A DNA stretch of 64,000 bases from Chiloscyllium plagiosum (GCF_004010195.1 NC_057717.1:107166585-107230584), one strand, 5' to 3'; shown: positions 1 through 64,000, numbered from the stretch's first letter. The notes: generated by a model not told the origin, from the sequence alone. Numbers and translations: made by a program.

Positions 1-490
1 GGTGGTGTTCCCCTCAGGGTTCTGGGGGGCAGGGGTGGTGACAGTGGGATCTGCGGGGGCGTGTCAGCAGAATGCAGGTGAGTGGCGTTGATGGGGGTGG
101 AAGTGGTGGTAAGCACGACATTGGAGGGGGCGGAAGTCACTGAGCATGTGACATCAGTGATGATGTGAGGGACGGAAGTGATGTTACGTGTGGTGCATGA
201 GGAATTGTGAGGGGCGGAAGTGGCTGTGGAAGCGGCTGTGGAAGCGGCTGTGATGACATCATCAATCAGCGTGGGGATGGTGGCTGCACCAGCTGCATGG
301 CTAATGGCATCTGAGCAGTTCCAGAAGCCGGAGGAATCTACTGGAATGTTTGAGGAGTGCTGGTTATGGAGGTGGGTAGATAAAAGTTTGTTGTACTTAC
401 AATTTTTGATGTTTGAGACGGTGTTGAAATACTGTTTGTTGAGAATATGAATTCTCCTGAGAATATAGTAAAGGAGGGGTCCTTGTTGCC
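1..490 (-). mobile_element. Penelope-like retroelement ORF, N-terminal/low-complexity part, running off the window start
   Basis: Stop-free minus-strand frame from ~510 to 1 reads QGPLLYYILRRIHILNKQYFNTVSNIKNCKYNKLL..., then a Thr/Ser/Pro-rich linker. It resembles the region upstream of RT in fish PLE ORFs; the RT itself is not in the window. Confidence 0.55.
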
Positions 491-1169
491 ACTCACAAAA
501 TCCAAGTGGACATCAGTAACTGAAACTATTTTACGTTTTAGATTGGTTATCAATTTCTTGAGATTCTCCACTTTGTCTTAGCAAGCAAACACTTTCTAGA
601 TGTAATGAACTGTACAGACAAGAAAGCCCTGTGCTGAGTGAGTTAATCTCAGGTTTAAAGGACATGGTGACAGTAACAACATTCCCATCACAGTGGTTTG
701 CACAATATGCTCTCTCACTCTCCACAGGATTCCAAAGTTTGCACTATCACTACTCTCATTAAAATGTTCTTCAAATAATGAGACCCTTAAAAATATCTCA
801 ATACATCGGCAATCAAGGAACTGAGCAATCTTTCATTAAGGCTGTTGCCAGTCAGTCTTTAGACAGTCACCATCAGATATTACAACAAACCATCCCTGAG
901 TCTGTGCTGGTGGAAACTCAGGGGCCTTGGCAGGTGCCTATGACCCCCTGGCCTGTGTGACCTTTCTGGAGGTGACAACAGGCTGCCTCTGTGTTTGCCA
1001 TCTAATTGGAATAGTGCAGACAGGTGACCCAGGTGTCCATCCCTAAATCAGGAGTTAACCCCATTGCTGTTGGTCTGGAATCACAGCTGGGTCAGACCAA
1101 GTAAGGTTGGCAGAACGTGCCAAAATTGTGGGAGTAGTCTCACAGACTAGTCAAGAACAGTAGCCATAA

Positions 1170-1885
1170 TCATGGAATCAAACCATCGCCATAAGAGACA
1201 ATCTAACCTTCGCCCCTTGACATTTAATAGAGATACCACCACTGAGTTCCCCAATATCAAATTCCTGGGGTTCCCATCAACTAGAACTGAACAGGACTCA
1301 CCATATAAATACAGTGACTACAAGAGCAGGTCAGAGGCTAGGATTACCATTGCAAGTAACTCACCTCCTGACTCCCCAAAGTCTATCCATTGTTTACAAG
1401 GACTGTGATGGAATACTCCCCACTTGTCTGGATGGGTGCAACTTCAACTACACTCAAGAAGCTTGTCAGCATTTAGGACAAGGCAGCTGGCTTAATTGGC
1501 ATCACATCCACAAACATCCATTCCCTGACTCTCAGTAGTTGCAGTGTGTCTAATATACAAGATGCACTGCAGAAATTCACCAACAAATCTTAGACAGCAC
1601 TCCTAAACCCACTACCATCCAGGGCAAGGGCAGCAGATACATGGGAACACCACCATATTCTTCTCCAAGCTACACACCACCCTGACTTGGAAATATATCA
1701 CTGTTCCTTCAGTGTTGCTGAGTCAAAATCCTGGAATTCCTCCCTAATGGTATTGTGGGTCTATCTATCGCACATTTACCACAATAGTTCAAGAAAGCAG
1801 CTCAGCACCACTTTCTCAAGGACAATAAGTGGAAATGGGAAATAAATGTTGGATCAGTCAGTGATGCCGTATCCATGACTGAATA
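1170..1885 (+). mobile_element. 3' end of decayed CR1-group LINE (family B)
   Basis: Homologous to 20310-20925, 24780-25225 and 15650-15945 (…ggaatactccccacttg…, …ctgacttggaaatatatc…, aataaatg…ccatgactgaat tail). Confidence 0.7.
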
Positions 1886-2139
1886 AAAGAAAGCCCCTGA
1901 TAAGCACAAGGGAAGAAATGCTGAAAAGAGGTACTGGATTCAGGGTGCAGAGGAGCATTCAATCAATCACTTGTACGCAGATGATGCTACTCACTGGAGT
2001 GGTCTACAGTCTGTAAAATGTCACTGAAGACAGTGCTTCTCCGGTGAAGGGGTTAGTAAACTAAGTGGCGCAATGGAGAGGAAGCTAGCCTCAATGAGAA
2101 ATGGTGGGAGGTTAGAGTCTGTCTGTATCCCAACCTCAC

Positions 2140-2645
2140 AATATAATGCATTGTCTGAGTTGAAATGTCACCTTTTGTTATAAAACCTTAAGTTATCTCA
2201 AGAATGTGACTTAAAAGAAGTTCTGGGATTTACATATTAATGAACTCGAAACCTGCAACCCATTCTAAAAGATGAAAGAGGAGAAAGTGAGGTCTGCAGA
2301 TGCTGGACATCAGAGCTGAAAATGTGTTGGTGGAAAAGCGCAGCAGGTCAGGCAGCATCCAGGGAACAGGAGAATCGACGTTTTGGGCATAAGCCCTTCT
2401 TCAGGATGAAAAGATGAAAGACTTGACAGCAATCCAGGTTTGTTCAATGTATCATTCCAGTTGGATGATACTAATCTTTTGCTATAAATTCTGTGTCTTA
2501 TGATCTTATGCTCCACAACCACCTGATGAAGGAGCAGTGCTCCGAAAGCAAGTGCTTCCAAATAAACCTGTTGGACTATAATCTGGTGTTGTGTGATTTT
2601 TGACTTTGTACACTCCAGTCCAACACCAGCTTCTCCACATCATGT
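2140..2645 (+). mobile_element. PLE-derived terminal-repeat element with degenerate hammerhead motif (family 2)
   Basis: cac-CTGATGA-a-GGAGC agt GCTCC-GAAA-gcaa-gtg at 2520-2554. Interrupted by a family-1 element at 2280-2408. Confidence 0.6.
2280..2408 (-). mobile_element. ~130-bp hammerhead-bearing PLE-derived element (family 1), core mutated
   Basis: Matches the other family-1 copies. 13-bp TSD aaaagatgaaaga at 2267-2279 and 2409-2421. GAAA is mutated to AAAA. Confidence 0.8.
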
Positions 2646-2736
2646 TGAAAAGAATCAGCCAATATGTACAGTTTTGCACCGATCTGGACAGTCAGTTAGT
2701 GAGTGCTGTGAGCTTCAATTCCACTGTTGGACTTCA

Positions 2737-2878
2737 CCAGGTGAAACATGGCCATTAAGGCTACAAAAGATCAGGCAATTGCATTCATGAACAAGAAGGG
2801 CTACCACACGCTGAATGTACAATTGGCCTGTGATCACCACAAGTGGATCATTCAGATCTGTGCAAGCTTTCTAGGAAT
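2737..2878 (+). mobile_element. PIF/Harbinger transposase remnant
   Basis: 2787-2878 translates MNKKGYHTLNVQLACDHHKWIIQICASFLG, matching the NRKGxHSxNVQxxCD motif of Harbinger DDE transposases. Confidence 0.7.
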
Positions 2879-2880
2879 GT

Positions 2881-3260
2881 TTGAGTTATAAGGTAGCCAG
2901 GAAGGATCTGAAGAGAGAGCTAAGAGCAGCAAGGAGGGGACATGAAAAGTCCTTAATTGGTAGGATTAGTGAAAACCCTAAGGCTTTCTATAGGTATGTC
3001 AGGAATAAAAGAATGACGAGGGTAGGAATAGGTCCAGTCAAGGATAGTAGTGGGAAGTTGCGTGTGGAGGCTGAAGAGATTGGGGAGACATTGAATGAAT
3101 ACTTTTTGTCAGTATTCACTCAGGAACAGGACATTGTTGCCGATGTGAATATTGAGTCACAATTAATTAGAATGGACAGCTTTGAGGTATGTAGGGAAGA
3201 GATGTTGGAAATTCTGGAAAAGGTGAAAATAGATAAGTCCCCTGGGCCTGATGGCATTTA
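2881..3260 (+). mobile_element. CR1 LINE ORF2 fragment (pre-RT linker)
   Basis: ORF with ENPKAFYRYV, LNEYFLSVFT and KSPGPDGI, typical of CR1 ORF2. Ends abruptly at an antisense CR1 3'-tail fragment (3261-3400). Confidence 0.85.
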
Positions 3261-3554
3261 AGACCATAAGACATAGGAGCGGAAGTAAAGCCATTCGGCC
3301 CATCGAGTCCACTCCGCCATTCAATCATGGCTGATGGGCATTTCAACTCCACTTATCTGCATTCTCCCCGTAGCCCTTAATTCCTTGTGACATCAAGAAT
3401 TAAGTCTTGTAACCTTGTCAAAGGTTTCCCACTAACAAAACCAAGCTTGGACTCTGCCTGATTGTATTGTAATCTTCTAAATGCCTTGTGACCACCTTCT
3501 TTCCCATCCCTCATTCTCAAGCTTCACCCTGGAATGCTCACTGTAGCTACTCTT

Positions 3555-4478
3555 ACTATTTTTATAAATGACCTGGAAGAGGGGTTAGAAGGTTGGGTGA
3601 GCAAGTTTGCGGATGATATGAAAGTCGGTGGAGTTGTTGACAGTGAGGAAGGATGTGGCAGGTTATAGCGGGATATAGATAAGCTGCAGAGGTGGGCAGA
3701 AAGGTGGCAAATGGAGTTCAATGTAGGTAAGTGTGAGGTGATTCACTTTGGTAAGAGTAACAAAAAGATGGGGTACTGGGCTAATGGTCGGATACTTGGT
3801 AGTGTGGATGAGCAGAGGGATCTTGGTGTCCATGTACACAGATCTCTGAAAGTTGCCACCCAGGTAAATAGTGCGGTGAAGAAGATTTATGGCGTACTGG
3901 CTTTTATTGGTAGAGGAATTGTGTTCCGGAGCCCTGAGGTCATGTTGCAGTTGTATAAGACTCTGGTGCAGCTGCATCTGGAGTATTGCGTGCAGTTTTG
4001 GTCGCCATACTATAGGAAGGATGTGGAGGCACTGGAACGGGTGCAGAGGACATTTACCAGGATGTTGCCTGGTATGGTAGGAAGATCGTATGAGGAAAGG
4101 CTGAGGCACTTGGGGCTGTTTTCATTGGAGAAAAGAAGGTTTAGGGGTGACTTGATAGAGGTGTACAAGATGATTAGGGGTTTAGATAGGGTTGACCATG
4201 TATGGAGTCAGCTATTACGAGGGGGCATAGCTTTAAATTAAGGGGTGGTAAGTATAGGACAGATGTTAGGGGTAGATTCTTTACTCAGTGAGTCGTGAGT
4301 TCATGGAATGCCCTGCCAGTAGCAGTAATGGACTCTCCCTCTTTATGGGCATTTAAACGGGCATTGGATAGGCATATGGAGGATAGTGGGCTAGTGTAGG
4401 TTAGGTGGGCTTGGATCGGCGCAACATCGAGGGCCAAAGGGCCTGTACTGCGCTGTATTTTTCTATGTTCTATGTTTC
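3555..4478 (+). mobile_element. CR1 LINE RT C-terminal half and 3' UTR
   Basis: [32 protein letters not shown] and LERVQR motifs; ends in a (ttctatg)n tail. Confidence 0.9.
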
Positions 4479-4818
4479 AAGACACCTACATTTTAAGACA
4501 GTTCCTGGAAGGCATTGTCTGGAACAATGCCCGTAAGGTGTATTCCCGTGAGTATGACTATGTCAGGCTTTTGCTTTACTAGTTGGTGAGGCAGTTTTCC
4601 CAATTTTGCCACTAGCCCCCAGATGTTAGTGGGAAGATATTTGCAGGGTTTAAGGCATCCAGCAAAAAAGTCAAAAGAGGGAACATTTATTACTGTGATC
4701 TGGATTAAGATGCATAAAGAATAATGGAAACAGCTTCACTAGTAATCTTCAAAAATCCAATTCTTGCAAAGGAAAAGTTTGCAGGTATACAGAGAAATAG
4801 CAGAAACAGTGAAACCAC

Positions 4819-4989
4819 CTTGCATGGTTCTTTCAAAACCTGTGTAGGCACAGGTTTCTCTTTCTGCACGTAACTACTCTGAGGTTCAGTGAAAAGGGTG
4901 ACCATCTCTGGCTCTCTGTCCATCTCTGAAGAGTTGCGTGATTTTATTCTTAAAACGATCTCCTTCTCTATAGCAGCATTTTGATAAAT
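4819..4989 (-). CDS. Candidate internal exon (57 aa, phase 0-0), gene unidentified
   Basis: Pyrimidine tract/ctaat then AG|ATTTATCAA…TGCAAG|GTGGTT. 171 nt open: IYQNAAIEKEIVLRIKSRNSSEMDREPEMVTLFTEPQSSYVQKEKPVPTQVLKEPCK. No homologue recognised. Confidence 0.25.
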
Positions 4990-5752
4990 CTTGTTTTAAT
5001 TAGTCAAAGAAGGAAAGAGTGAGAACTTCGTTAGACAGAAAATCAGTGCAGTGTTACCTCCCACTGCTGCATTTTATAGGGAATGAGATATATCACACTG
5101 TGTGGAATTCACACTCTGTGGAGAGGCTCAATTAGACACAGCCATTGTTGCTTCTAGTTCTTCAATATACCTTTGCTTTCCTTTTCTCTCATGTGATGAG
5201 AGAATAAACAGTGAGATAATGGAGTATTGCACACTACCACCTGGCACTGAAACAAATCCATCTTGATCTGTACACCTCATTAGCTTTTATATTGATAATA
5301 ACCACTACCTTCCTTGTTCAATAGTCAGATAAATTACAGTTCAATCTCTGCATAGTCTGTCAATGTACACAACATCTTCATCTGCTGTCACTAGACAGGG
5401 TCGAAATATTTCATAACTTGTATTTACAGGAGTTTTTCCATCTTTTACTGTTTTTTTTTGGTCTGATTTCCTGTTGACATTGTTTCAATTTTGCCAGATG
5501 ATCTGGTTTCCTGGGTCTCACAAATACATCTGCAATTAAGCTACAGTCATGATCTGCACATTTAGCCATAATAATTATGACGCCTCATTTATGTTGTGCA
5601 CGTCATGTCTCCAAATACCTAACACAATGAATTGTTGTTGAAGTGTGCTGATCATTATGTACAGCCTGGCAGTGATGCAAATCCAGCATTGCTGATCCAT
5701 GTAGGCAGAGAACTCAATGCATCAATTGACAAAGTACAATGAGAAGAGGTAC

Positions 5753-5910
5753 CAACACTGAACATTAACCTATTAACAACACTAAATATTAACTCTTTAC
5801 CAACATTAAATATTAACTCTTCCCTAACATTGCACATTAATTCTTTGCCAACACCAAACATTCAGCCTTCCACAACACTGAGCATTAATCCTTCAGCAAT
5901 ATTGAACACG
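5753..5910. repeat. Degenerate 24-bp minisatellite (~6 units), same family as 10278-10700
   Basis: Recurrent cattaa(c/t)…caacactga with 24-bp period. Confidence 0.7.
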
Positions 5911-6329
5911 ATCATGACCATGAATCATAATCTCAGCCCAGATCACCTATGGCTAGACCAAACTTTAATTCCAATGATCCTTTTAAAAGAGGGTTGATAC
6001 AGCCAAAGTGACTGCAGGTGTAAACTGAGTGGCTATCTAGAGACTCTGGAGTGTCACACCTTAAGATGTGTCAAAGAGGCTTCAAAGAGAGAAATGCACT
6101 AGAAACTGAACTTGTCATTCTGTTTCTAACTCCGACGGTGAACATGATGGTAAAGAAGACAGCAGTCTGGGCAAAGAACACACTTGTAATGTTCCACTTT
6201 CAAGAATACTAGTGTGTTTGGAAGGCCACAGCTTTGGGAACATCAATACACATCCATATAACTCATGCCAAGACAGAGAAAAGGTAGAGGTAGTGGGACA
6301 GTGGCAATATCGGTGTAAAAGGAACTAAA

Positions 6330-6900
6330 ATCCCAGGATAATGTCCTAGAGGCGTGTGTTCAGATCATACCATGATACGTAGTGAAATCTAAATTTAGTG
6401 CTCATGTGTACAGGAATGGGTGGTTTGAATGGATGAACGTGTGGCTGAAGAGTTGGTGCAGGTGGAAGGGCTTTAGATTCCTGGATCACAAGTCCATTTC
6501 TGGACCTGTGCTAATCCATTGGGTTACATCTCAACCAGAATCCGAAGGGATGGCAGGGGTGTTGGTGCTGTTGGTGTGGGTTTAAACTAATTTGGCAGTA
6601 GGATTGAATATGGAGTGGAGGCATTTTATGGGATGATGTACAGACAGGTGTAGAAGAAAAGCAAAATCTGTCCAGAAGGCAGAGCATATATAGCCAAGAC
6701 AAAAGGAGTACGGTATTTATTTTAATGTAAGGGATCTTGTGAGAAAGGCAGATGAGTTGAGGGTGTTGAGGGTGTATACAAATGGGCATACGATATCATC
6801 GCTATCATGTAGACATGGTTGAGAGAGAAATGGCGGCAAGGTTGGTGAAAAGATGGTGTGGCAATATTGATCAAGCTGTCAATTACTGCAGTAAGGCAGA
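6330..6900 (+). mobile_element. Decayed CR1 ORF1 (esterase-like) / ORF2 endonuclease junction
   Basis: WMNVWLKSWCRWKGFRFLDH (CR1 ORF1 C-terminal motif), followed by an IYFNVR…KADEL-like APE start. Confidence 0.65.
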
Positions 6901-7450
6901 TCTGACAGACTGACCATGGTCCATCCCCTTGAGCAATCTAACCGGACAGTCCCAGGACCAGAAATATCCAGACCCCTGACTGTTGGATGTACACTTGGCC
7001 AACTATGTTAAACCTATTACCCCTGGAATAGCTGCTATGGAGCCACAGGAATGATCATTACCCACTCCCTGGACTGCACAGGCACAGACCCCCTGATTGA
7101 AACAATTCCGACTGGATAACAGACTGTGGATAATCCCCTGGACTGGTAACGTAGACATCCCTTAACTTAATGTGTTGAGACCCCCTGACTGACTGGTGCC
7201 TGCATGGAATTTGATGGGGACTACTCCATTAAGACTTTAAGACATGGCTGCCTGTTTGCTGCACATGCACATGGAGTGGCTGTGAAAATTATGTAATTCA
7301 CTGCTGTACTGCAAGATGTCCACCCCCTTCACTGAGGATCGCAGACCACCAAGGCATGTTGCCTGACTGTGTAAATGCCCGAATTTGCAAAACAAGGCAG
7401 TGCAAGGCATGGATGCTGAAAGCAAGCAGATAGATATGATGTGAGAGAAC

Positions 7451-8010
7451 TTTTTTTAATTTCAAAAATATATTTGATTCATAAAAATATCTCTAGAAAC
7501 ATACATAGTTGCTACAGCAGTTCATTTCTGTGCAGTCTGTGCATATTGGGAACAAACAAACATTGGATTTTGACTCTCCTGACAGTTCCAACAATCCAAA
7601 AATATTTTTGACTTATGCAACATATTATTTATATATATTTGAGGCAATAGCTGAATTGACCCCATTGTACTTTGGCAGAAATACCTCAGACAGTGGTCTT
7701 TCCCCACTGCACCTTGGCAGCAGCTACCCAAGCGTTAGTGCATCCCACACATGTAGTCCTGGACCTTGGAATGTGCCAGTCTGCAACACTCGATCAGGGT
7801 CAACTCCTTGTTCTGGACAACCAACAAGTTTTGGGCAAATTAAAGAGCATCTTTCACTGAGTTGATGGTCCTCCAGATGCAGTCAATGTTTGTCCTATTC
7901 CAGGGAACAGCCTGTAGAGCACAGGGACCTGCATCATGGAGCTGCTCAGGATGAACCTTGACGAGAACCACTGCATTTCTCCCCAGACCCCCTTTACAAA
8001 GGTACATTCC
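7451..8010 (-). mobile_element. Tx1/L1-clade LINE 3' end
   Basis: Minus-strand NIDCIWRTINSVKDAL C-terminal motif; poly-A tail seen as tttttttt at 7450-7457. Confidence 0.6.
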
Positions 8011-8356
8011 AGAAGGAGATGTGTGATAGTCTGCAGTCACTCACAGAGGCCGTAGCTTGTTTGGCTGGGATCTGAATTGGCGGTAGACCGAAACCAGCAT
8101 AAAGATCCACAAACAGGAGCTCAGCTCAACTGACAATCCTCCAGGGTCACAATCTAACAATGATCTCAAGATCTTCTAACGATGATGAAGGTTCTCAGCT
8201 CAGACTCATTCTGGGAGAATTTTCATAATGAAATGAGTGAAATCCTTAATGAGTACTTTACATCAGTATTCACCTAAGAGAGAGACATGAGGTTAGGGAA
8301 TTGGGCAGATCAACATAATGAAGAAGGGAGTGTTGAGTGTCTTGAAATGCACTAAT

Positions 8357-8983
8357 GGAGGAGGCCAGGCCACTCAAAACATTGTTAAGCAGGCAGCCCA
8401 GACCATAACTTTGCAATTTGTTTCAGTAAGTGTACAGTGAAAATTACCCGGAGTAAGTTAGCTAGGTTGACTACTAAGTTTTAAAACAGACAAAAATTTA
8501 TTCACAGAATTACACAATGAAACACAAAACACAGAATAAAGAACCCCAACAGAACTCAGTCTATCCAAACTAGACTTAAGCATGGGATTCTGAATATACA
8601 CAACAATCCCATTAAGCAAACTCCCTTTAAAAGCCAGTATAAATGGAACACATGCTTACAGGCTGAAGTTGAAGGGCAGAAAGAGAGAGAAAGTTTCCAC
8701 ATAGTTCACTGTTGAAAGCCTCACCAGTTCAAGACTGAACCAAACTGCTCAACTAGAGAGCTGACCACTCCCCTTTCATTATACCGGTCACTTCTAAAAC
8801 ATGACCACTTTGGCCTGAAGTCTCATCTGTTTACATATAAACAATACACCTCTCAAACCCTTTTCATCTCTGTACAAAATCAGACTGATCAGAGCCCGGC
8901 CTGTTTTATTACCCCTCTGAAATAAAATCAAGGGCAGAGTATCCTTGAGCTTTTATGAAAGAAATGGGACTAGCTTTGTGACA
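8357..8983 (-). mobile_element. Putative solo LTR inserted into a CR1 fragment
   Basis: ~625-bp block that reads TGTCACA…CA on the minus strand and contains AATAAA. It splits a CR1 fragment (8230-8356 resumes at 8984 with KFPGPD). TSD not clear. Confidence 0.4.
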
Positions 8984-10277
8984 TTGGACAAGTTCCCAGG
9001 GCCAGATAGGGTCTACCCCAGGATACAGAAGGCGGAAATAACTTGGGCCTGAACAGATATTTTTGCATTCTCTTTGGTCTCAGGTGAGGTTCCAGAGGAT
9101 GGCAGAATGGCCAATATTATTCCTTTGTTTAAGAAGGGAAACAGAGATAATCCAGATAATCCAGATAATTACAGGGCACAGAGGTGAGTGAAGTGAGCAG
9201 CGCTGGTCCCATCTGTTATCTGTGTGCTCAACCACCTGCACTAAGTGTCACTTCTGCAGCCTTTGATTGTAACTGTCAGTGCACCCTGTAACACAAGACT
9301 GTGCTGCCAGTACATTGGAGATGTGCTATGATGGTTGTGAGGAGTGCATGTTGCTGCTGCCCCTTGATTATGCCCTGATCTGTATTTGAACACAATTCAA
9401 GAGGGTGGTGCAGTGCCAACAATGAGCTGAATTTATGACATTTCTGCTCTGGTTTCCATGTTGAATTTCTTGACGTCTAGCTTGTTTGATAAAATAGGAA
9501 ACTGAGTGTTAATGAAGTGAGTTGGGCCCACAGCAGGCAGTTAACAAACAATAAACCCCCTTATTTGACAACTTGTTTCTGCCGAGTGAGAAACTTGCCC
9601 CACCACTTGTGAAAAGTACAGTTGGAGTGAGATGCTCCTGATAACAAGATGGACCTTGCTAGAATTCCTGTCAAATTTTGCCAAAAACTTCACCATGACC
9701 AATGTCACTCAGACTTCTATGAGATTTTGCTTTCTTCGACTTAATATGTCTAAAGGACTCTCTCACTGCAAATACTGCCAGCCAACAACAATCATAATGA
9801 AGCAGGACAAAGGAATTTGTAGTGAACTACCAAGCCAAGAAATTCAAACTTGACTGTTCTCTACCAATGTCAATGCTACCAGAGCCAGTAACATCAATGA
9901 TTGCAGTGTTTTACTATCTACTCTTCATGAGTGACTTTTCCCTTTTTTAACATTAATTTTCTTTTGGACTCACTTCTTATTCCTAATCTATGTATGTACA
10001 TTTTGTTATTATTATTTCTTCTTAAAATTAATTATTAATAAATGCACCCTACTGTTAACTCAAGAAAGCCTGATTAAACTGGCTCCTTTTAAAACATAAA
10101 TTCATTTGGTCTGTGAGAAAGTGAGGGAGGGTACCCTTTGTAAATTAACCTGTTGCAACAAACTGAAGGCAGGTGAAGAAAGGGGAGCCAGTTCATCCTT
10201 CCTCACATAGGAGTTTGACAATTTGGAATATCCCATCTGGAACTGCAATAATTTGAGAACTTCACCCATGGTCATCA

Positions 10278-10700
10278 ACACATCATTAACCCTTCACCAG
10301 CACTGACCATTAATTCTTCACCAGCACTGATCATTAACTCTTCACCAGCACTGACCATTAACCCTTCATGAGTACTGGCCATTAACCCTTCACCAGCACT
10401 GATCATTAACTCTTCACCAGCACTGATCATTAACCCTTCACCAGCACTGATCATTAACCCTTCACCAGCACTGACCATTAACCCTTCATGAGTACTGGCC
10501 ATTAACTCTTCACCAGCACTGATCATTAACTCTTCACCAGCACTGACCATTAACTCTTCACCAGCACTGGCCATTAACTCTTCACCAGCACTGATCATTG
10601 AAACTTCACTAGCATTGACCATTAACTTCACCAACACTGAGCATTAACCCTTCAACTGACAACGAACATTTCACTAGCACTGCATATTCACCCATTACTA
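10278..10700. repeat. 24-bp minisatellite (cattaacccttcaccagcactgac, ~17 units)
   Basis: Direct tandem units; explains the minus-strand (SAGEELMI)n ORF. Confidence 0.95.
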
Positions 10701-11744
10701 ACACTTACCACTCATGAGTGAAGGGGGTGCAGAATTGTGAACAGGTATCCAGTATTGGGGGAAGGAGTCCAGTATTGGAATGAGGAAGTGGTGCAGCATG
10801 AGGGAGGGATGACAGTATTGGGGCAGGAGTACACTAGTTTTTTTCACAGGAATGGAGAGACTTGATTGAGATAAACTTGCTAATATTGTTACAAAGTGTG
10901 AGCTATGAAGAGATTCCACAAATCAGGGTCAGACTTGAGCTGGTGATTACTGAAACAACAGCGACTGCAGTTCACACTTTAGCTGGGCCAACTGGACTAT
11001 GAAGGCAGTACAGCTGGATTTTGTATTGTGGGTAAAGCACAGATACAGCACAGAGGCACATGTACAGAAATGGCTTGTGGAAATGATTCAAAAGGCTGAC
11101 CAATGAGGCCAATTTTGAAGGAAACCAGAGGGACTGAGAATGGTGTGGGGGCAGCAGGAAGTGCAGGCACAGCAGCCACATTGAATGGGAGCAGCCAAAA
11201 CCTGAACGTGACACAGTCCAACTGCCTGTACCTAAAGTCTCTTATCATCCATAAATGGTATAGTGTACAGAATCTGTGTTCAGCAGGGTCTGGGTTAAGA
11301 GGATTTCTTTCTTTATTTCTTCGTAATTCCAGATGGACATATGGCGGATGTGTTTCTGTTTACTTTGCAATATTTTTTGGCAGCAAAGTAGACCAACAGT
11401 AACAATTTGTCCTTGGAGATAATGTTCCCACCAAGTTGTGCAACTTCAACGTTCTGCAAGTGATGATGGGCATGTGGATGCGGATTGTCACAGTATTGAC
11501 ACTGCTGCGTATGGAGCTGGGAGCTCCAAGCAGATTACTGGGAATGCTGTTGCAGATCAAATAAAAACTTGACCTTATCCATACACTTTTAAGTGTAATT
11601 TTTTCTCTGCAGATTCGGGACGTGGTTAAACTGGCATTTTGGGGAATTGAAAACTATTATCTTACAACAGGAGATAAAAATTCATGATATTACAAGTGAT
11701 CTATCAATAAAGATGTCCAACTAAGAGAGTTACGGATAAATGAA

Positions 11745-12000
11745 CAATTTTAAGATTGGCAAACTAATCAGTGGATTGCCACTTGGCTCAGTGTTGGGGC
11801 CTTAACTATTTGCAATCCATAGTAATGCCTTTGAAGAATGTACTGACTGTTTTGCAACCAATTTTTCTCATAATCCAAAGATAGGTAGGAAATTGCAAAG
11901 GAATACATGCAGTTTATGTTAGTGGGCAAAAAATTGGCAGATGCGATAATTTGTGGGAAAATTTGAAGTGGTCAATTTTGGCAGGAAGAACAGAACTGTA
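11745..12000 (+). mobile_element. Old CR1 RT remnant
   Basis: Decayed SGxPxGSVLGP and WQMxF…CEVVxFG motifs. Confidence 0.55.
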
Positions 12001-14236
12001 GAACATTGCATTGAGAGATAGCCTTTAGAATGCTGCTGAGTAAAGGTAGCTAGGTAATCCTTACAATATAGACTGTTTTATAAAAACTTTAGAGAGAAGC
12101 ATGTGTAGTAGGCCAACTAGCATTTGGCAGTAGAGTTTATAGAATAGTTTTGCAATAAGTCTTGCAGTGAAATTAGATTCTTGTATATCTATGAATACCA
12201 TGTACAATATTAAGCCTTAATATGTCATAAACAGTGTTACAAAAAACCCAGGCAAGTTCTTGACCTTGTCTTCTCTTTGAACAGTCTATCTTGAACCCAA
12301 ACTGTTGAATGTAGGCCTAAGACCACACAACAAAACATGATGCCAATGACAGAAACTGCTGCCAAGATGGTGAATACTAGGAAACAGAGTTGAAATGGTT
12401 TGCAGAAGACAAGAACTCAAAGGAATTGGCGGCGCAGCTTTAAGACCAACCAGCAGTCGGAAATTCCACAAAATTGAACAACTGCTAAATAGGAGAAATC
12501 ACTGAACATAAATATTCTGCACAGAAAATACCAAAAACAACTGAATAAAAACCTTTTACATCCAGTAATAAGGGAAATACACTTTTCTTTTAAAATGCAG
12601 AGAGAGCATTAAAAGCCCCTGAGCAGCCAAAGGGATAAGAAGCCAGATTGAAGACAAGTCTTGACCTTGCAATCTCCTCAATCGTTTGAACCCAAACTTT
12701 TGGGTTTGGGCATAAAATCACAAGAGAAAAATAATTTAATTGACGAGTAACAAACCTGCACTCCCCCCACTAACCACCCCACACCCCCCAAATCCCCAAC
12801 GCCCACCAAGAAATGACCACAACTTGAATGTAACCAGAATGACTATAGTCCTTTTCAACAAAAGAGAATTTGCTAGAAATTGAAAAAAAAACATGCAAAT
12901 GGCTCAATATTTTGGATTATAACTAATGTAAGTCTAGACAGAAAGCATGTGACTTCAAGCTGTACAAACAATCATACTCAGCTGACTTCTAACAGCAATC
13001 TGTAAATTTATTTGAAACCACAATTTCAATTTGCTTAATATTATGTAACATTCCTTCTTTACAAGGCAATAGATTCCTGCTGTTTAAGCTGCAAGCAAAT
13101 CAAGAAGGACTTGTTCCATTGGTAGGTTACATTATTCCATCGATTGTAACAGTGTCCTTCTGAGATTTCACCAACAATGAAGCTAAATCTATAACCAGTA
13201 TTCCCCTATTCAAAGTCACATCGTACATAATCAGAAAAAGTGCTACAAGCTGATTCCTGACCAAGATCTCTGCAGTCCGCAGTCCTCCAACTTTGGGTTC
13301 CTATTCATCAGATTTCTTCCACCCATTCATGTACTGGTAATTGTGCCGTCAGTTGCCTAGGACCTAAGTTCCTCTCTGTCTCTCTTCCTCGCTTTTAAAA
13401 TATATTTAAAACCTCCTCTTTGACTAAGCATTTGGGGAAGTACTGAGGAAGTTTATAACAAATTATTGGGAACTATTAATAATCTAATGAGGTGAATGGG
13501 GAGAAAGATGGTGGGATAGTTGTGAAGTCACTTGACTAGTAATCCAATCAGTAACCCAGCTTAATGCCCAGGCAACAAAGGTTCAAATCCTACCATGACA
13601 GTTCTTGCAAACTGAATTCAGTGAATACATGTGTAAATATAAAGCGTGTATTAGTAAAGTGACATTAGTTTTAAAAATGGTATCTGGCTCACCAATGTCC
13701 TGTAGGAAAGGAAATCTGCCATCCTTATCTGATTTAGCAGACACGTGACTTCAGACCCACAGCAATGTGGTTGACTCTCAACCATCCTCATAAATGGCAT
13801 TGCAAGACACTCACTTGTACCAAAGCCAAAAAAAAAACAGACCATCGAGCATCAACTTATATACTGAAAACAACATTAGCAATCAGCCAGATTGACCCTA
13901 CAAAGTCCTCTTTAAAAATATCTGGGGCTTTGTGCCAAAATTGGGAGAGCTGTCCCACAGAAAATTGAAGCAACAGTCTGACAGAGTCTCACACACACGG
14001 AATCAGACCTTAAGGAAATATCCTAGACATCACCATCACCATCCCTGGGTATTTCGTGTACCACCAGTAGGATAGACCCAGTAGAAGTGGCAGCACAGTG
14101 GTAGCCAGTCAGGGGAGAGCAGTCCTGCGAGTCCTCAATATTAACTCCAAACCCCATGAAGTCTCATGACATCATGTCAGGCAAGGACAGGGAAGCCATC
14201 TGATTTCCTGATGAATCAGTGCTTTTTTTTAATGTT

Positions 14237-14362
14237 AGGAGAAAGTGAGGACTGCAGATGCTGGAGATCAGAGCTGAAAATGTGTTGCTGGAAAAGCGCA
14301 GCAGGTCAGGCAGCATCCAATGAGCAGGAGAATCGACGTTTCGGGCATGAGCTCTTCTTCAG
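14237..14362 (-). mobile_element. Hammerhead-bearing PLE-derived element (family 1)
   Basis: Family-1 sequence; core ctgaaga-agagctcatgccc-gaaacgtc with a stem II mismatch; imperfect TSD tttttt(a)atgtta. Confidence 0.8.
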
Positions 14363-14776
14363 CCCTTTTTTATGTTACTCAGCACTTGCAGGAAGCATTA
14401 AGCGTGACAAGGGCACATGTAATGTACTCTGGATGGGGACATCAAGTCCATCACTTGGAGAGGCTTAGTAGCACCACTCAGACAAGCGAGTCAAGTCCTA
14501 TGTGACTGCAGGATTAGATCAACAGCAAGTGGAGCTTGCTGCAAGTAACAAGAGGGAAGAATGTACTTGATTTCATTCCCATAAATCTACCGACCACAGA
14601 GATGTCCATCCATGAGAGTATCAGTGTGAGTGACCATCATGCAGTGCTTGTGGAAGCAAAGTTCGATCTTCATACTGAGAACATCCTCCAACATGTTGTT
14701 TGGCACTATCACCATGTTAAATGGGCAGACTTTGAACAGATCTAGCAACTCAAGACTGGGCTATCATGAGAAACTG

Positions 14777-14918
14777 GGATAAAGTGAGGACTGCAGATGC
14801 TGGAGATCAGAGTTGAGAGTGTGGTGCGGGAAAAAGCACAGCAGGTCAGGCAGCATCCGAGAAGCAGGAGAATCAATGTTTCGGGCATAAGCTCTTCATC
14901 AGGAATGAGGCCTCATTC
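14777..14918 (-). mobile_element. Hammerhead-bearing PLE-derived element (family 1), core decayed
   Basis: 17-bp TSD gctatcatgag(a/g)aactg at 14760-14776 and 14919-14935; terminal palindrome gaatgaggcctcattc. Confidence 0.8.
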
Positions 14919-16399
14919 GCTATCATGAGGAACTGTTGGCTATCAGCAGCAGAGGAATAGTATTCAACCACAATCTGTAGCCTCATGGTCCAACATATTC
15001 TCCACTCTACCATTACCATTGAACCAGCAGATAAACCTGGTTCAATGAAGAATGCAAAAGGGCATGCCAAGAGCAGTGCCAGGCTAGCCTAAAAATAATA
15101 TGTCAACCTGGCAAAGCCTCAAAACTGTATTACTTGGGTGTCAAACAACGAAAGCTGGAAGAGGTAATTGACAATGCTATCAAGCTGGTCTTGCAATGGA
15201 ATAACTTGCTCACTGATGTTCAGTTTATATTCCGCCAGGGCCACCTTGCACCTAACCTCACTCTGGTCCTGGTCCAAACACAGAAAAAAGAGCTATACTC
15301 CAGAGGAGAGGTGAGAGTGACTGTCCTTGACATCAACGCTGCATTTAACCGAGTGTGGCATCAAGGAGCCCAAGCAAAACTGGAATCAAAAGGAGTCACA
15401 CCTGTGATTTGGGTCACACCTGCCACATTGGAAGATGGTTGTAATTATTGGTGGTCAGCCAGCTCAACTTCAGGACACAATTCAGGAGTTCCTTAACGTG
15501 TGTCCTCAACCCAAACATTTATACCTGCTCCATCAACGACCTTGCCTCCAAAATAAAGTGAGGTATGGGGATGTTCGTTGATGATATCATAATATTCACA
15601 TTCTTCATTACATGTCAGATATTGAAGCAGAAAGATATAGACAACATCCAAGTGGCAAGTAACAGTTGCGCCACACAAGTGTCAGGCATTGTCCGTCTCC
15701 AATAAGATTGAATCTAATTATAGCTCCTTGACATTGAATGGCATTGTCAACACTGAATCCCCCACTATCAATACCCTGGGGGTTACTATTGACCAGAAAC
15801 TTAACAAGGCTAACTATTTAAATACTGTGGCTACAAGAGCAGGTTAGAGTCCAGGAATTCTGCAGTCAGGCATTCATCTTCTGTCTCCCAATGTTCAGTG
15901 ATCATCGACAATGCATGACTCAAGAATATGATGGGACACTCTTAGGTACAAGTAATCAGCAGTTTTAAATGTTTTGTAATGTTTAAGTTAAAAGTAAATT
16001 GACCAGAAATATATACACCTGCACTTTAACCAACTTTTTATCCTCTGATCATCTAAGAATAGGAATACTTTAAATTTAAATAAGGGAACAATGTTGGCAT
16101 GAAAGCAGAGCTAGCTGAAGTGAACTGAAACATGAGGCTGGGGTTTTGCTGGGAAGGTGGTGGCATAATGGTGCTGTCACTGGATTAGTAATCCATAACC
16201 TCATGCTTATGTTCTGGAGATGTTGGTTTGAATCCCACCATGGCAGATGGTGAAATATTAAATCAGTAAAAATGTGGAATTAAAAGTTAGTCTAATGATA
16301 ACCATGTCATAACAATCCCATCTGGCGATGGGCAGAAATTCTGGCCTTGCCAAAGAATAAAAAGTAGGGAAGCAGTAAACAAACATTTAAAGGGATTTT

Positions 16400-19300
16400 T
16401 CAAATTAAGTATATTCCTACTATGAAGGGACATTCTAATGAGAGGACCCACTATCTGTGGTAATTAAAGAACTTAAGAAAAGCATAAAACTTAATGAAAA
16501 AATATATATTTGTACAAAGATGATTGAAAAAAATGGTTAAAAGATTAATCAAAAGAAATTATGTGAAGAAGCTAACTAAAAATGTAAAAATAGATGGCTA
16601 GAGTTTCCACAGATTTTAAAAAGAAATAAAGTAATGAGTGTTGGTCCTCAACAGAGTGAAAATGAGCAATTAGTAGTAATTATAAGGAAATGATGGCTGA
16701 AGTGAGCAAATATTTTGATTCTGTCTTCAAGAGAGGGTACGAAAACATCGCAGTAATACCTGTAAATCAAGACGTGGGAGGAAGAGAGTAATTTGGTGAA
16801 ATTAAATCACAAGGGAAACAGTACAAAGTAAACTGATGGAGTTACAAGCTGGCATTTCCAGATCCTGACGAACTTCATTTTAGGATCTTTGACAAATAGA
16901 GTTCAGGACAATCCAAAGAGGTTCTATAAGTACATTAAGGAGAAAACAGTAACTAAGGAGAGAATAGTGCCCCTTAAAGTACAACATGGCCAACTATAAG
17001 TGGAATCACAGGAGATGGTGAATTACTAAACAAATATTTCACAACAGTATTTACTGTGACGAAGGACATGGAAGCCAAGGAACTTGGGGAAATAAATAGT
17101 GATATAATGAAAAGAGTTCATATTAGAAAAGGGGAGCGCTGGAGGTCTTAAAATGCATAAAGGTAGATAAATCCCCAAGATCTGATCAGGTATTTTCCAG
17201 AACTTTATAGGAAGAGATTGCCCCATATTATATCATTGACAGCCATGGGTGAGGTGCCAGAACACTGGAGGTTGGCTTGTGTGGTGCCATTATGTAAGGG
17301 AGATAGTAAGGAAAGCCAGGAAACTATAGATCAGAGTGCCTTACGTCAGTGGGTAAGTTGTTGGAGGGAATTCTGAGGGACAGGATTTATGTGCTTTTGG
17401 AAAGGCAAGAACTGATTTGGGATAGTCAACATGGTTTTGTGTGTAGGAAATCACGTCTCACTAACTTGATTGAATGTTTTGAAGATGTGATAAAGAAAAT
17501 TGTCTACACGGACTTCAGTAAAGCATTTGAAAAGGTTCCACATGGTAGACTGGTGAGTGAGGTTAGATCACATGGAATCCAGGGGGAGCTAGTCAACTGG
17601 ATACAAAATTGACTTGAAGGTAGGAGACAGAGAGTGGTGGTAGAGGATTGCTTTTTAGACTGGAGGCCTGTGACCAGCCGGGTTCCACAAGGATGTGTGC
17701 TGGGCCTACTGCTTTTAGTAATTTATATAAACGATTTGGATGTGAATGTAAGAGACATGGTTAGCAAGATTGCAAGAGACTCAAAACTAGGTGGTGTAGT
17801 GGGCAGGGAAGATTATCTCAGAGTATAACGGACCTTGATCAGATGGATCAATGACGTATGAGTGGCAGATGGAATTTAATTTAAATAAGTGTGACCTGTT
17901 GCAAGACAAACCAGGGCAGGATTTATATGGTTAATGGTAGAGCCTTAAGGAGTGTTACTCAACAAAGAGACCTAGAGGTGCAGGTGCATAGTTCCTTGAA
18001 AGTTGAGTTGCAGGTAGACAGGGTGGTGAAGAAGGCATTTGGCATGCTTGCCTTCATCGATCATAATATTGAGTAAAGAAATTGGGATGACATGTTGCAG
18101 CTGTCCAGGACATTGGTGAAGCCACTTTAAGAATACTGCGCACAATTCTGGCTGCCCTTCAAAAGGATGGATGCTGTTAAACCTAAGAGGGTGCAGAAAA
18201 GATTTACAAGGATGTTGCTGGGACTACAGGGTTTGTGTTAGAGGGAGAGGCTGGATAGGCTGGGGCTTTTTCCCTGGAGCTTTGGGAGGCTGAGGGGTGA
18301 CCTTAAAGAAGTTATAAAATCATAAGGGGCCTGGACAGGTTGAATAGCCAAGGTCTTTTTCTTAGGGTAGGGGAGTCCAAAATTAGAGGACATAGATTTA
18401 AGGTGAGAGTGAAAAGATTTATAAAAGATCTGAGGTGTAACCTTTTTATACAGAGAGTGGTGCATGCATACAATGAGCTGCCTGAGGAAGTGGTGGAGGC
18501 GTCTGGATGGGGATATGAGTAGGAAAGGTTAATAGGGATATGGACCAAGTGCTGATAAATGGGGCTTGGTCAGATTGGAACGTCTGGTCAGTGTGGACTA
18601 TTTGGATCGATGGGTCTGTTTCCACATTGTGTGACTCAATAACTCTATCTTTAAAAAGGTGGTTAATGAGGTTACAGATGCATTGGGGTTAATTTTCAAG
18701 TTTCATTAAATTCTGGAATAGGTCCATCAGACTAGAAATGAGCAAATATAACATCTCTTGTTAAGGAGAGAGGGAGGCAGAAAACAGAAAACTCGGTTAC
18801 TTAGCTTTATATCTGTGGTTGGAAAGATGTAGGATTTGCTCATTCAGGAGGTTATAGCTGGCCACACAGAAAAACTCAAAGTAATCGTTAAGAATCAGAG
18901 TGATATCGACTAAGGGAAGTCATGTATAATCAATGTATTGAAGTTTTTTGAAGGAGTAACATGCACTGTGGATGTAAGGTGCCACTTAAAAGATTATTGT
19001 GCAAATTAGATGCTCATGGTTTATGAGGTTAAAACATTAGCATGGATTGAAGATTGTCTGGTGGAAGAAAACAAAGGACATATATAAATGGGCCTTTTTC
19101 TGACTGGCTGGATGATGAGTGGAGTCTTGCAGGGTGCTGTGCTATGCCCTCAGCGTTTAACAATTTACATCAATGACTGAGATGAGGGGATCAAAGGCAT
19201 GGTGACTAAATTTGCAAATGATAGATCGGTGGGAAAGTATGCCGTGAAGAGGACAAAAGAAGGATGCAAACATATGTAGATGGGTTAAGTGAGTGTACGA

Positions 19301-20100
19301 AAAGTCTGCCAGCTGGAGTATAATGTGGGACAATGTGAAGTTGTTCATTTTGGCAAGAGGAATAAAGAAACAGAGTATTACTTAAACAGATAATAATTCC
19401 AAAATTCTGCATGCAGTAGGATCTAAGTGTTCTAGTGAATGAGTCACAAGAAAAAGTTAGTATTCAAAGCCAGCAAGTGATTAAAAAGACTAATGGAATG
19501 CCATCCTTTATTGCAAGAGGAACTGAACATAAAAATAAGGGCCTTCTACCTTGGTTATACAGGGTATTAGTGAGACTGCATCACAAATATTGGGTGCACG
19601 TTTGCTCTCTTCATTTAAGGAAGGACATAAATGTGCTATAGGTTTATTAAAGTCATACTTGGAATGAGTATATTGTCTTGTGAGAATAGGTTGGATAGAC
19701 TGGGTCTGATTTCACTACAGTTTAAACGTGTTAGGAGTGATTTGGTTGAAGGTTATAAGATCCTGAATGGTCTTCACAAGGCGGACATGGAAAGAATATG
19801 AGTCAATCCACAATTAAGGACACTGTTCTAAAATTAGAACCTTTTCTGACAGAAATAAGAATTGTACAATTTTGTATATATGTCTAAGAGACACTGGAGT
19901 TGGGGTAATTGAATATTTTTAAGGCAGGGATAGATAGATTTTTATTAGCCAGGAGAATAAGGTGAAAAAGTTTAAAAAGGTTAAAGTTAGTAGATGGGAA
20001 TGTGGAATTCAGAATCAGATCATCCATACTCTAATTGAATGGTAGAGCAGACTTGAAGAGCTGAATGGCCTACTTCTGCTCCTAAGTTACATGTTCATAT
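16400..20100 (+). mobile_element. Older CR1 LINE interrupted by a second CR1 (16891-18646)
   Basis: The outer copy breaks at …HFRI (16890) and resumes at ~18650, continuing through KFAND to a 3' tail. The inner copy has its own RT motifs (GKLLEGILRDRI, DFSKAFEKVPHGRL) and its own tail. Confidence 0.8.
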
Positions 20101-20309
20101 CACTCCCAAGGGTTACTCTAAGGCTCTATCATTTCTACAGAACTCCAATTTCCCCTTAACACCGACTGACCAGCAACAGATTGTAATGGGTCAAGGGAGC
20201 ATGATTTGGAGAGTTGTGGTTGTCAAACCAGTTTTCTGAAATATAGGAGAGGTGTTGAAGTGTCATCAGCCTTTGATTTCCAAGGATGTTACTGCATCCC
20301 TCTTTATCA

Positions 20310-20925
20310 ACATCTTGGAGGTTACCATTGACCAGAAACTCAATTGGACTAGCTATATAATTACAGTGGCTATAAAAACAGGTCAGAGGTTAGGAATCCT
20401 GTCGAAAGAAACTCACCTCCAAACTTGCCAAAGACAACATCTACAAAGCACACAGCATGGGTATAATGGAATACTCCCCACTTGCCTGGATGTGTGCAGC
20501 TCCAACAATACTCAAGAAGCCTGACACCATTTAGGACAAAACAGCCTGCTTGATTGACTTCACAGCTACAAAGATTCAATCCCTCAACCACCACTGGACA
20601 GTTATAACAATATGCACCATCTACAACATGCACTGCAGGAATTCATCAAGGCTCCTTAGACAGCATCTTCCAAACTGACAAACACCACTATCCAAGAAGT
20701 TCCCTTCCAAACCATTCACTATCCTGACTTGGGAATATATTGCCATTCCTTCAATGTCACTAGGTCAAAACTTGCAACTCCCTCTCCAACTGCACTGTGG
20801 GTGTACCTACGGCAGAAGAACTACAATGGTTCAAGAAGGCAGCTCACCACCACTTTCTCAGGGGGAACTAGGGATGGGTAATATATGCTAGGCCAGCCAG
20901 CAACACCCACATCTCCTAAATGAAT
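20310..20925 (+). mobile_element. 3' end of CR1-group LINE (family B)
   Basis: ILEVTIDQKLNWTSYI motif and the family-B 3' tail ending atgaatgaa. Confidence 0.75.
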
Positions 20926-21659
20926 GAAGGAGAAAAGGGCAAAGACTCTGCTGTCAAAGATGTCACAGCCAGAATGGATGGGTTTTATTACTGTCATGAT
21001 CAGTATGTTCTGTATGGAACAACATGTGCTTTCTCTTATTCTTAGTAGTTCAATGAAATAATTAAATAAACTCCCTGGGAGTCAGTGTCACATGGTTTTA
21101 AGAGTACTCCCTGGGACTGCATGCCATATAGTGCACGGAGCACTATCTTGGGTGAATGTTGCACTATCCTGGCAATGAGTGTAACTCTGTGTAACATGGG
21201 TATAGGAGTCACACAATGTATATGTCTGAATACGTGCAATATCTTAGATTATTACTTTTATGTGATGCAAAATTCTGACAGCAGTCAGAGGAAACTCTCT
21301 ATACAGAAAGACCTATTTTCTGCATTGCCAATGATCTTGTGAAACATGGAAGCAGACTGCAAACACAGATGTTCCTGAACAATCTCCTGATAATATAAAT
21401 TAAATTGTCCAAAAGACTGGAGGGGAAAAGCCTGGAAAGCAACCCTGGCTGTTGCTTTGCTGACACACGTACCCTTCACTGACAGGATCAATGACATCAA
21501 CATCAATCAGCAACTCCAAGAAATCTTCCTAATCTGTGCTCACAGAAAATACAGCACCCAGCAATAAAGTCAACCTCACAATCCTAACATTGATACTCAA
21601 GTCTGTGATTCATTGTGATATGCACTTCATGTCCACTGTGCATGCATCAGAAAAAGCTG

Positions 21660-22262
21660 GCATTTAGACACAGCAAGTGATTAAGAAGACAAATTGAACA
21701 TTGCCCTTTACAGCAAGGAGGATGGAATATAAAAGTAGACAAGTTTGATACAACTATACAAGGCATTGGTGAGATCAGATCTATAATAGTTTACAGCATT
21801 TAAGGTCAGATACACTTGCTTTGAAATCAATCCTGAGAAACCTCACAAGTTTGATTCCTGGGATAAAAGGTTTATCTTGCCAGGAAGCTTAGAATACTTT
21901 GGGTCTATACAATTCTGAGGGGTCTTGATAGGATTGATGATGACAGGATATTTTCCCACATGGGGAAATCCAGAACTTGGGAGAACAATCTCGGAATAGG
22001 TGGTCTTCCATTTAATAAAGCAATAAAGAGAAATTTCTTCTCTCAAAGAGTTATAAGTTTTCTCTACACTGGGGTCTACAAGTGTTGAGTCGTTGAATAT
22101 ATTTAAAGCTGAGACGGACAGACTTTGAGCTATAGAAAGCTACAGTAGCAGGCAGCGAAGTGCAGCTCAGCTGAAGAGCAGACCTTGATCTTACTGAATG
22201 ATGAAGCAGGCTTGAGGGGTTCATGGACCTTACTCCTGCTCTTGATCCTATACTCTTATGCT
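21660..22262 (+). mobile_element. Old CR1 3' fragment
   Basis: Decayed QQVIKK…LYKALVR motifs and a CR1 tail (cctactcctgctc…ttatg). Confidence 0.6.
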
Positions 22263-23328
22263 AAGCAAGTCCTTTCACAACATTCTATCTGACAAACACT
22301 TTATAAGTTATCAGGTGATTTTGTTCACAAAAAGGTCAAGGAGTTCCCTCGCCTCAGAAGAGAAGGGTTGTGGCTGAGGGCTGTGGAGAGTTTTGTCACT
22401 TAATGAAGAAAACAAGGCTGTAATGCAGCTCCATTTGTTCATCATTTTTGTCAATAGGTTTGCTGAACCCAATCAGTCTATTCTTCAAAACACTGCTAGC
22501 CAAGATTAGAATTGAGCTGCCAATTGGGAATGCTGGAAACTGTTCTGTTCACAGATCCCCGCACCCCTAACTCCCCTGACACTAAATGATGACTCATCTT
22601 CTCATTGGCTGCAATTCCTTCGCAATAAAGCTCAGAATAAAGTGTTTAACAGCAAAGCCACAGTGAGCTCCCACACACTATAGGGTCGAGTACACTCCGT
22701 CATTTAATAACATAGACTTTCAATTTCAGCCCACAGTAATGATTTCAGAAATGACACGATCACTTTCTAGAAACATACAGTTCTCTTCTCACCAATTTAC
22801 TGCCTCTTTTCAGTTGAATTAATGAATTCCTTGCTGGGATTTGGTCCCAGTGCCCACGTTGCCTGAGTGGCCAGTCAGCATGATTTAAATAACCATGGAA
22901 GGTATCACTGCCCAGACAATATTTAACCAATGGCCAATTGGCAACATTCTCTCCATGCGTTTATGGTCACTAAATAATGAACAAGCATTGGAACCAGAAC
23001 CAGAGCTTATCTCCAGTTTCCTAACCCAAGGAACAATGGACAACAAATGCACCCCATCTACCCATGGCCAACTGTTGTATTCCTACTGGCTGTGAGAGCC
23101 TGTGGCACTCAGCTTTTACACTGGCCCTCCATGAAATTACTGAAGCAAATAATGACTAATCCAGATGCATGGAGAATGGACTGATATCTCATTCACGGGA
23201 TTTATTCTGACGTCTTGTGGAGTGGAGCAATGGGTAGTGTCCAGTTAAAGTGGGCTCAGAGTCATGCCCAGATATACAGAATTGGAACTTATGTTCCATA
23301 GCAGATGGCTAGTTCAAAGTTGTGTTAT

Positions 23329-24595
23329 GGAGCTCAGAGTGATGTCCAGTTAGTCGGAGCTCAGTGTGATGTCCAGGTGAAAGGAGCTCAGTGTGATATC
23401 CAGTTGGTGGGAGATCAATCTGATGTCCAGTTGGTGGGAGTTCAGGGTGATGTCCAGTTGGTGAGAGATCAGTGTGATGTCCAGTTGGTGGGAGATCGGT
23501 GTGATGTCCAGTTGGTGGGAGCTCAGGGTGATGTCCAGATGGTGGGAGATCGGGGTGATGTCCAGTTGGTGGGAGCTCAGGGTGATGTCCATTTGGTGGG
23601 AGAATGGGGTGATGTCCAGTTGATGGGAGCTCAGGGTGCTGTCCACTTGGTGGGAGATCGGTGTGATGTCCAGTTGGTGGGAGCTCAGGGTGACGTCCAG
23701 TTGGTGGGACATCGGGGTGATGTCCAGTTGGTGGAGCCTAGGGTGATGTCCAGTTGGTGGGAGATCGGGGTGATGTCCAGTTAGTGGGAGCTCAGGGAGA
23801 TGTCCATTTGGTGGGAACTTAGGGTGATGTCCAGTTGGTGGGAGCTCAGGGTGATGTCCAGTTGGTGGGAGATCAGTGTGATGCCCAGTTGGTGGAAGAT
23901 CGGTGTGATGTCCAGTTGGTGGGAGCTCAGAGTGATGTCCAGTTGGTGGGAGATCAGGGTGATGTCCAGTTGATGGGAGCTCAGGGTGATGTCCAGTTAG
24001 TGGGAGATCGGGGTGATGTCCAGTTAGTGGCAGATCGGTCTGATGTCCAGTTGGTGGGATATCGGGGTGATGTCCAGTTAGTGGGAGATCGGTCTGATGT
24101 CCAGTTGGTGGGAGCTCAGGGTGATGTCCAGTTGGTGGGAGATCGGTGTGATGTCCAGTTGGTGGGAGCTCAGTATGATGCCCAGTTGGTGGGAGATCGG
24201 GGTGATGTCCAGTTAGTGGGAGCTCAGGGTGATGTCCAGTTAATGGGAGATCGGGGTGATCTCCAGTTGGTGGAAGCTCAGGGTGATGTCCAGTTAGTGG
24301 GAGATCGGGGTGATGTCCAGTTGGTGGGAGCTCAGTGTGATGTCCAGATGAAAGGAGCTCAGAGTGATGTCCAGTTGGTGTGAGCCTAGGGTAATGTCCA
24401 GTTGGTGGGAGCCTAGGGTGATGTCCAGTTAGTGGGAGCTCAGGGAGATGTCCATTTGATGGGAACTCAGGGTGTTGTCTAGTTGGTGGGAATTCAGGGT
24501 GATGTCCAGTTGGTGGGAGATCGGTGTGATGTCCACTTGAGGAGAATTCAGGGTGATGTCCAGTTGAGGCGAATTCAGGATGATGTCCAGTTGAG
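23329..24595. repeat. 27-bp minisatellite (gatgtccagttggtgggagctcagggt, ~46 units)
   Basis: Direct tandem units; explains the (DVQLVGAQG)n and (SHQLDITLS)n ORFs. Confidence 0.97.
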
Positions 24596-24779
24596 TTAGT
24601 TTAGGATGATTCCCAGTTGACGGGACCTCATGATGATGAATAATAGAAACAAACAATACAACAGCGGTCCTTCAGCTCATCAGGTCTTCATCAGGAAAAC
24701 TCCTCTACATCTACACTGATCGTACTTTGTAGCATTTGGCCCATAGTATTTTATGTCGTATGGTTGTCATTTCAGTGGC

Positions 24780-25225
24780 TGACACTATCCAAGACAAAGC
24801 AGTCCACCTGATTAGCACCATATCCACAAACATTTACTCCCTCCACCACCAACTCTCAATGACAGCAGTGTGTACCAATCTGTTACATGCACTGTATTAA
24901 TTCTCAAAGGCCCCTTCACCTGCACTTTCCAATCACCTGGACTCTACCATCTAGAAGTACAAAGGTGACAGGTACATGGGAGAACCACAATCTGTAAATA
25001 TCTCTCCAAACCACTCACCATCCTGACTTGGAATATTTCACAATTCCTCCCATATTGTTGGGTCAAAATCCTGGAAATCCCTCCCTATTAGTGTTGTATA
25101 TGTACTCACATCAAATGGACTACAGTGGGTCTAGAAAGCAGCTCATCGTCACTTTTTCAAAGGCATCATGGGATGGGCAATAAGTGCTGGCCCAGATCGC
25201 AACATCCAAATCCCATTAATGATTT
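24780..25225 (+). mobile_element. 3' end of CR1-group LINE (family B)
   Basis: Homologous to 20520-20925. Confidence 0.7.
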
Positions 25226-26249
25226 GAAAAAGAAAGTTGTGCTGTTTTACAGCAAACAGCAAATTTCTAAAGGTCAAGGGCAAAATCTTTGTCCTCTTGT
25301 TTCAAAAACTGTATTCCTGGAAAAGTTTCCACTTCAAAACTTCATATGCTATTCCTGCCTCAAAAACAGAGTCAGAGCTTTGACAGATAATTGACAATAA
25401 TTACAATCAGCAGTGAGATAAGTCAGATCCAGCACCTTTTTTTTTTAACAGGGCTTCTCTTTGTATGTTTCTCTCTCTCTCCTTCTAAGCCCCCCAAATA
25501 ATTCTACTTCATAAAAACCATCTGCTGCTCTACCACCCACTTAATCATGAAATAATAAATACTGTTGAGTTCATTGATGCCAGTAATGTACAAAATATGA
25601 TGAAAAATTTGAAAAAAAGCTTCCTGCTTCCATCATACTTAGTATAAACATTTGTGTTTTCCACTTGAACTGTCTCCCTGGCCAGTGAGAGACAGTCTGA
25701 CATGAAAATTACGCAGAAATGTTTTTCAGCTATGCAGAATTAAGAGGACATTTGCTGGAATCATCCCAGCTCTGTGGGGTGGGAATTGAAGAGGGATGGG
25801 GAAGTATTTGAGACTCCAAAGGGAAAATCAAGTTAAAAAACCAGTAATACTTGGAAATGAATGCAGCCGGCTTGCTCTATTTTTGATGATTTTTGACATA
25901 AATCTGATCATTTGTGTCATTCACAAGTTTTACTGGCTTTTAAGACATCTGATTGTTGTTAGGTAGCCAATCTGCATATTTAAGTACTCATTTGTGGGCT
26001 GTTTGGGGTCACTGCCAGGATCTTGGTAAGCCTTGATGTCCCATGCCCCGCCAACCCAAAATCCTCTGAGGAGGAAACCTCAGCAGGTGCCTGCAGGCAG
26101 CTTGCCAGTGACTGACCTGGATGGCGTCCAGAGAACTCCCCTGTAATCACCCCTTCCCACGATGGTTACAATCATCAGCAGGTCACAGCTGTGCTGGCTA
26201 ACGCTCCTGAGAAGGGGGTTTCTCTTTCTTATGGGTAGCCCTACGTTAT

Positions 26250-26700
26250 AGCAAATAGGAGCAGGTGTTGGCCATTTGGGTCTTCAAACCTGCTGCACCA
26301 TTCAGTTTGATCCTGGTGATCAGCCTACTCAGTATCCTTCTCCCACTTTCCTACCAAACCTTTTGATCCCTTTAACACCAAGAACTATATCTAACTCCTT
26401 CTTGAAAATATTCAATGTTTTGTTCTCATCCACTTTCTGTAGCAGAGAATTCCACAGGCTCATCACTCAATGGGTGAAGACATTTCTTCCCATCTCTGTA
26501 CTAAATTGTTTACCCCATATCAATGATCACGGTTCTGGACTCTCCAATTATCCTTATCCCTGTCCAGACTGGTTAGAATTTTATAGGCTTCTATGAGATC
26601 TTCCTTCATTCTCCTAAACTTCAATGAATATTGTCCTGATCCATCCAGTCTGTTCATACATCAGTCCTGATATCCCAGGAATCAGTCCGGCAAACATTTG
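26250..26700 (-). mobile_element. CR1 3' fragment
   Basis: Reverse complement of the CR1 3' region (…aattccacaggctcatcactc…). Confidence 0.65.
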
Positions 26701-26805
26701 TGGCCACTGCTTGTTATATTAAAGTTCAAACCTCTTCAGAGGGTGTCTCCTCTGACAATGGCAATGCTCACCTCAGTTATTCCAAGATTTCAGGACCCCA
26801 TATTA

Positions 26806-27112
26806 GGATGGCACAGTGGTTAGCACTGCTGCCTCACAGTGCCAGAGACCCGGGTTCAATTCCTACCTCAGGCAACTGACTGTGTGGAGTTTGCACGTTC
26901 TCCCCGTGTCTGCGTGGGTTTCCTCCGGGTGCTCTGGTTTCCTCCCACAGTCACAAAGATGTGCAGGGCCAGGTGAATTGGCCACGCTAAATTGCCCGTA
27001 GTGTTAGGTAAGGGGTAAATGTAGGGGTATGGGTGGGTTTCGCTTCGGCATGTCGGTGTGGACTTGTTGGGCCGAAGGGCCTGTTTCCACACTGTAATGT
27101 AATCTAATCTAA
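26806..27112 (+). mobile_element. HE1-like tRNA-derived SINE
   Basis: A-box tggcacagtggttagc, B-box ggttcaattcc, CR1-like 3' end gggccgaagggcctgtttcc, and (aatct)n tail. Confidence 0.9.
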
Positions 27113-29224
27113 AAATATTGGGCCTGCAGCTTTAGGGGCTTATTCACCATCCTTGATGGTACGCCAAGAGGTAGCCTCTTATTTGGCTATCTCCAGAAAG
27201 ATCTTGCAGGCAGGCAGACTAACAGTCTAAGCAAGGTCCAGTCCCAGAATTGGTTCCCAACTCATGCTCAAAATGAAAAGAATATTCTGCCCAGTAGATT
27301 TTCCACAATGGGGAGCAGTCCAAGGTCAAGGCTTCCTTCTGATCTCTATGGTCACGTTCCAGAGGACAACATTAACCACTTATACTGCCTTTGATGCTTC
27401 ATTCCTGGAACAGGGCAACCATATCCTAATCAGGATCAGAATCTGTAGGAGAGTGGAGGGATGTTACAGAAGAGTGATGTAGCTTCAGAGAGCTTTCTTA
27501 CAAGGGCTGAGAAAGATGTGTCAAGGATAGGAACTGATATCAGGGGAGGGAATATGACGTGGGAGGGTAGAATAATCAGTGTGGGAAAGGTGAAATTTCA
27601 AATATTTCTTGAAAACTTGGCTTTATTTAAGTCTCTGGTTAAATTGTCAAATTCAAATGGAAATTCCGCTTTTGTTGTATTGTGACCCACAGGTTACATG
27701 CACACACTCAGGATCTTAAGCCCATTCTCACAGGTCATTAAAAGATTTGAACAAGCTGCTCAATTCATTCTTTTTTACAGATTTTCTACAGATGAGAAGC
27801 AGACTATCTGGCACATCATGTCTGCACTGGCTCTCTGAATGAGCTTCATGATTACTTTTGAGTCAGTCATAGGACATTGGCATCTTGGCTGCCATTGAGA
27901 AGATTGGGGTGAGCTGCCTTCTTGAACCATTGCAGTCCATGTGCCGTGAGTTGGCCCACAATGCCCTTAGGGACAGAGTTCCAGGCTTTTCACCCAGTGA
28001 CACTAAAGGAACAGCAAACTATTTCCAAATCAGAATGTTGAGCGGGTTGGAGGGGAACTTGTAGGTGGTGCAGTTTCCATGCATCTGCTGCCCGTGGCCT
28101 TAATGTTATTTTCTTACCCTTTACCCATAATCTTGCACATTGTTTCTATATTAATCATCTAAAATGCCCTTGTGAAATCCTCAATATTATTTTCCAAATT
28201 TCAACCTGTAATTTATTACAGGTACACTTTCTTTTAGTTGCACGTTACCAAATTAGATGACACTTTTGTCTGTAAAGGCCAGATTTGAAACAACTGAAGG
28301 CCAGGGTGGGGACCAATGGTACAGATAAAGGACACAATTTCAGTGTGAGCTCTGGCTTGGTAGGTTGGTTTATTTTTCAAGAATCTCCCGTCTGAGAAAA
28401 TGGGCTTGAGTCCCATTGCAAAGATTTGAGTGCATAATCTAGACTGGTGCTCTGTTGTTACACTGACTGGGCGCTGGATTGTCAGATTGCCAGACCAGGA
28501 AAAGGCCACACTAATGGTGGCTCTGTTTTCAGTTGCCAAGGTCCTAAGTTCTAAAATTCTCTCCCTGCCACAATATGCTTTTTACCTTTAATACACTCCT
28601 TAAAACTAACTCTTTGACTAAACTCTTGGTTATATAGTCTAATCTTTCAGCGAAATGTTGGTGTTATACTTTTGTTTGATGATGTTCCTGTGAAGCAGGA
28701 TGCTGGGATATCGACAGAGTGAGACTACCAAGTGACCTTTGTGTGGCTTTACCTGCTGAGCACAGGCCAAAGGTCTTACATCATGCTTGAAGGTGCAATA
28801 TGTAAGCCACAGAATTAACCAATTAGTAACTTGTTGCAAGAATTCAAAATGCTCCTGCTAATGTTGAGGTAATTGTACCTTCCATCAGATCATTGAAAAA
28901 GAGATATGGGCCAGCATCTGAAACATTAACTCAATTTCCCTCTACAAATACTGTTTGACCTGCTGAGAATTTCCTGCAATTTTCTGTTTTTATTTCAGAT
29001 TTCCAGTTTTTTGCTTTAGCCTTTCTCTCACAATTTGGAGTGAAAAATTGTTGCAACATCAGTGTTCTACCTATGGGTGGCACTACAATGTATTTTTGAA
29101 ACTCGAGAAACACAGGTCTGTGTATACAGTATTACAATAATGCTTGGCTCTAAACAAGTTTGTCAGGATATCCTTAGGCCAAAGTACAACAAAAACACAA
29201 TAGATCTTGTTATGTTCTGATATC

Positions 29225-30165
29225 AGAAGTCTTGCCTCCTAGTTGGGAGGCTGTGCGTTCAATTCTGACTCAAACCCACATTGCATTGTGGAAGGGTCAC
29301 TACTAAGGAAATACTGCACTGCTGTCCCTCAGTGCAATACAGCTGAGGAAGTACTGCATTGCACTGAGGGACACCACTAGGAAATGCTGCGCTGCAAGAG
29401 GGCCAGCACTGAGGAAATGCTGCACTGCAGGAGGGACTGCAATGAGAAAGTGCTGCATTTTCAAGAGGACAGCAGTGAGGCAGTTTTTAAGTAGCTGTAC
29501 TAAGGAGGGCTGCATTGTCAGGGGGAGCACTATTGAAACAGGGTTGCGCTGTTAGATATGCCATCTTTGATTAAGATTTTAGATTAGATTAGATTACAGT
29601 GTGGAAACAGGCCCTTCGGCCCAACAAGTCCACACCGACCAGCCGAAGCGAAACCCACCCATACCCCTACATTTACCCCTTACCTAACACTACAGGCAAT
29701 TTAGTATGGCCAATTCACCTGAACCTGCACATCTTTGGATGGTGGGAGGAAACTGGAGCACCCGGAGGAAACCCACGCATACACGGGGAGAACGTGCAAA
29801 CTCCACACAGTCAGTCGCCTGAGGCGGGAATTGAACCCAGGTCTCTGGCGCTGTGAGGCAGCAGTGCTAACCACTGTGCCACCGTGCCGCCCACAGATGT
29901 TAAACTCAGTCTGAAATGAAGCCCAGTGTAGTCTCTTGAGTGAAAAGAATCCTCCTGCAGTATTCTGAGCAATATTCATACTTCAATGATATCACTAAAA
30001 CAGACTTCCTGGCCATTACCATAATTCTGCTTGTGGGAGCTTTCTATGAACAAATTTACTGTTGTAGTTGCTACATTATAATAGTAGGTGAACTTCAAAA
30101 GTATTTCACTGGTTGTAAAATGCCTTGAGACATTATGAAGTTGTGAAAGGTGCTATACAAGTTTA
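29225..30165 (+). mobile_element. DeuSINE-like (SacSINE1-type) old SINE, split by an HE1 insertion
   Basis: 3' half …ttgtgggagctt…cttcaaaagtatttcactggttgtaaaatgccttgagaca…gtgaaaggtgctata; 5' part with repeated actgaggaaatgctgcactg motif. A second fragment lies at ~49690-49835. Confidence 0.55.
29580..29892 (-). mobile_element. HE1-like tRNA-derived SINE
   Basis: Reverse complement of 26806-27112 with (agatt)n tail at the left. Confidence 0.9.
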
Positions 30166-31164
30166 AATCATTCTTATTTGAAGTGATGGAAGCTTCGTCT
30201 CTGACTTGACGTTGCCTTATGGTTTTTTTATTGATCTTTCCAACTGTGCAATTTTTGTCAGTTCACAAACTTGAAACCCAAAGGAATATCCTTATATACG
30301 GACAACACTCATGGTGTTTATCTGTAAGTTTAAAGTTGGGCAGAATCACAGGAGGCCTCAAATACAAAGCTTTTGGTTGCTGACTGTTCTGGCCTTGCGG
30401 ATAGATGCATTAGTCGATACATTAACAAAATGCTCAAACATTTTGAAATACTCAGGCATAATAAAAAAATTCCAGCAGTCCAAATTTTTGATTTGTTTTG
30501 TATTTATGAAATATTTTCACACAATTAACTCTTGAACTACAGGCATACTGTCCATTTTAGCTGGAGACACATGCGATTCATAGTAAAAAGCCCTTTAAAA
30601 AGCAATAGCTATATCATTTTCTGGTTCTGATGTCAGAACAAACCTGTAATTTTTATCCCATGACATCATGCATTCACTGTGTTTAATTGTACCTTATTTA
30701 ACATTCTAAGCACACTCTCTTTCTGCTGTACTCCCACATGTGGCCTTGGAAGTACAAATCTTGAGCCTACACAGATTAACAGGCTTCACAGCAGAGTTTA
30801 ATTTGCTGTCAATCAATGTTCACTAGCAGCCCTACTGAAGGGGTCACTGGATATTGATTAGGAGCAAGAACTCTGACCGACTATTCCATCTCCATTTGAT
30901 CTGAATCTGCACTCTTTGCATAATTAGTCCGTCTCAAACTATTAAAACAGGCTCCCTTGTGAATGTCAACTCTCAACCCAAACTGGCCATCTGGTAATTA
31001 CAATTGACGGTATGGGGTCTCCATTGGCAGTAAGTGGCTCTCTGTTCTGACGAAGCTAAAGATGAGGACAACGTGGCACTTGAAAAAGCAATACATTCAT
31101 TTAGTCTTCTTTCCATCCTTACCCTGCCTCCAATTCTTTCTCTCTCTATGCCTCTCTTTTTATT

Positions 31165-32068
31165 TATTAATTTATGGGAAATGGCTTCACTTGCTGGACA
31201 ATCATTTATTTTCTATTCCTAATTGCCCTTAAGAAGATGGTCGTGAGCTGCCTTCTTAAACTGTGTCTGTCCATTTGGAATATGGACATACCTAGGGCTG
31301 TAGAGATGGATTTCCAGGAATTTGACCCAGCAACAGTGAGGGAACAGTGATACAGGTGCAAGTCAGGATGGTGATAACTCAGAGAGGAGCTTGCAGATGG
31401 TGGTGTTCTCATCTATCTGTTGCAAATCTAGTTCAGTTTATGGTCAATAGTAACTCTGACATTGTTGATAGTGGGGGATTCAGTGATAGTGATGCCACTG
31501 AATGTCAAGGGATAATGATTACCCTTGTTGGAGATAGTCATTTCCTGACACTTATGCAGCACAAATGCCATTTGCCATTGAAAGGCCAAGCCTGGACTGC
31601 TTCAGAATCTGAGGAGTTATGAAAAGTGCTGAACATTTGCGCAATCATTAGTGAATATCGCCACTCTAAACTTATGATGCAGGGAAGGTCTTTGATGAAG
31701 CAGCTGATGCTGATTGGGCCTAGGACAATCCCTGAGGAATTCTTGCAAAGATGTCCTGGATGCAAGATGATTGACCTTTCACAATCACAACCATCTTCCT
31801 TTGTACTAGGTATGACTCCAACGAACAGAGAGTTTGCCCCCAATACTCATTGATTCGAGTCTTGTTCGGGTTCTTTGATGCCACACTCAGTTAAATGCAG
31901 CCTTGATGCCAAGGACTGTCACTCTCAGCTCACCTCTGAAATTCAGCTCTTCTGTCCATATTTGAACCAAGTCTGTAATGAGGTCAGGAGATGAGCAGCC
32001 CTGGCAGAACCCAAACTGGCAGATTATTTCTGAATAGGTGCTACTTGATAGCACTGTTGATGACTCCA
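31165..32068 (-). mobile_element. CR1-group LINE (family B) RT/3' fragment
   Basis: Minus-strand QFGFCQG…GELRVTVLGIKAAFN and family-B tail. Confidence 0.7.
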
Positions 32069-32069
32069 T

Positions 32070-32950
32070 TAGATCATAAATCATAGGATCAGAAATTAGG
32101 CCACTCAGCCCATCAAGTCTGCTCTGCCATTCAATCATGGCTGATAAATTTCACATTCTCCCGCTTTTTCTCCATAACCCTTAATGCCCTTGATACTCAA
32201 GGATCTATCTAAATCTTAAATATATTTAATGATCTTGCCTCCACAGACTTCTTTGGCAATGAATTTCATAGATTCACCACTCTCTGGCTGAAAAAGTTTC
32301 TCCTTATCTCTGTTCTAAATGGTTTTCCCTTCACTCTAAGACTATGCCCTTAGGTCCTAGTCTCTCCTACCCATGGAAATGTCTTCCCAATATCTACTCT
32401 GTCCCCAGGCCATTCAGTATTCTGTAGGTTTCAATTAGATCCCCCTCACCCTTCTAAACTCCTTCGAGTATAAACCCAGAGCCATCAAATGTTCCTCAAA
32501 TGCTAAGCTTTTAATTCCTGGGACAATTCTTGTAAACCTCTCTGAACACACTCCAGGGCCAGTACATCCCTCCTGAGATGTGGGGCCCAAAACTGCTCAC
32601 AATATTCCAACTGTAGTCTCACTAGAGCCTTAACGAGCCTCAGGAGTACATCCCTGCTTTCATATTCAAGTCTTCTCAAAATAAATGCCATCACTGCATT
32701 TAACTTCCTAACCACTGACTCAACCTGCAAGTGTACTTGAAAGAATCCTGGACTAGAACTAGCAAGTCTCTTTGCACTTCAGACTTCTGAATTTTTTGCC
32801 CATCTATTTTTTCTCTATTTTTTTCTACTAAAAAGCATGCTCTCACACTTTCTCACATTGTATTCCATCTGCCACTTCTTTGCCCACTCCCCTAACCTGT
32901 CCAAATCCTTCTGCAGCCTCCCTACCTCCTCAATGCTACCTGTCCCTCTT
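32070..32950 (-). mobile_element. CR1 LINE 3' portion
   Basis: LVKALVRLQLEYCEQFWAPHLRRD motif and tail. Confidence 0.85.
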
Positions 32951-34699
32951 TGTATTGTCTTCTGAGTTTATAGCATTTGGTACAACTGAGTAAAAACAAA
33001 ATACTGTGGATGCTGAAAATCTGGGAGTCAAAATGTTAACTCTATCTCTCTCTCCAACCTGCAAAGTTTCTCCAGCATTCTCTGTGATTCAACCAAGTCA
33101 ACCATTGTTGTGGGTCTGGAATCACATGTACACCGGATAAGGTTGGCAGGTTTCCTTTGATTAAGGGCACTTGTGAACCAGACAAGCTCTTACAACAATG
33201 GCTTTTCAGTCGTCATTTGAATTGTATTCAAATTTTAATTTCTGCCACAGTGGGCTTCAAACACAGATCCCAAGCCATCACCTGGGTTTCTGGAGGGACC
33301 CACTGCATCATTCTGCCTCTGATGATTGTGTCCTCCCAATATTCCATAATATGTCAAGTGATGAGATATTTCATTATGAAATTTGCAATAGGTCTTCTTG
33401 ACCAAAGACCAAGCTAAAATGGCTAATAACCATAAATTACCCCTGAAAATGTTCAACTTGCCAAGCTTCAAGCCAAAGTTGATGTTTCATTTTTGTATCA
33501 AATCAGAAATCAGAGCTAAATAAGAAGCATTAATGTTATTTGGGCAAATAGCATATGGAGAGAGATGAACACTTAAAGTAAAACCATCAGTCTGTACAAT
33601 ACTGTGGGCATTATTGGCCTGAAACAATTCAGTACCGGCCTGGGAATATTCAGCACTAGCAATTATCATTGTGTTAAAGTCAAGAGAACCATTCCATTAC
33701 AATCACCAACAGGCAATCTATTAACTTACATTTTTCATTCAAAGGGAATGAGGAAGCACACTTAACGTAGCTCAGACACACAGTATCAATGTGAACTTAA
33801 TAGGAGAAGATCAGAGCTCAGAATTCAGCTCTCCAGAAAATTAGCATGTCTCAATGAGAACTGTCAAACCTCTCTTATCACTATTAAGATATAGAAATAT
33901 AGATAAATGCTCCGATCCTGAGCAGAGTATTAGTGGATAGATCACTGAATCCAACTGAATGTTTGAGAACAGCAAACAGGGCTTTAAATGTTGGAATTTG
34001 ATCCTGAAGTAACAGCAGGAGCTCATGGTTTGGTTGCTATTTATTTTCTAATGAGTGTGTCACTGTTCTACTGCAGTTTACATCTGGTATAGGGGAGCAA
34101 TCTGCTGATTAATGCAATAGTCTGCTCTCTCACTATACCCTGCTCTCTGAGAACGGTATGAACAGCACTGCTTGAAAAGGTCAATATTTTCAGGTGTGGT
34201 ATTATCAGTGCATGTCCTGAATGGTTCAGATTGTCAGTGTTACACTTCACAGCTCAGGTTGCTCAGGGTTATTTTATCTGCTTCTACTGTATCCATGTTG
34301 CATCTCATCATCTTTGAATCATCAAAATAATTATAGAATGAACTGTAAACAGAATTCGAGTTTCCCACTAATTCCGAACTCCACTCGTCAATCATTTCAG
34401 TCCTTTCACAGATTTCCAACCGACAGTTCCTTCCACACTCACTACATATCCTTCCACTTGCTCACATGTTACAGAATGTTGGCAGTCAAAACTCCATCTG
34501 AGCAGTACAAAATCTAAGAGAACAAACTTTGCATTATACAGAATATGAGGGTCAAACCCTTTCCTACTGTATAGAATTCAAGAGGCAAACTACTTTACAC
34601 CATAAAATCCAGCAGTCAAATTTCCATGCTGCACAAAATCCAATTGGATTAAACCAATCCCGACATTAATAGAATTCCTTATCCATGCAGAATCTTTGA

Positions 34700-36177
34700 A
34701 CTTTGGATTGTCTGATGATTTGTCCTCGGCTGCTTTGGGAAAGGAGAAATGCAATTGCTTCGCCACTTGTGAAGGTCTTTGCATCCTCGCTCTCCACTGG
34801 AGTCGTACCTGAGGACCAGAGAGAGGCAAATGTAATTCCTCTCTTCAAGAAAGGAAATAGGGAAATCCCCGGCAATTCCAGACCAGTAAGTCTCACGTCT
34901 GTCGTCTGCAAGGTGTTAGAAAGGATTCTGAGGAATAGGATTTATGACCATCTAGAAGAGCATGGCTTGATTAAATGCAGTCAACACGGCTTTGTGAGGG
35001 GCAGGTCATGCCTCACAAATCTTATTGAGTTCTTTGAGGATGTGACTAGAAAATTTGATGAGGGTCGAGCTGTGGATGTGCTGTATATGGACTTCAGCAA
35101 GGCATTTGATAAGGTTCCCCATGGTAGGCTCATTCCTGAAGAAGGGCTAATGCCCGAAACGTCGATTCTCCTGTTCCCTAGATGCTGCCTGACCTGCTGC
35201 GCTTTTCCAGCAACACATTTCCATCTCTGATCTCCAGCATCTGCAGACCTCACTTTCTCCTCATTCAGAAGGTCAGGAGGAATGGGATACAGGGGAACTT
35301 AGCTGTCTGGATACAGAATTGGCTGGCCAACAGAAGACAGCGAGTGGCAGTAGAAGGAAAATATTCTGCCTGGAAGTCTGTGGTGAGTGGTGTTCCACAG
35401 GGCTCTGTCCTTGGGCCTCGATTGTTTGTAATTTTTATTAATGACTTGGATGAGGGGGGGCTCATGCCCGAAACATTGATTCTCCTGCTCCTTGGATGCT
35501 GCCTGACCTGCTGCGCTTTTCCAGCAACACATTTTCAATCCAAGTGGACAGCGTTGTTAAGAAAGGATATTGTGTTTTGGCTTTCATTAACAGGGGGATT
35601 GAGTTTAAGAGTCGTGAGATCTTGTTGCAGCTCTATAAAACTTTGGTTAGACCGCTCTTGGGATACTGTGTCCAGTTCTGGTCGCCCTATTATAGGAAAG
35701 ATGTGGATGCTTTGGAGAGGGTTCAGAGGAGGTTTACCAGGATGCTGCCTGGACTGGAGGGCTTATCTTATGAAGAGAAGTTGACTGAGCTTGGACTTTT
35801 TTCATTGGAGAAAAGGAGGAGGAGAGGGGACCTAATTGAGGTGTACAAGACAATAAGAGGCATAGATAGAGTCGATAGCCAGAGACTATTTCCCAGGGCA
35901 GAAGTGACTAACACGAGGGGTCATAGGTTTAAGCTGGTTGGAGGAAAGTATAGAGGGGATGTCAGAGGCGGGATCTTTACACAGAGAGTTGTGAGAGCAT
36001 GGAATGCGTTGCCAGCAGCAATTGTGGAAGCAAGGTCATTGGGGACATTTAAGAGACTACTGGACATGCATATGGTCACAGAAATTTGAGGGTGCATCCA
36101 TGAGGATCAGTGGTCGGCACAACATTGTGGGCTGAAGGGCCTGTTCTGTGCTGTACTGTTCTATGTTCTATGTTCTA
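34700..36177 (+). mobile_element. Relatively young 5'-truncated CR1 LINE with two family-1 insertions
   Basis: RT motifs [56 protein letters not shown] and [10 protein letters not shown]; (gttctat)n tail. Confidence 0.92.
35136..35260 (+). mobile_element. Hammerhead-bearing PLE-derived element (family 1), intact core
   Basis: CTGAAGA-a-GGGC taat GCCC-GAAACGTC at 35136-35163. TSD ctcattc at 35129-35135 and 35260-35266; removing the insert restores CR1 GRLIQKVR. Confidence 0.88.
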
Positions 36178-36265
36178 AATCTGATTCTGACAGAAAGGAT
36201 GAAGAATTTCCCTCTCTATAATAGGGTCAGCCCAGCCAAAAAAGGAAATTGGTCTTTGGACTTTT

Positions 36266-36384
36266 CCACAGACACAGGGAGAATGTGCAAACTCCACATA
36301 GACAGTCGCCCGAGGCTGCAGTCGAACGCAGGTTCCTGGCGCTGTGAGACAGCAGTGCTAACCAGTGAGCCACCATATCGCCCT
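36266..36384 (-). mobile_element. HE1-like SINE, 5' (tRNA) part only
   Basis: Matches the head of 29780-29892. Confidence 0.8.
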
Positions 36385-37629
36385 TGGCTTTTCCACACTC
36401 CTTGGCTCACAGCTGAAAGAGACTGATGGCATCATTTTCTTTTTACCTCAGCTGTGAGCCTGTTTGGCCATGTGTTTAGACACCTCAATCCTAGTGCTCA
36501 ATCCTAGTGTTCCCAAAGTTCAACTTTCCATTCTAAGAAACATAAAGAATATGGTGAGGCAAATGGAAACATTGCACTGAAACAGATCATAATATTTGAG
36601 TATGGTAATAGAAAGGAGTATCATTCTGCATCTAACCCATGATCTATGGACCTGGAAAATGATAGGGCAGTCATCTTATGGCCCCTGGAAATTTGAAGTA
36701 ATCACATTTCACTGATGTTGAGTTTATTTACATCTCTCCACATGCAATGAAAATTAAATTGTTGTTTTGGTACATCTATTGCAGTGGAGTGGCGAATTAT
36801 GTAACATCCTGAATGTTGACGTATACGTGAATATAAAATATTATTCCTAACTCTTCTTCAACAACATAACGTTATCATGAATAGAGTTTGAGCTTTCTTA
36901 TTATCTGTGATCAAAGTGTCTTTATGTGCGAGGTTAGTGTATTTTTTTAACCCTCCAAGTGCTTGATTTCAATTTAAATAGTTTCCAAAGGCACACTTCT
37001 TTCGTAAATTGAAATAAAGAAAATTATTTATTATTATACATTTGTCCAAATGTTTAAATATGGCATCTCAGACACATGACCATAAAAATATTTATATTCA
37101 GTTAAAGAATAAAAACAATATGATTACACTTAGTAACTACTTCAGTCTCTTGCATGTCAGGCCTGTAATTTCTTAGATGAATTGATGATTTAGCTGGCAT
37201 GGAGATCTTGAAAAATAAAGAGTTAACAGGAAACTGTGAGATAACTTGAGTTGAAGTGCTACAAGTTTGTCTCTCAGTTGAATTGGAAGTTGCAACGTGC
37301 TGGGGTGGGGAAGGTCGTTCTTTTTCCACTTTCAAGGTTAAACTGTTTTACCTTGGCTACATCATTACCTTGCAGTAGCTTTCAGATGGTATCTATCATG
37401 GTGTTTCTGATCAGAGTAACTCCTGCTCGGAAGTTTAAAAAGGATGGGTAAGAGATAAGGCTGTGATTTGCTGCAAATCCCAAGTCCTTTCCCAACTAAG
37501 GTAATATGTTGGGCCAATTCACATCCTATGCTACAGCTTTTCACACTTTGAGAGTTTTGAAACAACCAGGGTACTTTGTAACCAAATGACCTATTCAACT
37601 AAAATAATGTTTTGGTGGGGAAAGGTACC

Positions 37630-38180
37630 ACCAGCAGTGCCTTTGCAAGATCCTCCAAATCCAGAAGCAAGAAACAAGACCCTTCAGTAACATTCTCTCC
37701 CAAGCCAACTTGCCCAACATTGAGGTGCTAATCACTCAAAACCAGCTCTGCTGGATGGGAGAAGTTGCTCATGTGCCTAACAGCAAACTGAACCAACTGG
37801 TCGACTTGGGACTGGCGTGTAAGGAGATACCCAAATGATCAGAAATGTTTTGAGGCTGTCCTCCAAGTATCCCTGAAGAGGTCAAACATTCCTCCAAAAC
37901 CTTGGGAGATTTTGGCTTGTGACCAACCAAAGGGAGAATGTTCATTTTGAAACCCACTGAAAAATTTAGAGTTTTCATCAGGGATGTGCAAAGGTGAATT
38001 CAAGGCATTGGAGAAGCCCACAAATCACAAAACAACACATCTACCCAAATTTCCAATTACCATTCACCTTGCATGTGGCACGCTCTATAGATCATGCTAT
38101 GCTTATTAGCCATCTCATAACTCATTGAACTGGAATGGAAGCAGATCATCCTCGATCCCGTGGGACTAATACAGAAGATG
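37630..38180 (+). mobile_element. RTE-clade LINE 3' remnant
   Basis: QCLCKILQI…SNILSQANLPNIEVLITQNQLCWMG resembles the RTE C-terminal CLRxIL…QLRWxGHV motif. Confidence 0.65.
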
Positions 38181-40937
38181 GAGGACATCTGGCGTTTTGG
38201 ACAATTACATATTGCATACACTTAACAATATAGTTCCACCCTCTTCTCAAATATCATAATGATATGGCAAGGCAATAGACGTGAAGCTGGAAAAGCATAG
38301 CAGGTCAGACAACATCCAAGGGGCAGGAAAGTCAACGTTTTGGGCTGAAAGGCTTTGTCAGGACTGGCAAGGCAAATGGAAATATTGCAGGGCAGTGTAG
38401 CAGATACCTTACTATAAATCAAACTTGTGCTATATCTGGTCTGTGAATGCTTGATGCTTGATCACAGATAAAGTTTTCATAAATCTAAGATTTATCATCT
38501 TGAAAAATCACCAAAACATTAGTAAAAGGAGGTATGGTAAACTATTACTTTCTAGCCCAAAGAATTTCATTAGATCCTTCCTTGGCATTATCAGGTGGCT
38601 CATTATGAATTGGCTAAAGGAAATACAAATACTACTCTCTTCAATATGTAATCCTGAATTAGTCAGAAATTTGCAGTGCTCAGCAAATCTGAAAACCATC
38701 CATTTTCTAACTAATTCCATTAATGATAGCAACATATGCCAGAATATTTGAATTTTCCTTTACCATGCAATTTAGACTCATTCGTTAATCAACATGCAAG
38801 GTTGAGGTTCAAAATACTGAAAAGTAAATCAATATAATTTAGAGAATAGAATGGTCTTCTGCAGCTACCTCACACACCTCACTGTTACCAGTATTCTGCC
38901 AACACCAAATACACTAAGTCTGAAAACAGGTGTATGCGAGTGAATGCAGAACTCTGGTGATGCCTGACTCCTGATCAGTCTCTCAACATTATTAGAATAA
39001 CAAGTTACAGGAGCAACTTGCCCTCTTTGTCTGTGACTCACTGTGTGCAAACAGCACTGTACATTCCCCAAAATCATTGAAGTGCATTCAATGACAGACT
39101 TGCATTCATATTACCCAAATTTCATTTCTCAGAAATAAAAGTTTGAGACGTACTTAATCCTTTGAAGCTCAATTATTACTTACCTAGGTCAAACCGCTAC
39201 ATCCCTAAATAGTCTGGTGAAGGATCACTGAATGGAAACATGGGGATGAATCTTATTTTTTTGGCTCAGTGCAAGTTGTGTCAAGTTTTATGAAAGGCTG
39301 TTTGCCGTGAGGCCTCGTGAGGTTCCTCACTGTATCTCACAAACTCACCTTATTAACGGCATACCCACGCTTATGGCATCCCTCAGTTGACTCCAGCCCA
39401 ATTTACCACATGCCATTCCCAGAACAATTCTCCACTCAGCTGATATCCAGAATTCATTGAAATACCTAACACACGGCTCTGGCTCTCATGGTCTCACCAT
39501 TTGCTTGCAACATCTCCCCTTACTCGCTGTCACACACCCCCAACCCGACAGCACTAATCCTGCATTCTCCTCTGAATTTTTTATTCACTCTAGATACCTC
39601 CCCAGTGGAGATTGCCCTTGACTTACTCTACCAGGACCCCCTGACAAAAAGTCTGTTTCTTTCGATTTAACTGAGGCATGCTGACATGCTTCCTTCCTTT
39701 GTGTCTGAGTTAAATGGAAGGCAAGACAGAGTATATTGAGACAAGTATCTCTGGCTGAAGGGGCAAAGCTCAATAAGGCAAGGCAAGGCCATGCAAAGCA
39801 GGGTTGCTATGAGTATTCAGGTAAGCTGACAGCAATGAGCACTATGAAACAAATGAAGAGCCCGGAGATGCAGCTTGATGAGCTGGATATGCCTGTCTGA
39901 GTGCACAGTATTCTGGCTGCAGCATTACAATGATGGCTGCTGTTGTGTGCCTGTTGTGCAGCTTTGAAATGCAGAAGCATACTGTTAAATGAATTGGAGC
40001 TACACCCTAAGGGTTCTTAGAGGCTGGCACATATCTGATGCCAAAGTCCTTAGACTGTGTGTGTGTGATTAGGCCCTATAGAGCGTGGCCTGAGATATTG
40101 GTGCCCAGTATCCAACATGAAGGTCCTTCAGAGGAAGCAGTAAGTTGATGTTTCTCAGGTTTCTCAACATCTAGCTTGTTTAATGACTTTGGTAATATAG
40201 AAAGCTGAATATTAATTAAATGAGTTGGGCCATCAACAAGGTGTTTAACAAGCAATAAACTCCCATAATTGGGAACTCGCTGCTGCCTAACGCGAAACTC
40301 CAGAGTGCGATGATTATGAGGTCGAGATGGACCTCACTGAACTTCTTGTCCAGTGTTGCCATGAGTCTCACCATAACCCACATCGCTCAGATCCTTAGAC
40401 AATTCCACCCATTAGCTCTGTTCTTCCACAGAGACCACCAGACCTGATGAACATTTTCTGTCTTTCTAATGTTTCAATTTCTCTTGCTAGCCAAGGTTGA
40501 ATACTTTTCCATGGCATTTTCATTCCTTAAGGGTACACTTGTGATGAATCATGAATTAATTATTTATATTTTTGTTATTTCTTATCTACTGTCTACTTAT
40601 CAACGACTTGCTCCTCAAACCTGCAGTTTTCTTTGTTCACAATGAGGAAATTAAATCAATATTTATCTAAATCACTCTCAAATGAACATACTGACATAGA
40701 GAATGACCTTGATTGCAATTCATGAATTCATCCTACATATCACTGGTACAGTTTTGGTAGAAGAGGGAGTGAATATTAATGGGAGGAATGTCAATCAATC
40801 AAATAACACTTTTGTTGGTACCGAGCTTCACACACCCTAGTGTTATGATCTCAGCTGATGGCACTAAACTATTTCAAATTCTAATAATTTGAAGGTTTCT
40901 ATCTTAAAACTCTCAGGATTTTGAATCTTCACAAATA

Positions 40938-41250
40938 TGGGGAGGCAGTGACCTTGTGATAGCATCACCGGACTATTAATCCAGACAGATTCGTAATATC
41001 CTGGGGACCCGGGCTCAAATTGCACCATGGCAGATAGTGAAATGTGAAATCAATTTTTTTAAAAATCTGGAGAAAAACGTGGTTCACTAATGTCCTTTAA
41101 GGAACGAAACTGCCAATCTTACCTGATCTGACTACATGTGACTCCAGACCCACAGCAATGTAGGTGACTCTTAAACTATCCTCTGGACAATTAGGTTGGG
41201 AAATAAATGCTGGCCAAGCTTATGACACCCTCATCCCATGAATGAATTTT
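40938..41250 (+). mobile_element. tRNA-headed SINE sharing both ends with family-B LINE
   Basis: Head homologous to 13508-13790 and 62357-62710; tail aataaatgctggcc…catcccatgaatgaat homologous to family-B LINE ends. Confidence 0.75.
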
Positions 41251-41264
41251 TAAAAACTACAAAC

Positions 41265-42463
41265 CCATTGCAGCAGTGGGAGTGGTGACAGCGCAGATCA
41301 TGGGGCTGCTGGGAAGGTAAATTTTCCTGTAAATACTGACCTCGTGAACAGGTGGAGTGAAGGTTCAACAGGAGTGGACACGGACATGGGGACTGCTGGG
41401 TACGTGAACCGATATATTCAGGTTGTGGCTGAACCCAGGACACGACATGTGTAAAGTCTCCCACCCGTCCTCCTTCTCTAACCAATAAAAAAGACCCTAT
41501 AAGGTAAGGATTTTAAAAAATATTTATTCACTCTCTCTTGGCTCATTTGGGAAGCTGAGGGGGTGATAGAGAAGTTATAGGGAGACCATCGCACCTAAGT
41601 TACAGGATAAAGGTAACTGGGCGAGCGTCAGGAGAGGGAAAGGAAATCGACAGGCAGTGCAGGGCTGATAAGTGGCAGATGGAGTTCAATGTAAAAAGTA
41701 TGAAGTGATTTATTTTGCAAGGTCGAATTTGAATGCAGAATACAGAGTTAAAGGCAGGATTCTTAGCAATGTGGAGGAACAGAGGGATCTTGGGATCCAT
41801 GTCCATAGATCCCTCAAAGTTGCCACCCAAGCTGATAGGATTGTTAAGAAGGCGTATGGTATATTGGCATTCATTAGGAGGGGGACTGAATTTAAGAGCC
41901 ACGAAGTTATGCTGCAGCTCTATAGAGCCCTGGTTAAACCACACTCAGAATATTGTGTTCATTTCTGGTTGCCTCATTATAGGAAAGACATGGAAGTTTT
42001 AGAGAGGGTGCAGAGGAGATTTACCAGAATGCTGCCTGGACTGGAGGGCAAGTCTTATGAAGAAAGATTGAGGGAGCTAGGGCTTTTCTCACTGGAACAA
42101 AGAAGGGTGAGAGGTAACTTGATAGAAGTGTACAAGATGATGAGAGGCATAGATTGAGTGAATAGTCAGAGACTTTCTCCCAGAGCCGAAATGGCTATCA
42201 TAAGGGAACATAATTTTAAGGTAATTGAAGGAAAGATTACGGGAGATGTCAGAGGTCAATACTTTACAGAGTGGTGGGTGTGTGGAATGCACTGCCAGCA
42301 GTGGTAGTAGAGTCAGATACATTAGGGACATTTAAGTGACTCTTGGATAGGCACATGGATGTTAGTAAAATGAAGGGAATGTAGGTTAGTTTGACCTTAG
42401 CATAGGATAAAAGTCCAGCACAACATCAAGGGCCTGTACTGTGCTGTACAGTTCTATGTTCTC
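41265..42463 (+). mobile_element. Internally deleted CR1: 5' UTR/ORF1 start fused to RT C-terminus and 3' tail
   Basis: ORF1-like …PKLQDKGNWASVRRGKG… joins at ~41663 directly to ADKWQMEF…; tail gttctatgttct. Confidence 0.7.
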
Positions 42464-43878
42464 GTAAAAGCACTGTACTGCAGTGGCTGGTTTTCCTCCT
42501 AAGTAAACTAAAATATGCCACAAGAGAAACTCAACTGCTTCTGAGCTTGATTCTTCTCAAATAAAACAATGGCAATTTCTACACAGAACTGAAAATAAAA
42601 CTAATGGTTTAACATGTTTACACTGCCTGTCATAAATCCAAAATTATAAACATCTTAATCTATTAACATTCCAGGTGTACTCTCAAGCACTTTATTGGAA
42701 CCGAACATTTAAGTCACGATCTGGGAATGACTTCTTGACTCTTTAAAAAATCTTCACAGCATTAACTCATATCCATACGCTTCTCTTTTCAAAACAATCC
42801 AAAATCCAAAAAAATAAAAATTATTCTACGCAACTTGGCATCAAGAGGAGAACATTCCATTCCACTCCTCACTTGCACATTGTTGATGGTGGACAGACTT
42901 AAGGGAGTCAAGAGACAAGGTGAATTTGCCACTGAATTCCCAGCCTTAGATTTGCTCTTCTCGTCACAGTATTTATCTAACTGTCCATCTAGGTTTCTGG
43001 TAAATGGTGAGCTCTCCCCACCAGGATGTTAATGTTGGAGAATTTGGTGACAGTAATGTTACCAAATATCAAGGAGGTGTGGCCAGATTCTGTTTTGGAG
43101 ATGATAGTCACCTTGTGGCACAAATATTCCCGCTTACGAGTTCATCAAATACACTGGACAGTTTGCTGTTACTTTGTGTGAAAGCACAATAAACAACAGA
43201 GTGAAAGTGAATCAGCGTGTTCCAGCAATGCTACATGTGAAACGATGGATCACTGATGAATGAGCGACCTTGCTGGGTGCATGTTCTCTATGAATTTCAC
43301 AAAATAATTCACATATTCAACAGCCACAGGATTTACAATTTAAAATCCACCTCAAAGCTGACAAATTGTCATGCTTTCCAGTTCATTAATTTGCAGTAAT
43401 TGCTCAGCCTCAGCCCTGTGTTTGCTGAGCTACAGGATCAATGCACTTTGCACTTGCCTCAGGATCCAACTCAGGCTTTCTCGATATACAGTATGCATTG
43501 ACGTAGGCAAAATCTAATTTGAACTAAAAGTTGAAGTCCTCCAAATCCTGGAAGCCCAGATTAAAAACACACAATTTCAGAAACATTCAGCAGGTTAACT
43601 GGGATCTGAAGACAGATTAATATTCGAGGCACAACCTCTGCAGGATGCCCTCTGTCATGTTGGAGCTGGACTCCTTCATATTCTCATAACACCCAGCAAC
43701 TTGGCATGCATATTCTCAGTGATTTCCAGTATGCCTGAGGTCCCTGTTGCAGAACCTGGCTATGACATTTCCCCCTGATGAACTGGCACATGAACTATCT
43801 ATTACCACTGCACTAATTACACCAGTATCTGACTGGTGTCTGTGAGTAGAGAGTAGACAGATAGAGTAGCTTTTCATT

Positions 43879-44208
43879 GTGGTTCTGTTCGCCAAGCTGG
43901 GAATTTGTGTTGCAGACGTTTCGTCCCCTGTCTAGGTGACATCCTCAGTGCTTGGGAGCCTCCTGTGAAGCGCTTCTGTGATGTTTCCTCCGACATTTAT
44001 AGTGGTTTGTCTCTGCCGCTTCCGGTTATCAGTTCCAGCTGTTCCACTATAAATGCCAGAGGAAACATCACAGAAATGCTTCACAGGAGGCTCCCAAGCC
44101 CTGAGGATGTCACCTAGACAGGGGACGAAACATCTGCAACACAAATTCCCAGCTCGGCGATCAGAACCACAACAACGAGCACCCGAGCTACAAATCTTCT
44201 CACAAACT
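43879..44208. mobile_element. Foldback PLE-derived element with two hammerhead motifs (family 3)
   Basis: ~129-bp inverted arms (43877-44005 and 44044-44172); 17-bp TSD tagagtagcttttcatt at 43862-43878 and 44209-44225. Confidence 0.88.
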
Positions 44209-44234
44209 TAGAGTAGCTTTTCATTTGTCATTTC

Positions 44235-45405
<1,171 letters not shown>

Positions 45406-46048
45406 TCATCATTCCTGTGCTGTTGCTCCCAACATCTGTAGTGTACTGGTTTTAACGAGGTGATCTTTCACAGAGACATAAGCATATTTGGAGATTTGGT
45501 TTCAACAATATAACAGATGCTTATGATGCAAAAGAAAGAATGATAAAATAAACCAAACTATTTAGATATAACACAAATTTGAAGATTTTGATGTACATAA
45601 TAAACTACAATCCCATTAGTCCCAACAGGACCCCTTTGTAGTCCTCAGACCAGAGAGAATTCCCTTGTCTATCTCTATCTATAAGGTTTAACTTAATGAA
45701 TGCTTCATTTCCCAGTCTTGATAATTTGACAGGTGCTTTCTTGAGTCTTTATCCAACTGTGCTTAGACTTTCTCAGCTTCAAATAGCCCCTTCAGGATTT
45801 TAACAAAACACCGTTAGTCTGCAACTTTCAAACTGAACTTCTTACATTGATGTAATCTATTTATTAACAGTTCTAAACTATCTCTGTTCTTCAGGAACAG
45901 CCGTTTTACACATTAACTTTCACTAAAACTTCCGTAAACACAAACCAAAAGGTTTCTTCAAGCTGTGCATGTTTCCTATAAGCCAAAAAAGGTACAATTC
46001 CAGATCCTTCTGATGCATAATGCATAACCATGCCTATCATGTAAAGCT

Positions 46049-47347
46049 GGTAAAAACAATGACTGCAGATGCTGGAAACCAGATTCTGGATCAGTGGTGC
46101 TGGAAGAGCACAGCAATTCAGGCAGCATCCAACGAGCAGCAAAATTGACGTTTCGGGCAAAAGCCCTTCATCAGGAATAAAGGCAGAGAGCCTGAAGCGT
46201 GGAGAGATAAGCTAGAGGAGGGTGGGGNNNNNNNNNNNNNNNNNNNNNNNNNNNNNNNNNNNNNNNNNNNNNNNNNNNNNNNNNNNNNNNNNNNNNNNNN
46301 NNNNNNNNNNNNNNNNNNNNNNNNNNNNNNNNNNNNNNNNNNNNNNNNNNNNNNNNNNNNNNNNNNNNNNNNNNNNNNNNNNNNNNNNNNNNNNNNNNNN
46401 NNNNNNNNNNNNNNNNNNNNNNNNNNNNNNNNNNNNNNNNNNNNNNNNNNNNNNNNNNNNNNNNNNNNNNNNNNNNNNNNNNNNNNNNNNNNNNNNNNNN
46501 NNNNNNNNNNNNNNNNNNNNNNNNNNNNNNNNNNNNNNNNNNNNNNNNNNNNNNNNNNNNNNNNNNNNNNNNNNNNNNNNNNNNNNNNNNNNNNNNNNNN
46601 NNNNNNNNNNNNNNNNNNNNNNNNNNNNNNNNNNNNNNNNNNNNNNNNNNNNNNNNNNNNNNNNNNNNNNNNNNNNNNNNNNNNNNNNNNNNNNNNNNNN
46701 NNNNNNNNNNNNNNNNNNNNNNNNNNNNNNNNNNNNNNNNNNNNNNNNNNNNNNNNNNNNNNNNNNNNNNNNNNNNNNNNNNNNNNNNNNNNNNNNNNNN
46801 NNNNNNNNNNNNNNNNNNNNNNNNNNNNNNNNNNNNNNNNNNNNNNNNNNNNNNNNNNNNNNNNNNNNNNNNNNNNNNNNNNNNNNNNNNNNNNNNNNNN
46901 NNNNNNNNNNNNNNNNNNNNNNNNNNNNNNNNNNNNNNNNNNNNNNNNNNNNNNNNNNNNNNNNNNNNNNNNNNNNNNNNNNNNNNNNNNNNNNNNNNNN
47001 NNNNNNNNNNNNNNNNNNNNNNNNNNNNNNNNNNNNNNNNNNNNNNNNNNNNNNNNNNNNNNNNNNNNNNNNNNNNNNNNNNNNNNNNNNNNNNNNNNNN
47101 NNNNNNNNNNNNNNNNNNNNNNNNNNNNNNNNNNNNTCTCAGGGAGTTATCATCTTCATCTCCTCCCCCACTCACCTATTGTACTCTATGCTACTTTCTC
47201 CCCACCCCACCCTCCTCTAGCTTATCTCTCCACGCTTCAGGCTCTCTGCCTTTATTCCTGATGAAGGGCTTTTGCCCGAAACGTCGATTTTGCTGCTCGT
47301 CGGATGCTGCCTGAATTGCTGTGTTCTTCCAGCACCACTGATCCAGA
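46049..47347. mobile_element. Longer foldback PLE-derived insertion with hammerheads in both arms, centre in an assembly gap
   Basis: Sequence left of the gap is the reverse complement of sequence right of it. Intact cores at 46147-46174 (-) and 47258-47285 (+). 13-bp TSD atcatgtaaagct at 46036-46048 and 47348-47360. Confidence 0.85.
46228..47136. other. Assembly gap (909 N)
   Basis: Run of n. Confidence 1.
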
Positions 47348-47469
47348 ATCATGTAAAGCTACCCAGTGAAAACAAACACCATTACTCTCAATAAGTCTCT
47401 CATAATGTTTTAGAAGATATTGCCTTGGCTACAGGAATACACATGCCTCTAGTTCAAAATCAGCTCTAA

Positions 47470-47475
<6 letters not shown>

Positions 47476-47508
<33 letters not shown>

Positions 47509-47529
47509 ATACATAAAATATATATATAA
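47476..47529. repeat. (TA)n microsatellite
   Basis: Direct reading. Confidence 0.95.
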
Positions 47530-47735
47530 GTCACACCTTATATTGCACAAACAGCATAATGGAGGCTACCTGGAGGAGTGAGGTACAGAAGGTAGAAACA
47601 GACTGTCATCCAGAACATTTTCAATGACACCAACATTACAAATTCTGTTACACAGACCCCATGATGTAAAGACCTATCGTATCCTTAATGTTAAGACTTA
47701 TAGGCACACTAGACTCCTGTGAGTTCTGCTCTGCT

Positions 47736-47938
47736 CTGTGGGAGGAAACCGGGTGCTCCGGTTTCCTCCCACAGTCCAAAGATGTGCAGGGTCAGGTGAA
47801 TTGGCCATGCTAAATTGCCCGTAGTGTTAGGTAAGGGGTAAATGTAGGGGTATGGGTGGGTTTCGCTTCGGCTGGTCGGTGTGGACTTGTTGGGCCGAAG
47901 GGCCTGTTTCCACACTGTAATGTAATCTAATCTAATCT
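47736..47938 (+). mobile_element. 5'-truncated HE1-like SINE with short terminal inversion
   Basis: 3' half of HE1 with (aatct)n tail; 17-bp perfect inverted repeat at the truncation point. Confidence 0.85.
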
Positions 47939-47943
47939 ATTAT

Positions 47944-48117
47944 AGTTGAGAGTGTGTTGCTGGAAAAGCACAGCAAGTCAGGCAGCATCCGAGGAGCAGA
48001 AGGCTCTGGCCTGAAATGTCGATTTTCCAGCTCCTCGGATGCTGCCTGACCTACTGTGCTTTTCAAGCAAAAAAATCTCAACTCTGACCTCCAGCATCTG
48101 CAGACCTCACTTTCTCC
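47944..48117. mobile_element. Degenerate foldback family-1 element
   Basis: Arms agttgagagtg…gcatccgaggagc and gctcctcggatgc…tctcaact, ending cactttctcc; hammerhead core largely lost. Confidence 0.75.
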
Positions 48118-49869
48118 TCTGTTTTATTATACTCCACTTTGTCATGCAAAAGGGATAACAGCATATTGTGGGTAATGCACCTGCCAGAGTGGAATATCTA
48201 GAAGTATGTATATCTAGAGGAAGGTGGTTGTGAGGCTGCCAGCAGTGTTGCTAGGTCTAAGAGAGTAAGGTGAAAGATTTGGATTTTCATCCGAGTTCTG
48301 TGAGTGAGGGGATACTGACGGGTAAGTAATGGAGATGTTGTGCACTGTGTAGTTTAAAAGGCTGAATTAGAAATGATGCATGAGGATGTCCTTGATCACA
48401 CACCTGAGGTCATTTGGCTTATATAGTACGTAGAACAGCACAGCACAGGAACAGGCCCTTCCACCCACGTGACTGTACCAACCATGATACCATTCTAAAC
48501 CAATCCCATCTCCCTGCATATAATCTACGTCCCTCTAATCCCATGTGTGCACCTTTCTGCTGAAATGCCTCTTAAATGTTGCTGTTGAAATTGTTCTGGC
48601 AGCACATTCCAGACACCTAACACCCTCTGTATAAAAGAAATGCCTCATCCATTTCCCTTAAACTTTTCCTCCTCAACTTAATCTTACGCCTCCTAGTATT
48701 TGATTGGCTCCTCTGCCAGGTCCTTGGGTCTAGATTCCAGGCACTGTCCTACATAACCACCAATTCCCAATCTTTGAAAGCCTCCTGGCCCTCTCTGGAA
48801 CCACAGCATCTCTCTTTATGACCACCTCCAACACTGCATCCATCGCCAGGAAGCCTTCTCTGCCCTTCTGCTTGTGCTTGTAGCTGCCCCGACTGGAGGT
48901 CTGCTGTCACGGGATGTCACAATTGTCTGTCTGATGCCATTCTCACACATCCACTGTATCTCACCTACAGTTGCTTGATGACATCCATCATCCAACGATG
49001 CCAATGTCAACCATTCTTTATTAAGTGACGGAGCAACCTATTCCAGCTACTCAGTTTTAAATTTCTTCAGTTGCACTTCACTTTACCCTCAAGAAAAGAG
49101 TCTCTGTTGTTTTTCAGGCCTATTCAAATGGCAGAAATATTGACACTTTCTTTTCTGAATGTCACTTTTTAGAATTCTTTCTGTTCATGTAACGTCAAAC
49201 AGCTCTTCTTTACCTTATGGTCTGTCATTTGAATTAATAGCATTCATCTTAGCATTCACATTTCAAAGGCTTCGGTCTAAATGTTACATTTTCCTTGTTT
49301 AGAGTTGTAGCCACTTGTCAAGCAGTGCACTTCCCCTTTAAGAGGAACAGATTACTTTAAGAACAGAAGGTTGGTTGCACCACATGCAATTAAGGAACAT
49401 TGCTCGGCTCCCCGCTGAACCAGAGGCAACCAGCAGTGAGGCAGATGTTTGCTCCATACTTCAATCACATTTTTGAACTGCCTGCCTCCACCACAACTGG
49501 TTGTCAATCTCAAACCCCATCCTTAAAATACAGTGCAAACTAATTTTTAACCAGCATTTGGCAGCGTAAGAGAAAGGCCTGCTGTATAGTGACTGTTTTA
49601 TGCAACACAACTGAGTGATTTGTTTCTCCTCCCCTATTTATTCATTTTAAAACTATTCTGGATTCATTTCTTGTCCTGGCCAGCAGTTATCCTTCAGCCA
49701 ACACACAGAAACAGATTATCTGATCATTATCACATTGTTATCTAATGAAGCTTGCTATGCAGAGGTTGATTACTGTATTTCCTACTGGCAACAGTGACAG
49801 AATTTCAAGAAAACATTTCATTGGTTGTAAAGATACCACATAAAATGTTATTGTACAAGATGCATGCTC

Positions 49870-51015
49870 ACGATACTGGGGATAATGTATTAGCATACAT
49901 CATCTGTTGCATGGATTGAGGACTGGTTAACACACAGAATTTTTTTTCAGGTTGGAAAGGCATAACTAGTGGAGTGCCACAAGGATCAGTCCAAGGGCCT
50001 CAATTACAGATGATGCATATTAATGACTTGAAGGTGGGGGCAGAGTGTTATGTATCCAAATTTGCTGATGATACAAAAATAGGTGGGAGGGCATATTGTA
50101 ATAAGGGCATAAGGGATCCGCAAGGGGATATAGATAGAACATAGAATGATATGGTCTGTCTAAAAGCCTCATAAACATTTGCTCAGTAAGTGGGCAAATA
50201 CTTGTCTGACGGAGTTTAATCTAGGATAATGTGCGATCGCACACTTTGGGAGAAAGAATTAAAAGGCAGACCATTATTTAAATGGAGACAGATCCTAGAA
50301 AAAGTTCAGTACAGAGGGTTCTGGTTGTTCTTGTGCATGAAATACAGAAGTTAGTATACAGGTGCAACAAGTGATTAAGAAAGAAAATTGAATTTTGGAC
50401 TTCATTGCTAGGGGGGAGCTGAAATTTAAAAATAGAGAAGTCTTGTCACAACTGTACAGGCTGTTGGTGAGGGTGCACCAGCAGTACTGTGTACAGAGTT
50501 GGTCCACATGTTGAAGAAAACATATGCTGGCATTGGAAGCAGTTCAAAAGAGGTTCACTGGCTGATTCCTGAGATGAACAGTTTGACTTATCAAGAATGG
50601 TTAAATAGATCAGACCTTTATTTAGTAGAGTTTAAAGGAATGAGTGGTGATCTCATTGAAATATACAAGATTCTGAGGGGGCTTGACAGGACAGATGTTG
50701 AGAAGATGTTTCCACTCATGGGGCAGTCTCGAACCGGGGAGCATAGTTCCAGAATAAAGGGACATTCATTTAAAACTGAGACACAAAGGAATTTAATCTC
50801 TCAGAGGGTACTGACTGCCTGGAGTTCTCTGCCCCAGAAAGTTGTAGAGGCTAGATCACTAGTAGTATTTAAACAGGAGGTAGATAGACTTTTGAAATAT
50901 CAAGGAGGTGAGGGTTATGAGCGCTTAGCACGAAAGAGGAGTTGAGGCTTGAGGCACATCAGGCATGACCTTATAGAATGGAGAGGTGGGCTTGAGGGGC
51001 CGAATAGCCAATTTC
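49870..51015 (+). mobile_element. CR1 LINE RT C-half and 3' end
   Basis: [19 protein letters not shown] and GDLIEIYKILRGLD motifs. Confidence 0.85.
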
Positions 51016-52637
51016 TTACGTATTTATGCAAAGAGCTTTGGGATGACTTGACAGTGTGTGAAGTGTAAAATAAAAGCAAATTTTTCTTTTTGGGTTCAGT
51101 ATAGGAATGCAGATGAAGCACATGAAAATGAAAGAAATTATCGATATACATTTTTAAAAAGTGGTAAAATATCAATCAAAATGTTTCACTTCTCTATTAG
51201 GCATTAGAGCCCTTTCCTGGAACACTGCACGCTGTCGTGTCAATGAATATCAGGATGGACGTCATTACTTGAGAGAACGAGGGCAGCACCAATGACAGTT
51301 CCAGGTTTCAGGAGTTTACACAATTAGGTGGAAGGCTTATAAAAGTAATTATGGGTAGACTTTTCTCAGTGTTTGAGTGATGTGGTCAATGGAGAGAATT
51401 TTGGGAAAATGAGAATGAAAATATGTCAAGGAAGAAACATCCAATTTTTCCCCTTCAGGTTTTTTTTCTCCAGACTTCCGACTTCAGGTCCATTCACCCC
51501 ATCTCATGGCGCACTCCAACGACAGTGATTACCTCCAACTTTCATTAGCATCAGCAAAACACCAGTCTCAGCACATTATCATGGCTGATCGCAGAGTCCA
51601 CTTGACTCTGACAGAATTTCACTCTGGGAACCTTGACTTACATTCTTCTGCCAAGTCACTTTGTGAACATGAACACACAATCATCTCATGTATCTCCACA
51701 GGATGCACTTTCTGACTGTTAGCTTCCTTTTTTAGTACACACTAACTTTGCAGTTACTTCGAGGTTGCAGCCTTTGTCGTTCCATAACTTTCAAGCCAGA
51801 GAACCATAAAATATAGAAACAAATTAGGCCATTCAGCCCATCGAGTCTGCTCTGCCATTCAATCATGGCTGATATATTTCTCAACCTCATTCTCTTCCCA
51901 TAATTCTGATCCTCTTACTAATCAAGAGATACTATGTATCTCTGTCTTAAATATACCCAATGACTTGGCCTCCACAGGCCTCTGTGGCAATGTGTTTCAC
52001 AGATTCACCACCCTTCCACTGAGGAAGTTCCTCCTTATCTCAGTTTGAAAGGGTTATCTCTTCACACTGAGGCTGTGCCCCTGGCACCTGGTCTCTCTGA
52101 CTAGTAGAAACACAATGTCCACCTCCACTCTATCCTTAATATTCTGTAAATTTCAATAAGATCCTCCCTCATTCTTCCAAATTCCATTGAGTACAGACCC
52201 AGAGACCTGAACCACTCGTTCATCCAGATTATTAATGTATAACATACATTGACCCCTGCAGATCTTCACTAGTCACCAGCTGATATGCTAATAAAGACTC
52301 CTTTATTCCCGCGCTTTGCTATCTCCCAGTTAGCCAATCCTCTATCTATGCCAGTAGCTTGTCCCTAATACCATGGTCTCTTCTTATTTAGCAGCCTCCT
52401 GTGTGGCACCATGTCAAAGGCTTTTTGGAAATCCAAATAAATCATGTCCATTAGTACTCTTTTGTCTAATTTGCTCATTACCTTCTCAAAGAATCCAAAC
52501 AGATTTGTCAGGCATGACCCCCTTGACTCAGCCTTATTTACCATACATTTCCAATTATTCAGCCATCTCTTCCTTAATAATGGACACTAAACTCTTACCA
52601 ATGACCGAGTTCAGCTAACTGGCCTATTATTTCCGTT

Positions 52638-52770
52638 AGGAGAAAGTAAGGACTGCAGATGCTGGAGACCAGAGTTGAAAAGTGTGGGGTTGGAAATGCG
52701 CAGCAGGCCAATCAGCATCCAAGGAGCAGGAAAATCGACGTTTCGGGCATAAGCCCTTCTTCAGGAATCT
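52638..52770 (-). mobile_element. Hammerhead-bearing PLE-derived element (family 1), intact core
   Basis: Core at 52737-52764; 14-bp TSD ctattatttc(c/t)gtt at 52624-52637 and 52771-52784. Confidence 0.85.
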
Positions 52771-54106
52771 CTATTATTTCTGTTTTCTACCTCCTTCCCT
52801 TCTTAAATAGGGATTTACATTAGCTATGTTCTAGTCCTCTGGTACTATCCCTGACTCCAGTGATTCCTGAAAGACAATCACCAATGCCTCCACAATCTCC
52901 TCAGCTATCTCCTTCAGAACCCTGAGGTATAGTCCATCCAGTCCAAGTGATTTACCCAGCTTTCTTAGCACCTTCTCCTTAGTGATGGCCAGTACACTGA
53001 CCTCTGCCCCTGACTTTCTTGAAGTTCTGGTATGCTACTGGAGTCTTCCATCATGAAGACTGATGCAAAGTACCGATTCAGTTATTTCACCATTTCTTTG
53101 TTTTCTATTTTAACTTCTCCAGTCTCATTTTCCCACGGGTTCAAAGTCTACTCTTGCCTCTCTTACCTTTTACATACCTAAAAATACACCTGCAATCCTC
53201 TTTTATAATACTAGCTAGCTTGTTCTCATATTTCATCTTCTCACCTCCCTCCTCTTCCTTTGCTTTTTTAGTTGTCCTCTGTGAGTTCTTAAAGGGTTCT
53301 GTCTTCCCATTGATCTTCATCACATGTATGATTTTTCTTTTGCTTTTATGCTGTCCCTGACTTCTTTTGTCAGCCCTGGTTGCCTTATCCTCCCCTTCAT
53401 ATGTTTTTCTTCCTTGGGATTTCTTACAAATTACCCCCAGAAACACCTGTCATTACTGCTAAACCATCATCTTCCCTGCTGGGCTCCTCTTCCCATCAAC
53501 TTTATCACCTCCACCCTCATATCCTTTTAGTTATCTTTACTCAGTTGTAATACTGTTACATGTGTTTCTAGCTTCTCCCTCTTAAATTGCAGGGTGAATT
53601 CTATCATCCAATGGCCACTGCCCCCAGGAATTCCTTCACCTTAAGTTCCCTTGTCATCTCAGCCTCATTACACAAGAAGAGATAGGGAATAGATGGATAT
53701 GGACCATATGCAGGCAGGTGAAATCAGTTTAAAATGGAATCATTGTTGGCACAGACATGATGGGCCAAAGGGCCTGTTCCATGTTCTATTTCACATCACC
53801 AAATCCAGAATTGCTGTGCCCTTGTAGGCTCTACCACAAGCTGCTCCAAAAAACATTTCATAGACATTCTAGAAATTCCTTTTCTTGGGATTTGCTACCA
53901 ACTTGATTTACCGAGTCCATCTATAGATTGAAGTCCCCCATGATTATTGTATAAGTGCCTTTTGTACATTCTGTTTCTTTCTCCTGACTATTGCTCGAAG
54001 ACGTGTACGTAATTCCCATCAGGGTCTTTTTTTCCCTTTGTGATTCCTCATCTCTATCCACACAGATTCTATGCTTTCCAATCCTATATTGCTTCTTATT
54101 ATCAAG

Positions 54107-54425
54107 TGGGCGGCATGGTGGCACAGTGGTTAGCAATGTTGCCTCACAATGCCAGAGACCTGGGTTCAATTCCTGCCTCAGGCAACTGTCTGTGCGGAGT
54201 TTGCACATTCTCCCTGTGTCTGCGTGGGTTTCCTCCGGGTGCTCCGGTTTCCTCCCACAGTCCAAAAATGTGCAGGTTACGTGAATTGGCCATGCTAAAT
54301 TGCCCATAGCACTAGGTGAAGGGGTAAATTTGGGGAATGGGTCTGGGTGGGTTGCTCTTCAGAGGGTCGGTGTGGACTTGTTGGGCCGAAGGGCCTGTTT
54401 CCACACTGTAAGTAATCTAATCTAA
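54107..54425 (+). mobile_element. HE1-like tRNA-derived SINE
   Basis: Full-length copy with A/B boxes and (aatct)n tail. Confidence 0.9.
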
Positions 54426-54939
54426 TTTCATTTCATTTCTTACTAACCAGGAGCCCTGACTCCTCTGCCCATGTGCTTGTCCTTTCAATAGATGCAACCC
54501 CTTTGCAGCCACATCTCTGTGATGCCCACATTGTACCCGCCAATTTCAATCTGTGCTACAAGCACATTCACCTTGTTTCTCGTACTGTGAGCATTTATGT
54601 ACAACACCTCTAGTCTTACACTGACTTCTCCCCTTCTCACAGTTGTCCCCTTATCTGCTGTGCATGAAGTTAGACTTCTCACCTTTTCCATATTCTCTGT
54701 TCTATTACATGTTCTCCAACTTTAATAATGTCTGCTGAGCCCTCCCTTTAATGGAGGACAGGATGAGCTCATAGTTGTGGAGGATGAGGTGGATAGGAGC
54801 TATTGAGTGGAGAGGTTGCATGCAGTAGCAAGTATGAGCTTTAGTGGGAGCTGTGTGTGCAATGTCACAGTTGAAGTTACTGTTAGGTAGCAGAGAAAGG
54901 ATGGCGCCATTTACCCTTGCTGAGTGCAAAAGATGGAGT

Positions 54940-55408
54940 CATAGAGTCATGCAGCATAGAAACATGGTTGAACTCATCTGTGTAAATCAGACATCCCAAT
55001 CTGACCTAGTCCCATTTGTCAGCATTTGGCCCACATTCCTCTAATCCCTTCTAGTCATTTACCCATTCAACTGCCTTTTAAATATTGTAATTTACCAGCC
55101 TCCACCACTTTCACTGCCAGCTCATTCCATACATGCACCACCCTCTGCATTAAAAAGTTATCCCGCAAGTCTTTTTAAAATCTTTCTCCTCTGACCTATG
55201 CCCTCTAGCTGTGGGCTGCCTCACCCTCAGGAAAAGACCTTGGCTATTTACCCTACCAATGCCCCTCATGATTTTATAAACCTCAAGAAGGTCACCCCTC
55301 AGTCTCTGACACTCTGGGGAAAACGCCCAGGCTATTCACTCTCTTCTTATAACTCATACCCTCCAATCCAGCAACATCCTTGTAAATCTTTTCTGAACCC
55401 TCTCAAGC
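54940..55408 (-). mobile_element. CR1 3' fragment
   Basis: Reverse complement of the 18190-18650 type CR1 end, with (atagagtc)n tail. Confidence 0.75.
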
Positions 55409-57824
55409 TTAACAGACTGAGCTTCTTGCGTCACTGTTGTGCAATCCTCTTGGTCAAACAAATGGTTCTGACCCAAACTGCTATTTCAGTTGAGACTGGC
55501 TTGGTCTGGTGTCAAGCCTTCAGTGTCATTCCACCAGAAAGAGGATGGTCCTCCTCTCTATCACCTTGTCTACCAGCAGGTCTCTCTCTGCAAAGCTAAT
55601 TTCCCTTTCTGAGACATTGCCAGCAGCAGCAGACTGTGAAAGACCGATACCTGGCTTGCATAGTCTGAAATGGTTTGTCAATGGAGTTTAAATATAGTGC
55701 CCATAGCATGAACAGTATACCCTGGTGAGCAATTCCGAGATTGCGAGATTGCACGGGCAGGGTAGTATGAATCCCAAATGTACAATTAGTGAGGTGAGCA
55801 GTAGAAGCTTGCATGAGAAAAGCCACCAAGGACCATGGCAGTAAACCTTCCATGAAACTCCCTGAACATAACACAACCAAAATATGGGAAAATTCTGCCC
55901 TATGTTTTCTTTGGAATTCTAAATTGACCGGATAAAGTTTGAGATGATGATGGAAGTCGATCCAGGTAAATGTGTGTGTGGTGCATGGTTCAAATTCGAG
56001 CTGAGAAGGAACAGAAATAAGGGGATTAGGAACTGAACAAGAAGCTGTAGGAAACCTTTGCAGAGCTGGGTACTGATGGAGATAACACAGGTGAATTTAC
56101 TGTGGGCTTCCAGCACTTGTTGGCAGTGGGACCGGCTCAGTGATTTTACTAGAAGCAGTCTCCTAATTGGACACTTCTGGGCTCATGGTCTAATTTGGGT
56201 TGGTGGACAGTCTCGTGATGCCTTAGGCTCAATCAGAAGCCTGGATGATATGAAGGTAACTGGAAGATCTTGATGGTATCTCAAACTCGAGGTGACACTT
56301 GAGGGTTCTATCGATATAGTCTAACCTGGTTGGCCAAGGGTAAATGTTTCCCAATGATTGAAGGGAATTACTCCTTCAGGGAGACTGTTAGGGGGTTTCG
56401 TGCCTGTGGGCCTGCTGGCCTTTCCCTGAGGTCATGGAGCCTCTGGCTCTCTTACTCAGACTGTTGTAGGGAGAGCACCTACTTGAAGCAGGTCACCTCC
56501 CTGTATCCCACCAATTGGGATCTTTGTTACAGAAGCTGGCTGATTACATCTGTACAGTGGGCAGCCAATGCAAACCTTGCCCACCTCCTCCCTGCTGTTG
56601 AGGCAGCATCGCAATGATGTCCTTCTATTTTACCAGCAGACCTCCAGCCTCTACTACCCCCATCCAGAGCTGGGAACATTCAGTCCATACGGGCAAGTCT
56701 GCTTTGAGCAGTTTTTAGCTAAACTCAGTTTATGATTCCCACGACACAATTTGGAGCCTAAATTCCCAAATTCAGTCAGAGGGAATAACCTAAAACTAGT
56801 AATTCTTGAAAATGAATGTACTGGTCACACTGGGCCTCTATCTTGAAATACTCGAGTCCGACCAATATGACTCATTCACCAGATTTACTGGTTTTCCTTC
56901 TGGACAATCTTATCACTCTCTTTTGAACTGTCTCTAATGTACCAATGTTCTTTTGTAAGTCTCATGCTCAAACCTGCGCTGAATACTCCAACATGGTCCA
57001 TGCAGAGGTCTGCAGAGGAGTAGATTGTCATCAGGATATGTCTCAGGTTTTTAATCTTTGTGTTTAACAGCAAATTCACAATGACAGGATACTTTCACCA
57101 GCATGTCAGCAATCACACCCACACCCCTTGTTCACTCTGGATAAAGGAAGACACAAAGCTCATACACTCGACATTTTTAAGGGAATGAGCTGAACTCTGA
57201 AAATATGTCTAATTTTTTGTCAAAAAAAAAGAAATGGGTAGAAGCTTAGGGGAGAGGGTTGTACACAGACGATTTTCACTGGTGAGAAAGAACACAGGTG
57301 GGAAAGATTTACAGAATTGTGTTTGAAGGAGTGACTGATTCAAGCAGAATGTGTTTTTTGTGACAGCTCTTCTTTACAATGTCCCTGTTCTGCCTTTGAT
57401 GGCTGAACCTCATCTTTACCAATACACATGCGTGAATATATGCATTACTCTAATTAAAGTATGATGGGACCATTTTAAGTGAACCTATTCAGCAGAAACT
57501 AGGCAGGTATGTGTGGATATTGTACCAACCTATTCAGGTGTGAATTGAAACACCTCAGGTAGAACTTTAACACAAGTATTCTGGGTCAGAGCTGGGGATG
57601 TTACCACTGCACCACAGCAGCCCTAATAAGTGTGTGTAGGCAGTTCAAAAAAGATAAGCCAATTCCCAGTTCCTAGCTTTGAGATCTTAACACCAGTGGA
57701 TGAGGCCCCTATTTAAATCAGGTGGATATCACATTCAAGCAAACAAATCAGAGCCATGTTATACCAATAGGATTTCTAAGTCCTTTTAAGAATAGTCTGA
57801 AAAGGGTGGTCCTCACCTCTAATG

Positions 57825-58040
57825 ATGGAAATGTGTTGCTGGAAAAGCGCAGCAGGTCAGGCAGCATCTAGGGAACAGGAGAATCGACGTTTCGGGCATT
57901 AGCCCTTCTTCAGGAAGTCGATCCTGAAGAAGGGCTAATGCCCGAAACGTCGATTCTCCTGTTCCCTAGATGCTGCCTGACCTTTTCCAGCAACACATTT
58001 CCATCTCTGATCTCCAGCATCTGCAGACCTCACTTTCTCC
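57825..58040. mobile_element. Foldback family-1 element with two back-to-back intact hammerhead cores
   Basis: Cores at 57886-57913 (-) and 57924-57951 (+); 15-bp TSD tcctcacctctaatg at 57810-57824 and 58038-58052. Confidence 0.9.
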
Positions 58041-58515
58041 TCACCTCTAATGCTCCAACTAACTATTAGCAGTTCTTAAGACTGAACAGGTCAGACAGTA
58101 AGTGTCAAAATTTTCATTATGGCCAGGTGTGTCAAGTCACAAAGGGAGTCTCTTTGTGTTACCTGGGGCCATACTCCTTCACTCCATACACCTCCAAAAC
58201 TCCTTTCAGCCACCAGGTTCACTCTTTGCTTCATGCTGATAGCTAACTGCTTCTTTCTTTCCCTGTTCAGTGATCAGCTAACTAAAGGCTGTACGTCACA
58301 TCCCACAGTTCAACTGGCCTTTACCTCAAAGTGACGATTCACAATTGGTTCATCTACTCCCAGTTAATATACCTCCCAAATCCTACCATCACCTATTCCT
58401 AAACTCTTGTTCTTTTACCAGATCTTTCAAAATACTGTTTAGTATTTGGCCACTGAGTTACAAGGTGTACATTGTTCCAAGTAGCCATGAAGACTAAGAG
58501 ATCCAGGGCAGCTAC

Positions 58516-58617
58516 CTCCAGCAGTTTTGCCCTGAGACAAAGTTTTTCCACTTGGAGCTTATCCTCTGTTGCCAGTTGCTCAGACAGTGCAAGATGGAGC
58601 TCTACTTCTTCCTCACT
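58516..58617 (-). CDS. Candidate internal exon encoding a coiled-coil-like segment, gene unidentified
   Basis: Good acceptor tttttcactctacAG|AGTGAG. 102 nt SEEEVELHLALSEQLATEDKLQVEKLCLRAKLLE then GAG|GTAGCT. The frame stays open to an alternative donor CTG|GTAAAA at 58419. Confidence 0.4.
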
Positions 58618-60399
58618 CTGTAGAGTGAAAAATAGTGGCAAGTCACTCATGACTGGCTACATGCTTTTCTGGAAAAGGATTGTAGAATACGTACAGTGCA
58701 AAAGGAGGCCTCCGGCCCAAGGAGTCTGCACCAACCTTCCAGAGAGTATTCCCCCCCCCAGTGTCCGTAACTCCATGTTCACCATGGATACTACCAGGGA
58801 ATTCAGAATGGCCAATCTACCTAACCTGCACATCCCTGGATACTATGAGGCAATTTAGCATGGCCAATCTACCTAATGTGCACATCTTTGGACTGTGGAA
58901 GGAAACCAGAGCATCCAGAGGAAACCCAGGCTGACATGGGGAGATCATGCTTTATTAGTGACATGTTATGATTGGGTAAGAACATTAAGGGATATGGATG
59001 GAAATGCAAGAGTTGCGATACTGACTGGCAATGAAGTGACTGAATGGGAGAAGCAGCCCTCAGGAGGTCAGTGGCACTCCTTGTGGGTCCTCTGCTGACT
59101 ATACGACTCGAACTAGGAGCATATTGAGTGTATAAAATATATCTTAAAACACCCCAGTTTCTTTGTAAAAATACATGTATTTTTCCTTCTGTGCTAAAGA
59201 CTGGACTGAGCTTGTGCTTTGATTTTCATTTGCTACTCGTAAATAAGAAGGCAGCTGCTCCTTTCAGCTTCACCCAGAGAGGAAAGTTTAAAAGCCTGTC
59301 AGTTTTATGAATGAAGAAACCACATGATTTATTGAACATTCAGTGACTCAGTATGCAATGCCTGATGTCCTGGGGACACAGGAGCCAGCACTGGCTCAGA
59401 GCGAGAGATAATTTTAGCCTTTTAGGCGTGACAGATGTTTTTCAAATTCAGAGTAGTTTGTGCCAGCCATTGGAATCAAGGATGCAAAGTACCAATTATT
59501 GTGACAAGTAATTTCCTCATATCAGTATGTGCGTGGTCGTGGAGAGATGGGATGTGGTGTAAAAATAGAATGGAAAAGAAGACATTTTGGTTTGGTGAAC
59601 ATGACTCAACATTTGTTTTAAAAATTTTAAAATGAGAAACATCTGAAATATGTATTTATCTGTAGGTGCGTGTGTTTGTGCGCGCATGAGCAAGCATCTG
59701 TTTGGTACATTAGTTCATTTAGAATTTACTTGACATGCCATTTGACCCAAGAGCTCCACACTGAATCTTAAACTTCACATGAGATGTTTCCCATCCTACA
59801 TCATCTCACCTTATCAGCATATCCTTCTACACTGGTCTATTCTATGTACTTATCCAGAAAACCTATAAACGCATCTACACTACTAATCTCAGCTGCTGTT
59901 ATGGTAAGGAGTTTCAGAAAATTAGGTCTAGCATTTCTCTGTGGCTATATGTCAATGTGTGTGACAGATGGATGTATGTGATAAGCATGTACAAGATACG
60001 TGTAAGATGTGTGAGTATTATTAACACAATTGTGCTTTATTTAATGAGCTTATCTTGTCTTGCCTTCATGGTAAATGCTGGAGAAACAATACTGGAATAC
60101 CAACAATAGCAACTTGAGACTTGGTATTAAAGTATATATGCAGTGATTAGCATCTTTGGGTTACAGATACATGGTCGTCCAAAATCAGCAATTTAAACCG
60201 GCAGCAATATCAGTGTTTGAAAAAATTACGGTACCATCCAAGTTGGTATAATCACTTACAAACATCACTGTCTCGTATGAGGCTGGACAACATAGAAGGG
60301 GAAGATTGATGCTGATTCCTGGTCTGTCTTAGCATCCCCAAGTTTAGTGGGCAAAATAATCCCCGCTGGTAAATAAATGTGCAGGAGTTTAGATGAAAG

Positions 60400-61590
60400 A
60401 ACAAAGAATAATACAGCACAGGAACAGGTCCTTCGGCCCACTAAGACTGCGCTGATATTTGATGTCTTTCTGAACTAAAAACCTCTTGCCTCTACATGGT
60501 CTGCATCCCTCTATTCGCTGCCTATTCATGTATCTGTCAAGATGGCTCTTAAATGTTGCTAGTGTATCTGAATCTACCACCTCCTCTGGCAGCAAATTCC
60601 AGGCATTACCACCCACTGTATAAAAAACTTGCCTCTCACACCTCCTTTAAACTTGCCCCTTTTACTTTAAACCTAGGTCCCTGTAAATGACATTTGTACT
60701 CCAGGAAAAAGACTCTGACTATCCAACCTATCCATGCCTCTCAAAACTTTGTAAACTTCTATCAGGTTACCCCTCAACCTTTGACGTTCAAGTGAAAACA
60801 AACCATGTTTGTCCAAATTCTCCTCATAGCTAATACCCTTCCAATCAGGCAACAATCTGGTAAACCGTTTCTGCACCGTCTCTAAAGCTTCCACATCCTT
60901 CTGGTAGTGTTGCGACCAGAACTGCACACAATACTCCAAGTGTAGCCTAATTAAAGTTTATTATAGCTGCAAAGTGACTTGCAAATTTTTATATTCTGTG
61001 CTTTGACAAATGAAGGCAAGCCTGCCATATGTCTTCTTGTCCATTTTATCTACTGATGTTGCCATTTTCCAGGAACTGTGTACCTGTACGCTTACATCCC
61101 TCTGTACATTGATGTTACAAAGGGTTCTTCCATTTACCGTATTCTTCCCTCCTGCCTTAGATATCCCAAAGTGCACCACCTCACATTTGTCTGGATTTTA
61201 TTCCATCTGCCAATTCTCTGCCCAAGTCTCCAGCCTATCTATATCCTGTTGTATCTTCTGGCAATCCTCATCACTATCTGCAGCTCCTGCAATCCTTGTG
61301 TTATCCTTAAACTGGCTAATCAGGCCACCTACATACTCCCCCAAATCACTTATACAACAGTGGTTCTGGCACGGATCCCTATGGAACACCATTGGTCACA
61401 TATCCCCAGTCAGATAAATACACATCCACCTCTACTCTCTGTTTTCTGTAACTCAGCCAATTCTGTATCTGTCTTACCAGCACTCCACGGTTCCCATGTG
61501 ACTTCACATTTTGTACATACCTGCCATGAGGGACCTTATCAAAGGCCTTACTAAAGTCCATATGGAGAACATCTAATGCCCTGCTCATTT
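60400..61590 (-). mobile_element. CR1 LINE RT and 3' end
   Basis: MDFSKAFDKVPHG, QQDIDRLETWAENWQME and EYCVQFWSQHYQKD motifs. Confidence 0.88.
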
Positions 61591-62356
61591 CCTCAAACAT
61601 CTCACCCCCCCCCAACCGCCACCCGGCCCAAGAGCAGTCAATGTTTGCACTCACACAAAGATTAGCCACCTGGAATTGGCAATCGTACCAAATACTTTGG
61701 AGCCAGTGAAATCTCAGTGATACTCAGCACAGCACAATGCAGACATCTCAAGGGATTGCCTGTTTTTTTCCCCCACTGCAACCCCTGGCTCAGATCACAC
61801 CTTTCCTTTTCACAGAGGATGCTGTCAACTTTGGACACATATGTGGTCAGAGAGCTTTGATAAAATCCAAAGAATAAACAGTCAACATTTTTTTCCAGAC
61901 ATCAAATGTCTTAGAATATAATTTCATAAAACTGACAGTTCTCCCTAAAGTCACACCAGTTGACATTTTGAAGTAATTGGAAATGTTGTGAATTTAAAAA
62001 GAGACCAGTTTCTTTTACCTTGCCAGGACATTCACAGTTTCAGTAAATACTCATCAGTACAGCAGGTAGTGATCCTGATGTGCCTGTCAATTCACACTAG
62101 CCTTCAATCTGGTTTTTATGAAGCATTAAGTCAAAAATTTGGAATTCCAGTATGTTTCAATAATCCGGTTACGGGGCTCATTACTTATCGCAACTTTCTT
62201 CCTCCACACTTCATTGAGGTTAATGTCAGTGTGGTTTGAAGCTGCCCTCTTGGATCAGAGGCACAAGTCAACTTATTTGCAATGTACTTTCACAAGGATG
62301 AATGAGGTATGGTTAATGGGCATGAAATGATAAATGGTGAGGATTAATTTTCTTTG

Positions 62357-64000
62357 GGCGGTAGTGGCTTACTGATTGTCACTGGACTAATAATTCAAAA
62401 ACCCAGGTTAATGTCCTAGCGCATGGTTTAAATCCCAACTCAATAGCTGGTGAGACCTGAATTCAATTTATAAATCTGGAATTGAAAGTTATTCAAATGG
62501 TGACCATGAAGCCATTCTTAATCAACAAAGTTCAGAAATTCCTTTTAGGGAAGGAAAATCTGCTACTAATACAGAAAATATTGGACAAACTCAGCTGCTC
62601 TGGCAGCTTCTGTGGAGAAAAAAACAGAGTTAATGTTTCAAGAAAGTCTGCCACCCTCATCTGGTCGAGCCAACATCAGACTCCACAGCAATTTGGTTAA
62701 CTCTGAAATGGGCTAGCAAGACATTCAGTTGTATCTGACAGCTACAAAGTCTGATAAAAAGAATGAAACCAGATGGACGACTCAGTACCAATTAAGGCAC
62801 TGGACATGACAACAGCAATACAGCCTTGTTGACCCTACAAATACCTTCTTGCCAACATTTAGGGACTATTGTCAAAATTAGAAGAACAATATTAAAACAA
62901 GCAAAAGCCCAAGACAATCATTCTCTTGGAATCATATCTGCATACAATGTTGCAGACAGCACAATCTCCATGCCTGGAAATGCCCTTCCCACTGATGGAA
63001 GATGCTCACTGGAGGTAGTAGAATCATTGAATACAATTGGGTGTAAGGCTTCAATGCCATGAACTCTCATGGAATCACACCAGGAATAGGTAAAGGAACC
63101 TCCTGCTGATTGCCACTTATTGAACATCCACTGATGAATCCTCCATGTGGAACATCACCTGGAGAACACACTGAGGGTGGCAAGGGCACAGAAAGTAATC
63201 TGGAGTGGCAGTCTTCAAGATCCAGTACCATAAGTGGCTCAGTAGCACCATAACTGATTGAGTTTGCTGAATCCTAAAGAACGAAGTGCTAGATTGGGTC
63301 TGTGGCATGTGGTAAGAAAATCAACAAACTGGAGAAATGTACATTGTCAACGAATCTACTCGTTGCAGATGAATCTGTCCAGTATCAGTAGGAGAGTCCA
63401 CTGCAGAGTATTTTTCAAGCACCACACTTTTTAACTATACGTCCCTTCCTGTTCTATAACAACGTTATGATGCTAAATGGGATAGATTTCAAATCGATCT
63501 AGCAACTCAAACTGAGCCTCCATGAGTTGCTGTGCATCACCAGTAACAGCAGAATTGTATTCAACCATTATCTATACCCTTATGCCAGGCATATCCCTCT
63601 CTGCATCATACAACAAAGTCAGGGATGAACCCTTGTTCAAACAAGAGTGCAGAAGGAGTTCCTGGACTTGTCAACACAGGACTATTTACATGGCAAGCAA
63701 CACAAGCAGCTTTCAATAAACAGAGCTAAAAGGTTCCCACACCAAGTGCATGAAATTTAAGTTCTGCAGTTCGGCCACATCAGGTCATGAATGGTGATAG
63801 ACAACTATGCAAGTCAATGGAGGATTAGGCCCTACAAATATCTTTATTCTCAATAATGGGGAAGCCCAGCATTTCACTGGAAAAAAATAAGGCTGACAAA
63901 CTTTAGCAGGAAGTACCGATTGGACTATCCACCTCAGCTTCCTCCTGTTCTAGCATCACAGATGCAGTCTTCACTGAAGTTGATTCACTCTCTGTGATTG
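62357..64000 (+). mobile_element. Decayed family-B LINE 5' part (tRNA-like head plus endonuclease region), running off the window end
   Basis: Colinear homology with 13508-15150. Confidence 0.7.

Follow-up and report, generated by a model that had tools for sequence, protein, structure and literature searches.

What are the short, hammerhead-bearing insertions that recur along this stretch of the Chiloscyllium plagiosum genome, and from what kind of element do they derive? We analyzed a window of 64,000 nt (GCF_004010195.1 NC_057717.1:107166585-107230584), which was searched for the 28-nt core CTGAWGA-N-GGGC-N4-GCCC-GAAACGTC and, by blastn, for a 124-nt unit (35136-35259). The core was matched nine times with at most three mismatches, compared with 0.00 matches in 100 shuffles, and six of these matches, the same six that the original prediction had listed as intact, were exact. 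The blastn search returned 13 HSPs in the window, and these covered all ten predicted starts (2280, 14237, 14777, 35136, 35455, 38276, 46049, 47944, 52638 and 57825). All ten are matches to the unit. Those at 47944 and 57825 are each made of two inverted arms joined head to head and are not single insertions, and the entry at 46049 is one of two arms (46049-46174, minus strand, and 47258-47349, plus strand) of a single insertion, which has the duplication catgtaaagct on its two outer sides (Table 1).

Table 1. Copies of the unit in the window (exact cores have 0 mismatches to CTGAWGANGGGCNNNNGCCCGAAACGTC)
Copy	Position	Strand	Core	Duplication or flank	Remarks
Full short unit, loop TTAT, long tail	2281..2404	-	2377-2404, one change (GCCCAAAACGTC)	tctttcatctttt, flanking	
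Full short unit, loop TCAT, long tail	14239..14362	-	14335-14362, 1-3 mismatches; stem II broken (GAGC)	taacat.aaaaaa	Three extra G at 5' junction
Full unit, long tail, 16-nt 5' stub	14778..14918	-	14875-14902, decayed, 3 mismatches	cagttYctcatgatagc	Stub is gaatgagg/cctcattc, an inverted 8-mer
Intact unit, loop TAAT, long tail	35136..35259	+	35136-35163, exact	ctcattc on either side	Sits in a LINE-type reverse-transcriptase ORF (...FDKVPHGRLI / QKV...)
5'-truncated copy (from ~position 9-11), short tail	35450..35537	+			Inside the LINE ORF of the 35136 copy
Old, decayed, truncated copy	38286..38361	-			80% identity
B-lineage arm, loop TTTT, own long tail (...ctgcagtcattgtttttacc)	46049..46227	-	46147-46174, exact	catgtaaagct, 46038-46048	53 nt of the element lie between the core and the N run
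909 N between the two B-lineage arms	46228..47136				Unreadable
Second B-lineage arm, short tail ending ...gatccagaat	47137..47349	+	47258-47285, exact	catgtaaagct, 47350-47360	121 nt of element sequence upstream of core
Head-to-head pair, 5'-truncated arms	47953..48116	-/+	Both decayed		Minus arm 47953-48002, short tail; plus arm 48009-48116, long tail; hairpin gives weak, sub-threshold miRNA-like Rfam matches
Full unit, loop TTAT, ATTC leader, long tail	52640..52768	-	52737-52764, exact	gaaataatag	
Head-to-head pair, loop TAAT	57825..58039	-/+	57886-57913 (-) and 57924-57951 (+), exact	ctcacctctaatg (13 nt), 57812-57824 and 58040-58052	Minus arm 57825-57913, short tail; plus arm 57924-58039, long tail, 8-nt internal deletion

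Judged from its sequence, the motif is laid out like the minimal type I hammerheads of Penelope-like elements (PLEs). The boxes CTGA(A/T)GA ... GAAA ... GTC were exact in six copies in the window and in 86,892 copies in the genome; an unpaired A precedes helix II (GGGC-N4-GCCC, 4 bp), the hairpin of which was present in the MFE fold, and the place of helix III is occupied by GAA-ACGU-C with its self-complementary ACGU. In a two-strand fold, the GAAACGUCGAUUC stretches of both strands paired together. The core boxes, the ACGU and helix II support the layout originally claimed, and helix I was as weak as had been stated (attc vs gatt): in the window types, AUUC against GAUU provides 2 bp, a U-U mismatch and 1 bp, compared with ~4-5 bp in the class. 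In the subtype with loop CCTG (GAAU), helix I forms a perfect 4 bp, and the MFE fold shows helices I and II. The Rfam hammerhead models gave no match at the gathering score or up to E 10, as expected for a motif without closed helices I and III. All three lineages of the superfamily have the same helix II, with variation confined to the loop and N7, and this helix therefore gives no covariation support. Invariant columns numbered 22 of 28 in the core, 39 of 57 from +29 to +85 and 41 of 86 from –120 to –35, the core being the best-conserved block. Cleavage is predicted after GUC (+28/+29). In the raw reads of one RNA run, a poorly suited single-cell poly-A library, no position was found at which many molecule ends or starts gather, and 93% of the reads on the module ran on into unrelated sequence, on both strands. 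The window also contains an unrelated hammerhead-type motif at 2523-2548 that the first reading had missed; its stem (GGAGC/GCTCC) reflects diversity between families and not covariation within the PLE-module family.

Minimal hammerheads (min-HHRs) in the terminal repeats of metazoan PLEs were reported by Cervera and de la Pena in 2014 (Mol Biol Evol; PMC4209133). The present motif shares with them the core boxes, an unpaired residue leading into helix II, the G10.1-C11.1 pair, the palindromic ACGU for helix III and a short helix I, as well as an occurrence mostly as solo copies or nearby opposite-strand pairs, with several consensus families per genome. Helix II, however, has 4 bp here, where their examples from flatworms and flies have 6-8 bp, and the 86,892 exact cores compare with ~4,000 in coelacanth and ~9,000 in Xenopus, figures obtained by differing counting methods. 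The motif class was thus already described in 2014, and the present family is a very abundant, expected example of it.

Longer copies connect the unit to a PLE body, with an upstream ORF for a reverse transcriptase (RT) and a GIY-YIG endonuclease. One fragment (L032:1767-2862) matched RVT_1 (33 bits, cut-off 29.6), and another (L034:912-1607) matched GIY-YIG with E 9.7e-4 and 19.8 bits, below the Pfam cut-off of 22.6; the latter reads ...IIYCIHCTRCGLLYIGETGR..REH..EEE..GMN, in which IIY...YIG can be recognised together with R, H, E and N. The peptide DPTT(R/K)DIFPSP is common to both fragments, and we therefore regard them as one ORF with RT followed by a C-terminal GIY-YIG, the arrangement of PLEs. 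Coding sequence for the endonuclease stops ~270 nt before the core. Young copies running upstream into the PLE 3' UTR/ORF amounted to 10,762 of 30,936 (35%) for loop TTAT and 2,101 of 6,288 (33%) for loop TAAT. Since about a third of these copies reach the 3' UTR and ORF, the module is assigned to the terminus of autonomous PLEs; all window types (TTAT, TAAT, TCAT and TTTT) have ORF-linked relatives. It is highly probable that the repeated 90-130-base insertions are terminal modules of PLE retrotransposons carrying a minimal hammerhead. Canonical endonuclease-positive PLEs (Craig et al. 2021, PMC8557442; Frangieh et al. 2024, PMC11167929) have the same RT and C-terminal GIY-YIG with a Cys-rich linker. 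They are heavily truncated at the 5' end, have an inverted, 5'-truncated copy beside them and bear a tail of 30-40 bp on just one end; these features recur here. Among the sampled copies, neither a full-length element nor a pair of pseudo-LTRs (a partial tandem) around a full-length ORF could be read, and the B-lineage bodies read N. None of 38 sampled long-tail arms continued into common sequence, and at two loci (C1:2923 and L035) the module was directly followed by an N run. PDB and NCBIfam searches gave nothing useful.

The 3' ends of the copies carry a further signature. Unit copies end either at ~position 85-95 or at ~124-126 (...cactttctcc). In head-to-head pairs, one arm had the long tail and the other the short tail in 17 of 17 assessable cases, the difference being ~34 nt. 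These 17 comprise 15 pairs from 17 tabulated rows, from which C1 2913/2923 was left out (N cuts the short arm) and two L046 rows with a common arm were counted once, and two pairs found by eye (window 47993/48034 and L034 996/1767). The extra ~34-nt stretch is the published PLE "tail". Counted downstream from the hammerhead cleavage site, the two ends are at ~60 and ~95 nt, compared with ~90 nt for the start sites in the anole PLE; Frangieh et al. 2024 (PMC11167929) describe two sites within the RNA at which PLE reverse transcription begins. Neither the strict one-long-one-short rule (17/17) nor a pile-up of 5' ends right before the hammerhead is stated in the available parts of Craig et al. 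2021 and Frangieh et al. 2024. Spacers at head-to-head junctions consisted mostly of the nucleotides at –1 to –9 (count over 50 listed loci), target duplications varied in length, and head-to-head pairs within one duplication were common; the prediction that the copies are retrotransposed insertions was supported.

From 5' to 3', the module consists of a 4-8-nt leader (..CATTC), the hammerhead (CUGANGA, unpaired A, GGGC/GCCC, GAAA and the palindromic ACGU replacing helix III), a ~60-nt conserved stretch and the optional ~34-nt tail. By analogy with published PLE biochemistry, the PLE enzyme would cut both DNA strands, and reverse transcription would start inside the RNA at either of two neighbouring sites downstream of the hammerhead, producing the short and long 3' ends. 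One cDNA joined to the target would leave a solo copy, and two cDNAs joined head to head would leave a pair.

In the 3.56-Gb assembly, the 86,892 exact cores (reversed control, 0) bear out the description of the family as highly amplified. We found 9,973 loci with head-to-head inverted pairs, and 137 unit-length head-to-tail junctions, none of them in the window. Micro-tandems of the hammerhead alone, in which the unit measures 27-40 nt, account for another 201 junctions. Decayed copies may number several hundred thousand, as extrapolated from 264 kb. With ~87,000 intact cores in a vertebrate-sized genome, the superfamily is among the most abundant ribozyme-like motifs in the assembly.

The 5' ends of the short units bear on how these arise. 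Among the 31 A-type arms (loops TTAT, TCAT, TAAT and CCTG) contained in 264 kb of unselected sequence, 15 started at –8 to +1, 11 inside the module and 5 farther upstream; the 15 ends within 9 nt contrast with 11 within the 49 nt from +2 to +50, a density ~7 times lower. More speculatively, the sharp end at –8 to +1 might be the RNA 5' end and the short units complete copies of the transcript leader. The PLE promoter would then be made up of a conserved TTATCT box and, ~30 nt after it, a conserved YYATTCC site resembling an initiator, and transcription would start 4-8 nt before the hammerhead. The internal start of reverse transcription would lie only ~90-125 nt into the RNA and would therefore yield a ~95-130-nt copy beginning with a whole hammerhead, and a dead PLE fragment keeping ~40 nt of 3' UTR would serve as a source. 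If true, such copying would account for the excess of solo minimal hammerheads over PLE ORFs in animal genomes, and also for how the CCTG subfamily, in which only 37 of 12,252 exact copies have the 10-nt upstream extension, can exploit the PLE machinery as a ~130-nt parasite. However, 9 of 11 B-lineage copies extend far upstream despite sharing upstream motifs with the A-types. We hold it possible, if doubtful, that the short units are such complete 'leader retrocopies', neither random truncations nor retrozymes.

If the units were instead simple random 5' truncations of PLE insertions, the RNA would lack a defined 5' end, and the hammerhead would be carried along without serving any present function. 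Heavy 5' truncation is noted for PLEs in the available part of Craig et al. 2021, hammerhead mutants were without effect on PLE insertion in vitro (Frangieh et al. 2024), and the 16 arms starting inside the module or upstream of it are of the kind expected; however, the concentration of 5' ends at –8 to +1, the make-up of most head-to-head spacers from nucleotides –1 to –9 and the conservation of the core across lineages all argue against random truncation, which we consider rather improbable. A separate non-autonomous ~130-nt family, consisting of hammerhead and RT recognition region, with its own masters and with PLE enzymes supplied in trans, would account for the discrete 5' end. It would also suit the CCTG subfamily, which has diagnostic changes along the whole unit, a perfect helix I and an upstream extension that is rare beside the 35% and 33% of TTAT and TAAT. 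Against such a family, the unit contains a TTTT run, which would stop polymerase III; no A or B box was seen by eye, and a 130-nt copy would miss the conserved upstream TTATCT box. Moreover, CCTG units could have their sources in the 37 extended copies, and CCTG is absent from the window, the types of which all have ORF-linked relatives. We judge such a family unlikely as an explanation of the units. The discrete 5' end and the rarely extended CCTG subfamily nevertheless leave room for a trans-mobilised short element. The predicted non-coding, non-autonomous family is supported in part: it accords with these two features and not with the TTAT and TAAT copies that extend to the ORF side.

Non-LTR retrozymes of animals were reportedly described by Cervera and de la Pena in 2020 (PMC7229834). 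These are short, non-coding, hammerhead-bearing relatives of PLE termini, probably mobilised by PLE enzymes, which the present units resemble. In the preprint of Li, Clavereau and Pollet 2026 (10.64898/2026.07.22.740005), 'active' retrozymes are most numerous in axolotl, with 14,255. Retrozymes are defined by head-to-tail tandems and circular RNA: tandem copies would be transcribed, self-cleave, circularise and be reverse-transcribed from small circular RNAs. Head-to-tail arrays do exist here (the 137 unit-length and 201 micro-tandem junctions), but for each unit-length junction there are ~70 head-to-head pairs and ~600 exact cores. Copies neither begin nor end at the predicted cleavage site, and no read ends piled up there in the one RNA run, an unsuited single-cell poly-A library. 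The 'retrozyme-like' label of the original prediction is not supported by the junction counts, and a retrozyme origin is very improbable.

With this superfamily, a known class gains a very large and well-resolved representative. The terminal modules of PLEs record insertion in their two 3' ends, the single tail per inverted pair and the sharp 5' end, and this record could be used to test, in a further vertebrate lineage, the biochemical model based on the anole element. Two points concern annotation: head-to-head pairs resemble miRNA hairpins, and other repeats and ORFs are broken up by the short units.

We searched the window with the core pattern CTGAWGANGGGCNNNNGCCCGAAACGTC and obtained nine matches at up to three mismatches, six of which were exact, compared with an expectation of 0 from 100 dinucleotide-preserving shuffles. 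With the 124-nt unit at 35136-35259 as a blastn query, 13 HSPs were found in the window; these covered all ten start points listed in the original prediction and, in addition, a copy at 47258. As had been described, the copies have in common a region of ~100 nt 3' of the core, and many of them terminate in ...cactttctcc. Genome-wide (3.56 Gb in 101,977 contigs), the exact core occurred 86,892 times (43,414 + 43,478), compared with 0 matches for the reversed pattern. An unselected sample consisting of the window and positions 1-200,000 of contig C1 of the same assembly (213,773 readable bases of 264 kb) yielded 55 HSPs of the unit, or ~1 per 4 kb, and any genome-wide figure scaled from this density is no more than approximate. 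Among the first 200,000 bases of C1, 49,318 are N.

Longer copies of this module continue upstream into coding sequence, and 265 nt upstream of the core are common to three copies on C1. The translation of L034:912-1607, at another locus of the assembly, reads ...CNCKKCKTCTH...IIYCIHCTRCGLLYIGETGRLLVERFREHL...EEEHLIFCLGTLQPQGMN and matched Pfam GIY-YIG with E 9.7e-4 and 19.8 bits, below the 22.6 cut-off, and RVT_1 was matched above its cut-off in locus L032 (1767-2862, 33 bits). Because the L032 and L034 fragments overlap in DPTT[RK]DIFPSP, the reverse transcriptase and the endonuclease belong to one ORF, with the reverse transcriptase first. The insertion structure of the copies together with this ORF corresponds to the picture of endonuclease-positive Penelope-like elements (PLEs) given in the available portion of Craig et al. 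(2021, PMC8557442), and the copies are PLE termini. Pfam searches of the first frameshifted ORF fragments (locus L024) found nothing; the reverse-transcriptase and endonuclease fragments had no match in the PDB and only noise in NCBIfam, and a genome-wide Pfam GIY-YIG search, with one unrelated match among 150 scored of 14,403 candidates, was uninformative.

As RNA, the motif reads C3-U-G-A-N7-G-A9, one unpaired A, helix II (GGGC/GCCC with a 4-nt loop), G12-A-A, then A15.1-C-G-U16.1 and C17. Hammerheads of PLEs have been on record since 2014, and the portion of Cervera and de la Pena (2014, PMC4209133) available to us gives for their minimal forms G10.1-C11.1 and a palindromic 15.2-16.2 that lets two copies form helix III jointly; the window motif shares features given there. 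Judged by its core boxes, helix II and the palindromic ACGU, the motif is, as originally proposed, a Penelope-type minimal hammerhead with predicted self-cleavage. The helix II hairpin is present in the minimum free energy (MFE) fold of the unit (ViennaRNA), and the whole-unit fold did not differ significantly from mononucleotide shuffles (z = -1.1). The weakness of helix I noted earlier was confirmed for the window types, in which AUUC and GAUU form 2 bp followed, beyond a mismatch, by 1 bp; in the CCTG subtype (named, like the others, after its helix II loop), which is found elsewhere in the genome, helix I is a 4-bp AUUC/GAAU pairing, and helices I and II appear together in the MFE fold. 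The hammerhead search suggested with the original prediction gave no Rfam match to the window motif, neither at the gathering score nor with E relaxed to 10, and no curated model backs the call; this miss was taken as expected because the motif is without closed helices I and III.

At least three lineages have the module in common: A, with CTGAAGA and the loop TTAT, TCAT, TAAT or CCTG; B, with CTGATGA, the loop TTTT and its own tail; and C, with the loop TTTT and a different tail. When one copy each of A, B and C was aligned, with numbering from the first nucleotide of the core, the invariant columns were 41/86 at -120..-35, 15/34 at -34..-1, 22/28 in the core (+1..+28) and 39/57 at +29..+85; the core and the ~55 nt that follow it therefore exceed the 3' UTR in conservation. 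Within the core, the variation comprises N7, the loop and private changes, of which several fall at CpG. The excess conservation of the core that the original prediction had set as a test was thus observed relative to the 3' UTR, and the covariation named with it was absent since helix II never varies across the three lineages. A conserved ATG at +47, a putative ORF start, opens a frame that continues to the end of the tail in A and B and has a stop in lineage C. No element was readable at full length; the bodies upstream of B-lineage modules (loop TTTT) consist of N, in long runs directly adjoining the modules, two of which are similar in length (3,276 and 3,386).

Target duplications of 7 to ~17 nt flank the copies in the window, the clearest being ctcacctctaatg, around 57825-58039. 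The copies have two alternative 3' ends ~34 nt apart, a short one at ~+85..+95 (...CACATTTTCAGC) and a long one at ~+124..+126, and none of 38 long-tail arms continued into shared sequence. Head-to-head inverted pairs within a single duplication are frequent, and each of the 17 assessable pairs combined one long-tail arm with one short-tail arm (17/17); 15 of these came from a list of 17 rows, from which C1 2913/2923, where N cuts the short arm, was dropped and in which two rows of locus L046 with a common arm were counted as a single pair, and the pairs at window 47993/48034 and L034 996/1767 were added by eye. Frangieh et al. (2024, PMC11167929) found in vitro that reverse transcription of an anole PLE starts at two neighbouring internal sites and that its enzyme cleaves both strands of the DNA and extends both; the two 3' ends of the copies fit these two start sites.

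Coordinates of features in the window and at other loci of the same assembly (G000)
Feature	Location	Detail
Head-to-head inverted pair	window 46049-47349	B lineage, N between arms
Head-to-head inverted pair	window 47953-48116	
Head-to-head inverted pair	window 57825-58039	
N body upstream of B-lineage module	window 46228-47136	
N body upstream of B-lineage module	C1 85468-88743	
N body upstream of B-lineage module	C1 120948-124333	
Micro-tandem array	C7:77962992-77963147	
Micro-tandem array	C15:63676068-63676216	
Micro-tandem array	C2:20694027-20694190	
Micro-tandem array	C22:4984550-4984667	
Repeat abutting short-tail PLE arm end	window 47716-47952	
Repeat abutting short-tail PLE arm end	L034 1861-1995	
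Repeat abutting short-tail PLE arm end	C1 168378 onward	
miRNA-like Rfam match	window 47976-48052	sub-threshold
miRNA-like Rfam match	window 29313-29381	sub-threshold
miRNA-like Rfam match	window 47716-47791	sub-threshold
MIR399-like hairpin	window 43966-44083 (-)	26.4 bits, E 0.11, gathering score 57
Second hammerhead-type motif	window 2523-2548 (+)	within a different repeat, 2495-2645
LINE-type reverse-transcriptase ORF	window 34950-35700	broken by PLE units at 35136 and 35450

The copies had also been called retrozyme-like. Unit-length head-to-tail junctions numbered 137 (72 + 65) genome-wide, compared with 9,973 loci for the head-to-head junction pattern, and the copies are not retrozyme-like tandems. 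A polymerase III SINE was ruled out by eye from the lack of A and B boxes and the presence of TTTT within the unit. Micro-tandem arrays with a 27-40-nt unit comprising little beyond the hammerhead (e.g. ...GTCGAATC joined to CATTCCTGAAGAAGGGCCTGTGCCCGAAAC...) were also observed, with 201 such junctions genome-wide; many of these lie at ATTC, which is present both at -4..-1 and at +30..+33, and this suggests that the arrays arose by template switching.

The 5' ends were surveyed in the 264 kb and by genome pattern counts. In the unselected sample, 15/31 A-type arms start at -8..+1, 11/31 at +2..+50 and 5/31 further upstream, and 9/11 B-type arms reach upstream by 23 nt or more, with N cutting several of these short. 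Head-to-head spacers, among 50 loci listed, are mostly -1..-9 nucleotides (GAATC, GAAT[CG]ATTC and similar). Measured by exact 30-mers at -10..+20 versus +1..+30, upstream extension was 35% for TTAT (10,762 versus 30,936), 33% for TAAT (2,101 versus 6,288) and 0.3% for CCTG (37 versus 12,252). These arm-start, spacer and 30-mer counts indicate that the short copies have a real, discrete 5' end. CCTG, absent from the window, exists almost solely as short units, which are likely a trans-mobilised non-autonomous family; for the window types, the non-autonomous status originally proposed may or may not hold. Arms beginning at the predicted cleavage site, +29, were considered and rejected, the starts at ~+31..+33 being junctions at common TTCT/GAA microhomology and not products of cleavage.

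A TTATCT box lies in all three lineages ~26-31 nt upstream of the A (at -4) in YYATTCC, and we liken these two elements to a TATA-like box and an initiator, respectively. We tentatively propose that transcription starts just before the hammerhead and that the short units are complete copies of an RNA leader produced via internal initiation, a reading that we consider less likely than not. Against it, the B lineage behaves differently, and an enzyme block could also produce such 5' ends. On a transcription start site, our searches of the PLE hammerhead literature gave nothing beyond a 2026 preprint (10.64898/2026.07.22.740005). For Penelope hammerhead ribozymes in Chondrichthyes, the same preprint was the only source found; it includes a single cartilaginous fish in its survey of tandem retrozymes, and its supplements may list similar families.

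No RNA run was on record as containing the stretch. In X11, a raw single-cell poly-A run (~2% read), 2,604 reads on both strands were placed on L034:700-2000, 93% of which continue into unrelated sequence. No pile-up of molecule starts or ends was reported at this locus, one single-cell poly-A run being no test of cleavage. The excess in depth of the module over the ORF in RNA was comparable in magnitude to that in the DNA run X7, and a further run, X12, gave 0 reads on the locus, which has no bearing either way. We read the RNA signal over the module as passive co-transcription.

Several sub-threshold Rfam matches in the window were miRNA-like. Those to mir-423 and MIR528 (E 0.5-4) represent the hairpin of one head-to-head PLE pair (47953-48116), and such pairs could pass for miRNA precursors; the best match, the MIR399-like hairpin, is probably another inverted repeat. 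At three sites, an unlike short repeat (...ggtttcctcccacagtccaaagatgtgcag...ggccgaagggcctgtttccacactgtaatgtaatctaatcta) lies directly against a PLE arm at its short-tail end, and its relative orientation differs among them. A second, unrelated hammerhead-type motif, missed in the original prediction, has the sequence CTGATGA-A-GGAGC-AGT-GCTCC-GAAAGC..., with a 5-bp helix II and a putative 3-bp helix III; its core pattern occurs exactly 20,141 times genome-wide, compared with 0 for the reversed control. Two of the PLE units interrupt the LINE-type ORF (...MDFSKAFDKVPHGRLI...).
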